DNA of 64,000 nt from Bryobacterales bacterium. Lineage in GTDB: Bacteria; Acidobacteriota; Terriglobia; Bryobacterales; UBA6623. Under the pieces are notes generated by a model, which was given only the letters and a program-made list of their open reading frames with translations, was not told the origin of the DNA and did not search any database. Shown one piece after another: positions 1 to 64,000 of this stretch (the stretch's first letter is position 1; each line of letters begins with the position of its first letter). The stretch lies in the NCBI GenBank assembly GCA_963422375.2, contig OY729427.2:832001-896000 (forward strand), written 5' to 3'. The translations under genes were made by a program, and so were the position numbers.

Positions 1-1407
1 TTATCAATCCATAAATTAATTTGACATTTCTCTTGGATATCTGTTGAAATTCGGTGGAAGTTCTTGATAGAATGGTTCCGATATAGGAGGTCATAGTTGA
101 AGAATTTGAAGAAGAACTGTCCCGGAAATTGGTTTCGTAAAGGCATCACGTTGATTGAAGTGATCGCCATGTTCCCCGATGACGAATCCGCGGAAAAGTG
201 GTTCGTCTCCGTGCGCTGGCCGGACCGTCCGGCATGCCCCCGCTGCCGCGGCTCCAGCGTGCAGTCCGGCGCGGCCCACCCTTCGATGCCGTACCGTTGC
301 CGCGGTTGCGGCAAGCGCTTTTCCGTGCGCACCGGCAGCGTGACGGCCGACACCAAGCTCGGCCACCGCGTCCGGGCCATCGCCATGTTTCTGCTGACCA
401 CCGGCCTCAAGGGCGTCTCCAGCATGAAGCTGCACCGCGACCCGGGCATCAGCCGGAAGTCGGCCCGGCACCTGGCGCACCGCATCCGCGCGTGCCGGGA
501 GCGGGACCGGGACCTGTTCGTCGGCCCGGTGGAAGTGGACGAGACGTACGTCGGCGGCAAGGAGCGCAACAAGCACGAGAGCAAGAAGGCCCGCGCCGGG
601 CGCGGGCCGGCCGGCAAGACCCCCGTGGCGGGCGCGCGGGACCGCGCCACGAACGAAGTGGCCGCCCGGCCGCTGCCGGGCACGACCGAGGGCGACCTGC
701 AGGGCTTCGCGCGCGGCCGGGTCGCGCCGGGCGCGCAGGTCCGCTCCGACGAGGCGGCGGCCTGCGCCGGCATGGCGGAGTTCGCGCACGAGGGCGTCAA
801 GCACTCCGGCGGCGAGTACGTGCGCGGGGCGACGCATGCGAACGGCATCGAGTCGTTCCGGTCCCTGTTCAAGCGCGGCCTCTACGGAACCTATCAGCGG
901 ATGAGCGTCCAACATTCGGGCCGCTACCTCACGGAGTTCGCGGGACGGCGCAACGCCCGCAACTGCGACACGGCGGAACGGATGCGGCGCATGGCGCGGG
1001 GCCCGGTCGGCCGGACGCTGACCTACCGGCAACTGGTCGGCAAGGCCGCGGTCGCGGCCCGAGCACGGCCTGGCCGGTCCGCTGCGGCCTCTCTTCACGC
1101 TCGGTGCGAAGGGCGCTCCGGATCCGGAATCCCGCGCCGCGACCGGTGTCCAGTCCGGACAATTCATAGATGCAGCCGCCTTGGAAGGGGAGCCTCTCCA
1201 CGGCAATCCGGGTTCCACCGGGGCGCCCGAGGCGGCCTCTCCAGTCCGTGCGCCGCGAAATCCGCTGGCCGCCGCGATTCAGATACGAACCGACCTTTCG
1301 GTGCCCACCTCGGCTGCACACGAAAGACCCGAGCTAGACGCCGACGTCCCCAATCAGAGCAGTTCTAGCCGGATATGGCGTCGTCGGCACTCAGATATAT
1401 AATTCCC
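1..1407 (+). mobile_element. IS1595-family (ISXO2-like) element, copy 1; left end lies outside the window
   Basis: Transposase ORF from 97 has a Zn ribbon (CPRC..YRCRGC), VEVDETYVGG, SDE and ANGIESF motifs. Right TIR CACTCAGATATATAATTCCC ends at 1407. Near-identical to 32482-33887. Confidence 0.93.
97..1368 (+). pseudogene. Degenerate IS1595 transposase; reads through its expected end near 1045 into the element tail
   Basis: Family W/L positions are replaced by R/P (HRVRAI, HRDPG, SARHL, ESFRS, RGPVG). Confidence 0.75.
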
Positions 1408-1643
1408 CTTGTAAACGGCCGGCCTGCGGCGGCGCACTCGAGGGAGTGCCTCACCGTGCGCGACCCGTCGATGGCGGCGACGCCGCGCGCATCGAGCTGA
1501 AAGACGCGCTTCCGGCCGGTGGCCCGATCAAGGCCCGGGGCGGCCAGCACAGCCCCGCCCGGCTGCGGGTCGGGCAGACGAATCCCCTCATGGGCCCGCA
1601 GGTCTTTCGATCCCGCTCCTAGCTGAGCCCGCACTAGTGTACG

Positions 1644-3086
1644 ATGCAGCCGATGCTTCGACCCCTCGCACTGGCGACCTCGCTCCTGGTGGCAGCCCTG
1701 CCCGGCCTGTGCTCGCCCAACATCGTCTTCATGATGGCCGACGACCTCGGGTGGAACGACGTCGGCTACCACGGAAGCGACATCCGCACCCCGAACATCG
1801 ACTCAATCGCCGCGCGCGGCATGCAGCTCGACAGGTACTACGCGACGCCCCTCTGCAGTCCCACTCGGGCCGGCTTCCTGACTGGGAGGATTCCCCTCCG
1901 TCTCGGAGTGGACCGCCCCATCGAAATGCAAGGCGGCCTGCCGACCCGCGAGCGGCTGCTGCCGGAAGTGCTGCGGGAGGCCGGCTACCGGACCGCGATC
2001 GCGGGCAAGTGGCATCTCGGCTTGCACCATGTCCGCTACCATCCGCATAACCGGGGGTTCGAGAGCGCCTACGGGCACCTTGGCCCGGCAGTGGACTACT
2101 GGACCCACATCTTCGAGGGCGGTCTCGACTGGCACCGAGACGGCAAGGCCCTCGACGAGGACGGATACTCGACGGAGCTGATCGGCAAGGAAGCCGAGCG
2201 CGTGATCCGGGGTCGCGGCGACGGGAACCCGTTCTTCCTGTACGTCGCCTTCAATGCGCCCCACACCCCGCTGCAGGCACCCGAAGCCGCCGTTGAGCGC
2301 TACGGTGCGCTCCGCAATCCGAATCGACGCGTCTACGCAGCCGTGGTCAGCGAAATGGACCGGGCCGTGGGCGGAATCATCGAAGCGCTGGACGAGGAGG
2401 GCCTGCTCCCAAGCACCTTGGTCGTGTTTGCCAGCGACAACGGAGGAGCCGTTCGCATGGGCGCGGAGAACGCACCCCTCCGAGACGGAAAGGGGGGAGC
2501 CTTCGAGGGCGGGATTCGCGTGCCCGCGCTGGTCTGGATGCCGGACAGAATCGAAGGCGGCGGGACGTTTTCGCAGATGATGACGGTCACTGACTGGCTG
2601 CCGACTCTCGCAGCGGCGGCCGGAATCGAAGGCGGCGCGGACCAAGCGACCGACGGGATCGACATGTGGCCGGCACTCGCGGAAGGCGCGACGGCCGAGC
2701 GAACGGAGCCCTACGTTGTAGGAGTGTTCGGCAATTTCGCCGTGATCGACGGGGACTGGAAGTACGTCAAGGCCGTGCCCCGACGAGGCACCGAGGCGGC
2801 GGAGTATCTCTTCCGGCTCGACCTTGATCCGGAAGAATCCAACGACCTTGCGGCGTCCAGCCCGCAGAGGCTGGAAGCGATGCGGGCGCAGCTGGAAGCC
2901 TTCCCTCGAGCGCAAACCGTGTCTCCTGACGTGACCGGGCCCGGGGGCGGGGCCGGCGGCCCGGGGAGGCGGGGCCGGGCCAAGAGAAAGGCGGCCGGCG
3001 GTCCTCCGATCACGCGGGCGGGCGCGCTGGCGGGCTGGAAGGAGATCAACCGGCGGCCGTGGGTGGAGCTGGCGAGCAGGGACTAG
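1644..3086 (+). CDS. Secreted arylsulfatase (S1, formylglycine type); start may be 1653
   Basis: Signal peptide, PNIVFMMADDLG, CSPTRAGFLTGR, GKWHLG, SDNG. Confidence 0.93.
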   Translation: MQPMLRPLALATSLLVAALPGLCSPNIVFMMADDLGWNDVGYHGSDIRTPNIDSIAARGMQLDRYYATPLCSPTRAGFLTGRIPLRLGVDRPIEMQGGLPTRERLLPEVLREAGYRTAIAGKWHLGLHHVRYHPHNRGFESAYGHLGPAVDYWTHIFEGGLDWHRDGKALDEDGYSTELIGKEAERVIRGRGDGNPFFLYVAFNAPHTPLQAPEAAVERYGALRNPNRRVYAAVVSEMDRAVGGIIEALDEEGLLPSTLVVFASDNGGAVRMGAENAPLRDGKGGAFEGGIRVPALVWMPDRIEGGGTFSQMMTVTDWLPTLAAAAGIEGGADQATDGIDMWPALAEGATAERTEPYVVGVFGNFAVIDGDWKYVKAVPRRGTEAAEYLFRLDLDPEESNDLAASSPQRLEAMRAQLEAFPRAQTVSPDVTGPGGGAGGPGRRGRAKRKAAGGPPITRAGALAGWKEINRRPWVELASRD

Positions 3087-3884
3087 CTCGCCCGGCCGAC
3101 GCCGCTTTCCGCGAGCAGCGACGGCAGGTCGCGAACGGAGTCCAGCACCCAGTGCGGGCGGTCTGGGGAGTCGAGATCGGCCGACCGGAACTTCCCCGTG
3201 CGCACGAGCGCGGAGCGAAGGCCTGCCCGCTGCGTGCCCAACGCGTCGGCTCGCAGGTCGTCGCCGACCATCAGCAGATCGCCGGGGGCGACGCCCAGAA
3301 TCTGCGACGCCTGCACGAAGAAATCCCTGGCCGGCTTGCCCAGCACTACCGCACGGCGGCCCGCGGCGCACTCCAAGGCAGCCACGAACGGCGCGACGTC
3401 CGGGTTAGCACTGTCAGGCGACTGCCAGTACCGGGTCATCCCCAGCGCCACCAGCTCGCGCCGCGGGCATTCGTGCAGAAGGCGGAAGGCGCGGTTGAGC
3501 GTCGCGTAGTTCCAGGCCGCGCCGAGATCCCCGATGACCACGTAGGCCAAGTCCGCCGGGGCGGTGGCATCAACGGTCTCCAGTCCGCGGAATTCCTCGC
3601 GCGTCGCATCCGGCACAAACAGCGCGGCGAGGCCGGCTCCGCGGCTCCGGATTCGAGCCGCCGCGGCGACCGGCGGCGTCAGCAAGTCTTCCGTCCCGGC
3701 AGGAATGCCGAACCGGGCCAGCTTCGCAACCAGCGCCCGCCTCGGTCGGCGAGGTCGCGTTCGTGACGAATAGCGACGGGATGCCGGCCTCTCGCACCGC
3801 TGCGACGGCGTCGGCGGCACCCGCAATCGGCTCCTCGCCGTTGTAGATCATGCCGTCCAAGTCGATCAGAACGCCGCGGAGCAT
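3083..3884 (-). pseudogene. HAD-IIA hydrolase (LHPP/HDHD2-like) with a +1 frameshift near 3748
   Basis: DLDG and FVTN motifs are in one frame; GKP and MVGDD..D motifs are in another. Removing one C (ACC TCG c CGA CCG) joins them. Confidence 0.8.
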
Positions 3885-3906
3885 GCCTCACAGTCTACTG
3901 GCCGCG

Positions 3907-4741
3907 TCAACAGTCGTTGCTGAGCTTGCGGACCGGCCGCGCGGACTTGCGATGGCAGGCGTTGCGCTTGGACACGCGCCGCTTACGGCGCACCTCGCCG
4001 CGCGCCCGCACCCGCTTCTTGCGCGTCCTGCCGCCCTTCTTCGGGCGGTCGACGGCACGACTGCCCTCGCGGGTCGCCTTGCGATGCTGCGTATCGCCAA
4101 CGCGTCGGATACGCTCGCCATCGCTGGTTGCGACTTGATCCGCGACGCGCGGGTCGATGCCCGCGACGGACGCGGACGGCGGCAGAGGCAGCTTGCGGAC
4201 GCCGTGGAGCACCATGTCCACGTTGATCCCTGCGTCCGTGCGGGTGATGCGGACGAGCTGCGGCTCGAGGCTCGGCAAGCCGCGCCGCGGCTTGATCTTG
4301 ATCTGAGGCAGGCCCTCGATGCGCGGGACGTACCAGCCGCCGCCGCGCCTCCAGAGCCGTGGCCGGCGCTAGCACTCGATCGTGCGGAACCTGCTAGCGG
4401 GCTTGCACCGCGGGTAGCCCGGCTGCTCGCCGGCCCTGCACCGCCGGAAGAACGCCTTGAATGCCTAGTCCACCCGCGAGAGCGTGGCATCGATCACCTT
4501 CGCGTAGTCACCGCCAAGCATCGCCGGCTCCGCCTTGCGGAGTTCCGGCAGCCGGCTGCGCTGGTCGAAGTACGAGACGTTGCGCTTGGCTTAGTCCCAG
4601 GCCTTCTCGCGCTCCTCCAGCGCCTTGGCGCAAAGCCAGCAGAGCCAGCCCAGCACGGCGCCGATCCGGGCAAAGCAGGATTCCGGCAGTGCCCGCGCTC
4701 TTGGCAGGTGACTGTAGCGACCGCTGGATTGAGTCAATCAC
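3907..4741 (-). pseudogene. tnpB: TnpB (IS200/IS605 RNA-guided nuclease) relic, C-terminally truncated
   Basis: Manual translation gives ALEEREKAWD*..SYFDQ..LSRVD*AFKAFFRRCRAGEQPGYPR..VAGIDP (RuvC-I like)..KKGGRTRKKRV..NACHR. Three in-frame stops; no RuvC-II or Zn finger. Confidence 0.8.
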
Positions 4742-5141
4742 GCCAAGACTTCAGCGTGAACCTGAATCACAGATTTCGTGCGGTGACACCCCTAATTCCG
4801 AACGAACCTGATCCCCCCGAGAAACTGGCTTGATTGCCCAGCCGAGGGCGCACGGCCGGGGAGGTGGCAGGTGAGCTGGACGGCCACCCCGCGGGGGCCG
4901 TGGCATCATCCTTGCGACTGGCCGTCATCCGCGGTGGGCGCCTTGGCCTGGCAGTGCCCGCTCCGCTCCGGTTGCCATTTTATTCGAAATTGATTGGTTG
5001 TTTCGAGCAATATGCTAGATGTCTTCGGGCTTCTGGGTCGGAGATCATGAAAATGCTAGGCGAGATCTATTATGCGATTAGTGTTAGTAACGTAGGATAG
5101 AGCTAAGTAACAATTCGTACTTAAGGCTCTTGAAACTCTCC

Positions 5142-5970
5142 ATGTCGAAGAACAAGATCTAGTTCCAGAAGGGTCTCAGCTTGGGCGACTTCCTCGCCGA
5201 CTTCGGGAGCGAGGAGCGGTGCGAGCAGGCCCTGTTCGCCATCCGCCGGCCCGAGGGCCGCGCCCGGTGGCAGCGCAACGGCTGCAAGCGCCAGGTCTCG
5301 CTGCTGGCGGGCGCGATCTTCCAGAGCACCAAGCTGCCGCCGACCACCTGGTTCCTCGCCATGTATCTGCTCTCGGAGACCGGGAACGGCATCTCGGCGC
5401 TCGAACCGGGGCTCCTGCGGGCGTGAACAGCAGCACGGACTGGAGGCTCCAGCACAAGCTCCTGCCGGATCGCGAGGGCGATCGCCTCTTGAAGGGCTTC
5501 GTGCATGTCGGCGGCGAGCGCGGTCGCGGGGCGGAAGGCAAGACCCGGCTGGTGGCGGCGGAGCAGGTGACGGACCAGGACGAGCGGCAGCCGGTGGTGC
5601 TCAAGCCGAGCGTGCTGGAGGGCTTCCGCAAGGAGGAGCTGGAGCGCTGGGCGCGGGAGCACCTGGCGCCGGGCACGACGGTGCAGTCGGACGGGCCGGG
5701 CTGCTTCGCGGGCGTCGAAGCGGCCGGCTGCGAGCACGAGGCCACGGTCACGGACGGGGGCAAGCGCGACTGCGCGCTGCCGCAGCTGCCGTGGGTAAAC
5801 ACGGTGCCGGGCAACGTCAAGCGTTCCATTGACTGGACCTACCACGCGGTCGGGCCGAAGTACGCGGGGCGCTACCTGGCGGACTTCCTGCACCGCCTCA
5901 ACCGGCGCGACGACCTGAAGGCGATCGCGGGCCGGCTGCTGCGGGCGGCCGCCGATGCCGTACTCAATGC
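5142..5970 (+). pseudogene. Second, divergent IS1595-family transposase relic with internal deletions
   Basis: MSKNKI*FQKGLSL..EERCEQALF, IFQSTKLP..WFLAMY..NGISALE, SDG.GCF, WVNTVPGNVKRS..YH..RYLADF..NRR. Confidence 0.85.
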
Positions 5971-6362
5971 GGACCGGAGGTCCGTTCTGCGGGCGCTAGG
6001 TCGCGGAGGCAGCGCCCCGGCCCTCGGCGGCGCCCGAGCGCGGAGGGCCGCGCCAGGATCCACGGACGGACCGCCCGGGGGCGGCGCTGCGGGTCGGGCC
6101 CGAATGGGGCCCGTGCGCGGACGACGCCTTGGATTCCACGGGATCCGGCTGGCCGAGCAGCCGCCCGACGAACGGCTAAGGGCTCCTCGCGTGCCCGAGT
6201 GCCGCCCCTCAAGTCGGCCCGTTTGTCTAGATTGTTCGGTCGGATGGGGCTAGTCGGGAAGTACGATGACATTTGACGCGTTCTGTAGAACGCGCGCGGC
6301 CGGCCGTGGCGACCCGGACCCGCTGATACACTGGTCGCTGCGACCTTGGACCGCGCCTGCTG

Positions 6363-8042
6363 ATGCCGCACCCACTGAAACACGCCAGCGCGACGATTAC
6401 CGACGGACGCGACAGGGCCCCCGCCCGGTCGATGTTCAAGGCCATCGGATTCAGCGACGCCGACCTCGCCAAGCCCATCATCGGCATCGCGAACACCTGG
6501 ATCGAGACGATGCCCTGCAACTTCACCCTGCGGGACCTAGCCGTCAAGGTCAAGGAAGGCGTGCGCGCCGCCGGCGGCACGCCGATGGAGTTCAACACGA
6601 TCGCCGTGAGCGACGGGATCACCATGGGCACCGAGGGCATGAAGGGATCCCTAGTAAGTCGCGAGATCATCGCCGACTCGATCGAGCTCGCGGCTCGCAG
6701 CTACATGTTTGACGGGCTGGTCGCTCTGGTCGCCTGCGACAAGACTATTCCGGGCGGCGCCATGGGCCTGGCGCGGGTCAACGTGCCATCGGTCCTGCTG
6801 TACGGCGGCTCGATCCTGCCGGGCCAGGTCAACGGCGTGGACATTACGATCCAGGACGTGTTCGAGGCGGTCGGAGCGCACGCCGCGGGCAAGATCAGCG
6901 ACGAGGAGTTGCTCGCGATTGAGGACAATGCCTGCCCGGGCGCCGGGGCCTGCGGGGGCCAGTACACCGCCAACACCATGGCCACCGCGATGGAAGTCAT
7001 CGGCATCTCGCCCATGGGCACGGCCAGCATCCCGGCCGTCGATCCGCGCAAGGACGATGCCGCGTACCGCGCGGGATTCGTGCTGATGGAGGCGCTCAAG
7101 GCGGACCGCCGCCCGTGCGACATCATGAATCGCAGGGCGTTCGAGAGCGCAGTCGCCAGCGTCGCCGCCACCGGCGGCTCGACCAACGCCGTGCTGCACC
7201 TGCTCGCCCTGGCCAGGGACTGCGGCGTCGATCTCACCATCGACGACTTCGACGCGATCAGCGAGCGCACTCCCCTGCTAGTTGATCTCAAGCCCGGCGG
7301 CAGGTACGTCGCGGCCGACGTCGACAAGGCCGGCGGCATCCAGCTGATCGCCCGGCGCCTGGTCGAGGGCGGCTACGCCGACGGATCGCAGATGACCGTG
7401 ACCGGAGCGTCCCTCGCCGAGGCTAGCGCGACCGCCACCGAGACACCGGGGCAGGACGTGATCCGATCGGTCGGCAACCCGATCAAGCCCACCGGGGGGC
7501 TCGTCATTCTCAAGGGCAACCTCGCGCCCGAGGGGGGCGTCGTCAAGGTCGCCGGATCCGGTCACCTGCGGCACCGGGGCCCGGCAAGAGTCTTCGAGAA
7601 CGAGGAATCGGCCATGCAGGCGGTCACGGGCGGCGCGATCGCCGACGGCGACGTGCTGGTCGTCCGCTACGAGGGCCCGGCGGGCGGGCCCGGCATGCGC
7701 GAAATGCTCGGCGTCACGGCTGCCATCGTCGGGGCCGGGCTCGGAGAGACGGTAGCGCTGCTCACCGACGGGCGCTTCAGCGGCGCGACACGTGGGCTGA
7801 TGGTCGGGCACGTCGCACCGGAAGCCGCCAGGCGCGGGCCGATCGCGGCCGTCCGGGACGGCGACTTCGTGGTGATCGACTGCGCCGAGCGGAGGCTTGA
7901 CCTAGAAGTGCCAGACGAGGAGATCGAGCGCCGCCTGAACGCCCTCGAGCCGCCTCCCGCGCGCTACGCCTCCGGCGTCTTCGCCAAGTACGCGCTGCTC
8001 GTGTCGTCCTCGTCCCGGGGCGCGGTCACGCATCCGGAGTGA
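6363..8042 (+). CDS. ilvD: Dihydroxy-acid dehydratase
   Basis: [46 protein letters not shown]. Confidence 0.97.
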
Positions 8043-9366
8043 GCCCGGAAGCGACCGCTCCGTCGTGGCGGTCGAGGATCTCCCGAATCCCGGCGCGGTC
8101 GGGCGCTGCCGTGACCGGCGCGTTGCCGAACGAGGGGCGAATCGGGTCACCTGAAGGCGTCTCCAATCGGCCCGCATGGTAGCGGTAGACGAAGTCCGGG
8201 TCCTTCAGCAGGTGACCGGTCAGGATCCCTACTACGTCGGCCGCGGGCTCGATAACGCCCGCACGCACGAGCTTGCGGATTCCCGCCAAGGTGGCGGCCG
8301 ATGCGGGCTCGCAGCCGATGCCGCAGCGGCCGACGATCGCCTTCGCGTCGGCTATCTCCTGCTCGGTCACGGACTCTACGACACCACCCGCCGATCCGAC
8401 CTCGAATGCGGCCTTCCGCCACGAAACCGGGTCACCGATGCGAATCGCCGTCGCCAGAGTCTCGGGCTCGCGCACCGGGCGCAAGTCCCCGCCGTCCCGG
8501 AACTGCGCAAAGAACGGAGCCGAATTCGCGGCCTGAATCACGGCGATGCGAGGCATGGCGGGGACGATTCCGATCTCGCGCAACTCACGCAGCCCCTTTC
8601 CGAGGGCGCTGACGTTGCCTAGGTTCCCCCCGGGCAGGACGATCCAGTCGGGGACGCGCCAGGCCCGTTGCTCGAGCAGCTCGACACCGATCGACTTCTG
8701 CCCCTCGATCCGGAACGGGTTGATGGAATTCAGCAGGTAGATTCCGAGTTCCTGGGCCAGGTCCCGCACCAAGGCCAGTATGCGGTCGAAATTGGCCTCC
8801 ACCTGAATGGTGAGCGCGCCGTACTCGAGGGCCTGGGCGAGCTTGCCGTAGGCGATCTTGCCGGCAGGTAGGAAGACCGCCGCCTGCATGCCGGCGGCCG
8901 CGGCATACGCGGCCATGGACGCGGACGTGTTGCCCGTAGAGACGCAGGCGACCCGGCGCATGCCGAGAATCGCCGCCTGCGTGACCCCGGCCGTCATGCC
9001 GTTGTCCTTGAAGGATCCGGTCGGATTGTAGCCCTGGTGCTTGAACTGCAGCCGCTCGAGGCCGGCGTGCGAGGCGGCTGCGGGGGCCTCGAATAGGGGC
9101 GTGTTCCCTTCGGGCAGGGAGACGATGCGACCGATGTCGGTCACGAACGGCAGCATCTCGCGGAAGCGCCATACGCCGCTGACGTCGACCCTAGCGAGGC
9201 TGAGCTTGCGCAGCTGCCATGTCGACCGCAGCCGGTCCGGGTCGGCACCAGGGAAGGAGTTGGCGACCTCGAGCAGGCTGCCGCACGCGCCGCAGGTGTA
9301 GACGACCTCGCCAAGTCCGTAGCGCCTGCCGCAGTTCCGGTCGAAGCAGGCCAGCTGGGAGGCCAT
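8026..9366 (-). CDS. thrC: Threonine synthase
   Basis: N-terminal Zn ribbon, [13 protein letters not shown] (PLP Lys), STGNT, PGGNLGN, CEPASA, TGHLLKD. Confidence 0.93.
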
Positions 9367-9477
9367 CGCGGGCAAGGCTCATCCTACCAACGAGGCCCAC
9401 GGCCCGATTCCCGTGCGGCGAGCGGCGCGAGCCGGCGACTTGCCCCGATGGCCGTCGCTGCGACAGAATCTTGAGAA

Positions 9478-10842
9478 ATGCCTCGCACCTGCCTCGCCCT
9501 GTCCGTCCTCTCGCTGGCCCTCGCGCCGATGGCGCGGGCCCAGCCGAACATCTTGCTCGTGCTGGCAGACGACCTGAGCTGGGTGGGCACCTCGGTCGCA
9601 ATGGATCCGGACCGGCCCGACTCGAAATCCGACTACCACAGCACGCCCGCGCTGGAACGCCTCGCTCGGGAGGGCATGCGCTTCACGGACGCCTACGCGC
9701 CCCATCCCAACTGCTCGCCGACCCGCCTCGCGATCCAGACCGGAAAGTCCCCGGCGCAGCTCAACATGACGGACATCATCAACCGCAACAGCGGTCCGTT
9801 CTACGAGGGCCTCCCCCTCATCCCGCCGCAGCACAGGAACCATATCCCGCACGAGGAAGTCACGATCGCGGAATTTCTGAAGCAGCACCGACCGGGCTAC
9901 GTGACGGCGCACTTCGGAAAGTGGCACCTCGGCGGGGGCGGCCCGGGCCGGCACGGGTACGACGACCACAGCGGCCCGACCTCCAACCGCGAGGGCGGAT
10001 CCGGCTCCCCCGACCCGAAGCGCACGGTCAGCGTGACGACCCGCGCGGAGGATTTCCTGCGGCACCGCAAGGATGCGGGCGAGCCGTTCTTCCTGCAGGT
10101 CTCCTACTACGCCGTCCACCTCGGGATCCGCGCGTTCGACGAGACGATCCGGGAATTCGAGGCGAAGACCCGGGGCGCGAGGCACAAGCATCCGGGCCAC
10201 GCGGCCATGACTCACGAGCTGGACGAGGGCGTCGGCCGGCTCCTCGACGCCCTCGACCGCTTGGGACTGAATGAGAGCACGTACGTGATCTTCACCTCGG
10301 ACAACGGGTCCTACCATGACCAAGGGCGCAGCGAGGTGTGCAGCAACGCGCCGCTACGGGGCCAGAAGGCGTCCACCTGGGAGGGCGGCATCCGCGTGCC
10401 GCTCATCGTCCGCGGGCCGGGCATCGCAGCCGGGGGCGCCTCCCGGGTCGCGGTGACCGGCACGGACCTCTATCCCACGATCGCCGCGATGGCTCGCATA
10501 CAGGCCGAGCTGCCTCCGTCGATCGAGGGCGGCAGCCTGCTGGACGTGCTCCATGCGGGCGGCTCCGGCAGCGTGCGACGCCGCTTCGACAGTCTCGTCT
10601 GGCATTTCCCCCACTACCAGACGCTGAAGGGCACGACGCCGATGTCTTCGATCCGGGAAGGGAAATGGAAACTGGTGCGGCTGTACGAGACCGGCGCGAC
10701 GCACCTTGTCGACCTGTCCAAGGACCTTGGGGAAACAGAAGACCTGAGCGCCTCCGAGCCGGCCGTCGCGCAGCGTCTCGAGGACCGGCTGGCCAGCTAC
10801 CTCCAGGCGATCAACGCGCCGATGGCGCGACCGCGACAGTGA
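9478..10842 (+). CDS. Secreted sulfatase (S1)
   Basis: Signal peptide, PNILLVLADDL, CSPTRLAIQTG, GKWHLG, TSDNG, EGGIRVP. Confidence 0.93.
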   Translation: MPRTCLALSVLSLALAPMARAQPNILLVLADDLSWVGTSVAMDPDRPDSKSDYHSTPALERLAREGMRFTDAYAPHPNCSPTRLAIQTGKSPAQLNMTDIINRNSGPFYEGLPLIPPQHRNHIPHEEVTIAEFLKQHRPGYVTAHFGKWHLGGGGPGRHGYDDHSGPTSNREGGSGSPDPKRTVSVTTRAEDFLRHRKDAGEPFFLQVSYYAVHLGIRAFDETIREFEAKTRGARHKHPGHAAMTHELDEGVGRLLDALDRLGLNESTYVIFTSDNGSYHDQGRSEVCSNAPLRGQKASTWEGGIRVPLIVRGPGIAAGGASRVAVTGTDLYPTIAAMARIQAELPPSIEGGSLLDVLHAGGSGSVRRRFDSLVWHFPHYQTLKGTTPMSSIREGKWKLVRLYETGATHLVDLSKDLGETEDLSASEPAVAQRLEDRLASYLQAINAPMARPRQ

Positions 10843-13079
10843 CGGTCCGGCCGTCAGGCGGCGGATCGAGGGCCGTGTCCGAGTCGCGTCGTCAGGGAGT
10901 GATAGCCCGGGAGCGTCGCGCCGCGGCCAACGCCGACCGGCCGCCTGGGCAGCGCGTCGCGAACGCGCTGCGCGTGCTGGCGGTGATCGCCTCGCTGGGC
11001 GCGGCCGGCGGCCTAGGTGCTCAGGACTTGGACCTGGTCCTGTACGCGGGCGACCCTTCAAGGCGCACCTTGGCGGACCAGATCGAGGATCCCGAGGAGC
11101 GAGCGGCCTTCGAGACACTGCGGGCGGCCACGGATGCCGCCGAAAAGCGAGCACTGGCCGAGCAGTTTCTGAAGCGCTTCCCCGACTCGTGGTTCGTGAG
11201 CTTCGCGCACTTCTCGGCAGCCATGGCCTGCATCGATCTCGACGACCTGCAGGCCGCGCTCGAGCACGGAGAGCGATCATTGCGGATCCTGCCCGAAAAC
11301 GGAACGCTCCAAGTCGCTCTCGCCAACGTCCGGGTCCACTATGGCCTGCTGGACGACGCGAGGCGCGGCGCGATGGACGCGCTGGAGATGCTCGCAAGAT
11401 TCCAAGGGCCCTCGCACTACGAGGCAGCGGAGTGGGCGCGCACTCGGCGCGAGCTGGAAGCCTCGGCGCACTTCGTGCTGGGCCGGGTGGCGGCTACGAG
11501 GGCGTTCCGGCAGTCCGGAGAGGAAGCGGACGCGGGGCTGTCGTCGGCCAGGGCGTCCCTGCTCGAGTCCCTGCAGCTCAACCCCTCCGATGGCATCGCG
11601 CTGCTGCTGCTTGGCATCGTGGAAGAAGGACTCGGAAACAGGGAGGCGTCGCTGTCGGCCGTCGAGGCAGCCGCGCGGCTGCCGGGTCCGGCGCAGGCCC
11701 GGGCGACGGACAAGCTGCGCGAGGCCTTCCGGCAGCGTCCCGGAGGGGCCGAGACCTTCCAAGACTTCCGGGCGGCGATCCGGCCGCTGCGGCCGACAGG
11801 CAATGGCGACGGACCGGCCGCCCGCGACCGGAACGCCGCCCCGGCCGCGTACGCGGGCAGCGAGAGCTGCCGCGAATGCCACCAGCAGGTCTACGACGCG
11901 TGGAGGGACACGGGCATGGCGCGGATGTTCCGTCCCTACGCCTCCGAGAACGTGATCGGCGACTTCTCGGAGCACGCCGAGTTCCGCGACCCGGCCGGGA
12001 CGCTCCTGAGCCGCATGCTCGTCGATGGCGACCGGCACTTCTTCGAGCTGCCCGCGGACAGCGGCTCGAAGCGGTTCCGCGTGGACTACACGATCGGATC
12101 GAAGTGGCAGCAGGCCTACGCCACGCGCCTTCCGAACGGGCGAATCCACGTGATCCCGATCCAGTACAACGCGCTGCACGGCAGGTGGGTGAACTTCTGG
12201 GAGACGCTCGACGACGGCCCCTCGGAGCGATCGCGCGTGCGGGACTTCCATCGCATGGACGCCGCTACCAGCTACCAAGTCCACTGCTCGCCGTGCCACA
12301 CGAGCCAAGTGCAGGCTGAAGGCAGTCTGGTCATGCCCGAACGCATGACGTTCCGCGAAAGCGGAATCAACTGCGAGATGTGCCACGGGCCGTCGCAGGG
12401 GCATGCGGCCGACATACGCGACGGGCGCACGGCGGCGACCGAGCCGACAGACCCTCCCCTGCGATTCGGGCAGCTCGACCATCGAGATTACGTGGAAGTC
12501 TGCGCGCAGTGCCACATGCAGTCCGCCGTGATCGAACCGGGGCCCCGGGGCGAGATCAACTACACGGGCAGGCAGGCGAAGTTCGTCAACGGGCGCTTGC
12601 AGCGCCCGTACGACAACTACTCCCGGAGCGCCTTCTACAAGGACGGTCGATTCCGCGAGACGACGTTCATTGCCGAGGCCTTCGTCCGGACGCAGTGCTA
12701 CCGGCAGGGCCAAGCCCATTGCGGGCACTGCCATGACCCGCATCCTGCCGACAGCGCCGACAATCCTACGTCTCTGAAGCATCGCGACGATCCGAACCGC
12801 ATGTGCCTGCAATGCCACGCGGCGCCGACCTACGACGTTCCGGCCCACACAAGGCACGCCGCCGGTTCCGAAGCCAGCCGCTGCGGGGCCTGCCACATGC
12901 CGAAGATCATGAACAGCATGATGTTCATGGCGAGCACCCATCGCATCGACGACATACCCGACGCCGCTATGACGGAGCGCTTCGGACCGGCCGAGAGCCC
13001 GAATGCCTGCCTGAGCTGCCACGCGGACAAGCCGGTCCGGTGGCTGGCGCCGGCCCTGGCCGAGTGGCAGGTCCGCTAG
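10839..13079 (+). CDS. TPR-repeat plus octaheme c-type cytochrome; start uncertain (10839 or 10875)
   Basis: Hydrophobic leader, helical TPR-like half, then eight CxxCH motifs (CRECH, CSPCH, CEMCH, CAQCH, CGHCH, CLQCH, CGACH, CLSCH). Confidence 0.88.
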   Translation: MTVRPSGGGSRAVSESRRQGVIARERRAAANADRPPGQRVANALRVLAVIASLGAAGGLGAQDLDLVLYAGDPSRRTLADQIEDPEERAAFETLRAATDAAEKRALAEQFLKRFPDSWFVSFAHFSAAMACIDLDDLQAALEHGERSLRILPENGTLQVALANVRVHYGLLDDARRGAMDALEMLARFQGPSHYEAAEWARTRRELEASAHFVLGRVAATRAFRQSGEEADAGLSSARASLLESLQLNPSDGIALLLLGIVEEGLGNREASLSAVEAAARLPGPAQARATDKLREAFRQRPGGAETFQDFRAAIRPLRPTGNGDGPAARDRNAAPAAYAGSESCRECHQQVYDAWRDTGMARMFRPYASENVIGDFSEHAEFRDPAGTLLSRMLVDGDRHFFELPADSGSKRFRVDYTIGSKWQQAYATRLPNGRIHVIPIQYNALHGRWVNFWETLDDGPSERSRVRDFHRMDAATSYQVHCSPCHTSQVQAEGSLVMPERMTFRESGINCEMCHGPSQGHAADIRDGRTAATEPTDPPLRFGQLDHRDYVEVCAQCHMQSAVIEPGPRGEINYTGRQAKFVNGRLQRPYDNYSRSAFYKDGRFRETTFIAEAFVRTQCYRQGQAHCGHCHDPHPADSADNPTSLKHRDDPNRMCLQCHAAPTYDVPAHTRHAAGSEASRCGACHMPKIMNSMMFMASTHRIDDIPDAAMTERFGPAESPNACLSCHADKPVRWLAPALAEWQVR

Positions 13080-13091
13080 CCGGCCGCGCGC

Positions 13092-13877
13092 CTAGCGACC
13101 GCTGAAGGCGGGCCCCCGCTTCTCCAGGAACGCGCGCGTGCCTTCGCGGACGTCATCGGTGGCGCAGCTAAGCGCGTACTGCGAGACCTCCCAGTCCAGC
13201 GCCGCGTCAAGGGGCATGGCCAGTCCCCGGTCGACGGCTTGCAAGGTGAGGGCGACCGCGACCGGGCCGTTACGCAGGATTCGGGCGGCCAGCGCAGCGG
13301 CGTCCGCCAGCAGGCGCTCCGGCTCGGCGACCCGGTTGACCAATCCCATGGCCTGCGCCTCGTCCGCGCTGACCGGATCGCCCGTGAGAAGCATCTCGAG
13401 TGCCCTGCCTCTGCCCACGAGCCGGGGCAGCCGCTGCGTGCCTCCGAAGCCGGGCACGATGCCGAGCCGGAGCTCGGGCTGGCCCAGCCGCGCCCGCGAC
13501 GAGGCGACCCGCAGGTGGCAGGCCATGGCCAGCTCGAGACCCCCGCCAAGGGCGTAGCCGTTGATCGCGGCGATCACGGGCTTGCGCAGCGACTCGACGC
13601 GACGCAGCATAGCCTGCCCGCGCAGGCCCCACGCGCGCGCCTCCAGCGCGCTGAATCCGGATACTTCGTCAATGTCGGCCCCGGCGACGAAGCTCCTGTC
13701 GCCAGATCCGGTTACGATGATCGCGCGGATTCCGTCGTCCTCCCCAGCGTCGAGGAAGAAACGGTCCAGCGCGTCGACCGTCGCGCCGTCGAGAGCGTTG
13801 AGCTTGCCCGGACGGTTGACGGTCACGACCGTGACACCGCGGTCTGTCGCGATCAGAAGGTTCGGATACGGCGGCAT
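13092..13877 (-). CDS. Enoyl-CoA hydratase (crotonase family)
   Basis: NRPGKLNAL, FVAGADI, KPVIAAINGYALGGGLELAMAC, GQPE..LG..PGFGGTQRL. Confidence 0.95.
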   Translation of the reverse strand: MPPYPNLLIATDRGVTVVTVNRPGKLNALDGATVDALDRFFLDAGEDDGIRAIIVTGSGDRSFVAGADIDEVSGFSALEARAWGLRGQAMLRRVESLRKPVIAAINGYALGGGLELAMACHLRVASSRARLGQPELRLGIVPGFGGTQRLPRLVGRGRALEMLLTGDPVSADEAQAMGLVNRVAEPERLLADAAALAARILRNGPVAVALTLQAVDRGLAMPLDAALDWEVSQYALSCATDDVREGTRAFLEKRGPAFSGR

Positions 13878-13921
13878 CCGGCCCAGTGTACAGCGGCGCT
13901 TCCGGCAGCGATCCGACACGG

Positions 13922-14130
13922 TGCCGCCCCGCTTGCCCGTGCCGGGACTTGATACGGGGTCGTCAATCGGACGGGCAAGCGACTGGCGGCAGGCAGGGCC
14001 GGAACCCAGTGCCACGGCGTCAATCGCAAGGCCTCGCGCCTGCAACCGTACGCGGTCGAACGCCCCGCCAAGTACCGGTTCGAGACCCTCCGTTCCAAGC
14101 CCCTTGAAGCCGACTGTATCCCGCAAGTCC
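13922..14130. ncRNA. Candidate structured non-coding element (6S-RNA-sized rod or long palindrome)
   Basis: GGACTTG/CAAGTCC and GATAC/GTATC close a 186-nt span (13945-14130). An alternative 11-bp perfect helix is CGCTTGCCCGT/ACGGGCAAGCG. Confidence 0.3.
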
Positions 14131-14478
14131 TACCTGTCACGCGCAGCGCCGACCCGACCGGCCGGCACTTCCCCCGACTCAGGAGCCGAATGAACAGCTC
14201 TCTTGATCGCCGCAAGCGCACTCGAGCGCCGCCTGCCTCTCAGGCATCGCACCAGCCCTCTTCCACAGAATCCACATCGCCACTAGTCAGCGCCCGGTCA
14301 AGGTCCTCGAATTCTTCCCAAGTGCATTCCCAGACAGCCACCTCGACACCGGGGGCGTCCGGGCCCTCTTGCCTTAAGTCGATTCGGAGGCCACCCACCG
14401 CCGAGCGGGGGGCAGAGCTGGAGAAGCGGGCCAAAGTCTAAGTGTACGCCCTCGCTCGAGCCGACGGGCCCCCGCGGC

Positions 14479-16856
14479 CTGCCCATGTCCCATAGGTCGG
14501 CGTTGACAAACGGAAGCCCCGGGCACAGGGAGTTGCGGAGCGGGGCCTTAGGATAAGCAGACGGCAGGGCCAGTCCGCGCAGTCGGCGAGACCCCGGCAG
14601 CGGGACGGTCGCAGCCGCCCGGTGTTTTTCCCACGGAGCCCTCGACAAACGGCCGCCGAGCTGCCTTCAACGGGTCATGCCCCGGAACCGCATTCTCGAA
14701 ACGCTGTCGGGCCCGGAGGGTCTCCTCCGCCTGCGAGCGCTGCTGGACGCGGAGACCTTCCCCCATCGCACCGCGCTCGCCGCGTACGTGTGCGCCAACT
14801 TCCGCTTCCACGACGCTCGCGGAAACTGCCAAGCGGTCACCTGCCTGAAGGCCTTGCGGACCCTCCACGCCCGCAACAGCATCGCTCTCCCGCCGCCCGT
14901 CCGCCACGGCGGGCACGGCCGCCCCGTCGAGGCCCCGCGGTCCGTGCCGGCGCGCGCCGGCGCCGTCGAGGACCTGCGCCTCGAACTCGTCGCCGACGAC
15001 CGCAGCCGCCGGCTCCGGACCGAACTGATCGCCCGCGAGCATCCCCGAGGCGCCGCCTGCCACATCGGTCCCCAGCTGCGCTACCTGCCGCTCTCGCGGC
15101 ACGGCATCCTCGCCGCCTCCGCCCTGGCTCTCGCCGACCGCTGGATCGGCTGGGACGCCGAGCGCTGTCGCAACCGGCCTTGCGCGCAGTGCCGCAACCT
15201 CGCCTCCAAGGCCCTCGCTCCGGGCCTGCGCCGCCTCCCCGCCGACCTCCGACGGCGCTACGGCTGCGAACCCCTCCTCGCGGAGACCTTCGTCGACCGC
15301 CGGCGCCGGCCTCAAGGCCGCCAACTGAATCCACATCGGCCGCACCGCAGGCCGCGGGCGCTGCGCCCCGACCGGCGCGACCGTGCCCATCAAGGCCGTC
15401 TTCCTGTATCCCCTGCGGCACGACTGGCGCCGCCAGCCGGGCGTGCCCGCGCCCCCCGTGCCGGACCTCGCCGCCGGGCTGCACCGCGACAGCTGGGCCC
15501 GGCCCGAGTTCGGCAGTGCTCGACTTTGAGATGTACGCCGGAGCCGCCGCCCGGTGCAATGCTCGGCCGCCATGATCGACGCGCCGCGGGCCTCGTTCGT
15601 CTCCGCAGCCTAGTCCGACCGCGCCCTGATGAAGGCCTGATACCGCATGATCGACCAGCCGGCCGAGGCCGTCGTGCTGTGCGTCCAGGACAGAAGCGAC
15701 CTCAAGTTCGCCGAGCGACCGGACTGCGTCGGCCCGGGGCTGATCGGCAGGAACAACCGTTCCAAGGGCACCCTCGGCCTGCACATGCATTCGACGCCGG
15801 CCGTCAACGGCGACGGCATCCCGCTGGGCGTGCCGCCTATCCAGTTCGAGGCCCGGGACGGCCGGGCCGGGAAGCACAAGCCGGCCGAGCTGCGCAAGAC
15901 GCAGCGCTGGGTGCGAGAGCTGCGGGACACGGCCGAGCTGGCCGGGCGGCTGCGGGGGACACGGCCGGTCGCGGTCATGGACCGCGAGGCGGACGTGTTC
16001 GAGCTGATCGCCGCGCGCCGGCGGCTGGATGGGATCGACCTGCCGGTGCGGGCCAGGCACAACCGCAGTCTCGGCCAGGACCGGCCGAAGCTCTTCGACC
16101 GCCCAGGCGCGCCCGGCGCTACGCGTCCCGCGCAGCTCGGCCCGGCGCGGCACGCGGCGGCAGGCGGCGAGCGAGTTGCGCCCGGCGCACGGCCAGAGGT
16201 GGTGCTGCGCCGGCAGACGGTCCCGCTGCCGGCGCCGGCCGAGGGACCCGAGCGCGGGAGCGAGCCGATTCGCCTGAACATGGTGCACGTGCGGGAAGAC
16301 GCGGCCCCGGACGGCGCCGAGCCGCTGGAATGGTTCCTGCTGACGAGCTTGCCGATGCGGTCGCGGGCGGACGCGGAGCGCATCCTCACCTGGTATCGCC
16401 TGCGCTGGCGCATCGAGGACTGGCACCGGGTGCTCAAGTCCGGCTGCCGGGCGGAACACCTCGGCCATCGCCGCGGCGAGCGGATCGAGCGGGCGGTCAC
16501 GATCAAGGCGGCGATCGCGTGGCGCCTGACCGTGATGACGCTGCCGGGCCGGGACACGCCCGAACTGCCGCCGCGCGATCAATTCTCCGACGCCGAGCTG
16601 CGGGCGCCGGGCGACTTCGCCAAGGCTCGCCAGTTGCCGGCACCCGACAACCTAGGGCGCGCAGCGCTCACCACGGCGATGCTCGGCGGCTATCTCAACC
16701 GCAAGCACAATCCCCCGCCCGGGCGCGAGGTTCTCTGGGAGGGCTACACGCGACTCGCTACGGCCACGCAGACGTACGAGCGGCTGATCGACCTAGATAA
16801 AGCCAGTAACTTGTACCGAAACCTGCCCTTAACCAAGACTCATGGGAAAAAGGCAG
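14479..16856 (+). mobile_element. IS4-family element; frameshifted transposase with an N-terminal DUF4338-like region
   Basis: Imperfect TIRs CTGCCCATGTCCCAT / ATGGGAAAAAGGCAG; 8-bp TSD CCCGCGGC (14471-14478, 16857-16864); motifs CVQD, VMDREAD, WFLLT, YRLRWRIEDWHRVLKSGC, LGGYL..PPG...LWEG. Confidence 0.9.
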
Positions 16857-17034
16857 CCCGCGGCCGCAAGCCTGCCTACAGGCGACGCAAGCAGCGACCG
16901 TCGAGGGCGGTCTCGTCGCTCCCTTGAAGACGACCCAGTCGCCAGCGATTCTAAGTTTGGGCATCTTAGGACTTCCAGAGTGTCTGACAAGTGTGTCGAA
17001 GGCAGATTGGCGCAGCCTGGCACTTGACTCTTCC

Positions 17035-17810
17035 TAGTGCTGTGTCCCGCAAATACGCGCAGAGAGACGTTCGGGCTCGTTGAAGATCGACTCGGCCGTC
17101 GCGACCCGGATGAGGGGGAAGCGGGGGGGCATAGTATTGCGCGATGAAGGCCTCGATCATCTAGACTCGTTGAGCGACGCTGCCGAACGAGCCTCGCTTG
17201 ATGGCACGCTGGCTGACGAGACCGAACCGGCATTCCACCTAGTGGAGCCACGAGGCGGATGTCGACGTGAAGTGAAGATGGTAGCGCGGTCTCTCGGCGA
17301 GCCGCGCTCGGACCCTCGGATGCTTGCGGGTCGCGTAGTTGTCCAGGACGGGATGAATTTCGAGTGCGGGCGATGTCTCGCGGTCAGCGAGCCGCGGGAA
17401 GGCGGGAAACTCCCGATTGCGCCGGCGCCGGGAGCATTTGCCGAGCATCTTACCGGCGGCCGCGTCGAGAGCGGCGAAGAGCGTCGCGGTTCCGTGCCGG
17501 ATGCAGTCATGGTCATGGCCTTCGGCATAGCCCGGTCCCATCGGCAGCGCGGGCCGAGGGTGATGGAGCGCCTGTATCCGGCGCTTCTCATCGACGCGCA
17601 ACGCCATGGCGCTGTCCGGGGGATTGAGACAAGGGCCAGTCACGTCGCGCACCTTATTGATGGAGAACGCCACCCTGCGCGCAGGCCGCCGCGATGCGTG
17701 CCCGCTGGACCGGACCATGGGGCATCGAAGTGGACTGCGAGAGGGCAGTCAGCTGTGCGTGCTGCTCATCTGTGAGCACCACTGGTGGAGTTGGCGTCCG
17801 CGCGGGACCG
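17035..17810 (-). mobile_element. IS630-family relic inserted at TA within the ISNCY left end
   Basis: End TAGTGCTGTGTCCCGCAAATA; motifs LTDEQHAQL..QRARI, NPPD..VDEK..IQAL, RHGT..LFAALD, LDNYATRKHP, HFTSTSASWLH*VE. Confidence 0.88.
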
Positions 17811-17944
17811 TGCGGGATGACTGGAAGTGTCGGCGGTGGCGACGGCCATGCGGCGTAGGCGCGCGAGCGGGGCAGAGAGGGGTCCGGCCGCGCTCGGCAG
17901 GCGCGCCAAGGCCGAGGCAGCACAAGCTGCTGGAAAAGCGGGGG

Positions 17945-18070
17945 TTACGGCCCTGTTGTGGGTTGGGCGGGCGATGCTTGCGCGCCTGCCTGGTGCCGGA
18001 TCTCGTAGTTCCAGCGCGCGATGTCCGTCCCCTTGACGAGGTTGAGATGGTTCATCTGCCGGTCGCCGAG
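17945..18070 (-). pseudogene. C-terminal fragment resembling an ISAzo13-family transposase
   Basis: DRQMNHLNLVKGTDIARWNYEIRH resembles the ISAzo13 C-terminus pattern D..M..LN......WNY.I. Confidence 0.55.
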
Positions 18071-19393
18071 AGTCGCATCTCCTGCGACAACCGGATCCGC
18101 AACTTGCTCGACGGCGTCGAGCCGGCCGCATTCGACCCGCTGTTCCGACTGTGCCTCGAGACCGTGGGCGCGCTCGAGCCCTTCCAGCGCCTCGACGAGC
18201 GCCTGCCGGTGGCTCTGGAGGGCATCCGGTTCCACTGCTCGGACACGTCGCATTGCCCGCGGTGCTCGGTGCGCCACGCCGGGAGCGAGCGCCGGCCGCA
18301 TCCCTCTCACCATGGTCGCGGCGACCGTGGTGGCCGACGGCCACGCCACCGTCCTGCCGCCGATGCCCGAGTTCGCACGCCCGCAACAGGACGCGGCCGC
18401 GACCCGGGCCGACCTGAGCGAGACTAAGCGCAAGCAGGACTGCGCGCGCAACGCCGCAAAGCGCTGGATTCCCGCTCATGGCGACTGGCTGCAGGCCTGC
18501 CGCCCCGTCCTAGCGGGCGACGATCTGTACTGCTGCCAGCCACTCTGCGAGGCCGCCGAGGCGGCCGGGATGGACTACATCCTGGCATGCAAGCCCGGAT
18601 CCCGGATCCCACTAGCGCTTGTACGAGGTGCTGGAGAGCCGGCAGGCGAGCGGCGCAGTGCAATAGACCGGCTGGCTGCCGCGGCGCGGGCAGCGCACTT
18701 GGATCGATTACGCCGCGAAGCGCGGCGGCAAGCGCACCTGCGCCAACTGCTTCTTGACCACTCTCCGGGTGACCGCGGACAACGCGGAGCGGATCGCGCG
18801 GGACGGACGGGCGCGCTGAAAGATCGAGAACGAGGGGTTCAACTGCCTGGCGCGGGACGGCTGCAACTGCAAGCGCAAGTTCGGGCACGGCAAGGCCGCG
18901 CCGACCAATGTGCTGGCCGCGCTGAACATGTTCGCCTTCATGCTCCATGCCGTGCCGGCAGTGCCGACGCACGCGGGTCACGCGCCGCGACTTTTTCGAG
19001 GAGCTGAAGGTCGCGCTGCGCTGGTGTCCGCTTCCCGGACTGGCCGACTCTGCGGGCGACGGTGCCCGACGGAGGCGCTTCGCCGGACTGCCAGCCGGCC
19101 CCGGCCTAGCCTCCGCGCAGCTTCGTGCCAACAGCGTCCGGCGAGCGGCCGACCGAGGCACCCGGCTACCGCCGGAGTGCGTCGGGCCGCGAGTACACCG
19201 CCGAGGCCGCGCCCCAGCCATACCAGCTATCCGACGCTCCCGCGGGGCGGCCTCAGCAGCTCGACCGCTCAGTCGACTCGTTCAACTCATCCTCCTACTA
19301 CGACATTCGCCACCATCCTAATGGCCAAATTTAAAATCGCTGACCCGGTCGCAGGACCGGTCGACGAGCGACCAACCGGGCCCGCTGGCCCGC

Positions 19394-20392
19394 CTAGCGG
19401 GTCTCCGCGACTTCCGGACTCGGTGGCAGCGCCGGCACAAACAGCACGCGCACCTCGGAGCTCACCTCGGCGATCATCAGCGGCTCGCGAAGGTCGTCGG
19501 TCAGGCGGAAGACGTTGCCCCCGGCCAAGGACTCGAGCGCTGTCGGCGCGCACGCGCAAGGGGTCAGTTTGGGCATGCCGCCCGCAAGCGGAATCGAGGC
19601 GATCCCGCCCGCCACCGCGACCGCCACGTAACTCCCGTCCGAGGTGGGCCTGGCGCGGAACGGATTCCTCACCGCGTCGATCTCCGACGCGATCACGGAC
19701 GACTGCCGCCGCGTCTCCACTCCCGAATACAGGAGAACTTCGCCCGCCGCGCTGTCCGTCACCACCGCGTCGTCCCGCCCGGCGAAGAAGGCCACGTCCG
19801 AGACCCGCTGCACGCCGCCGATCCGAGCCGGAGCGCGCCCCGGACGTAGCAGGAAGAGCGAGCCGGACTCTGGACGGGCCGAGGCGGCCACGACCGCTCC
19901 GGAGTCGCTGATCGCGAACGCCGTCCACTCGCCGACTCCCTCGTCAAGCCGGAGCGTCTCGCCGAACGTCGGAAGACCGGGCAGCCCGTCGAGCAGATGG
20001 ATCCGGCCCGTCTCGGACGATACCAAGGCCGCGTGCCGCGCCGCGGGGCTGATCACCGCCGTCAGCGCCCCCCCCGGTGCCGCCTCCAGCGCGACCGCTT
20101 CCGGCGGGTCCGCGGACAGATCGACGAACAGCGTCCGCCCCTGTTCGTCGCGAACAATAGCGAATTGCTGGGTGGGGGCGATCACGGCCTGCGCCAGGAC
20201 CATGCCTAGGTCGAGCGCGGGCGCCATGCTTGATGCTCCCGGAATCCCGTCGACCCTGTGGAGCGAGCCGGCCTCCTGGTCGAATACGTAGCCGAGAATG
20301 GGCGCGCTCACGGTATAGCCGGCCGCGGCCAGCAGCAGCGGGGCCGCAAGGAGAGCCGCCCCCAATGCGAAGGTGCCGAGTCGAGTGATCAT
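19394..20392 (-). CDS. Secreted hypothetical protein, probable beta-propeller
   Basis: Signal peptide, beta-rich repeats (AVISP, FAISDSG), host codon usage. Confidence 0.75.
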   Translation of the reverse strand: MITRLGTFALGAALLAAPLLLAAAGYTVSAPILGYVFDQEAGSLHRVDGIPGASSMAPALDLGMVLAQAVIAPTQQFAIVRDEQGRTLFVDLSADPPEAVALEAAPGGALTAVISPAARHAALVSSETGRIHLLDGLPGLPTFGETLRLDEGVGEWTAFAISDSGAVVAASARPESGSLFLLRPGRAPARIGGVQRVSDVAFFAGRDDAVVTDSAAGEVLLYSGVETRRQSSVIASEIDAVRNPFRARPTSDGSYVAVAVAGGIASIPLAGGMPKLTPCACAPTALESLAGGNVFRLTDDLREPLMIAEVSSEVRVLFVPALPPSPEVAETR

Positions 20393-20497
20393 GCGTAGGG
20401 ATCCCTGTCTCAATTATGGCGCATCCGCGAGCCCTAAGTTACCTTCCGCCCGCCCCGACCCGCTGGCGGCCGCGGGCGTTGCTAGAATCGAAGGGCT

Positions 20498-21337
20498 GTG
20501 CCAGCGGCCAAGCTTCGCGTCTGCGCGGTCAGCTACCTGAACACCGCGCCGCTGGTCTGGGGCCTGTCGAGCGGGCGGCAGCGGGGGGCGTTCGAGCTCT
20601 CGTTCGCGCTCCCTTCCGAATGCGCCGACCGGCTGCGCAAGAACGAGGCGGATGTCGGGCTGGTGCCGGTCATCGAGCTGGCGCGCCAGCCCGGGCTGGC
20701 CGTCGTGCCCGGGCTCGGAGTCGCGTGCGAAGGCCCCGTCCGCAGCATCGTCCTCGTTTCCAAGAAGCCATTCGGGGCGATCGATTCGTTCGCCGCCGAC
20801 AGCGGCTCGCGCACGTCCGTGGTACTGGCCCGGATCCTAGCCGCCCGGGCCCACGGCATCCGGCCGCGAGTCCTGCCTCGCCCTCCAAGGCTGGACGAGA
20901 TGCTCGAGGTGGCCGACGCCGCGCTGGTCATAGGGGATCCGGCGCTGCGGATCGACACGGCGATGTCGAGCTGGAAGGGCCACCCCGTCCACGTCTACGA
21001 CCTCGGGGCCGAATGGCAGGACCTGACCGGACTCCCGATGGTCTTCGCCGTGTGGGGCGTCAGGGCAGCCGCGCGGACGGAAGGCCTCGCGCAGGCACTG
21101 GCCGAGTCTGCCGCGTACGGACGGGCGCGGATCCACGAGATCGTCCGTGCCGAGAGCGCCCGCCTCGGCTTCGCGCCCGCAGTGGTCCGGGAGTACCTGA
21201 CGCGACTCGTGCGCTTCGAGATCGGGCCGCGCGAGATCGAGGGCCTGCGGCTCTACTTGCGCCTAGCCTCGGAGCTCGGGCTGGCGGCACCCTCGCCCGG
21301 CCCGCGCTTCCTGGCGGAGCAGTCGCTGTCGAGGTAA
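20498..21337 (+). CDS. mqnA: Chorismate dehydratase (futalosine pathway)
   Basis: VSYLNTAPL, SRTSVVL, LVIGDPAL, YDLGAEW..TGLPMVFAVW; next to mqnC. Confidence 0.93.
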   Translation: MPAAKLRVCAVSYLNTAPLVWGLSSGRQRGAFELSFALPSECADRLRKNEADVGLVPVIELARQPGLAVVPGLGVACEGPVRSIVLVSKKPFGAIDSFAADSGSRTSVVLARILAARAHGIRPRVLPRPPRLDEMLEVADAALVIGDPALRIDTAMSSWKGHPVHVYDLGAEWQDLTGLPMVFAVWGVRAAARTEGLAQALAESAAYGRARIHEIVRAESARLGFAPAVVREYLTRLVRFEIGPREIEGLRLYLRLASELGLAAPSPGPRFLAEQSLSR

Positions 21338-21347
21338 ACGAGCCATC

Positions 21348-22382
21348 ATGATGACGAACGAACGCGCGCTCGACTGCTTCGCCAGCGACGACCTGATCGG
21401 AATCGGCATGGAAGCCGACGCGGTCCGGGAGAGCCTGCACCCCCATCGAATCGCGAGCTACATCATCGACCGCAACATCAACCACACCAACGAATGCACG
21501 GAGTACTGCAGCTTCTGCGCGTTCTATCGCCCCATGGGCCACGACGAGGGCTACGTGCTGCCCTTCGAGACGATCGCGCAGAAGATCCAGGAAACCGTGG
21601 ACTGCGGCGGCACGGGCGTGCTCATGCAGGGCGGCGTGAATCCGAACCTCGACATCGGCTACTTCGAGTCTCTCTTCAGCCGGCTCAAGCAGCGCTTCCC
21701 CGCGTTCCAGCTGCACTGCCTGTCGGCCCCGGAAATCCTCTCCGTCGCGGAAGCGAGCGGCCTGTCCATCCGCGACACGTTGCTGCGACTGCGCGACGCG
21801 GGCATGGACTCGATGCCGGGAGCGGGAGCGGAGATCCTCGACGACGAGGTCCGCTTCCGCATCGCGCGACTGAAATGCACCACGGACCAGTGGCTGGACG
21901 TGCATCGCACCGCCCACCGCATCGGAATGAACACCACCGCGACGATGATGTTCGGCTGCGGCGAGACCGTGGAGCACCGCGTGCAGCACTTGGAAAAGCT
22001 GCGCCAGCTGCAGGACGAGACGGGAGGTTTCACGGCCTTCATCCCGTGGCCTTTCCAGCCGGCTCACACCGCCCTAGGAAAAAGGGTCCCCGAGGAGGCG
22101 ACCGCCTGCGAGTTCCTGCGCACGCTGGCGATCTCGCGCATCTACCTGCACAACTTCCTCAACGTCCAGACCTCGTGGGTGACGCAGGGACTGAAGGTCT
22201 GCCAGCTGGGCCTGCGCTTCGGAGGCAACGATGTCGGGAGCGTGATGCTGGAGGAGAATGTGGTGCGCCAGGCGGGAGCGAGCCATTCCGCCACCGAAGA
22301 GGACCTCCGCCGGATGATCCGCGAGGCCGGCTTCGTGCCGAAGCAGCGCGACACGCTCTACCGGACGTACTTCCTGAACTGA
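21348..22382 (+). CDS. mqnC: Cyclic dehypoxanthine futalosine synthase (radical SAM)
   Basis: IDRNINHTNECTEYCSFCAFYR, PGAGAEIL, TATMMFG, FIPWPFQ, GSVMLEENVV, QRDTLY. Confidence 0.93.
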   Translation: MMTNERALDCFASDDLIGIGMEADAVRESLHPHRIASYIIDRNINHTNECTEYCSFCAFYRPMGHDEGYVLPFETIAQKIQETVDCGGTGVLMQGGVNPNLDIGYFESLFSRLKQRFPAFQLHCLSAPEILSVAEASGLSIRDTLLRLRDAGMDSMPGAGAEILDDEVRFRIARLKCTTDQWLDVHRTAHRIGMNTTATMMFGCGETVEHRVQHLEKLRQLQDETGGFTAFIPWPFQPAHTALGKRVPEEATACEFLRTLAISRIYLHNFLNVQTSWVTQGLKVCQLGLRFGGNDVGSVMLEENVVRQAGASHSATEEDLRRMIREAGFVPKQRDTLYRTYFLN

Positions 22383-22405
22383 CGGCGGCTCCGCCGGAAA
22401 CCGCC

Positions 22406-22762
22406 CTAGCGGGCGCGCTTGCCGGTGACGCGGACGGTGGCCTCGGTGTCGAGGTTGACGCGCTCGCCCTTGATGGAATTGCGGCCTACCTCCGCGGTCC
22501 ACTCGAATTCCACGCCCTTCTCGACGGTCGTGAACTCCAAGTCCCGGCCCAGGAGCAGTCCGTACTCCACCTCAACGGAGTCGCCGCCCGGCAGCCGGAC
22601 CGTACCGCGAACGTCGCCTTGGTCCTCGACGAAGTCGGCGCGGAACGTCTGCCCGCCCACCTTCAGCTCCCAAGCGCCGGCCAGCAGGGACTGCTTCTGC
22701 GCCAAGGCTGGCACCGCCGCCAGCGCAAGGGCCAGCGCCAAAAGGGCCGTTCGCGCGCGCAT
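22406..22762 (-). CDS. Small secreted hypothetical protein
   Basis: Signal peptide (ALA-Q), LAGAWEL, beta-rich. Confidence 0.7.
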   Translation of the reverse strand: MRARTALLALALALAAVPALAQKQSLLAGAWELKVGGQTFRADFVEDQGDVRGTVRLPGGDSVEVEYGLLLGRDLEFTTVEKGVEFEWTAEVGRNSIKGERVNLDTEATVRVTGKRAR

Positions 22763-22873
22763 GGGACTGCTCGCCTCCCATGATACGACCTCGCGGGCCC
22801 TGCCCGCGCCCGGCTTGCGCGCCGGGAGGGTGGCGGCGCTCCGGAAACTTGCGGGGCGCGCGCGCTACGGGGG

Positions 22874-24154
22874 ATGCTGGAATCAGGCGCAACACGTCTC
22901 CCGACCCTCTCGATGGTCACGCTCAAGCCAATCCCGCACGCTCTCGTGCCCGTCGGATCCGACGCGGCGCAGGCGCTCTCCAGCCCGAATTACGACGAGT
23001 TCCAAAGCGACCGCGAGATCGCCGATCTCATCCGGCGCCAGCCCGACAGCGTCCTGCGCATCACGATGCCGCACGCCTCGGCCGCCCGGGCGGACTCCGG
23101 GCCGGCCGAGGGCTCGCCCGCTGCCCTGGAGGCGGCGCACGCCCGCATGGCCGAGCTGCGCCTGAGCCCGCTGACCCGGGAGGTCGCCGACGCCATGTTC
23201 CTGTACGAGATCGCCGACCCGGGCCGGCCCGGCACCAGGCAACTCGGCCTCGGCGGGCTGGCCCCGGCCAAGGACATACTCACCGACGAGGCGCCCGGGG
23301 GCACCATCGTCAGGAATGAGGGAGTGCGGCCGAAGAAGGCGCGCGGGCGCGCTGACCTGATCCGCGCGACGAACGCGATCATCGGCACGGTCAACAACGC
23401 CGTCGAAGACGCCGACGGCCGCTTCGCCGCCGCGCTGGCGGCTCGGGCGGACCGCCGCGCACCGGACTTCGTCGCCAGCGCGGACGACGGGTGCAGGCAC
23501 CGCATCTGGCTGCTGCCTGAGAGCCGGGAACGCCGCGGCCTGGCCGCAGAGGTCGGCCGCGAGAGATTCGCGTACGTCGCGGACGGCAATCACCGCAGCG
23601 CCGCGGCCGCGATGGTGGGGCTGGACGGCTTCCTAGCGGTGGTGTTCCCTGCCGCCTCCATGGGCCTGGCACCCTACAACCGACTGGTCAGGGCGGACTC
23701 AGGTTCCGCGGACTGGTGGCGGTCCGCTCTGTCAGCTGCGTTCGAGGTGAGCCCCGCACCTGGGTCCGCGGCGTACCAGCCGACCGAGACCCACTCGATC
23801 GGGCTGTACTCCCAAGGCGCGTGGCTGCGCCTCCGCCCTAGGGCCGGGTCGTTCGACGCGGCCGACGCGGCGGCCTCGATCGACGCGGCGATCGTGCAGC
23901 GCCGGATCTTCGAAGGGGTCTGCGGCATCGCCGACGCGCGCGACGAGCGCCTGACGTTCGTGGGCGGCAACCGCGACGCCGCCTACCTCCGATCGCGGGT
24001 CGACTCGGGCGAGTTCGGCTTCGCGGTCACGCTGTCGCCGGTGACGATGCGACAGTTCATCGAAGTGTGCCGACAGAGGCGCATGATGCCGCCCAAATCG
24101 ACCTGGTTCTCGCCGAAAATCCGCAGCGGGCTCGTCATGGCGCTGCTGGACTGA
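22874..24154 (+). CDS. DUF1015 family protein; start may be 22913
   Basis: SPNYD, YVADGNHRSAAA, PYNRLV, MPPKSTWFSPKIRSGL. Confidence 0.88.
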   Translation: MLESGATRLPTLSMVTLKPIPHALVPVGSDAAQALSSPNYDEFQSDREIADLIRRQPDSVLRITMPHASAARADSGPAEGSPAALEAAHARMAELRLSPLTREVADAMFLYEIADPGRPGTRQLGLGGLAPAKDILTDEAPGGTIVRNEGVRPKKARGRADLIRATNAIIGTVNNAVEDADGRFAAALAARADRRAPDFVASADDGCRHRIWLLPESRERRGLAAEVGRERFAYVADGNHRSAAAAMVGLDGFLAVVFPAASMGLAPYNRLVRADSGSADWWRSALSAAFEVSPAPGSAAYQPTETHSIGLYSQGAWLRLRPRAGSFDAADAAASIDAAIVQRRIFEGVCGIADARDERLTFVGGNRDAAYLRSRVDSGEFGFAVTLSPVTMRQFIEVCRQRRMMPPKSTWFSPKIRSGLVMALLD

Positions 24155-24202
24155 CCGGGCAGACACGGGCTCCGGCCTGTGGCAGAATACCAGAACCGCG
24201 CC

Positions 24203-25837
24203 ATGAATCGCACCGCCTCGCTCCTCCTGCTGCTCGCACTCGCGTGGGCAGCCCCGGGCGCCAATAGGCCCGACCGCGTCGAGTGGTTCCGCGACCTCGG
24301 GCTCGGGCTATTCATCCACTGGAGCCTCGACAGCCAGCTCACGTCGGTGATCAGCCATTCGATGGTCGGCGCCGACGAGGCCTACCTAAGGCGCTACGTG
24401 GAGGAGCTCCCGCGCAGCTTCAACCCGCAGCAGTTCGACCCGCGGGAATGGGCCCGCGCGGCGAGGCTGGCCGGCTTCCGCTACGTGGTCTTCACGGCGA
24501 AGCACCATTCCGGATTCTGCATGTTCGCGACGTCGACGACCGACTTCAGCATCATGCACACCCCGTTCGCCCGGGACATCGCCAAGGAAATCGCCGACGC
24601 GTTCCGGGCGGAGGGCATCGCCGTGGGGTGGTACTTCTCGCCCGACGACTTCCATTTCCTGTACCGGCAAGGCACGCTGATCAGCCGCTTGCGACCCGAA
24701 GCGCTGCCTCCGAACAACTCGGGCCTGCTGCAGCTGAACCTCGCCCAAGAGCGGGAGCTGATGACGAATTACGGCCCCATCGACGTGGTGTTCTTCGACC
24801 CGCCGACCAACGCCGCGCTGCCGCGCGACGAAATCGTCGACCGGATGAAGCGGCTGATCTGGGAGATCTCTCCCGATACCGTGGTGACGCGAGGCGAGAT
24901 CGAGACTCCCGAGCAGTACACGCCCGGCGTACCGCTGGAAGGGGCCTGGGAAGGCAACATGACGATGGGCACCCAATGGCAGTACCGCGGCACGAACGAG
25001 CACTACAAGTCGGGCGGCGAGCTGATCGGCGCGTGGATCGAGACCCGCGCGAAAGGCGGGAATTTTCTGCTCAACATAGGGCCGAAGCCGAACGGAGAGC
25101 TTCCCGTCGAGCAGGACGCGCGGATGCGGGAGATGGCTCTCTGGCACATGGTGAACGCAGAGGCCGTGGGCGCGGTGCGGCCGTGGGTCATCACCAACGA
25201 GGGCGACATCTGGTTCACCAAGGCGAGGGTGGAGAACACGGTCTACGCCTTCGTGCCGGGCGCCGGATGGACCTGGGGCACGCAGAAGACGATCGTGCTG
25301 CAGTCCGTCACGGCGGGCGAGGGCACCGCGATCTCCGTTCTGGGCCAGAACGACAAGGTCCTCGAATATCGCACCGAGATCAGGCCCGAGACCGAATGGG
25401 AGCAGACCGCGGACGGGCTGCAGATCCGGGCCTACCGGGCCCAGCGACTGTACAACGACCGGCAGTGGCCGAATCCGGTCGTGCTCCGCATCGCGAACGC
25501 CTCGCCCGGTCTGAAGCCGCCGGTGGTCGAGACTCTTGCCGGCACCGAGTGGGGCCCTAAGGGCGCGCTGCTCGAAGGCGAGCTCCGGGAGACCGGGGAC
25601 GCCTCGTCCGTTCGGGTGGGATTCGAGTACCGGCGCAGGAAGGGCACCGCCGAGATGTACGAGCCCGACGACCCGTGGAAGCCCGTCGGACAGAGGCTGT
25701 CGTCGATGTCCGCCCCCGGGCGGTTCTCCGCGCTGCTGGGGCGGGCGGACCCGCGCCGTGCGTGGGAATACCGGGCCGTAGCGGAGCACCCGAAGGTCCG
25801 GCTGCACGGCCAAGCCCTGACCTTGGGTCCGAAATAG
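24203..25837 (+). CDS. Alpha-L-fucosidase (GH29) with C-terminal accessory domain
   Basis: WFRDLGLGLFIHW, FNP..FDP.EWA, FTAKHHSGFCMF, GWYFS, GGNFLLNIGP; signal peptide. Confidence 0.9.
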   Translation: MNRTASLLLLLALAWAAPGANRPDRVEWFRDLGLGLFIHWSLDSQLTSVISHSMVGADEAYLRRYVEELPRSFNPQQFDPREWARAARLAGFRYVVFTAKHHSGFCMFATSTTDFSIMHTPFARDIAKEIADAFRAEGIAVGWYFSPDDFHFLYRQGTLISRLRPEALPPNNSGLLQLNLAQERELMTNYGPIDVVFFDPPTNAALPRDEIVDRMKRLIWEISPDTVVTRGEIETPEQYTPGVPLEGAWEGNMTMGTQWQYRGTNEHYKSGGELIGAWIETRAKGGNFLLNIGPKPNGELPVEQDARMREMALWHMVNAEAVGAVRPWVITNEGDIWFTKARVENTVYAFVPGAGWTWGTQKTIVLQSVTAGEGTAISVLGQNDKVLEYRTEIRPETEWEQTADGLQIRAYRAQRLYNDRQWPNPVVLRIANASPGLKPPVVETLAGTEWGPKGALLEGELRETGDASSVRVGFEYRRRKGTAEMYEPDDPWKPVGQRLSSMSAPGRFSALLGRADPRRAWEYRAVAEHPKVRLHGQALTLGPK

Positions 25838-27460
25838 ATGCACGTCGAGCGGTCCGCGGGCGAAGCCGAGCGCCTGACGGCGCTGCAGCGAGCCCTGTTC
25901 CTCGCGGTTTGCGCCCAGGCGCTGCTCGGAGCTGCCGTGCTCGAGCTACCGGTAGGAGTGACCGCCGCCGGGAGTCCGATTCACGCGCTCGTCGAGGAGG
26001 GGGCCCTCGAACCCAGCGACCCGGGCCCCAGCGTGCTGCTAGTTGCGGGTCTGGACGGCAGAGACGAGTCCGTGGATCTCGCGGCAGCCCTCCTGCGGCC
26101 TCCTTCCGAACGGGGCTATCGCCTCTCCGCAGTGCTGAACGCGTTTCCGGACCGCGGGCCAGCTGCGGCCTTCCCGCCGCCGGGAGCGGCCTATAGCGGA
26201 GACGCCGTCGAGTCCCAGTACGTGTGGCGGTTCATCGGCATGCTCGCCCCGGACCTAGTCGTGGATCTGCGCACGGACGACGCCCCCAGCCGCCTCGAAC
26301 GCGCCCTGAGGGGCGGCGCCACGCCGGCCGGCACGGGGCGAATCCTCGCCGCGACGCTGCGCCTCGCGGGCCGGGACAAGAGCTTGGACCAGCTCCGGGC
26401 GGAGGCGTCCGCCCGACTAAGGACCTTGGCGACCGACCTGCCCGTGTCGCACGCCCGGCGCGAACTCCGCGCCCGCATCGAGCGCACCCCGATCAAGACG
26501 GCCGCCGCGCTCGAGCAGGCCTACGGGCACGCCCTCGACAGCGCCACCTACATCCCGGCGCTCGCGCTGGTCGGGCGGCTCCGCCTCGGCGACCTCACAG
26601 GGGAGAGCCGCCTGGCGGACGTCGAGCGGATCGTCCGCCCCTTTCTCGAAGGGAAGCCGTCGCTCGGGCCGCGCCCGTCCGGCAGCCACGTTTCCGGGCA
26701 CTTGCTGTTCGCCGAGCTGTACGAGCGCACCCGCACGCCCGAGTACCTAGGCCTCGCGCTATCCGCCGCGAGCCTCGGGTTCGACCGGGACGGCTCGCCG
26801 AAGCCCTCCATGCCGTTTCACAACGAGATGAGCGACTCGGTCTTCATGGGATGCGCGATCCTGGCACGAGCGGGCAGATTGACCGGTGAGCGCCGGTACT
26901 TCGGCATGGCGCTGCGGCACCTGCGTTTCATGCAGGTACTGGACCTGCGACCGGACGGCCTGTACCGGCACTCGCCCCTAGACCCGGCGGCGTGGGGCAG
27001 GGGGAACGGTTTCCCCGCTCTTGGACTGGCCCTCGCGCTGAGCGACTGGCCAGCCGAGCATCCGGGTTTCGCGGAGGTCAGGAACTCCTACGCGCGGCAC
27101 ATGCGGGCTTTGGCCCGCCACCAAGACCCAACCGGCGCGTGGCACCAAGTCGTCGACCGGCCGGAGAGCTATCGCGAGCTGACGGCTACCGCGATGATCG
27201 GCTTCGCGATCCTGCGCGGATTGCGGAAAGGATGGCTGCCACTCGAGGAATTCGAATCGGTCGCGGACCGGGCATGGCGGGCCGTGCAGGCCCGCGTCAA
27301 GTCCGACGCGACGCTGGTCGATGTATGCAGGAGCACGGGACGGCAAGACTCCCTGCGGGCCTACTTCGATCGCGAGGCCATCCTAGGACGGGACGACCGC
27401 GGCGGAGCGATGGCCCTGCTCGTTGCCACCGAACGGGCGCACTGGCTGCGCGAGCGCTAG
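25838..27460 (+). CDS. GH105/GH88 unsaturated glycuronyl hydrolase with N-terminal M14-peptidase-like domain
   Basis: SDSVFMG, DGLYRH, WGRGNGF, QDPTGAWHQVVD..SYRELTATAM; N-terminus has LLVAGLDG..ES, NAFPD, PDLVVDL. Confidence 0.82.
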   Translation: MHVERSAGEAERLTALQRALFLAVCAQALLGAAVLELPVGVTAAGSPIHALVEEGALEPSDPGPSVLLVAGLDGRDESVDLAAALLRPPSERGYRLSAVLNAFPDRGPAAAFPPPGAAYSGDAVESQYVWRFIGMLAPDLVVDLRTDDAPSRLERALRGGATPAGTGRILAATLRLAGRDKSLDQLRAEASARLRTLATDLPVSHARRELRARIERTPIKTAAALEQAYGHALDSATYIPALALVGRLRLGDLTGESRLADVERIVRPFLEGKPSLGPRPSGSHVSGHLLFAELYERTRTPEYLGLALSAASLGFDRDGSPKPSMPFHNEMSDSVFMGCAILARAGRLTGERRYFGMALRHLRFMQVLDLRPDGLYRHSPLDPAAWGRGNGFPALGLALALSDWPAEHPGFAEVRNSYARHMRALARHQDPTGAWHQVVDRPESYRELTATAMIGFAILRGLRKGWLPLEEFESVADRAWRAVQARVKSDATLVDVCRSTGRQDSLRAYFDREAILGRDDRGGAMALLVATERAHWLRER

Positions 27461-28164
27461 GCCCGCCCCGCCCGCATCCCCTAGCGAAGCGACCGGTCCA
27501 GTCGAGCCAAGGATGCGGGCGGGGCGATCAAGCCGATCGAATCGAACGGCCTAGAGTCTCATCCCAGAGCCCCGGCGCTCCGAACTGCGCTCGCTAGGCT
27601 AGGCCCGCCCGCGCGTCCGACCGGCGGAATCGCACGGCTCCGCGTGGCGAGAACCTCCGGTCGACCAGGTGCCTGGGCCGCCGACCGTTGCCGGTGGGGA
27701 TTGCAATCGCCCAAGAAGCAGCTCGACACCGTCGGCACCCGGGCCGGCCTAGGAGACTTCCGCGGCACCTCTAGGAGGCTCAAGCATAGCGGCACCAAGC
27801 CGACCAGCATCTGAAGGCATTGCGAAGCCTCTTCCAACACGGCATGGCAAGGGAAGGAGGCCCGAGGCCTCCGCTCACAGCGCCGCGAGTGTTACCCGGA
27901 CAAGCGCACCTCGGTAACGCGAATGCACCTGCGTGCTACGATGTACCAGCGAGATCGACGGCTCCCGCGGCCGCGCTCTAGACTGGTCGCGGAGGAGCGA
28001 GGTTCGCTGCTCCTGATCCGACGTGCCGTGCGACGGGGCCTCGGAGGCGCGGTTCCTTCTCTCGCGGAAGCGAATCACTCGACCGATGTGAGAGGCGTGC
28101 ATTTCGAAGCTCCCACTTGCGAATTGCACTCTCGTGGGTACGCGACAAAGGCAGGACCTCGGAC

Positions 28165-29217
28165 GTGAACCTCGGCGGCGAATCCAGACCCGCTGCGAGC
28201 GATAGCGACGGTCGACCGGGCTCGGGCACCGTGATTCCGGAATCGGCCTGCGACCTGTGCGGGGCTCGCGAAGCGGATCTGGTCGCCTCGGTCGACCGGG
28301 ACGGGTGTCCGCTTCGGTCTGTTATCTGTCGCAGATGCGGGTTGGTCTGGACCGATCCTGTTCCGGATGAGGAGGTCCTGCGGGAGTTCTACGAAGGCAC
28401 CTACCGCTGGGAGTACAAGGGCGTGAACAAGCCAACGCCAAGGCATATATACCGGGGCGGGCTGCTGGCAGCGGAACGCATCCGGCATATCCGCGAACTC
28501 GCGGAACCGGGATCAGTGATCGTCGACGTAGGGTCGGGGTGCGGCGAATTCGTCTACTTGCTTCGCCAGCTCGGCTTCGACGCACAGGGAGTTCAGCCAC
28601 CGGACGGGTACGCACGCTACTCCCGTGAAGAACTGGGGATTCCGGTACATATAGGATTCGCCAGGGATATCGGCCTGCCTCAATCATCTTGTCAGGTAGT
28701 GACACTATTCCACTCTCTGGAGCACATGAGCTTCCCTCCTCGCGTCTTGGAACACGTAAGGGATTGGTTGCGGCCACGGGGCTGGCTAGTAGTGGAGGTT
28801 CCTAATATCGAGGCTGTCTGCCATGCGCCGAGCCATCGCTTTCACAGGGCCCATCTCTTCGGATTCAACGTGGCCACGTTGCGGAGAATCGGCGAGAGGG
28901 CGGGATTCGAGGTTGACTCCGAGCACGAATCTGCGAGTGGGGAAAACATCTCCGTGATCTTTCGAAGGTCGGATGCCAACCGGTTACTGGCAGGGACGAT
29001 CCCCGGCAACTGCGAGAGAATCAAGCGGACAATTCGGGACCATACGCCGCTCCGTCACTACACCAGCATTCACCCGTACGTTCGGCCGCTCGCGAGGCTC
29101 GTTCGGACTACAAGGGAAAGGTCCGCAGTCAAGGCTATCGGCGGTGCGGGCAAGGACTTGCTCGACGCAATCCGCACTAGGAAACTGCAGAGTAGGCATC
29201 CGGCCTGCAGTCCGTAG
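28165..29217 (+). CDS. Class I SAM-dependent methyltransferase with N-terminal Cys cluster; start uncertain
   Basis: CDLCG..CRRCGLV..P, VDVGSGCG, FHSLEH, LVVEVPN. Confidence 0.88.
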   Translation: MNLGGESRPAASDSDGRPGSGTVIPESACDLCGAREADLVASVDRDGCPLRSVICRRCGLVWTDPVPDEEVLREFYEGTYRWEYKGVNKPTPRHIYRGGLLAAERIRHIRELAEPGSVIVDVGSGCGEFVYLLRQLGFDAQGVQPPDGYARYSREELGIPVHIGFARDIGLPQSSCQVVTLFHSLEHMSFPPRVLEHVRDWLRPRGWLVVEVPNIEAVCHAPSHRFHRAHLFGFNVATLRRIGERAGFEVDSEHESASGENISVIFRRSDANRLLAGTIPGNCERIKRTIRDHTPLRHYTSIHPYVRPLARLVRTTRERSAVKAIGGAGKDLLDAIRTRKLQSRHPACSP

Positions 29218-29335
29218 ACGAACTCCAGGGACAAGGGGCCGTTCACGGATTCCGCACTGCCGGCTCGAGTACGGACGCGAAGGGGCTCGGCCCATGGGAA
29301 TCCAGCCGCCGGGGCCGAGCCGTCCCTCCGGAGGC

Positions 29336-30349
29336 TCACCCAACCGAGGCGGGCGCCCCGCCCGCAAGCCGCGACCGGTTCATCGCCAGTGCCATGCGCA
29401 CGGACTCGGCCGAATCCTCGGGACGGCAGGCCGCGGGCGCCTCGCCGGACGCGCAGGCGTCCACGAACGCCTGGAGTTCCCCTGCGAATCCGTCGCCGTC
29501 CGGCAGCCCGACCTCGACCATCTCCCCGGACGCGGCGTGAAGCCGCAGCCCGGGCTTATCGGACCTGTAGTCGAGGGTCCCGCCGTCGCACAGAATGGTG
29601 AATTCCATCGAAAACGGGAAGCTCGCCGGGTGGTGCCAGCCTCCCGAGATCACTACGGGCACTCCGTCCCCGTAGTCCAGCAGCGCCTCGACGAAGTCGA
29701 TCCCTACATCGGGATCCTGCACGCCGACGGCGCGAATCTCGCTGGGCCGACCGAAGAGCTGCTGGCAGTAGTCGAAGTCGTGGATCAGCAGGTCGAACGC
29801 CCCTCCGCCGCTGCGACGGGGATCTTTGAGCCACCGGCCCCAAGCCGGGGCGGCGCAGCGGCGGCGGAACGTGGCGGCACGGACGTTGCCGAGCCGACCC
29901 GACCGAATCTCGGAGCGGGCCTGCACGTACTCGGGGAAGAACCGCAGGACTTGGGCAACCATCAGGACCCTGCCGACATCCCGGGCAGCGCTGACCATCT
30001 CGTCGCATTCCGCGCCGCTCAGAGCCATCGGCTTCTCGACGAGAACGTGCTTGCCGGCCGCCAGCGCGCGCAGGGCGAGCGGCTTGTGCAGGTCGGTCGG
30101 CGTGCAAATGTCGACGGCGTCGACGGCGCGGTCGTCGATCAGGTCCTCGGCTCGGGTGTAGCGCTGAGCAGCGCCGAAGTCCACCACGCCCCCGCCCCGG
30201 TCTAGGTTCCCGCCGACATCGCTCAGGTCGCCAGCCAGTTTCCTCGGACTCGAGCTCGACACGGCCGCCAGTTCGAAGCCGCTGACGTTCCGGTATGCCT
30301 CCAGGTGCGTGCTGCCCATGAAGCCGAGGCCGATCAGTCCGATTCGCAT
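29336..30349 (-). CDS. Gfo/Idh/MocA oxidoreductase
   Basis: GLIGLGFMG, ICTPTDLH, GKHVLVEKP, DLLIHDFD. Confidence 0.93.
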   Translation of the reverse strand: MRIGLIGLGFMGSTHLEAYRNVSGFELAAVSSSSPRKLAGDLSDVGGNLDRGGGVVDFGAAQRYTRAEDLIDDRAVDAVDICTPTDLHKPLALRALAAGKHVLVEKPMALSGAECDEMVSAARDVGRVLMVAQVLRFFPEYVQARSEIRSGRLGNVRAATFRRRCAAPAWGRWLKDPRRSGGGAFDLLIHDFDYCQQLFGRPSEIRAVGVQDPDVGIDFVEALLDYGDGVPVVISGGWHHPASFPFSMEFTILCDGGTLDYRSDKPGLRLHAASGEMVEVGLPDGDGFAGELQAFVDACASGEAPAACRPEDSAESVRMALAMNRSRLAGGAPASVG

Positions 30350-30414
30350 CGCGCCAGTCCTTGCCTTACTCTACTCCGGGCTGGGACCGCCCCCCGAGGC
30401 GCGGTTCGCTCCCC

Positions 30415-31365
30415 TCAGCGACGACTCCAAACGAACGAGGGAAAGGATGCAACGGCCCGGAACCCGCAGCGTTCGTAGAACCTAACGGCCGCGGAATTCG
30501 ACGACGTAACGACCAAGGAGACACAGTCGCAGCCGGCATCGGCGAGGGCGCTCATCGACCGTCGCAGCAACTCACGGCCAATTCCGCGCCTTCGATCCGG
30601 AGGCGCGACGCAAAGGTGGATGACATGGCCGACGCGCGCGCTCAGGAGTGTGGCGAGGCACATCCCGACGAGCGCGTCCTCGTCCGGCACAGAAGCCACG
30701 AACCCGGCCGCAGGAAGGAATTCGCCGCAGGAGGACTCGCGGATGATCTCAACCAAGCAGCGCCGCGGACCGAGAGCGCTTCCCAGCCGCTCTTCGATCT
30801 CGGCGTCCACATGCCCTCGGAAGCTGGATCCGACTAGATCCGAGGCGGGCTGCATGAAGGAGTCCGACCACCGAGAGAAGCGCACCGGATGGAATTCCGT
30901 GCCTCCCGGACTCAGATCGCGCAGGCCGCTCGCATGCATCAGCACCCTGGGGAAGACCTTCAGCCTCCCTCTGCGGTCGGCCCTGACGCTCGGGAACCGG
31001 TCCAAGCAAGGCAAGTGGCCCTCCACCCGCTCGACTTCTTGACCAGAGCAGGCCGAGTTCAGCGTGCCTTCAACGAGACCTCGCAGCACGCGCCTCGGGT
31101 TTCCGGGTGCGACGAACAGATCGCCGACGACGGCCCTGCGGCCCTCCGCGGCGAAGCGGCTGTATCCTACGGCGCGGCCGAAGCGGACCGCCGCGAGACC
31201 GGTCAGCGCGCCCCGGTCCAACATGCGACGAACCGACTCGAGTCCCGGCCGACAGTCCCAACTGAAGCGCTCCTGCCAGAATTTCGCCTGGTTGGCCAAG
31301 AGGCCTTCCAAGTCGCGACTGCGGAGCGCTCTGATGTCGACGAAGCTCGTGTTCGACCAATGCAC
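30415..31365 (-). CDS. Tandem GNAT N-acetyltransferase; start uncertain
   Basis: LCVAP..RRRGIGRELL and N..AVRFYERCGF acetyl-CoA motifs. Confidence 0.8.
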   Translation of the reverse strand: MHWSNTSFVDIRALRSRDLEGLLANQAKFWQERFSWDCRPGLESVRRMLDRGALTGLAAVRFGRAVGYSRFAAEGRRAVVGDLFVAPGNPRRVLRGLVEGTLNSACSGQEVERVEGHLPCLDRFPSVRADRRGRLKVFPRVLMHASGLRDLSPGGTEFHPVRFSRWSDSFMQPASDLVGSSFRGHVDAEIEERLGSALGPRRCLVEIIRESSCGEFLPAAGFVASVPDEDALVGMCLATLLSARVGHVIHLCVAPPDRRRGIGRELLRRSMSALADAGCDCVSLVVTSSNSAAVRFYERCGFRAVASFPSFVWSRR

Positions 31366-32218
31366 GACGCGTCGGGGCCTGTGCGATGTCCACAGCTTAA
31401 CGCATTCAAGCGCTGCCCGCACGGGCGGGACAGCCGGTTCTGGCCGGCAAGGCAGATCCGGGGGCCCGGCGCCGCACGCAGCTCGCGCATACGCGCAGCG
31501 CTTGAATCGGCTCCGAGCGCCAACTGCGCTGCGCCTCCCCGCAGAAAGCAGAAGTTCGCAACCTAGGAGAAGACCGATCCCAACGTCACAAATCATTCTC
31601 TCGATTAATTCAATCGAATGACAAGATTCCATCTAATCTAGTTCGAATCCCATACAATCAATCGCCAAGTCAATTGAGATCAAATTCAAGAATCCTGCAT
31701 ATCTATCGATGGACCATCAGGTACTCCATTCTTAGACCTCATGTATCCATCCAGTTCTTCCCCAGCGTTCTCAATGTTTCTCTGCAGGATCGACATCGCA
31801 TACCCTCCGCTCAGGAAGAGAAATGTATCGTTGGCATATTGCCGATCAAGATTGTTGCGGAAAGGGAGCTTGATAAATATACGCTCCCAAGAGCTCGCGG
31901 ACTCATGTAGACGACCCGTGTATCTTCCTGCGTCGCTTCCATCGGCCTGTGCCTTGAGAATCTTGCAATATTTCCGGATTGAGCAGGAATTCAATGCTCC
32001 TCGGCGCACTCCTAGCTGCCCCAAGACATTCTTGGCCGTCTGTTCGATAGTGGTACTACGTCTTGTTCTTCAAAGCCTCGCATACGCTAGACTATAGGAC
32101 GAAGCAGACGCTCGATAGAGGTGAAATTTAAGTCAAATCTAACGCAGTGCTATCATCCTAGTTCGATTCGCGACAATCTCTGAATTGACACAAAGATCAA
32201 GGTGTTGGATTCATGTTT

Positions 32219-33957
32219 CTAGCCGTGGAAAAAGCGAATGGAGAGGTCCTCAAAGTTTTCCGTTTCTCGTACTAAATGGATCAGAATTCTGTTTCTGAGA
32301 TTATCTTCTTCTAGGACAACTCTAAGGGGATTTTCAGCCTTCGTAGACTGGAATAATCTTGCTATTGTCAGAACTTCATTTCGACGATAATCCATCTCTA
32401 TCAGATTGCCACTAAGAATATAAACATGCTTCAGATCGCAGGGAAACAGCGTCTCTAAAACGATTAAATCGTGATTCAATAGGGAATTATATATCTGAGT
32501 GACTAGGCAACTTATTTGGCAAATCATCAATCCATAATTTAATTTGATATTTCTTCCGGATATCTGTTGAAAGTCTGTGGAGTTTCTTGATAGAATGGTT
32601 CCAATATAGGAGGTCGTCATTGAAGAATGAGAAGCAGAAAGATCCCGGGAATTGGTTTCGTAAAGGCATCACGTTGATTGAAGTGATCGCCATGTTCCCC
32701 GATGACGAATCCGCGGAAAAGTGGTTCGCCTCCGTGCGCTGGCCGGACGGTCCGGCATGCCCCCGCTGCCGCGGCTCCAGCGTGCAGTCCGGCGCGGCCC
32801 ACCCTTCGATGCCGTACCGTTGCCGCGGTTGCGGCAAGCGCTTTTCCGTGCGCGCCGGCAGCGTGACGGCCGACGCCAAGCTCTGCTACCGCGTCCGGGC
32901 CGTGGCCCTGTTCCTGCTGACCACCGGCCTCAAGGGCGTCTCCAGCATGAAGCTGCACCGCGACCCGGGCATCAGCCGGAAGTCGGCCCGGCACCTGGCG
33001 CACCGCATCCGCGCGTGCCGGGAGCGGGACCGGGACCTGTTCGTCGGCCCGGTGGAAGTGGACGAGACGTACGTCGGCGGCAAGGAGCGCAACAAGCACG
33101 AGAGCAAGAAGGCCCGCGCCGGGCGCGGGACCGTCGGCAAGACCCCCGTGGCGGGCGCGCGGGACCGCGCCACGAACGAAGCGGCCGCCCGGCCGCTGCC
33201 GGGCACGACCGAGGGCGACCTGCAGGGCTTCGCGCGCGGCCGGGTCGCGCCGGGCGCGCAGGTCCGCTCCGACGAGGCGGCGGCCTGCGCCGGCATGGAG
33301 GAGTTCTCGCACGAAGCCGTCAGGCACTCCGGCGGCGAGTACGTGCGCGGGACAGCGCATGCGAACGGCATCGAGTCGTTCCGGTCCCTGTTCAAGCGCG
33401 GCCTCTACGGAACCTATCACCGGATGAGCGTCCGTCATTCGGGCCGCTACCTCACGGAGTTCGCGGGACGGCGCAACGCCCGCAACTGCGACACGGCGGA
33501 ACGGATGCGGCGCATGGCGCGGGGCCCGGTCGGCCGGACGCTGACCTACCGGCAACTGGTCGGCAAGGCCGCGGTCGCGGCCCGAGCACGACCTAGCCGG
33601 TCCGCTGCGGCCTCTCTTCACGCTCGGTGCGAAGGGCGATCCGGATCCGGAATCCCGCGCCGCGACCGGTGTCCAGCCCGGACAATTCCTACCGGCAGCC
33701 GCCTTGGAAGGGGAGCCTCTCCAGTCCGTGCGCCGCGAAATCCGCTGGCCGCCGCGATTCAGATACGAACCGACCCTTCGGTACCCACCTCGGCCGCACA
33801 CCAATGACCCGAGCAAGACGGCGATGTCCCCAATCAGGGCAGTTCTAGCCGGACATGGCGTCGCCGGCACTCAGATATATAATTCCCATTCAATAACCCG
33901 TTGAAGACTGATCCTCCCCGCCTGCTCCGCGCGAGAACGATACTCTTCAGGAGTCAT
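32219..33957 (-). pseudogene. Low-GC hypothetical gene split by IS1595 copy 2 and frameshifted
   Basis: Removing the IS and one TSD joins MTPEEYRSRAEQA../GSVFNG to LLNHDLIVLETLF..ILSGNL..LRVVLEE. ACAGGA precedes the ATG at 33957. Confidence 0.6.
32482..33887 (+). mobile_element. IS1595-family element, copy 2 (complete, 1406 bp)
   Basis: 20-bp TIRs GGGAATTATATATCTGAGTG / CACTCAGATATATAATTCCC; 8-bp TSD ATTCAATA (32474-32481, 33888-33895); degenerate transposase from about 32620. Confidence 0.95.
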
Positions 33958-34016
33958 TCCTGTTAGGCTCGGCTCCGCCACCCACGGATTCATCGGAATC
34001 GCTTAGCGGCCTACAG

Positions 34017-34043
34017 AGGACTCGAGTCACAAGATCGAGTCCT
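34017..34043. terminator. Hairpin downstream of the thiolase gene (possible terminator)
   Basis: AGGACTCGA-N9-TCGAGTCCT inverted repeat; no strong U-tract. Confidence 0.35.
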
Positions 34044-34118
34044 TTAGGCATCGATTCCCAAGCCGCAAGGCCATGTCCGAGTAACCTGCAGGCGTCGTAG
34101 CATCGCCTCCTCGCCGCA

Positions 34119-35300
34119 CTAGTTCGGCCCTACCACCGACACGAAGCTGACGCAGCGACCCGGAGCACCTCCGAGGTTGTGCGTCAGGCCCAAGCTGGGC
34201 GAGGGCACCTGCCGTTTCCCGGCCTCCCCGCGGAACTGCAGCCACATCTCGTACATCATCCGGAGACCGCTGGCCCCGATGGGATGCCCGAAGCTCTTCA
34301 GGCCTCCGTCCGGGTTCACCGGCTGGGCCCCTCCGATCTCGAACCGCCCGTCGAGCGTGTCCCGCCAAGCTTTGCCACGCCGCGAGAACCCCAGATCCTC
34401 CATCAGCACCAGCTCTGTCGGCGTGAAGCAGTCATGCACCTCCGCGAGGGAGATCTCCTCGCGCGGCTCGCGAACGCCTGCCTGCGCGTAGGCGTCCGCG
34501 GCGCTCGCCACCACCTCGGGAAAGGTGGTGTAGTCGTAGTCCTGGCGCTTCGCGCCGTCGGCTGGCCCGGCGATGAACGACAGGGCCTTGACGAGCAGCG
34601 GGGTGTCCGTGTACTTGTGGGCGTCCTCGCTGCGGCACAGGATGGCCGCCGCGGCACCGTCGCTGACCCCCGAGCAGTCGAACACGCCGAGCATGCCCGC
34701 GACCCTAGGCGCGCCCTCGATCTTCTCCGGGGAGACGGCCCGCCGGAACTGGGCCTTCGGGTTCAGCGCCCCGTTCGCGTGGTTCTTGCAGGCGATGCGG
34801 GTCAGCGCCGCACGCAGAGTCTGCCCCTCCAGACCGTACTTCTTCGCGTAGGCGGGAGCGAGCAAGGAGAAGGTCGCCGGCGCGGTCATCGACGACTGCG
34901 TCCCGTCGGTCGGAATCCCCCCTCCGGTCGCGAGACCGGAATAGCCGGAATCCTTCAGCTTCTCCACGCCGATCGCCATCACTAGGTCGTAGGCCCCGCA
35001 GCACACCGCGTAGGCAGCGTTGCGCAAGGCCTCGCTGCCGGTGGCGCAGAAGTTCTCGACGCGGGTGACGGGCCTGTAGCCCGTCTTCAGCGGCTCGGAC
35101 AGCATCAGGCCCGAAAGCCCGCTCGCCAGGGTGCCCATCCAATAGGCGTCGATCACCTCGCGGTCCACGCGGGCCGACGCGCATGCCTCCAGCGCCGCTT
35201 CGACGAGCAAGTCGCTCGCCCCGCGGTCCCAGTGCTCCCCGAAACGCGTGCAACCCATCCCCACGATCGCTACGCGGTCTCGAATTCCCCTGCTGGCCAT
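34119..35300 (-). CDS. Thiolase-family acyltransferase (SCP2/PhlC-like)
   Basis: VENFCATG (catalytic Cys), HDCF, GHPIGASG, HNLGG. Confidence 0.92.
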   Translation of the reverse strand: MASRGIRDRVAIVGMGCTRFGEHWDRGASDLLVEAALEACASARVDREVIDAYWMGTLASGLSGLMLSEPLKTGYRPVTRVENFCATGSEALRNAAYAVCCGAYDLVMAIGVEKLKDSGYSGLATGGGIPTDGTQSSMTAPATFSLLAPAYAKKYGLEGQTLRAALTRIACKNHANGALNPKAQFRRAVSPEKIEGAPRVAGMLGVFDCSGVSDGAAAAILCRSEDAHKYTDTPLLVKALSFIAGPADGAKRQDYDYTTFPEVVASAADAYAQAGVREPREEISLAEVHDCFTPTELVLMEDLGFSRRGKAWRDTLDGRFEIGGAQPVNPDGGLKSFGHPIGASGLRMMYEMWLQFRGEAGKRQVPSPSLGLTHNLGGAPGRCVSFVSVVGPN

Positions 35301-35326
35301 TGCACCCCCTGCGACCGCGATCAATC

Positions 35327-36715
35327 TTAGCGCCTGGGGCGGGCTTTCCAGAAATAGTTCCGCACGCCGTCCGACGTATAGAGTCGACGGAACGTCATCT
35401 CCAGGGACTGTCCGATTTCCACCGCGCCCGGGTCGACGTCCGCGAGCTCGCACGCGAACCGGCCTCCCTGGTCGAAGTCGACCACCGCGGCGACGACCGG
35501 CTGCTGCAGCGAGTACGCAAGGTGGTCGATCGTGTAGGTCGCGACCTTGGCGGTGGCATCGGCGTAGGGAGCCGGGTCCATCTCGTCGATCGCGGCGCAC
35601 TGCACGCAGACCTGCTGCGGCGGCAGGTTCACCGCGCCGCAGGCCCGGCAACGCGACCCGACGAAAGCGTACTTCCAGCGCTCGGCGCGCCGCATCGGCG
35701 GCGCGGCCGGCCGCGGGGGATCAGGGCGCCGCGGCGGCTCGAACGGCAGGATGCCCCGCCACTTCAAATAGGTCTCGTAAGGCAGGCCCGGCCGCTTGGA
35801 TCCGACCCAGTCGGCTACCCGGCGCGCAGGCCGCGCCCGCCCGATGCGACCGGTGGCTTCGAGCACGAGCGCCTCGGCGCCGTCGGCGGCGCACAGCACG
35901 GCAAGGCGGTCGCCCGGCGAGGCCGCGTCCAGCATGCTCGCCAGCAGGAGACCCGCGTGGGCAGCTCCGGACCGTCCGACGGTGGCCGACAGGTCGTCCG
36001 CGACCTGCCCCGGACCGAGACCCGCCGCCCTAGCAAGCGACGCCACGACCCTAGGATGGGACGTGTCCACGGCCACCCTCGACAAGTCGGACACGCCCAG
36101 TCCAGCCTGCCGCAGGGCCTCGGCAAGCACGGCCTCCAGGGCCGGCACGAGACGCTGCTGGACGAACCGCTCCTCCCAGTGCCGCGCAAATGGCTGCTCC
36201 GGCCCGCGCCACACGTCGAGAATCTCCTCTGTGCGAGAGGCCGCGCCAAGGATTTCGGCACCGGCGTCCGCGCCCTCCCCGATCACGAAGGCGGACGCGG
36301 CGTCGCCCCCAGCGGACTCCCGGGGACCCATCGGAGCGCCGACTACTACGTCGGCCGCGCAGACCAGCAGCGGCCCGGCACCGCTAGCCTGAAACGCGAG
36401 GCCGAGAGCCGCGAGACCGGACCGGCTCGATCCGCCCACGTCGACGGCCCGGATCTCCGGCGGCAGGGCGGTGGCGGCATGCACGGCCGCGGCATTCAGC
36501 TTCTCGGCGTACGGATGCGACGTGGATGCAAACAGCAGCGCCAGAGGCCCGAGGCTAGCGCCTTTGAGAGCCTCTCGAGCCGCCTCGACAGCCAGCGACG
36601 TGGCGTCCTCGTCGTAGCTCGCGACAGCCCGCTCGCCGCGCCCGCGACCGGCCAGCCCACAACGGCTCAACCGGCAGTACGGAACGTACGTCCCGTAACG
36701 CAGCACACCTGGCAC
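35327..36715 (-). CDS. HMG-CoA-synthase-like domain fused to a DUF35 Zn-ribbon/OB-fold domain
   Basis: ERAVASYDEDATSLAVEAA, GGDAASAF; C-terminal CRACG..PP..VCVQC and FRRL..NYFWKARP. Confidence 0.88.
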   Translation of the reverse strand: MPGVLRYGTYVPYCRLSRCGLAGRGRGERAVASYDEDATSLAVEAAREALKGASLGPLALLFASTSHPYAEKLNAAAVHAATALPPEIRAVDVGGSSRSGLAALGLAFQASGAGPLLVCAADVVVGAPMGPRESAGGDAASAFVIGEGADAGAEILGAASRTEEILDVWRGPEQPFARHWEERFVQQRLVPALEAVLAEALRQAGLGVSDLSRVAVDTSHPRVVASLARAAGLGPGQVADDLSATVGRSGAAHAGLLLASMLDAASPGDRLAVLCAADGAEALVLEATGRIGRARPARRVADWVGSKRPGLPYETYLKWRGILPFEPPRRPDPPRPAAPPMRRAERWKYAFVGSRCRACGAVNLPPQQVCVQCAAIDEMDPAPYADATAKVATYTIDHLAYSLQQPVVAAVVDFDQGGRFACELADVDPGAVEIGQSLEMTFRRLYTSDGVRNYFWKARPRR

Positions 36716-36747
36716 GAACGGGGTATTCTCCCATGGACCGCAAGCGC

Positions 36748-37362
36748 CTACCGAGCCAGGAACTCGAAGCTCACGTCACCCACCGTCGCGACCATCCGCC
36801 CCCTCCCGAGCTGCCGGCCCGCGGTCGGGAAGAACAGGGCCCCGTCGGCCGACTCGCCGGGCTGGACGCTGCCGCTGACGAATGTGATGGCCGCAGCGGC
36901 GGCGGAGGCCTTCAGGCCCTTGGGACCGAACGCCAGAGCCGAGAGCCGCCGTTTCTCGTAGCTGTTGTTCGGGCGAATGAACTGGTTGTTGTAGAGGGCC
37001 TTCTCGTAGGCTGTCTGCAGCTTCAGCAGCTCCGACCGGCCGGCGGTGCGGAAAAACTCGCCGATCACGCGCTGCTCGGAGACGGCCCGCACGACCGTGC
37101 CGTCGCTGTATTCGAACGCGAAACTGGACGAGTCCACGTGCCACGGCTGGCGGCTGCCGTTACTCACCGCGACATGCATGACCGCGTAGCGGCTGGTCTT
37201 CAGCGGCATGGGGGCGCACATCAGCGTCAGGCCCTCCCGGGTGAGCACCTGATAGCTCATCCCGTTCGCCTCGAACTCGATGACCTGTGCCCGGGCCGCC
37301 GCGGCGAGCGCCACGAGGGCGGCCGCGAGTACACTCCGCCGCGCTGCTCGCAGGCGTCGCAT
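36748..37362 (-). CDS. Secreted hypothetical protein
   Basis: Signal peptide (ARA-Q), host codon usage. Confidence 0.72.
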   Translation of the reverse strand: MRRLRAARRSVLAAALVALAAAARAQVIEFEANGMSYQVLTREGLTLMCAPMPLKTSRYAVMHVAVSNGSRQPWHVDSSSFAFEYSDGTVVRAVSEQRVIGEFFRTAGRSELLKLQTAYEKALYNNQFIRPNNSYEKRRLSALAFGPKGLKASAAAAAITFVSGSVQPGESADGALFFPTAGRQLGRGRMVATVGDVSFEFLAR

Positions 37363-37408
37363 GTTTTGCCTTATGATACAGAAAGCGTTCGACGTCTTTG
37401 GTTAGCTA

Positions 37409-40066
37409 ATGAAACCCCTGACAGGGCTTCCCGTGGACTGCTTCGTGCAGGTATCGCAGGAATGCGACATCCCACTCAAGGACCTTCTGGAGCTGGTGCG
37501 GCAGGTCGAGAACGGCACCTCGGTGGCGTTTCTCGCTAGGTACCGGGCAGATTTGTGCGGAGGTTTGGACGAGGAGAGCGTTCACGGAGCCCTGCGACGG
37601 ATCAGGGAGCGCCAAGACCTGATCGACCACCGGATCTCGATGCTGACGACCTTGGGGCAGCGGGGGGTGCTCACGCCCGCGCTCAGAAAGCAGTTGGAAG
37701 AGGCCTCCGACCGACGCGAGCTCAACGACGTCTTCGCGCCCTACCGCGCACGCAAGCGCGACGAGGCCGACGCGGCGATCGAGAACGGCATGGATCCGCT
37801 CGCTCGCGCGCTGTGGGCCCAGCAGGACGGGGTCGACCTCTTGGAAGAGGCGGCCACGCACTTGGCGCCCGAGAGAGGCATCGACGCAGCCGAGACGGCG
37901 CTCGAGGGCGCTTACGCGATCGCCTCGCGCTGGCTGGGGGAGAAGCCCGAGATCCTGCGGGAGCTGCGCAAGCTCTGTCGGCGGGACTGTGAGCTAGTGG
38001 TGTCAACCCTGCCGGTCGCTCGCAACGACCCTCGCTCCCAAGCCTTGGACGGTTTCCGGGCCAAGGTCGCCGAGGTCGACTGGCACAAGCGGCTGTCCAT
38101 CCGGCGAGGCATCCGCACGGGCGTCCTGGAGGCTCGCACGGAGTTCCCGGTCGAGACCGCTGCACGCTATCTCGAGCGGTGCCTGATCGTGGACGAGGAA
38201 TCCAAGTACGCGCCGCACCTCAAGAAGGTCGTCGCCAAGACACTGGAGAACGGCCTCTTGGAGCGAATCAAAGGCGACGTTCTCCGTCAGATCGACGACC
38301 AGGCCGACGCCGAGGCCGTTGGATCGTACTGCAAGGCGCTGCGCGAGGCTCTTCTCGGCCCCGTAGCCCACGGGCTGAACATCATCGGCGTCGAGACGGG
38401 GCGGCCGGGAGGCTGGCGGGCCGCCTTGATAGACGGCGACGGAGCTCTGGTCGACTACGCGATCGTGCGTCAAGACGACTCTCGCGGCGGGTCGGGGCGG
38501 CAAGGCCGCGCCGCGAGGCGAGCGGATCTGCCCGTCGCGGTGCCGCTCCGCACCGGCCCGCCCGTGGGCGCGCCGCCTCCGCTCCCGAGCGCTGCCGACC
38601 AAGAGGCGGCACCGGAACCGGAGCAGCCGGCGAGTCAGCCTGCCGCCAAGGCGGAAGGCAACGAGACCGCCCCAGAGGGAGCGGCGCCAGAGTCGGAACC
38701 CGCGCCGAAGGAAGGGATCCAAGGCGACCCCAAGCCCCCGAAGCGGGCCCCTCGGGCACAGCAGGCCCGGGTCGCAGAGCTCAGCGAGATCCTCACCGCG
38801 CACGACGTCGACCTGATCGTCTTCCCTGCCGGGCCGCGCCATAGGGACACAGAGAGATTCCTCCGCGCGCAAATCCGCGATTCGGGCAAGACAGAGACAG
38901 CTTGGCTTGCGATGCGCGACAAGGGCACTTGGATATTCGCCACGTCGAAAACCGCCAAGCGCGAATTCCCCCGCCTCGACCCAGCGTTTCGCAGCGCGAT
39001 CAGCCTCGCTCGCAGGGTTCAGGATCCCATGGCGGAACTGGTCAAGGCCGACCCAAGGACCGTGGGCATCGGGAACAATCACCACGAAGTGGACGGGGAG
39101 CGGCTGCGCCGGGCCTTGGGCCTATCTATGGAGCGGGCGGTCCATGACGCCGGGGTGGACGTGAACCGCGCGCACTCGGACCTTCTGGCGCTGGTACCGG
39201 GCATCACTCCGAGGCTCGCGCGGCGGGTGGTGGAGCACCGCAGGGAGCACGGGCCGTTCCGGTCACGCGCGAGCCTGCTCGAGGTCGACGGCCTCGGCGA
39301 GCAGGCCTTTGCCCAAGCTGTGGGCTTCCTGCGGGTGTACGGCGGCGACCCGCTAGACGCCACAGGGGCGCATCCCGAATACCATGCACTGCACGAGCAG
39401 CTCGCCGAGACGGCCGGCTGCGACCTTGCAACCCTGCTGGCCGAGCCCGAGCGACTCGACGCGATCAATGCCGAGGAACTCGCGACACAGGAACGGTCGG
39501 TGGTATTCGTGCAGGCGACCATGGAGGAGCTCAAGCCGTCTCGCAGGCGAGTCCGGGGCAAGTTCCAGCTGCCGACACCGGTCGTGCCGCTCCGGCCGGA
39601 CGAAGAGCTGCGCCCGGGGGCCAAGGTGTCCGGCGTCGTAGCCAGCGTGGCCGACTTTGGCGTCTTCATCGACATCGGCGGCGACCAAGACGGGCTGCTG
39701 CACGTCTCGCAGATCGACCGGGACCGTGTGAAGGACTCGAAACCGGACTTCAATGTCGGCGACTCGGTCGAGGTCTACATCAAGGCCTCCGACCGCAACA
39801 GCAGGCGCATCCTGCTCTCGACGTGGGGCCCGCGCGAGCGACCGCCGCGCGACAGGGACCGCGGCGGCCCGCCCTCCCGGTTCGGCGACAGGCCGGGCGA
39901 CGGCCGACGACGACGCGGGGGGCCTGACCGAGGCGACCGTCGCCGACCGTACAGCCGAACATTCGGGCCCGACACCGAGGAGAGCCGGTCGCGGGGCAGC
40001 CAATCCAGGATGAGCTTGGAAGAGAAGCTGGACCGGCTAAAGGACCAGTACCGGACCAAGGTCTAG
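37409..40066 (+). CDS. tex: Tex-like transcription accessory protein (YqgF, HhH and S1 domains)
   Basis: FLARYR..GGLDE, AISLARRVQDPMAELVK, GVDVN, HhH (GPFRSR), LDATGAHPEY, S1 (FGVFIDIG..DGLLHVSQI). Confidence 0.9.
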   Translation: MKPLTGLPVDCFVQVSQECDIPLKDLLELVRQVENGTSVAFLARYRADLCGGLDEESVHGALRRIRERQDLIDHRISMLTTLGQRGVLTPALRKQLEEASDRRELNDVFAPYRARKRDEADAAIENGMDPLARALWAQQDGVDLLEEAATHLAPERGIDAAETALEGAYAIASRWLGEKPEILRELRKLCRRDCELVVSTLPVARNDPRSQALDGFRAKVAEVDWHKRLSIRRGIRTGVLEARTEFPVETAARYLERCLIVDEESKYAPHLKKVVAKTLENGLLERIKGDVLRQIDDQADAEAVGSYCKALREALLGPVAHGLNIIGVETGRPGGWRAALIDGDGALVDYAIVRQDDSRGGSGRQGRAARRADLPVAVPLRTGPPVGAPPPLPSAADQEAAPEPEQPASQPAAKAEGNETAPEGAAPESEPAPKEGIQGDPKPPKRAPRAQQARVAELSEILTAHDVDLIVFPAGPRHRDTERFLRAQIRDSGKTETAWLAMRDKGTWIFATSKTAKREFPRLDPAFRSAISLARRVQDPMAELVKADPRTVGIGNNHHEVDGERLRRALGLSMERAVHDAGVDVNRAHSDLLALVPGITPRLARRVVEHRREHGPFRSRASLLEVDGLGEQAFAQAVGFLRVYGGDPLDATGAHPEYHALHEQLAETAGCDLATLLAEPERLDAINAEELATQERSVVFVQATMEELKPSRRRVRGKFQLPTPVVPLRPDEELRPGAKVSGVVASVADFGVFIDIGGDQDGLLHVSQIDRDRVKDSKPDFNVGDSVEVYIKASDRNSRRILLSTWGPRERPPRDRDRGGPPSRFGDRPGDGRRRRGGPDRGDRRRPYSRTFGPDTEESRSRGSQSRMSLEEKLDRLKDQYRTKV

Positions 40067-40068
40067 GC

Positions 40069-40743
40069 GTGGGGCGCGGGCGCGCCGCGGGGGACAGTCC
40101 CGGCTGGTCCTTGGAGCTCGCCGCGAGGGCGTCCGGATTCAGTCGCATTGCGGGCGTAGACGAAGTCGGCCGCGGATGCCTCTTCGGCCCGGTCTTCGCG
40201 GCGGCCGCGGTCTTGGACAGCTCAGCTCCCCTGCCCGGTTTGGACGACAGCAAGCGGCTCGGACCGCGCCAGCGGAGCGAGCTCGACCGGCAGATCCGCG
40301 AGACGGCCGTCGCGTTCGCCGTAGCAGCTGCGGACGCCGCAACGATCGACCTGCTCAACATCTTGCAGGCATCCAAACTGGCGATGCGGCTCGCCGTGGG
40401 CAAGCTCACCCCGGCCCCGGACTTCCTGCTGCTCGACGCCGTGGCCATTGACGTGGCGGTTCCGCAGCGGGCGATCATCCGAGGAGACAGGAAGAGCTGT
40501 TCGATCGCTGCGGCCTCGATCCTCGCGAAGGTCGCCCGGGACCGTTGCATGCTCGCTTGGGATGCCGTCTATCCGCAGTACGGCCTGCGGTCGCACAAGG
40601 GCTATCCAGTGGCAGCGCACCTCGAGGCCATGCGCAAGCACGGCTGCACGCCGCAGCACCGCCGCAGTTTCGCGCCAGTGGCGCGACTTACCAGTGACCT
40701 GCCGCCCATGCTGGCGGCCGGACATCCGCACCCGAGCGACTGA
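40069..40743 (+). CDS. rnhB: Ribonuclease HII
   Basis: AGVDEVGRGCLFGPV, DSKRL, NILQAS, IAAASILAKVARD, HKGY. Confidence 0.95.
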   Translation: MGRGRAAGDSPGWSLELAARASGFSRIAGVDEVGRGCLFGPVFAAAAVLDSSAPLPGLDDSKRLGPRQRSELDRQIRETAVAFAVAAADAATIDLLNILQASKLAMRLAVGKLTPAPDFLLLDAVAIDVAVPQRAIIRGDRKSCSIAAASILAKVARDRCMLAWDAVYPQYGLRSHKGYPVAAHLEAMRKHGCTPQHRRSFAPVARLTSDLPPMLAAGHPHPSD

Positions 40744-40906
40744 CGTCGCGTCGAGGGCAGTAGCAGACGACGGAAGCAGGCCCGGGGCGGACGCGCCAAG
40801 GGAGTCACTCTGCCGGGAGCGGACGCATCAACTCGGCCGGGAGCGACCGATCACGGCAGCGATGCTAGCCTCCGCTTGTAGGACGAATCGCATTCCTGCT
40901 AGCCGA

Positions 40907-40969
40907 GGGAATTATATATCTGAGTGCCGATAACGCCATATCCGGCTAGAACTGCTCTGATCGGGGAGG
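40907..40969 (-). mobile_element. Isolated right-end stub of the IS1595 element
   Basis: GGGAATTATATATCTGAGTGCCG..CCGGCTAGAACTGCTCTGAT matches the reverse complement of about 1347-1407. Confidence 0.88.
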
Positions 40970-42394
40970 CAGCGGTTCTAAATTTAGCCGTCAAGGGGAT
41001 GCGTGAACGTTGTTTCGGAGGATGGAGGATGAGGTGAATAAGTTGACCGAGAGGTTGCGCTCCCGAGGCCGCCCGCGGGAGCGTCGGACGGCGGGCAGGG
41101 CCGTGGCGCGGCCCGCGTCGCGGGTCCGCGGAGTGCCGAGCCCGCGGCCGGACGCACTCCGGCGGTAGCCGGCTGCGACGGTCGGCCGCCCGCCGGACGC
41201 TGCCGGCACGAAACTGCACGGAGTCCAGGCCCCGGCCGCCCGGCCGCCTGGCAGCCCGGAGGCGCGCGTCCGTCGCGCACCGCCGCCAGCAGCGCCGGCC
41301 GGTCCGGGAAGCGGAGCCAGCGCAGCGCGACCTGCAGCTCCCGGAACAGGGCGCGGCGCGTGACCAGCTGGCGCCGGCACTGCCGCCGCAGCGCGCAGAC
41401 GCACTGCACCACGGCGTGGAGCGCGAAGGCGAACGGGTTCGGCACGGCCGGCACGTTGGCCAGCCCTTCCTTGCCGTGCCCGAAGTTGCGCTTGCAGTTG
41501 CGGCCGTGCCGCGCCAGGCAGTTGAAGCCCTCGTTCTCGATCTTCCAGCGCGCCCGGCCGGCCCGCGCGATCCGCTCCGCGTTGTCCGCGGTGACCGCGA
41601 GACCGGTGAAGAAGCTGTTGGCGCAGGTGCGCTTGCCGTCGCGCTCCACGGCGTACTCGAGCCAAGTGCCCCGCAGGGCGTCGCGGCCCTGGCGCAGGGG
41701 CGCCGCGGCCGTCCGGCGGAAACGGTGCCGCTCGGACCGCTTGCCCTTCCCGCGCCGCGGCAGCCAGCCGGTCGAGCGCACCGCGCCGCTCGCCCGCCGG
41801 CTCTCCGGCACCTCGTGCAAGTGCTTGCGGGATCCGGGCTTGCCTACCCGGATGCAGTCCATGCCGGCCGCCGCGGCGGCCTCGCAGAGCGGCTGGCAGC
41901 AGTACAGGTCGTCGCCCGGCAGGACGGGGCGGCAGGACGGACCACTCGCCGTCCAAAGCCGCGAGCAGGCGCTGGAAGGGCGCGAGCGCGCCCTGCGCGG
42001 CCACGGTTTGCAGGCCCGGCCGGAACAGCGAGCCGCACGCGGCCGGGTCGAGGCGGTCGAGCAAGTTGCGGATCCGGTTGTCGCAGGGGATGCGGCCCAC
42101 GCCGAGCAGGGTCGGGCAGTTGGAGCGGGAGCCGTCCCGCTCTATGCGCCGCTGGAACTGGAGGAACGACTCGCACCGGGGGCAGAAGCAGGCCGGGGCG
42201 CAACCGGCGGCGTCCCTGACCGCGTAGCGCGTGTTGCGACGCGCGCGACGGTCGCGCAGGCCGGCGGCCGTCCCGCGGAAGGCGCTCGGGAGCGAGTCCA
42301 GGACATGGGGCATACATCCTGACTCACGAGATCCGCGAGCGAAAGTCACTCGGACACTCTGGAAATCCCAAGATTCCCGAATTGAGGATCGCTG
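40970..42394 (-). mobile_element. ISNCY-family element, internally deleted
   Basis: TIRs CAGCGGTTCTAAATTT / AATTGAGGATCGCTG; near-identical to 52896-54601 but lacks about 290 bp after ALDG; no TSD. Confidence 0.92.
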
Positions 42395-42832
42395 CCGAAT
42401 GCCCATCCCAGTAGGGCCCCTAAGCGTAGCCCAGATCGACGGGCACCGCCTTGGCGGCAAGGCTCGCCCATGACCTTGGGTGGAGGCGCAACTAGTCGCC
42501 ACTGCCGTTGGCATTACGGTGCGAGCTGCCCGGGTTTCACGCCCATTGGATCCCCGCTCCTCTCAACGGAGAGGCATCGGATGCAGCAGGCCCCGAGGGC
42601 CCCGGCCCGCCGCAAGGCACCGAGCCCCCATCGGGTCGCATCTCGCCTCGGCCACGCTAGGACGATTCTCCGACAGGGCGTCAAGACGCAAGCGACACTC
42701 GCTCAGCAGGGTTGCACGGTAACCAGTCAAGCTGCGAGCCCGGGCCGCTCCCGGTCCGAACGAATCCCCCTTCAGCCATACTGGCGGGTTGGCGCCCGGC
42801 GTGCCTGCCGCCTGCGCGTAAACTGGGACCAC

Positions 42833-43162
42833 GTGAGCATCAGTCCGAAAATGACCCCGGGCCCGTCGCTGGCGGGTTTGATCGCGGCCCGCCCGCGAAT
42901 CGTTCTGAGCCAGGTAATCTACCTTCTATTCTGCATCGAAGTCGGGCTGGTCCTGCTGCTGCTGCCGTGGACCCTGCTGTGGGACAACAACTATTTCTTC
43001 AGCCTGCAACCGCAGCACAGCGAGTTCTGGCTGAGCAACCACCTCCGCGGGGCCATTTCCGGCGTGGGGCTGGTCAACCTGTGGCTGGGCCTTGACGAGG
43101 CTATCACAGTCATTCACCGGAAGCGCGAGCGATCCAAGCTCAATGCGTCATCGCGTAGATGA
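42833..43162 (+). CDS. Small membrane hypothetical protein
   Basis: Two hydrophobic segments (IYLLFCIEVGLVLLLLPW..W.NNYF; RGAISGVGLVNLW); TAAACT lies 8 nt before the GTG. Confidence 0.7.
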   Translation: MSISPKMTPGPSLAGLIAARPRIVLSQVIYLLFCIEVGLVLLLLPWTLLWDNNYFFSLQPQHSEFWLSNHLRGAISGVGLVNLWLGLDEAITVIHRKRERSKLNASSRR

Positions 43163-43967
43163 TGTAGTTGATCGCCAGCCTGTACGACATGGCCGTGAAC
43201 CGCTCGGGGTACTCCGGCCAGTCCGCGTGCTCCCACGCATCTCCGAGATCCATGTTGTGGTTGATCAGGACCATGAGCCGCCCGTCGTCGTCGCGAATCC
43301 CCCGCCAGTACGGCACGCGACCGTCCTTCTCGTAGGGCCTGCCGCTGAACAGCATCTGCACGCCCGGAATCTGCTCGCGACTCTCCATGTCGAACAGCAC
43401 GTGGAATACCTCGCTCTCCGGCGCGATGTCCTCGACGGGTCGGTCCGGGAAGAGCCGCCGCACCCCGCGCATGAAGTTCTCCCACTCTTGGCTTCCGTGA
43501 AAGTCGTCGAACATGATGAAGCCACCTCGCAGGAGGTACTCGCGGATGCGCTCGACTTCCGACTCCGTCAGGTCCCAGTGGCCGGCCTCAACGACGTACA
43601 GGAAAGGGAGGTCGAAGAACTCGGGCTCGTCCGGGTGGATGTAGTATTCGGTCGGCCGGGCGTCGATGGCCGAGAGCCGTCGCAGTCCCTGCAGGAAATG
43701 CCGCTCGGCCGCCGGCGAGTCGATCTGCCACGGCCGCGTGTCCAGCCATTGGTCGGAATAGAGATCCGAATAGGCCATGCGCGCTAGGACGAACTCGGCT
43801 GGCTCTTGCGGATCCGGCGGCTCGGGCAGGCCAAGAGGGGGTGCCGACGGCAACGGAACGTCACGATAGGCAATCTGGCCGAACAGGAGCCCGGCGCAGG
43901 CGAGCAGCAGGCGAAACCCGCCGAATGCGCCGCGCGGACCCGTACCAGACATGCACCGCGCGCTCAA
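43140..43967 (-). CDS. DUF4159 domain protein
   Basis: PFLY, LTESE...[32 protein letters not shown]. Confidence 0.85.
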
Positions 43968-45451
43968 TAGCGGTAGTGCTCCGGCTTGTACGGACCTTCG
44001 ACAGGGATGCCGAGATAGTCCGACTGCTCCGGTGTCAGCTCCGTTAGGTCCACCCCCAGAGCCGGCAAGTGGAGCCGGGCAACCCTCTCGTCGAGGCGCT
44101 TCGGAAGGGTCGCCACCGTGCGCCCGTAGGACTCGGCGCTGCGGTGGAGCTCGATCTGCGCGAGGACCTGGTTGGTGAAGCTGCAGGACATCACGAAACT
44201 GGGATGCCCGGTCGCGTTCCCCAAGTTCAGCAAGCGCCCCTCCGAGAGCACGATCACGGAATGCCCGTCGGGGAAGCGGTACTCGTCCACCTGGGGCTTG
44301 ATGGTCTTGCGGGTCACACCCGGAATCGCGGCGAGGCCGGCCATGTCGATCTCGTTGTCGAAGTGGCCGATGTTCCCCACGACCGCCTGGTGCTTCATCC
44401 GGGCCATGTGGTCAGCGGTGATGACGTGCTTGTTCCCGGTCGCGGTCACGAATATGTCCGCCGTGCCGGAGACGTCGTCGAGCCGACGGACCTCAAAGCC
44501 CTCCATGGCCGCCTGCAGGGCACAGATCGGATCAACCTCTGTGACGATCACCCGGGCACCCTGCCCGCGCACCGACTGCGCGCAACCCTTGCCGACATCG
44601 CCGTACCCGCAGACGACGACCACCTTGCCGCCGATCATGACGTCGGTGCCGCGGTTCAAGCCGTCCAGCAGGGAGTGGCGGCAGCCGTAGAAGTTGTCGA
44701 ACTTCGACTTCGTGACCGAGTCGTTGACGTTGATCGCGGGAAACAGGAGCGACCCGTCTTGCTGGCGCTGGTACAGCCTCCTCACGCCAGTGGTCGTCTC
44801 CTCGGACACGCCGCGAACGCCGGGAGCCAAGTCGCTCCACAGGTTGCCCCCGCGCTCCTGGCGGAGCATGGCCAGCGTCCCGAGAACAATTTCCTCCTCG
44901 CGGGAACCTGCGGTCGCAGGGTCGGGCACCCTGCCAGCCTGCTCGTGCTCGAACCCGAGATGCACCATCAGGGTGGCGTCGCCTCCGTCGTCGAGAATCA
45001 GGTTCGGCCCCTGGCCTCCCGGCCAGAGCAGGGCCTTGGACGTAGCCCACCAGTACTCCTCGAGCGTCTCACCCTTCCACGCGAACACCGGCACTCCCCG
45101 TGGGCGCTCCGGGCTGCCGTCCGGGCCGGCGACGACCGCCGCTGCCGCGTGGTCCTGCGTCGAGAAGATGTTGCAGGACGCCCAGCGCAGGGCGGCGCCG
45201 AGCTGGACAAGCGTCTCGATGAGCACCGCGGTCTGCACCGTCATGTGCAGCGACCCGGTGATGCGGGCGCCTTCGAGCGGACGCATTCCCGCGTACTCGT
45301 CGCGCAGCGCCATGAGACCCGGCATCTCGTGCTCGGCTAGGCGGATTTCGTCGCGGCCGAATTCGGCCAAGGACAGATCTTTGACCTTGAATTCCGCAAG
45401 GCGGGCCGCCCGGTCGGCCGCCGACCGCGGAAACACTTCAGCTAGCGCCAT
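43964..45451 (-). CDS. ahcY: Adenosylhomocysteinase
   Basis: [55 protein letters not shown]. Confidence 0.98.
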
Positions 45452-45475
45452 CGCACGTCTCCTATCGCCTGCCCG

Positions 45476-46648
<1,173 letters not shown>

Positions 46649-46738
46649 TTCGATTCTCCGATCAGAAAACTGCCGGATTCTGCTGCCCCTTGAGCTAGCG
46701 CGGGCTGCCGGCGGTCCGGAGCGTCCCCGCGTTCGTCG

Positions 46739-47290
46739 CTAGGCCCGGCCGGACTTGATTCCAATCTCCCATTCTTGGGTCCGCGACTGCGTTTTGTCAA
46801 CGCCGCAAAGGGTTTCGACCCGACCCCCCGACCCCGGCCGGCGACGAGCCGCAAAGAAGCCGCGCAAGGCCTCGAGGCACTCCCCCGCGAGCACCCCTTC
46901 CGAGATATCCACCCTGTGATTGAGAAGATCCGAATCCGCGAGCCGGAACTTGCTGCGCACCGCGCCGAAGCGCAAGTCGCGCGCGGCGAACACCAAGCGC
47001 CGGACCCGGGCGGCGACCAGAGCGCCGGCGCACATCGCGCAGGGCTCCAGCGTCGAGTACACCGTCGCCTCGCTTAGCCACCGCTCGCCAAGGCGGCGCG
47101 CCGCCCGCCGCACGGCGACGATCTCCGCGTGTGCGGTAGGGTCGGAGTCGCGGAGCTGGCGGTTCTCGCCGCGGCCCACCACCTCGCCGGCCCGCACCAC
47201 CAAGGCGCCGACGGGCACCTCGCCCGCGCGCTCGGCGCCGAGAGCGAGATCCAAGGCCGCGCGCATGTACCGCTCGTCGTCGGACGGCAC
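46739..47290 (-). CDS. tadA: tRNA adenosine(34) deaminase
   Basis: GEVPVGA, DPTAHAE, TLEPCAMCAGA, FFAARR. Confidence 0.9.
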   Translation of the reverse strand: MPSDDERYMRAALDLALGAERAGEVPVGALVVRAGEVVGRGENRQLRDSDPTAHAEIVAVRRAARRLGERWLSEATVYSTLEPCAMCAGALVAARVRRLVFAARDLRFGAVRSKFRLADSDLLNHRVDISEGVLAGECLEALRGFFAARRRPGSGGRVETLCGVDKTQSRTQEWEIGIKSGRA

Positions 47291-47291
47291 G

Positions 47292-48275
47292 TCAGTGCCC
47301 GGAGCCGGCGAGACCGAGCCAGTACTCGAGATCGGGGAACACGACCGCCTGCATCTCCGGAGCGTCGACATTCTCCGGCAGCAGCAAGTAGGCCCCGGAG
47401 TCGATGTGGCGCTGCGTCTCCCCGCCCCGCAGGTGCAGGGCCATCTGACGGGTGCTCTCGAACCCCATCTTGAACGGATCCTGGACCACGATCGAGTCGA
47501 TCACGCCGGCGCGCATCTCCCCGACCAGCGTCTCGGAGGCATCGAAGCCCACGATCCGGACCTTGCCGGCGAGCCCGCGCTGCTTCACAGCCTGGACGGT
47601 GCCGTCCACGCTGGACTCGTTGTCGGCGAAGAAACCGGCGAGATCGGGGTGGGCGGTCATGAGGTTCTCGGCCTCGGCCAGCGCCTTGGCGCGATCCGCC
47701 ATGTTGAACTTGACGCCTACGATCTCGATGCCCGGGAACTTCTCCGCGACGGTCTCGACGAAGCCCGCCTCGCGCTTCATGGTAGAGGCGCTGCCGGGCA
47801 TGAAGCCGATCACGCCGACCTTGCCCTTGCCGGCGAGGATCGCGCCCATGCGCTCCGCGGCCATGACACCGCCCTTGTAGTTGTCTGTCACGACGAACGT
47901 AACTATGCGGTCGCTATTGATGGCGGAATCGAAGATCGCGACGGGGATGCCGCTGTCGGCGGCCCGCTCGACGACTGCCACCAGGGCGTCGGCGTCAACC
48001 GGAGCCAGCACGATCCCGTCCACCCGCCTCGTGATGAGGTTCTCGACGATCGCGATCTGGCGCGCCGAGTCGATTTCCATCTGGGGCGCGTTCCAGAGAA
48101 TCTCCAGGTCGAACTCGCGGCCGGCCTTGATCGCCCCCGCGTGAACGGACTGCCAGAAGGTGTGGTTCGTGCCCTTGGGCACGACTCCGACGACCGGCAG
48201 GCCGCTGCCGCCCGCGCATGCCGCCAGCGCCCCGAGGGGCGGGGCCGAGCCGAGGAATTGCCGTCGCGTCAGCAC
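47292..48275 (-). CDS. Sugar-binding periplasmic protein (RbsB-like), twin-arginine lipoprotein
   Basis: TRRQFL, LAAC lipobox, FWQSVHAGA, TDNYKGG, VGFDA, QDPFKMG; no permease adjacent. Confidence 0.9.
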   Translation of the reverse strand: MLTRRQFLGSAPPLGALAACAGGSGLPVVGVVPKGTNHTFWQSVHAGAIKAGREFDLEILWNAPQMEIDSARQIAIVENLITRRVDGIVLAPVDADALVAVVERAADSGIPVAIFDSAINSDRIVTFVVTDNYKGGVMAAERMGAILAGKGKVGVIGFMPGSASTMKREAGFVETVAEKFPGIEIVGVKFNMADRAKALAEAENLMTAHPDLAGFFADNESSVDGTVQAVKQRGLAGKVRIVGFDASETLVGEMRAGVIDSIVVQDPFKMGFESTRQMALHLRGGETQRHIDSGAYLLLPENVDAPEMQAVVFPDLEYWLGLAGSGH

Positions 48276-48314
48276 GCCCGCATTATCGCCCAGTCCATCC
48301 GGGCAATCGCTCCG

Positions 48315-48932
48315 TCAGCCGCCCGCGTTGGGTTGCCACAGCGTTTCCGGCTGCCCGGAGCACCGGCAGGCCCAGCGGCTCCACACGAAGAAGGCGTCGG
48401 ACAGCCGGTTCAGGTAGCGCACAGCGAGGTCGCAGGCCGGAGCGGAGCGAGCGAGCGAAACCACCCGGCGCTCGGCCCGCCGGCACACGGCGCGGCACGC
48501 GTGCAGGTCCGCGTTGAGAGCCGAGCCGCCCGGCAGGACGAACGAGCGCAAGGGCTGGAGCTCCCGGTTGGCCGCGTCGATTTCGGCCTCGAGGCACTCC
48601 ACCTGCGCCGGCAGGACGCGGGGCTGGCGCTCGCCGAGGGAGCCGGGGTCCGTGGCGACTTGGGATCCGAGATTGAATAGCTCGTGCTGGATCCGCAGAA
48701 GAGACTGCCCCAAGGGCTCCAAGGCCGGCCAGCGAGCCTGGAGTGCCGCCAAGCTGGCGCGCGCGCGCCCGACGCAGCAGTTGAGTTCGTCGATGGTGCC
48801 GAAGGCCTCGACGCGGGGATCGTCCTTGGCCACCCGCCGACCGTTCGCCAAGCCCGTCTCCCCGGCGTCCCCCGAGCGGGTGTAGACGCGGTTGAGCGCG
48901 ATGCGGGGCTCGCGAAAGGCCGGTGCCGCCAT
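48315..48932 (-). CDS. pduO: ATP:cob(I)alamin adenosyltransferase, PduO type
   Basis: VYTRSGDAGET, GTIDELN, FVLPGG, RAVCRRAER, YLNRLSD. Confidence 0.93.
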   Translation of the reverse strand: MAAPAFREPRIALNRVYTRSGDAGETGLANGRRVAKDDPRVEAFGTIDELNCCVGRARASLAALQARWPALEPLGQSLLRIQHELFNLGSQVATDPGSLGERQPRVLPAQVECLEAEIDAANRELQPLRSFVLPGGSALNADLHACRAVCRRAERRVVSLARSAPACDLAVRYLNRLSDAFFVWSRWACRCSGQPETLWQPNAGG

Positions 48933-48974
48933 TTACCTAGATGATACGGCCCGCGGCGGCAGGCCGTGCCGAGG

Positions 48975-49976
48975 TCAGGCCAGCGCTTGCCGGTGGCTTT
49001 CCACGCCGGCCTCGGCCAGCAGATTTCCGGCGGTTCCGTGGAGCGGGTACTCGAGGTTGTACACCACCCGCGCTATGCCCGCGTTAATGATCATCTTGGT
49101 GCAGATCAGGCACGGCGAGCAGATCGAGTACAGGGTGGCCCGGTTGACCGAGATGCCGTGGTAAGCCGCCTGCACGATCGCGTTCTCCTCCGCGTGGCTG
49201 CAAAGGCACTCGTCGAGCCGCGTCCCGCTGTCGGCGAGCTCGTTGCAGCGGGGGCAGCCGCCCTCGTTGCAGTTCGTCACGCCGCGCGGCGTGCCGTTGT
49301 AACCGGTGGAAATGATCCGCCGGTCCTTGACGACCACTGCGGCGACCTTGCGCTTCATGCAGTTGGAGCGAAGGGCCACGATGCCGGCGATCCGCATGAA
49401 GTACTCGTCCCAGCCCGGGCGCGAGGCTCCCATCATCCAGCGCCGGGCGACCTCGGTGACGGCGCCGGCGAGCGCCTCCTTGGTGCCGTCGTTGACGATG
49501 GTCTTATCCGCCTCCGCCCACGTGGCGCGCAGCTGCTGGCTGGCTGCATTCGAGCTCTCCAGCTCGCGCCGTTCCTGGTCTACGAACTCGCGGTACGAGG
49601 AAGGCGCGCGGTCACCGCCCCGCTCGAGCACGCGACGGTACCGCAGCCGGGCCGGAGCGTCGAGATGCAGCAGGCGGAACTCGCCCCACTCGCGCAAGGC
49701 CCGCACTTCGTGCGGCGAGCGGATCGAGTCGACGACGTAGTTCTGATCCGGCCGGAACTTCCGGCCCACGCGCTGGGCGAGCACGGACGGCCCGAAGTCG
49801 GCCCGCAGCCTGTTGCCCTCCGCTATGAGGTTCTCCCGCGTCGGGGAGCGGTCCCCGGCCGCGAGCTCCTCGCGAATCACGTCCGACAGGGAGTGGAACC
49901 GGAAGCCCTTCTTGCGCAGGTGCTCGGCCGCGACCGTCTTGCCCGAACCGTTGGTACCGGTCAGTCCGATAATCAT
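48975..49976 (-). CDS. P-loop NMP-kinase-like domain fused to a dCMP deaminase
   Basis: IGLTGTNGSGKT, VVDSIR, then RPGWDEYFM, RSNCMKR, TGYNG, HAEENA, PCLIC. Confidence 0.92.
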   Translation of the reverse strand: MIIGLTGTNGSGKTVAAEHLRKKGFRFHSLSDVIREELAAGDRSPTRENLIAEGNRLRADFGPSVLAQRVGRKFRPDQNYVVDSIRSPHEVRALREWGEFRLLHLDAPARLRYRRVLERGGDRAPSSYREFVDQERRELESSNAASQQLRATWAEADKTIVNDGTKEALAGAVTEVARRWMMGASRPGWDEYFMRIAGIVALRSNCMKRKVAAVVVKDRRIISTGYNGTPRGVTNCNEGGCPRCNELADSGTRLDECLCSHAEENAIVQAAYHGISVNRATLYSICSPCLICTKMIINAGIARVVYNLEYPLHGTAGNLLAEAGVESHRQALA

Positions 49977-50189
49977 GGCCGATAGACCACTATCGCAAAG
50001 CACGAGCGCCTGGCCGAAGCGTCCGTTCCGGTCGCGGGCCGGTCCCGTGCCGAGAGCACGGGACTCGGCGGGGCTGGCGGCCCGACCGCCATCTCAATCC
50101 GGGATCCCGCTCCCCGCGCCGCGAGGCTCGAGAAACACCGACGCGACAAGCGCCTCCGAGCGCTGCTGTCATCGACCGTGCCGAGGCTG

Positions 50190-50238
50190 TAAGATTGAAG
50201 TCAGGCGGAACGTCGGCGATTGCCGAATCGGTCGCCTG
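50190..50238 (+). promoter_or_regulatory. Putative -10 element (TAAGAT) and leader hairpin of hppA
   Basis: TAAGAT at 50190-50195; CAGGCG/CGCCTG outer stem and TCGGC/GCCGA inner stem. Confidence 0.35.
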
Positions 50239-50298
50239 CGTGCTTGGAGGCCCCGTGCTGCGCCAGCCCAGCATGAGCAAGACAGGCATGCGTAGACC

Positions 50299-52353
50299 AT
50301 GGACAACTACCTAGCGCTAGCGCCGGTTCTGGGCGCAGTCGGCTTGGCGGGCGCTCTCGTCGGCCTGCTGGCGGTGCGCAGGAACTCACCCGGCAACGCC
50401 CGCATGCAGGGCGTGTCGCGCCTGATCCGGGTTGGCGCGATGGCCTTCCTCCGTCGCGAATACAGCATCCTGGCGATCTTCGTCGCCGCCGTGGCCGGCC
50501 TGATCGCGTGGAAGCTCGGCGCGCCGATGGCGCTGACCTTTGCCGTCGGCGCGCTGTGCTCGATCGCGGCCGGCCTGTGCGGCATGAACGCAGCGACGCT
50601 GGCGAACTCACGCACGAGCGAGGCCGCCCGCACGAGCGGGATCGACGCGGCCCTCACAGTGGCCTTCAGCGGGGGCTCGGTCATGGGCCTCTCCGTGGCA
50701 GGCCTCGGGCTGCTGGGCGTGGGCCTGCTGGCGGTCAGCTTCCCGGATCCGTCGAGCGCCGTCTACCTCAACGGCTTCGCCATGGGGGCGAGCTCGATCG
50801 CGCTGTTCGCGCGCGTCGGCGGGGGCATCTTCACCAAGGCGGCCGACGTCGGCGCCGACCTCGTCGGGAAGGTCGAAGCCGGCATCCCGGAAGACGACCC
50901 GCGCAATCCCGGCGTGATCGCAGACAATGTCGGGGACAACGTCGGGGACGTGGCAGGAATGGGCGCGGACATCTTCGAGTCGTTCGTCGGCTCGATGATC
51001 GCCAGCCTCGCAATCGCGGCAACGCTGCCCGAAGGAGCTCTGGCACAGCTGGCGGGAACACTCGGGGGCGAAGCGCTCCGCTCGTCGCTGATGGCGCTGC
51101 CGCTCGTGCTGTCCTCCGTCGGACTGGTCGCGTCGCTGCTCGGCATCCTGTCGGTGCGCGTGCTGCGGTCGGCCGGGCCCGCGGCCGCGCTGCGGTACTC
51201 GGTGTGGCTGAGTGCCCTGCTATTCCTCGCGGGCGGCTACTTCATCGGCAAGGCCATGGGCGTGGGCGCGGGCGTGTTCGGGGCGGTCGTCTCCGGATGC
51301 CTGGCCGGCGTGGCGATCGGCTACATCACCGAGTACTACACCTCGATGGGCCCGGTTCTCCGCATCGCCGAGGCGTCGCGGATGGGATCGGCCACGAACA
51401 TCATCGAAGGCCTCTCGACCGGCTTCCGCAGCTGCGCGCCGCCAGTGCTGGTGATCTGCGCGGCGATCCACCTCGCCCACGACGCGGCCGGCCTGTACGG
51501 AATCGGGATCGCCGCCGTCGGCATGCTGGCCACCGTCGGCATCACGATGACCGTGGACGCCTACGGCCCGATCGCCGACAACGCCGGAGGCATCTCGGAG
51601 ATGTGCGGCCTGCCCGGCGAAGTACGCTCGATCACCGACCGGCTCGATTCGCTCGGCAACACGACCGCGGCGATGGGGAAGGGCTTCGCCATCGGCTCCG
51701 CGGCCCTGGCGGCCCTGGCGCTGTTCTCGGCCTACACGCAGGCGCTCGACAGCGCCCGGGCGGCCGCCGGGCTGGAACCCATCTCGATCCCGCTCAACGA
51801 CGCGGACGTCGTGATCGGCCTGATGCTGGGAGGGATCCTGCCGTTCCTGATCTCGGCACTCACGATGAAGGCGGTGGGCAGAGCGGCGGGCAAAATCATC
51901 GACGAGATCCGGCGCCAGTTCCGCGAGATCGCCGGCCTCCTCGAGGGCCGCGCCGGCGTCGAGCCGGATGCGGCGCGCTGCGTGGACATCGCGACCGCGG
52001 CCGCGCTCAGGGAAATGATCCTGCCGGGGGTCATCGCGGTGTCGGCACCGGTTCTCGTGGGCGTCGCCCTGGGCCCCGCGGCGCTGGGCGGGACGCTGGC
52101 CGGCGCGACGGTGACCGGAGTCCTGCTGGCCCTGTTCATGGCCAACGCCGGGGGTGCCTGGGACAACGCCAAGAAAGCGATCGAGCAGGGAGCTGTTTCC
52201 GGGGAAAGCAAGGGTTCGGACGGGCACAAGGCGTCGGTGGTGGGCGATACCGTCGGCGACCCGTTCAAGGACACATCCGGGCCGTCAATGAACATACTGA
52301 TCAAGCTGATGTCGATCGTGGCCCTCGTCATCGCCCCGATCATCGCTGTGTAG
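50299..52353 (+). CDS. hppA: Membrane pyrophosphatase, K+-dependent type (probably Na+-translocating)
   Basis: [35 protein letters not shown] (Ala at the K+-dependence position), [14 protein letters not shown]. Confidence 0.96.
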
Positions 52354-52895
52354 GGACGGAATCAACGCCGAAGCGAAGCGTTGCCAAAGCGAGACCGCAC
52401 CGACCGACGGGCCACACGAGAAATCACCGGATCAGGGCAGCGTGAGATTATCACGAGATTCGCAAACCAACTCAACCGCCGTGAAGGGATACGGTGTTTC
52501 CGTCAGCTCCGTCGCGTTGATGTTGGACTATAGCCTGTCCCGACCCCGCTCCGTTTGGCTGGTTTAACATGTCGCACGAATCCGACGGATCGTGAGAATC
52601 GTATGAGACTCCAGAGCCCCCGCCAAGGATCGAGAACGGCTGCTGTGGACGCAGTTGGAGTGTTCGATACCGGATCCAATGGCCCCGGAGATCTGTATTC
52701 TTAGCCGTGACAATGTACTGTGCAAGAGGTCGTCTCCAGTCGATAACACGGGACTCAAGCCTGCGAAAGGGAGACTGAGAGAGTCGAGATTCTGCATCCC
52801 AGGCCTACCGTCGGGAAGACTGGTTTCCGGCAAGTCTGGGATTCTCTCGGGCCCCTTGATGCCGACAATTCTAGTGCAGGGAGACTTCCTTCCGT

Positions 52896-54601
52896 CAGCG
52901 GTTCTAAATTTGGCCGTCAAGGGGGTGCGTGAACGTTGTTTCGGAGGATGAGGTGAATAAGTTGACCGAGAGGTTGCGCTCCTGAGGCCGCCCCGCGGGA
53001 GCGTCGGACGGCGGGCAGGGCCGTGGTGCGGGTCCGCCGAGTGCCGAGCCCGCGGCCGGACGCACTCCGGCGGTAGCCGGCTGCGACGGTCGGCCGCTCG
53101 CCGGACGCTGCCGGCACGAAACTGCGCGGAGTCCAGGCCCCGGCTGCCCGGCCGCCTGGCAGCCCGGAGGCGCGCGTCCGGCGCGCACCGCCGCCAGCAG
53201 CGTCGGCCAGTCCGGGAAACGGAACCAGCGCAGCGCGACCTGCAGCTCCCGGAACAGGGCGCGGCGCGTGACCGGCTGGCGCAGCGCGCAGACGCACTGC
53301 ACCACGGCGTGGAGTGCGAAGGCGAACAGGTTCGGCACGGCCAGCACGTTGGCCAGCCCTTCCTTGCCGTGCCCGAAGTTGCGCTTGAAGTTGCGGCCGT
53401 GCCGCGCCAGGCAGTTGAAGCCCTCGTTCTCGATCTTCCAGCGCGCCCGGCCGGCGCGCGCGATCCGCTCCGCGTTGTCCGCGGTGACCGCGAGACCGGT
53501 GAAGAAGCTGCTGGCGTAGGTGCGCTTGCCGTCGCGCTCCACGGCGTACTCGAGCCAAGTGCCCTGCAGGGCGTCGCGGCCCTGGCGCAGGGGCACCGCG
53601 GCCGTCCGGCGGAAACGGTGCCGCTCGGACCGCTTGCCCTTCCCGCGCCGCGGCAGCCAGCCGGTCGAGCGCACCGCGCCGCTCGCCCGCCGGCTCTCCG
53701 GCACCTCGTACAATCCCTTGCGGGATCCGGGCTTGCCTACCCGGATGCAGTCCATGCCGGCCGCCGCGGCGGCCTCGCAGACCGGCTGGCAGCAGTACAG
53801 GGCGTCGCCCGGCAGGACGGGGCGGCAGGCCTGCAGCCAGGCGCCGTCAGCGGCGAGCCAGCGCTTGGCGGCGTTGCGCTCGCAGTCCCGCTTGCGCTCG
53901 TCCTCGCTCGTGTCGGCGCGGGTCGCGGCCGCGGCCTGCAGCGGGCGCACGAACTCGGGCATCAGCGGCAGGACGGTGGCGTGGCCGTCGGCCACCGCGG
54001 TGGCCGCGACCATGGCGTGGAAGTGATGCGGCCGGCGCTCGCTGCCGACGCGCCGCACCGAGCACTGCGGGCCATGCACCCTGTCGGAGCGGTGGAACCG
54101 GACGCCGTCCGGCGCCGCCGGCAGGCGCTCGTCGAGGCGCTGGAAGGGCTCGAGCGCGCCCGGCGCGGCCACGGTTGCGAGGCACCGCCGGAAGAGCGGG
54201 TCGAACGCGGCCGGGTCGAGGTCGTCGAGCAAGTTGCGGATCCGGTTGTCGCAGGGGATGCGGCCCACGCCGCACAGGGTCCGGCAGTTGGAGCGGGAGC
54301 CGTCCCGCTCCATGCGCCGCTGGAACGCGAGCAACGACTCGCACCGGGTGCAGAAGCAGGCCGGGGCGCACCAGGGCGCAACCGGCGGCGTCGCTGACCT
54401 CGTAGCGCTTGTTGCTGCGACCGTCGCGCCGGTCGGGCCGGCCGGCGGCCGTCTCGCGGAAGGCGCTCAGCGGCGAGTCCAGGACATGGGGCATACACCT
54501 TAGCTCACAAATTCCGCAAGGAAAAGTCAAGTGCCAGACTGCCTTCGACACCTTTCTCAGACACTCTGGAAATCCCAAAATGCCCAAATTGAGAATCGCT
54601 G
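52896..54601 (-). mobile_element. ISNCY-family element, most complete copy; transposase frameshifted near the 5' end
   Basis: TIRs CAGCGGTTCTAAATTTGG / CCAAATTGAGAATCGCTG; 9-bp TSD TCCTTCCGT (52887-52895, 54602-54610); motifs PLMPEF, DCERNAAKRW, RARWKIENEGFN, NFGHG. Confidence 0.93.
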
Positions 54602-55335
54602 TCCTTCCGTTCCTTTTCACGGCAGTTTCGAGGTATCGCTGGCCCGCTCGAGGGCCAAGTGGGCGTCGATCCGGAGGCGGACCGCTGCGTGGACATCGGG
54701 ACTTCAGTCGCTCTCAGGGGAATAATACCGTCGCGAGTTGAATTCGTGTCGGCTCCGGCTCTCGCGCGGACTTCAACTCATTCTGGCGGCCGGGCAGGCA
54801 GGTGACAAGCGAGAGCGCGCGACGATCGCAGGCGTACCGCCAGCTAAGAGGACTCGGACTTGCGGAACCTGGCCCCGCCGTCGGCAAGGAGAGGCACCCT
54901 TGGCTTTCCGGAATGTCCGAGGGCAGCGCCCGCGAAGCTCCCCGGGATCGCTTTCCATTCGCCACCGATCGTCTGGAACCGACACGAAACCAGTAGTTGC
55001 AATCTCCGGCCTCGTAACCGTCAAGGCCTCCCAGCGAGGTGGCGGGCCCTGCTCCGGACGAGCCGAGCGCACGGACGGGGTGGCTGCGATAGCCGGCGAC
55101 GAATCCGGGTCCGCGGGCCCACGCCGTTGCCGCCCTAGAATCTTACGAGTCGCTTTCCGCTCGGCTGCGGCATTGGAAGCCCGCTCCGGCGTGATTCATT
55201 CCCGGCCATCAATGGTCGCGGCCGGCGAGGCGGCCGACCGCTCGAGCCTCCGCTCGACGCCAGGCTCCGCGTAGGCGCGCGATGCAGGCCAGATGCAGGC
55301 CAAGCGCGCCGCCTGCTCTGGTAGATTGGGAAGGG

Positions 55336-56235
55336 ATGTCTTCGGGAGCAGCAAACCCAGCAGGCCGTCCCGTCAAAGCAGATGCTCTCGGAACCGCCGG
55401 GCGCGTCGCGCCCCACCCCATCACTCTCGACGGAGCGGCGACGCTGCACCAGATGTTCCGCATGAAGTGGGCTGCGTGGCGCGCCGTCGACCCGGCCGAG
55501 CGCGACGCCATCATCACCGAAGCCGTCTCGGCACTGGGCGCGATGGAAAGGGACGGACCCGGAAGCTCGGCGCTGTTCTCCATGCTGGGCCACAAGGGCG
55601 ACCTGCTGGCGCTGCACTTCCGACCGGATTTCGAGCAGCTGGGTCGCGCCGAGCTGGCGGTCTCCGGCCTACGCCTGCACGAGTTTCTGGAGCCCACCTC
55701 CTCATACGTCTCCGTGGTCGAGCTGGGCTTGTACGATTCGTCGGTCAAGCTCTACAGGGACCTCGCGGCCGAGGGGCTCGAGCAGGACAGCCCCGCGTGG
55801 GCCGAGCGAGTGCGCCTCCGGGCGGGCGAGCAGGCAGCGGCCATGGCGCCGCGCCTGAATCCGCCGATGCCCCCGCACAAGTACCTTTGCTTCTACCCCA
55901 TGGACAAACGCCGCGGCGAGCGCGAGAACTGGTACAGCGAGCCTATCGGCGCACGCGCCGCCATGATGCGGGAGCACGGCATGATCGGCCGCCGGTACGC
56001 GGGACGGGTCAAGCAGATCATATCCGGCTCCATAGGCTTCGACGACTGGGAATGGGGCGTGGACCTATTCGCTAACGACCCGCTGGTCTTCAAGCAGCTG
56101 ATTTACGAGATGCGCTTCGACAAGGCCAGCGCGGTCTTCGCGCTCTTCGGACCGTTCTACCTCAGCATCCGCCTCAGGGCCTCCGAACTCGGCAGCTGGC
56201 TCGGGGCCGCCGACCCCGCCTTCGGGGCCGGCTGA
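55336..56235 (+). CDS. chdC: Coproheme decarboxylase (HemQ/ChdC, chlorite-dismutase fold)
   Basis: GHKGDL, SYVSVVELGLY, CFYPMDKRR..NWY, MMREHG.IGRRYAG.VKQII.GSIGFDDWEWGV, YEMRFD. Confidence 0.85.
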   Translation: MSSGAANPAGRPVKADALGTAGRVAPHPITLDGAATLHQMFRMKWAAWRAVDPAERDAIITEAVSALGAMERDGPGSSALFSMLGHKGDLLALHFRPDFEQLGRAELAVSGLRLHEFLEPTSSYVSVVELGLYDSSVKLYRDLAAEGLEQDSPAWAERVRLRAGEQAAAMAPRLNPPMPPHKYLCFYPMDKRRGERENWYSEPIGARAAMMREHGMIGRRYAGRVKQIISGSIGFDDWEWGVDLFANDPLVFKQLIYEMRFDKASAVFALFGPFYLSIRLRASELGSWLGAADPAFGAG

Positions 56236-56316
56236 CTTCACGCGCCGCACCGAGGTCTGCCGAGATTCGACTTGGCCGAACCAGTGCTGGTACGATTCAT
56301 GCGACGGGTATCCGCT

Positions 56317-57117
56317 ATGCCTTCGTCCCGCAAGCGAGCTGGCCCAGGACCATTGGCACTCGCGGCGGCTGCCTGCGCCCTGCTGGCGGCGAGCTCCCGC
56401 GGCGCCGAGTTCAAGCTCGCCTTCACCGGCTCGGGATCGAGCCCGGCCTTGCAAGGCGTCCGTCTGGGGATCGACGAGTCCAACCTCCAGGGAGAGTTCC
56501 TCGGAGTGCGGCTCTCGCTTGTCGAGTCGGAGGGCACCTCGGTCCCGAGCGACGCTGTAGCCGTCTTCGCGGACCGGCCCGGCGAGATCCCCGAAGTGGC
56601 GTCTGCGGCCTCCTCCCGAGCCGTCTTCAATCTCAGCGACGACTCCGACGACCTCCGGTCCGCGTGCCTGGAGAACGCCCTTCACGTGATACCCAGCGCG
56701 CAGATGAAGGCCGACGCGGTGCGGCAGTGGCTGCAGCGCAGCCCGGAAGCCACGGTCACCGCTGCCGCCTGGCACGGCGACGCGGTGAAATTCGCCGCCC
56801 GGGATCTGAACAAGCGCTATAAGCGGCGCGCCGGAACCGCCATGGGCCCTTTGGCATGGGCCGGGTGGTTCGCGGCGCGCGCGGTAGGCGACACGCTGAT
56901 GCGCGAGCCGGGGGCAGACGCCGAGAGGCTGCTGCGCCTGCTCAAGAAAGCCGAGGGCCTGGACGGGCAGAAGGGCGACGCCCAGAGCTTCCGGGCGAGT
57001 GGCCAGCTGCGCCAGCCGCTGGTGCTAGTGGGCTCGTCCGGCGCGCTGCTCGGCGAGGCGCCGGTGCGCAGCGCGGCCGGCGGCTTGGACAGCCTGGGAA
57101 AACTACCCTGCGAGTGA
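56317..57117 (+). CDS. Secreted substrate-binding-like protein (resembles the PQQ-catabolism-associated SBP)
   Basis: Signal peptide; GIDESNLQGEFLG, WH...KFAARDLNKRY, DGQKG..SFR..GQLRQP, LDSLG...C. Confidence 0.7.
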   Translation: MPSSRKRAGPGPLALAAAACALLAASSRGAEFKLAFTGSGSSPALQGVRLGIDESNLQGEFLGVRLSLVESEGTSVPSDAVAVFADRPGEIPEVASAASSRAVFNLSDDSDDLRSACLENALHVIPSAQMKADAVRQWLQRSPEATVTAAAWHGDAVKFAARDLNKRYKRRAGTAMGPLAWAGWFAARAVGDTLMREPGADAERLLRLLKKAEGLDGQKGDAQSFRASGQLRQPLVLVGSSGALLGEAPVRSAAGGLDSLGKLPCE

Positions 57118-57121
57118 CGCG

Positions 57122-58084
57122 ATGCTTCGATCGGCCCCGGCGATCCTCCTGCTCTCCTGCCTGTCTCTGCTGAGCGGCGAGCCGACATACCGGCTTTTCG
57201 TGAGCAACGAGGCAGGCGATTCCGTGACGGTTATCGACAGCCGCAGCGGCGAGGTCGAACGGACCGTGGAAGTGGGCGGACGCCCGCGGGGCATTGGCTT
57301 CAGCCCGGACCGCTCGAAGGTCTACGTCGCGCTAGGCGACGAGAATGCGATAGGCGTAGTCGACGCCAAGAGCCTGCGGCTGGAGCGCAAGATTCCGGCC
57401 GGGTCGGATCCGGAAGCGTTCGCTGTGCATCCCAACGGCACGATCTACCTGTCGAACGAGGACGACGGGCTAGCGACCGCGCTGGACCCCCTGTCCGGGA
57501 AGATCCTGGCCGAGATCAAGGTAGGGCTCGAGCCCGAGGGCGTCGGCGTCAGCCCCGACGGCAAGCACGTGCTGGTGACTAGCGAGTCCTCCAACATGGT
57601 GCATGTCATCTCCCAAGAGGACCACAAGCTGGTGGCGAACGTGCTGGTGGGAGCCCGGCCGCGGGAGGTGGCCTTCAGCCCCGACGGCAAGTATTTCTGG
57701 GTGACATCCGAGGTAGCCGGCCAGGTCTCAAAGGTTGATCGGTCCTCGCATCGCGTGGCGGCAGTCAACCGCAGGCTCCGGCGCGAGGTGAACCCCCGGG
57801 TCAAGCCGAAGGGAATCCTGCTGAGCCCCGGCGGCGACCGCCTCTACGTGTCGCTCGGGCGCGGCAACGCGGTCGCCGTGCTGGATCCGGACACGCTCGA
57901 GTTGCAGGGCAGCGTGGGGGTCGGGGTCCGCGCCTGGGGCCTGGCCCTGTCGCGCGACGGGTCGCGCCTCTATACGGCCAACGGCCCGGACGCCACGGTG
58001 TCGGTGGTCGACACGGGAACGCTGGCCGAGATCGCGACGATCCCGACCGGTCCGATGCCGTGGGGCATCGCGCTGGATGACTAG
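57122..58084 (+). CDS. Secreted YVTN-type beta-propeller protein
   Basis: About seven repeats of VG..P.G...SPDG...YV. Confidence 0.85.
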   Translation: MLRSAPAILLLSCLSLLSGEPTYRLFVSNEAGDSVTVIDSRSGEVERTVEVGGRPRGIGFSPDRSKVYVALGDENAIGVVDAKSLRLERKIPAGSDPEAFAVHPNGTIYLSNEDDGLATALDPLSGKILAEIKVGLEPEGVGVSPDGKHVLVTSESSNMVHVISQEDHKLVANVLVGARPREVAFSPDGKYFWVTSEVAGQVSKVDRSSHRVAAVNRRLRREVNPRVKPKGILLSPGGDRLYVSLGRGNAVAVLDPDTLELQGSVGVGVRAWGLALSRDGSRLYTANGPDATVSVVDTGTLAEIATIPTGPMPWGIALDD

Positions 58085-59018
58085 CGGAACGCTCCGGTCG
58101 CTGGCCGCTCTGTGCCTCGCCGGCGCTCTCCAGCCGGCGCCGGCCGCGCGCGATCTCGAAGCGATCGGCTGGAAGCTGTTCTTCGATCCCCTGCTGTCGG
58201 CCCCGCGCAACACGTCCTGCGGCACCTGCCACGTCCCCGAGCACGGCTTCGAGTCGGGTGTCGCGCTGGGCAAGGGGGCCTACGACGACGTGTTGCCGCG
58301 CAACGCGCCGACAGTGGTCAACCTGGCGACAGCCGAATACTTCTTCTGGGACGGGCGGGCCGAGTCGCTCGAGGACCAAGCCAAGGGACCGATCCAGAAC
58401 CCCATCGAGATGAACCTGTCTCTCGAAGAAGCCGTACGGCGCGTGCGCGCCGACCCGCCGTACGCCCGGGCCTTCGCCCGGGCCGGCGTGGAGGACGTAA
58501 CGATCGACGCGATCACCCGGGCGATCGCAGCCTTCGAGAGGAGCCTGGAGACGGGCCCGACGCTGTACGACAAGTGGCTGGAGGGGGACCGGTCCGTCTT
58601 CGGCGACGCGCAGGAGCGCGGCCGGTTGATCTTCTTCACTCGCGGCCAGTGCGCCACCTGCCACTTCGGGCCCAACCACACCGACGGAATGTTCCACAAC
58701 ATCGGCACCGGAACGGCGGCAGACCCGGGCCGGTCGGCGGTCAGCAAGGACGATTACGACCTAGGAGCGTTCAAGACGCCCTCCCTGCGCAATTGGAAGG
58801 GTCGCGAGCCCTTCATGCACGACGGCCGCTTCGCGACGCTCGACGAGGTCCTGGACTTCTACAACGAGCCTAAGACCGGCGCGATCGGCGAGACCGAGCT
58901 CGACCCGCTGGGGCTGACCGAACAGGAGCACGCCGACCTCATGGCATTCCTTGAGACCCTGAACGGCTCGTGGCCCGACCTCGGCCCGTACGAAGCGGCT
59001 TGGAACGCGCTGCAGTAG
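58077..59018 (+). CDS. Di-heme cytochrome c peroxidase / MauG-superfamily protein
   Basis: LFFDP.LS..SCGTCH, RNAP, FWDGRA.SLE.QA, CATCH, FKTPSLRN, PFMHDG. Confidence 0.9.
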   Translation: MTSGTLRSLAALCLAGALQPAPAARDLEAIGWKLFFDPLLSAPRNTSCGTCHVPEHGFESGVALGKGAYDDVLPRNAPTVVNLATAEYFFWDGRAESLEDQAKGPIQNPIEMNLSLEEAVRRVRADPPYARAFARAGVEDVTIDAITRAIAAFERSLETGPTLYDKWLEGDRSVFGDAQERGRLIFFTRGQCATCHFGPNHTDGMFHNIGTGTAADPGRSAVSKDDYDLGAFKTPSLRNWKGREPFMHDGRFATLDEVLDFYNEPKTGAIGETELDPLGLTEQEHADLMAFLETLNGSWPDLGPYEAAWNALQ

Positions 59019-59049
59019 GCTGCTCCCCTCCCCCGCCCCGCAACCAGCC

Positions 59050-60297
59050 GTGACGCTGCTTCCCGACGAACCCAGGTGGCGCCGCTGGATCGCCCTGGCG
59101 GCATTCGGCGCGACCGCGGCGAATCTCGCGTCCATCGCCGCCGCGCATGCCATCCTCGCCGTCGGGCTGGCCTTGCTGCTGCTGCGCCCTGCCAGGGTTC
59201 GCTTCCCGCCGGCCGCTTGGCCGCTCGCGGCGCTGGCGGCGTGGACGCTGGCAGCCGCCGCCGTTTCCGAAGACCCGGCCGCGGCGCTGCCCCAGATCAA
59301 GAAGTTCTTCGTCTTCGCGATCCTGCCATTGGCCTACACGGCGTTCCGCTCGGCCGACGCCTGCCGACGCGCGGCCGAGTCGTGGTACGTCGTCACGCTC
59401 GGCGCCTGCTGCGTCGCGACGGCGCAGTTCGCGGCCGCGACGCTGCGCGCCGGCACCCTGGACAGCGAGTTCTACAGGCTCTACGTGGACGACCGCGTGA
59501 CCGGGTTCTACAGCCACTGGATGACCTTCAGCCAGGCCTCCGTGCTGGTCCTGCTCACCCTGGCCTGCTACCTCGCGTTCGGGGAGCGGCGCAAGGGAGC
59601 CGCGATCTGGGCCGCGGTCGGCGGCTTGCTGGCGGCGGCCCTCCTGCTCAGCTTCACGCGGAGCGCCTGGCTGGCCCTCGTAGCCGGCGGGATCTACCTG
59701 CTGGCAGTCAAGAGGCCGCGGCTGCTCCTAGCCATTCCGGTCGCGCTGGCCGCCATCTACCTGGCCGCTCCGGAAGCCGTGCAGCAGCGCGTCCGGTCGA
59801 TCCGGCCCGGCGCCAATCAAGCGCGCATCGTGATGTGGCGGACCGGGCTGAACATGATTTGGGACCGTCCATTGGCGGGCGTGGGACCGGAGCGGGCCGG
59901 ACCGCTCTTCTCCGAGTACCAGCCCGAGGACGTGGGGGAGCTGCCGCCGGGATTCTACGGGCACCTGCACAACGTTTTCGTCCACTACGCGGCCGAGCGA
60001 GGGATCCCGGCGGCGCTGATCGTGCTGTGGCTGTTCGCACAGGTGCTGCTCGACATGCGCCGCGGCCTGCGAGCGCTGCCCGACCGGCCGGACGACCGCC
60101 GGTTCCTGCTGCACGCCGGCGTCTGCGGCACCCTCGCGGTCGCCATCCTGAGCTGCTTCGACGTGTCCCTTGGAGACAGCGAGGTGCTGGCCGCGTACCT
60201 CGCGATCACGGCCATCGCCTACCGGGGAATGCCTGGCGCGAACGAGGCCCGGCCGCCCGGCGGGGCGGCCGGGAACAGCGGCGGCCCTGTGCCATGA
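59050..60297 (+). CDS. O-antigen ligase family membrane protein
   Basis: Many TM segments; SFTRSAW, R..MW..G......P..GVG, HLHNVF. Confidence 0.88.
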   Translation: MTLLPDEPRWRRWIALAAFGATAANLASIAAAHAILAVGLALLLLRPARVRFPPAAWPLAALAAWTLAAAAVSEDPAAALPQIKKFFVFAILPLAYTAFRSADACRRAAESWYVVTLGACCVATAQFAAATLRAGTLDSEFYRLYVDDRVTGFYSHWMTFSQASVLVLLTLACYLAFGERRKGAAIWAAVGGLLAAALLLSFTRSAWLALVAGGIYLLAVKRPRLLLAIPVALAAIYLAAPEAVQQRVRSIRPGANQARIVMWRTGLNMIWDRPLAGVGPERAGPLFSEYQPEDVGELPPGFYGHLHNVFVHYAAERGIPAALIVLWLFAQVLLDMRRGLRALPDRPDDRRFLLHAGVCGTLAVAILSCFDVSLGDSEVLAAYLAITAIAYRGMPGANEARPPGGAAGNSGGPVP

Positions 60298-60313
60298 TGG
60301 ACTGCTGGTTCGC

Positions 60314-61792
60314 ATGCAGTTCTCTCTCTCGGACGCCCCCCTTGAAGGCCTGGCAGCCGACGCGGCCATCGGATTCGTCTACGAAGGCGACGGCGGGCAG
60401 GTGCCCGGACTCGCTTACTGGAACGCCCTCTCCGGCGGGCTGGCCGGGGAGATGGCCGCGCGAGGCGAGTTCCGGGGAGGCTACGAGTCCGCGGCCGTGA
60501 TCCACCGGCCGGCCGGCATGCGCGCCGGGCGGCTGCTGCTAGCCGGCCTGGGACGGCCCGAGAAGATCGCGGCGTGGCGGTGGCGCGATGCCGCGGCCAG
60601 CGCCTGGCGGCAGCTGCGCACCACGGGTGCGCAGAGCCTAGCGGCGCTGATCCCGTACGGAGCGGCGGCCGACGAAGGGCTGCGGGCCGTCGTCGAGGGC
60701 ATCGCGCTGGCAGACTACGAGCCAGATCTTCACAAGACCTCCAACCGGAAGGAATCGTCCTTGGAGCGCGTGACGGTGACAGCGCCCGGGGCGACCCAAG
60801 CGGCCCTGGAGCGGGCCGTGTCGACGTCGCTGGGGCAGAACCGAGCCCGCGAGCTGGCGAACGAGCCGGGGAACCTGCTGCCGCCGAGGGAGCTCGCCGA
60901 CCGGGCCTTGGCGCTGGCGCGGGATTGCGGCCTGGCATGCGAAGTGCTCGACCGCGACGCGATGCGGGACCTCGGAATGGGAGCCTTGCTGGGCGTGGCC
61001 CAAGGCAGCGCTCGCGAGCCCGTAATGCTCCTGATCCGCTACCGGCCCGACGGCTCCGAGGCGCGTGGCGGGGCGCACCTCGGGCTGGTCGGGAAGGCGG
61101 TGACGTTCGACACCGGCGGGATCTCCCTGAAGCCTGCCGCCGACATGCACCTGATGAAGCACGACATGGCCGGCGGCGCGGCCATGATCGGCGCGATGCT
61201 GGCCATCGCCGCGGTCCGCCCGCGCATACCCGTCACGGCCGTGATCCCATCCGTGGAGAACATGCCGGGAGGCATGGCGCAGCGCCCGGGGGATATCGTC
61301 ACGACGATGGCCGGCAAGACGGTCGAGGTGCTGAACACGGACGCCGAGGGGCGCCTGATCCTCGCCGACGCGCTGGCGTACGCCAAGTCCCAGGGCTGCA
61401 CGCACCTAGTCGACGCCGCGACACTGACGGGCGCGATCGTGGTAGCGCTGGGTACCGACTACACGGGGCTGTTCGGCAACGACGATGCGTGGACGGAGCG
61501 GGTGCTGCAGGCGTCGCGAATCGCGGGCGAGAAGATGTGGCCCATGCCCCTGGGCGAAGAGTTCTCCAAGCTGCTCGAGAGCACGGTCGCGGACGTGGCG
61601 AACATCGGACCGCGCTGGGGCGGAGCGGTCACTGCGGCGGCCTTCCTCGAGCACTTCGCGGGCGACACGCCGTGGGTGCATCTCGACATCGCCGGCACCG
61701 CCTGGCACGAGAAGAAGCGCCCGCGCGCCCCGGTCGGGGCGACGGGCGTCGGCGTGCCGACGCTCGTGGAGCTCGCGCTGGGTCTCGAGTGA
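60314..61792 (+). CDS. pepA: Leucyl aminopeptidase (M17)
   Basis: GKAVTFDTGG, MKHDMAG, NTDAEGRL, ATLTGA, WVHLDIAG. Confidence 0.95.
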   Translation: MQFSLSDAPLEGLAADAAIGFVYEGDGGQVPGLAYWNALSGGLAGEMAARGEFRGGYESAAVIHRPAGMRAGRLLLAGLGRPEKIAAWRWRDAAASAWRQLRTTGAQSLAALIPYGAAADEGLRAVVEGIALADYEPDLHKTSNRKESSLERVTVTAPGATQAALERAVSTSLGQNRARELANEPGNLLPPRELADRALALARDCGLACEVLDRDAMRDLGMGALLGVAQGSAREPVMLLIRYRPDGSEARGGAHLGLVGKAVTFDTGGISLKPAADMHLMKHDMAGGAAMIGAMLAIAAVRPRIPVTAVIPSVENMPGGMAQRPGDIVTTMAGKTVEVLNTDAEGRLILADALAYAKSQGCTHLVDAATLTGAIVVALGTDYTGLFGNDDAWTERVLQASRIAGEKMWPMPLGEEFSKLLESTVADVANIGPRWGGAVTAAAFLEHFAGDTPWVHLDIAGTAWHEKKRPRAPVGATGVGVPTLVELALGLE

Positions 61793-61800
61793 TCCCCGGC

Positions 61801-62415
61801 CTAGTGGATCGTCGAGGCCCCTTCCATCCCCATGGGCCCGGCGGTGACATTGCGGTTGACGTGCCGGTCGAGGTTGATGACGTAGGTTTCGGGCGCGTTC
61901 AGCAGCTGCGGTGAGTGCGTCGCGGCGACGATGCGGAAGTTCCTGGAGTCCACGAGCTCCTTGAGCATCTTGAGGATGCGCCGCTGGTTCGACTGGGAGA
62001 GCGCCATCTCGGGCTCGTCCAGCAGCAGGACGGAGCCGTCGGGCAGCTGCGGGAAGGTCTCGCGGAAGAGCGAAAGCATCACCTGGCCGTGGCTGGCCGT
62101 CTCCAGGAATTCCCGCATGCCCGATTCTCCGTCATAGAGCGAGGGGTTGGTGCGCGGGTTGTGCTGCTCGGCATCGAACAGCAGCACCTTGCCCAGCTCC
62201 ACGTCGCGCCGGTCCAGCCGGTAGGCGTAGTTGTCGGCCCGCTCGTCCCTCAGGGCGTAGTGGATCGAGTGCAGGAGCGTGGACTTCCCGGATCCGTTCT
62301 CGCCTTCCAGCATGATCAGCGGGTGGGACAGGTCCACGATCATCGGCATGTGGAAATTGAGGTTCATGAAGACCGGATGGCTGAGGATCTTGAGGAACAT
62401 GCCTTCGACCAGCAT
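61801..62415 (-). CDS. Small stand-alone ABC-type ATPase
   Basis: GENGSGKST, SHGQ signature, LLLDEPE, ATHS. Confidence 0.85.
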   Translation of the reverse strand: MLVEGMFLKILSHPVFMNLNFHMPMIVDLSHPLIMLEGENGSGKSTLLHSIHYALRDERADNYAYRLDRRDVELGKVLLFDAEQHNPRTNPSLYDGESGMREFLETASHGQVMLSLFRETFPQLPDGSVLLLDEPEMALSQSNQRRILKMLKELVDSRNFRIVAATHSPQLLNAPETYVINLDRHVNRNVTAGPMGMEGASTIH

Positions 62416-62520
62416 AGCTTGCAGGCTCTCCGGGCCGGCACCTGCCCGGGGCAGGGCCGCAGTAAGATTGAGGGGACGCGCGGGTGCGAACGGCGGGAAC
62501 GCCGCCCCGCGCCCGGCTCC

Positions 62521-63321
62521 ATGCCAACCGGATGCAATATCGAGGTCCTCGGGTCGGGGACCAGCGTGGGCGTGCCGACGATAGGATGCGGCTGCCGGGT
62601 ATGCACTTCGCCGGATCCCCGCGACCGGCGCCTGCGTCCGTCGGTCCTGGTCCGCTTCGAGTCGGACGGGACCGAGCGGAACGTGGTCGTGGACACGTCC
62701 CCCGACTTCCGCCAGCAGGCCCTCGCCGCCGCGTTCAGGCGCTTGGACGCCATCCTGTTCACACACGACCACGCGGATCACATCATGGGCCTCGACGACG
62801 TGCGCCCGTTCAACTACAGGCGCGCGGATCGCATCCCCGTGTACGCATCGCAGGGGACGATGCGGTCCCTGCTGCGCGTGTTTCCGTACGGTTTCGCCGG
62901 CGAGGGGTCGCATCCGGGCGGCGTTCCGCGTCTCGAGGGCCGCTCCGTCGTGGGGGATCAGCCGATCGACGTGCATGGCATGCGTTTCCAGCCCTTCGGG
63001 GTCCATCACGGCCCCAAGCGCATTCTGGGCTTCCGCTTCGGCCGGGCGGCCTACGTCACCGACCAGACCGGCTTCCCGTCCGAGTCCCTGCCGTGGCTCG
63101 AGGGCTTGGACGTGCTGTTCCTCGGGGCGCTGCGCCACGAGCCCCATCCGATGCACTCCACGGTGCGGGAGGCGCTCGACTGGGTCGAGCGGCTCCAGCC
63201 GGAACGGGCGTTCTTCACCCATATCTGCCACGACCTGCCGCACAAGGAGACGAGCCGCGCTCTGCCGGACGGCGTGGCCCTCGCCTACGACGGCTTGCGG
63301 ATCGCCGTGAAGAACAGCTGA
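62521..63321 (+). CDS. PhnP-like metallo-beta-lactamase-fold hydrolase
   Basis: LGSGTSVGVP.IGC.C.VC, THDHADHIMGLDD, YVTD, THICH. Confidence 0.92.
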   Translation: MPTGCNIEVLGSGTSVGVPTIGCGCRVCTSPDPRDRRLRPSVLVRFESDGTERNVVVDTSPDFRQQALAAAFRRLDAILFTHDHADHIMGLDDVRPFNYRRADRIPVYASQGTMRSLLRVFPYGFAGEGSHPGGVPRLEGRSVVGDQPIDVHGMRFQPFGVHHGPKRILGFRFGRAAYVTDQTGFPSESLPWLEGLDVLFLGALRHEPHPMHSTVREALDWVERLQPERAFFTHICHDLPHKETSRALPDGVALAYDGLRIAVKNS

Positions 63322-63329
63322 GACCCGGA

Positions 63330-64000
63330 ATGGAAGGACACCGGCATGGCCGCGGGGCGGCTCCGGGCAGCGGCGGGCGCGCCTCTGTGACGATCGGAAA
63401 CTTCGACGGCGTCCACCTAGGGCACCGGGCGATCCTGCGGGCCGCCGCCGCCGCGGCGCGCCGGCGCCGCATCGACTCGGTGGCGGTCACATTCGATCCC
63501 CACCCGCTGCAGGTCGTCGCTCCCGGGCATGCTCCGCCGTCGCTCACGGGCATCGGGCACCGGGCGGAACTCATTCGCGAGCAGGGCATTGACCGAGTGG
63601 AGGTCCTGCCATTCACCGAGCGGATGGCGAGGCTGTCGCCGGGGGAGTTCGCCGAGAGCGTGCTGGCCGCCCGGCTCGGGGCCGCCCATGTGGTCGTCGG
63701 GCCCGACTTCCGATTCGGGAGGGGCCAGTCAGGCGACGCATCGGTCCTGCGCACGCTCGGAGGCAGGCTGGGCTTCGACCTCGCGGTCGCCGGCACCGTT
63801 GTAGTCGACGGCGAGCCCGTGAGCAGCACGAGGGTTCGCGCGCTGGTGCGGCAAGGGCTCGTAGAGCGGGCGCGCGCCCTGCTGGGACGCGACTTCTGCC
63901 TGCGGGGGCCGATCGTCCGAGGCGCCGGCATCGGATCGCGGAAGACCGTCCCGACGCTGAATCTAGCCCCGGAGAGCCAAGTGCTGCCGGCGGACGGCGT
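63330..64000 (+). CDS. ribF: Bifunctional riboflavin kinase/FAD synthetase (runs off the window; absent from the ORF track)
   Basis: Manual translation: TIGNFDGVHLGH, TFDPHP, VGPDFRFG, VSSTRVR, LLGR, G.GIG....PTLN. Confidence 0.93.
   Translation, partial: MEGHRHGRGAAPGSGGRASVTIGNFDGVHLGHRAILRAAAAAARRRRIDSVAVTFDPHPLQVVAPGHAPPSLTGIGHRAELIREQGIDRVEVLPFTERMARLSPGEFAESVLAARLGAAHVVVGPDFRFGRGQSGDASVLRTLGGRLGFDLAVAGTVVVDGEPVSSTRVRALVRQGLVERARALLGRDFCLRGPIVRGAGIGSRKTVPTLNLAPESQVLPADG

Follow-up and report, generated by a model that had tools for sequence, protein, structure and literature searches.

How GC-rich bacteria keep their high GC content although measured mutation is AT biased is a long-standing question. 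RIP of fungi makes C>T changes and needs a dedicated C5-methylase-like protein; GC-biased gene conversion is characterized by balanced rare variants, GC-skewed common variants, and exchange between copies; and the Vsr endonuclease of Escherichia coli has CTWGG as its site. Vsr-like proteins also occur in Neisseria and Caulobacter. Published sources indicate that Vsr of E. coli is able to promote CTAGG-to-CCAGG changes (PMC2715241), that some Vsr proteins accept degenerate motifs and that orphan Vsr-like proteins exist (PMC12907096), that aberrant removal of T in TpG by TDG leads to CpG gain in mammalian CpG islands (PMC4041421), and that MMR-deficient hypermutators show context-specific T>C changes (PMC10625568, which also mentions GC-biased gene conversion). 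For one measured acidobacterium, the mutational equilibrium is given as 38% GC versus an actual 60.5% (PMC8717266).

The erosion of insertion sequences (IS) described here, in the genome of a member of the Bryobacterales, resembles fungal RIP in that directional point changes kill transposon families, but it runs in the opposite direction, is not confined to repeats, and gives no sign of homology sensing. It shares the T:G>C:G direction and a hot TAGG with E. coli Dcm/Vsr, whereas the motif is T-G-G/T-A-G rather than CTWGG, no methylase is adjacent, and the enzyme is a candidate. TDG belongs to another enzyme class and kingdom, and in the present genome the hot contexts include T-A-G, with T-G-C far less affected. 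Unlike in MMR-deficient strains, mutS and mutL are intact, the preference is for a 3' purine-G rather than for GpTpN, and C>T is not raised; unlike under GC-biased gene conversion, partnerless relics bear the signature as well and exchanged alleles are not consistently GC. We found no report of the same phenomenon in the literature searched, which was largely open access.

Results

The window is the whole 64,000-nucleotide stretch analyzed; the features considered in it are as follows.

1..1422, plus strand: IS1595-family copy A (Pfam/NCBIfam IS1595); the element begins 42 bases before window position 1
97-1368, plus strand: transposase ORF of IS1595 copy A, its frame kept open via TGA>CGA
3902..4789, minus strand: TnpB-like relic (label of the original prediction), a low-copy repeat, with GIDP at 4161
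5163..5940, plus strand: divergent IS1595-type relic with NTVPGN at 5798; next copy 68% identical, no close partner
14473..16870, plus strand: IS4-family relic with DLPVRA at 16037 and TLPGR at 16538; upstream internal stops, terminal stop TAA>AAA
16940..17799 (ends approximate), minus strand: single-copy IS630 relic
18062..19359, plus strand: isolated "ISNCY" copy (label of the original prediction; a DDE family) with PDWPT at 19035
32468..33907, plus strand: IS1595-family copy B, of the subfamily of copy A, with HRDPG at 32956 and ESFRS at 33373
37409..40066, plus strand: Tex-like host gene, used as a control; TGG signature at 0/26 conserved codons
40961..42401, minus strand: "ISNCY" copy with NVPAVPNPF and PDRPA (L354P, L357P, L359P, W404R, Y296C)
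52888..54609, minus strand: "ISNCY" copy with NVLAVPNLF and PDWPT

The genome holds 114 copies of the IS1595 family and 43 of the "ISNCY" family, and multi-copy DNA, much of it old IS copies, makes up 18% of it; an Rfam search gave no match. The original prediction had read a GC-ward erosion of mobile elements from short protein motifs. All of these were found at the positions claimed, and residues checked against intact homologues showed the erosion to be real. Relative to 29 homologues, IS1595 copy A carries W90R, L113P, Q117R, W121R, Y220C, T245A, W252R, and Q292R; ESFRS corresponds to W252R (TGG>CGG, with W in 29/29 homologues) and HRDPG to L113P. The IS4 motifs DLPVRA and TLPGR are L>P changes by a profile from 9 homologues, and the sister "ISNCY" copies differ by L354/L357/L359>P, W404>R, and Y296>C. 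Of the eight other genome copies of the TnpB-like relic, five have L in the stretch aligned with GIDP, two have P, and one is unaligned; at NTVPGN, the homologues are just 23-29% identical and hence give no polarity. The IS630 relic is GC-ward as predicted (T>C at 12/59 opportunities versus C>T at 5/72; TGG, 5/9; T-pyrimidine, 1/29), and the IS4 relic shows T>C at 7/123 (TGG, 5/21; T-pyrimidine, 0/59). The isolated "ISNCY" copy is 12.5% divergent from its nearest copy; the family name is the predictor's own, an intact homologue having given only a weak IS4-type match. Read-through of the expected stop comes from TGA>CGA in IS1595, seen in 43 of the 106 copies that have a codon at this position, but from TAA>AAA in the IS4 copy. 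Host genes do keep their residues: across 244 intact genes, W>R was seen at 5/957, L>P at 6/946, and Y>C at 4/914 positions.

The bases are supported by independent assemblies. Contigs of one (X1) showed 0 differences over 4538-14586, 16761-18101, and 18773-21491; X1 thereby confirms the IS630 relic and, with contigs of another (X7), the relic at 5163..5940, and X6 and X7, from two further studies, gave short zero-difference pieces over parts of both relics. The context does resemble a motif, as a sequencing or polishing artifact at methylated motifs would predict, yet such an origin has a negligible probability given the identical 1.3- to 10-kb X1 contigs, the pieces from two other studies, and the unaffected host genes.

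With polarity set by intact congener homologues at conserved codons of the two large IS families, the spectrum was neither balanced nor AT biased: T>C affected 10.6% of site-copies (0.106) compared with 1.1% (0.011) for C>T, both strands alike, while T>G stood at 0.013 and C>A at 0.008. When the consensus of the copies within the genome was used for polarity, the spectrum came out close to balanced; we rejected this approach because that consensus itself bears derived residues. Hot sites, where 10% or more of the copies are altered, made up 51/285 T sites versus 4/365 C sites (p = 2e-15), and context set them apart: 23/43 at T-G-G, 7/9 at T-A-G, and 10/10 at TRGG, against 5/143 at T-pyrimidine, 1/21 at TTG, 1/23 at GTC, and 1/27 at GTT. 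In a larger set, TGGG (23/39) and TAGG (11/22) were hotter with more 3' G. Context trained on one family predicted the other with an AUC of 0.88-0.93, and in the larger set context alone reached 0.71; identical 7-mers stood at 0/36 versus 30/32 (0% versus 94%), a gap that context leaves unexplained. In relics, the share of T-G-G/T-A-G sites affected reaches 30-40%. No near-complete copy of either large family keeps all conserved residues (0/92 and 0/29).

Private changes are near balance (T>C at 214/3196 and C>T at 494/7768 sites; equilibrium GC, 0.56), and in the larger set T>G exceeds C>A to a lesser degree (123/3196 versus 152/7768). Because private changes are nearly balanced, we interpret the bias as a hot-site process and not a blanket mutator. 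Hot and cold sites did not differ in local direct or inverted repeats that might act as templates or in the folding energy gained by the C allele, and a bipartite motif (+9 G, +10 C), seen in an unpolarized set of partly redundant families, was not evident on inspection of the polarized lists. Leading and lagging strands were alike (814/1580 versus 782/1521, with replichores assigned from a weak skew). Old copies carry about as many changes as young ones, for which a finished episode may account, but the youngest family still has a TRG/TY ratio of 3.5 (0.9-3.5 over 12 families).

Relics lacking partners are also marked, with TGG changed at 17/74 versus T-pyrimidine at 9.5/232, whereas relics of 11 congeners show TGG at just 11/449 (p = 4e-9). 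Mutually distant IS630 relics are hit at the same codons (Q192 in 4/6). Silent host positions lean the same way as relics: log-odds of synonymous T before G are 1.0-1.26 below those of 8 congeners (other contexts, 0.4-0.7 below), synonymous T before G on mutS, mutL, and Tex is the lowest of 31 genomes, and GC4 is 0.878 versus 0.756-0.839 in the genomes compared. Hot contexts correlate with host T depletion (rho = -0.78), although four unaffected congeners come nearly as strong (-0.61 to -0.76), and one congener (G017) has a stronger TG-specific synonymous index, yet TGG at 2/69 in its relics. A host pseudogene screen gave a hint only (W>R, 5/102 versus 5/957), its 30 "broken" loci being contaminated by intact genes, and methylase relics, tried as non-IS pseudogenes, had just 6 homologues and too few codons.

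The genome encodes one orphan Vsr endonuclease (C2:2578614), an intact 145-amino-acid protein scoring 154 bits against a TIGR00632 cut-off of 98 and also matching PDB 1cw0. No methylase was found among ORFs within 1.5 kb of vsr, and PF00145 has 18 matches in the genome, several of them broken. Among 29 congener loci examined, 21 have Vsr proteins 62-83% identical, the G003 ortholog standing at 83%, and the downstream neighbor of vsr is the same in 7. mutS and mutL exceed their cut-offs without stops, the MutL endonuclease motif is present, and the two genes depart from columns that are invariant elsewhere 4 and 7 times, respectively, which lies within the congener range. mutY-like, fpg (mutM), and MutT-like Nudix genes are present, the first two intact, with mutY and the MutT-like gene scoring below curated cut-offs; NucS and EndoV were not found in this genome. 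Of the repair genes that the original prediction wished to see searched, vsr thus emerges as a candidate, while an MMR-loss mutator is rejected with mutS and mutL unbroken and no GpTpN enrichment, as is a GO-system mutator, whose genes are present and whose T>G and C>A changes do not dominate.

Discussion

Our results show a strand-symmetric, lineage-specific T:A>C:G bias that is strongest at T-G-G/T-A-G, above all TGGG and TAGG, and that acts on any selection-free DNA: IS copies, lone relics, and synonymous sites. The proposed GC-ward bias in unselected DNA is thereby supported in a narrower form, confined to particular contexts, hot sites, and one lineage. The bias is probably genome-wide and not repeat targeted. 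Since lone relics and silent host positions are marked too, we regard it as a quirk of DNA repair or copying and not an anti-repeat defense.

A repeat-recognizing defense that mutates duplicated mobile elements, a bacterial RIP, was the other branch of the original prediction, and it is largely refuted and most improbable. The absence of undamaged near-complete copies and a signature relative to C>T of 7-19 fold in high-copy families versus about 2.5 fold in single relics would fit it, but the changes also reach single-copy relics, the same codons in distant IS630 relics, and silent positions of host genes, IS1595 copies with more partners bear no heavier TRG load (rho = 0.03), and a triplicate segment of 95-99.9% identity persists. 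Exchange between copies does occur, as tracts between subfamilies: foreign alleles are clustered, at 7-12% of diagnostic sites, and in every class of variant linkage has vanished past about 15 bases. GC-biased gene conversion as the main driver, with balanced mutation and T/C differences resolved to C in short patches, would also account for balanced singletons beside a skewed class at 10% or more, for the very different frequencies in the same contexts, and for isolated copies having 2-10 times more C>T and no more TRG change (24-25% versus 31-43%). It nevertheless seems improbable as the main driver, given the partnerless and the distant relics, a T in TGG fixed in one subfamily with C fixed in others, and foreign alleles that lack a consistent GC direction (T>C above C>T in 4/6 subfamily comparisons and below in 2).

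A replication error bias before G runs that involves no special repair enzyme, whether from the polymerase, from dNTP imbalance (low dATP, high dGTP/dCTP, next-nucleotide extension), or from a blind spot of intact MMR, is unlikely, if less so than conversion. The rise in heat with 3' G and the smaller T>G excess agree with it, as do reports that dATP-poor yeast pools yield A:T>G:C and A:T>C:G (PMC6326808) and that extended context shapes E. coli rates (PMC13250602); the lack of replichore asymmetry, the intact and ordinarily conserved MutS and MutL, and the cold GTC and GTT sites, where T>C after MMR loss is described as enriched in GpTpN (PMC10625568), count against it. Adenine deamination at CCA/CTA, chemical or by a DNA-acting deaminase and fixed without endonuclease V, would give A>G as the product of inosine, and EndoV is indeed missing; human TDG is moreover described as excising a T paired with hypoxanthine within TpG, which yields TpG>CpG (PMC4041421). 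We consider deamination quite improbable, because EndoV is missing as well in the 4 congeners searched, of which G003, G007, and G045 have relics that lack the signature, no clusters of linked A>G lie on one strand, and no candidate DNA adenine deaminase came up among the genes examined.

On balance, and with moderate confidence, we favor T:G mis-repair, most likely by the orphan Vsr, as the cause of this bias. In this reading, a mismatch-specific enzyme would remove T from T:G pairs, which would be refilled with C; it would most likely be Vsr, its specificity relaxed to T(R)GG, and its substrates would be replication errors placing G opposite a template T and the T:G pairs of heteroduplexes formed by two IS copies. 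The heteroduplex route would raise some alleles to high frequency, and such exchange between copies may amplify the over-repair. The assignment to Vsr itself is tentative. T-T-G is hardly ever hot, T-G-G lies outside the E. coli Vsr motif, and the limited prediction by context in the larger set and the discordant identical 7-mers also count against it. Vsr is not sufficient, because congeners with a close Vsr have relics without the signature. Paired comparisons with genomes judged to lack a vsr ortholog had a mixed outcome, and G045, a genome in which vsr is absent altogether, is AT shifted but also lacks dnaE2 and C5-methylases.

With old IS copies, each site comes in roughly a hundred natural replicates, and the balanced private changes (0.56) beside a hot GC-ward class resembling the host silent-site pattern (GC4, 0.88) should make mutation, mis-repair, and biased conversion separable in this genome. 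They also illustrate how open but dead transposase frames originate in such genomes. We speculate, as a rather unlikely extension, that a solitary, vertically kept Vsr whose specificity or level has changed in this lineage edits the genome in one direction, turning T:G into C:G at T(R)GG both in replication errors and in heteroduplexes of IS copies. If so, Vsr editing would raise host GC and disable large transposon families as a by-product, and might be a passive bacterial counterpart of RIP in the GC direction.

Erosion of the element copies

The original prediction, that unrelated mobile elements in the window have undergone directional A:T>G:C erosion, quoted motifs that were all found in the sequence, and the residue shifts seen in the copies (W>R, Q>R, Y>C, L>P, V>A, H>R, and T>A) each arise through a single T>C or A>G change. 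At conserved IS1595 and "ISNCY" codons the derived residue was often present in the majority of copies, which is why a consensus-based spectrum appears balanced. Polarization was therefore based on intact congener homologs (29 for IS1595 and 11 for "ISNCY"), with only amino-acid-changing opportunities at conserved codons counted: the mean derived fraction was 0.106 for T>C versus 0.011 for C>T, and the transversions T>G and C>A stood at 0.013 and 0.008, respectively. Sites changed in at least 10% of copies numbered 51/285 for T>C (hot sites) versus 4/365 for C>T, and no near-complete copy retained every conserved residue (0/92 and 0/29, the latter possibly including lineage differences). Read-through of transposase stops by the same route holds for IS1595, where TGA became CGA (of 106 copies, 43 have CGA and 61 have TGA), but IS4 reads through via TAA>AAA. 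Host genes do keep their motifs, as had been proposed; 244 intact genes showed W>R at 5/957 and L>P at 6/946. One window gene has a weak Pfam score yet is intact, with similar divergence across the genus:
37409-40066 (+), Tex-like gene

Across 4538-14586, 16761-18101, and 18773-21491, contigs of a separate run had zero differences from the window. Its sequence was also matched by pieces from two further studies, and this agreement confirms at the contig level that the bases are real. Over window positions 3400-23300, samples of three studies yield window-identical pieces, and the population appears nearly clonal.

The genome (6.0 Mb in three contigs, 67% GC; the window is C1:832001-896000) contains about 18% multicopy DNA, including 114 copies of the window's IS1595 family and 43 of the family that the original prediction labels "ISNCY". 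Among named records, the nearest match for one of the window's housekeeping proteins comes from a Bryobacterales genome (81% identity), and the closest of the 30 congeners in our comparison panel is about 75% identical in MutS. The IS1595 copies are old, since nearest-neighbor distances have a minimum of 1.3% and a median of 3.2%. Among insertions of at least 6 bases in IS1595 and "ISNCY" copies across the genome, tandem duplications made up 75/162 and 55/78, respectively, and often recurred at one position in many copies; these could be slippage or excision footprints. A C5-methylase-bearing region occurs in triplicate at 95 to 99.9% identity (C2:1320001-1350000, C1 ends, and C3 ends); two instances sit at contig ends, suggesting an integrated element or contig overlap.

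Sequence context and extent of the process

The hot-site share depended on context, being 7/9 for T-A-G, 23/43 for T-G-G, and 5/143 for T-pyrimidine; among polarized sites, T-R-G-G was hot in 10/10 and T-G-G-C-G in 0/5. When contexts learned from one family were used to predict hot sites in the other, the AUC was 0.88 to 0.93. Context nonetheless leaves part of the variation unexplained, because one identical 7-mer was changed in 30/32 copies at one site and 0/36 at another, and the AUC was only 0.71 in a larger unpolarized set. Gene strands were alike in T>C, as were both putative replichores, and the changes were dispersed across family trees with no linkage to neighboring changes. Singletons over 12 families, unlike the common changes, were near balance (T>C 214/3196, C>T 494/7768, T>G 123/3196, and C>A 152/7768; equilibrium GC from private changes, 0.56); the process thus consists of a balanced background and a separate hot class.

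Repeat-targeted inactivation, one of the two explanations originally offered, is not supported, because relics lacking a partner copy also carry the signature. One such relic had TGG changes at 5/9 and T-pyrimidine changes at 1/29:
16.9-17.8 kb, IS630 relic, no partner copy

All 21 partnerless segments pooled gave TGG 17/74, TAG 4/18, T-pyrimidine 9.5/232, and C>T 22.7/653. Selected relics of 11 congeners, analyzed by the same method, had TGG 11/449, equal to their own background; 20 of 43 IS630 matches in congener G007 (about 91% alike) had TGG 0/197 and a T>G excess instead, and seven additional copy sets, several of them young, had TGG at 0 to 1 of 42 to 235. Host synonymous T before G also speaks against repeat targeting, being depleted relative to eight congeners by 1.0 to 1.26 log-odds, versus 0.4 to 0.7 in other contexts (100 kb sampled per congener; genes called with a custom script). 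In mutS, mutL, and Tex, T before G is rarest in this genome among the 31, and GC4 is 0.878 versus 0.756 to 0.839 in congeners. Hot contexts matched host T depletion in rank (rho -0.78, 12 contexts), but almost as well in four unaffected congeners, and G017 has a stronger TG-specific synonymous index with relics devoid of the TGG signature; both count against the host-synonymous support. The other original explanation, a GC-ward bias in unselected DNA, finds support, although narrower than proposed: the bias is lineage specific, probably genome-wide, and concentrated in T-R-G contexts, with near-balanced private changes. Together, our results show that the T>C bias at T-R-G is lineage specific, symmetric, and extends beyond repeats.

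G017, with the strongest TG-specific synonymous depletion, has 19 C5-methylase matches. In IS copies of the congeners G007 (L298-L317) and G046/G044 (L479-L493), certain sites have repeatedly undergone T>G, in many cases as TTC>TGC (F>C), and C>T is scarce; this makes up a second GC-ward class that is genus-wide.

Repair genes and candidate mechanisms

The proposed search for repair genes gave no sign of mutSL loss: mutS and mutL are intact by family cutoff in 31/31 genomes and ordinary in this one. MMR loss was rejected as a cause, the T>C changes in GpTpN that it gives (PMC10625568) not being the pattern here. A mutY-like gene and a MutT-like protein are present, as are fpg, nth, two uracil glycosylases, and dnaE2; EndoV and NucS were not found in the search of this genome. 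One intact vsr lies at C2:2578614 with no methylase alongside (18 C5-methylase matches lie elsewhere). Vsr is present in 30/31 genomes and, in 21/29 loci examined, is 62 to 83% identical to this one. The sole genome without vsr, G045 (4.4 Mb; 53% GC in 60 kb sampled), also lacks dnaE2 and C5-methylases and has a TpG excess, a mirror image of the genome studied here.

The favored, inferred explanation for the hot class is that T is removed from T:G pairs. Were Vsr the remover, a change of its specificity or level in this lineage must be assumed, because close orthologs occur in unaffected congeners. Published work describes E. coli Vsr as targeting CTWGG and able to stimulate CTAGG-to-CCAGG changes (PMC2715241), and some Vsr proteins as recognizing degenerate motifs, with orphan Vsr known (PMC12907096); the hot context TAGG fits such activity, whereas TGG does not. 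Rival sources are a polymerase or dNTP bias (PMC6326808 and PMC13250602) and adenine deamination (PMC4041421). The window also encodes a protein that resembles an anti-phage dCTP deaminase model, below cutoff, and could bear on dNTP pools:
48975-50003 (-), AAA plus dCMP-deaminase protein

Biased conversion between copies is a further rival. Exchange does occur: subfamilies bear one another's alleles, clustered, at 7 to 12% of diagnostic sites, and linkage among variants is gone past about 15 bases. However, the subfamily comparison found no consistent GC bias among exchanged alleles. Isolated copies had C>T 2 to 10 times higher than the main groups and a T-R-G load of 24 to 25% versus 31 to 43%, with hot sites changed at 86/223 and cold T-R-G sites at 4/166, a pattern that fits either conversion aiding the spread of some alleles or a process that operated only for a time.

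Both T:G over-repair and context signatures belong to kinds of process already known. Our search, which left most subscription journals outside its scope, found no report of a natural lineage-specific signature of such strength preserved in the old IS copies of an acidobacterium whose repair is intact. In a measured acidobacterial relative, mutation is AT biased (PMC8717266). In the Bryobacterales genome studied here, the directional erosion of relics is real.
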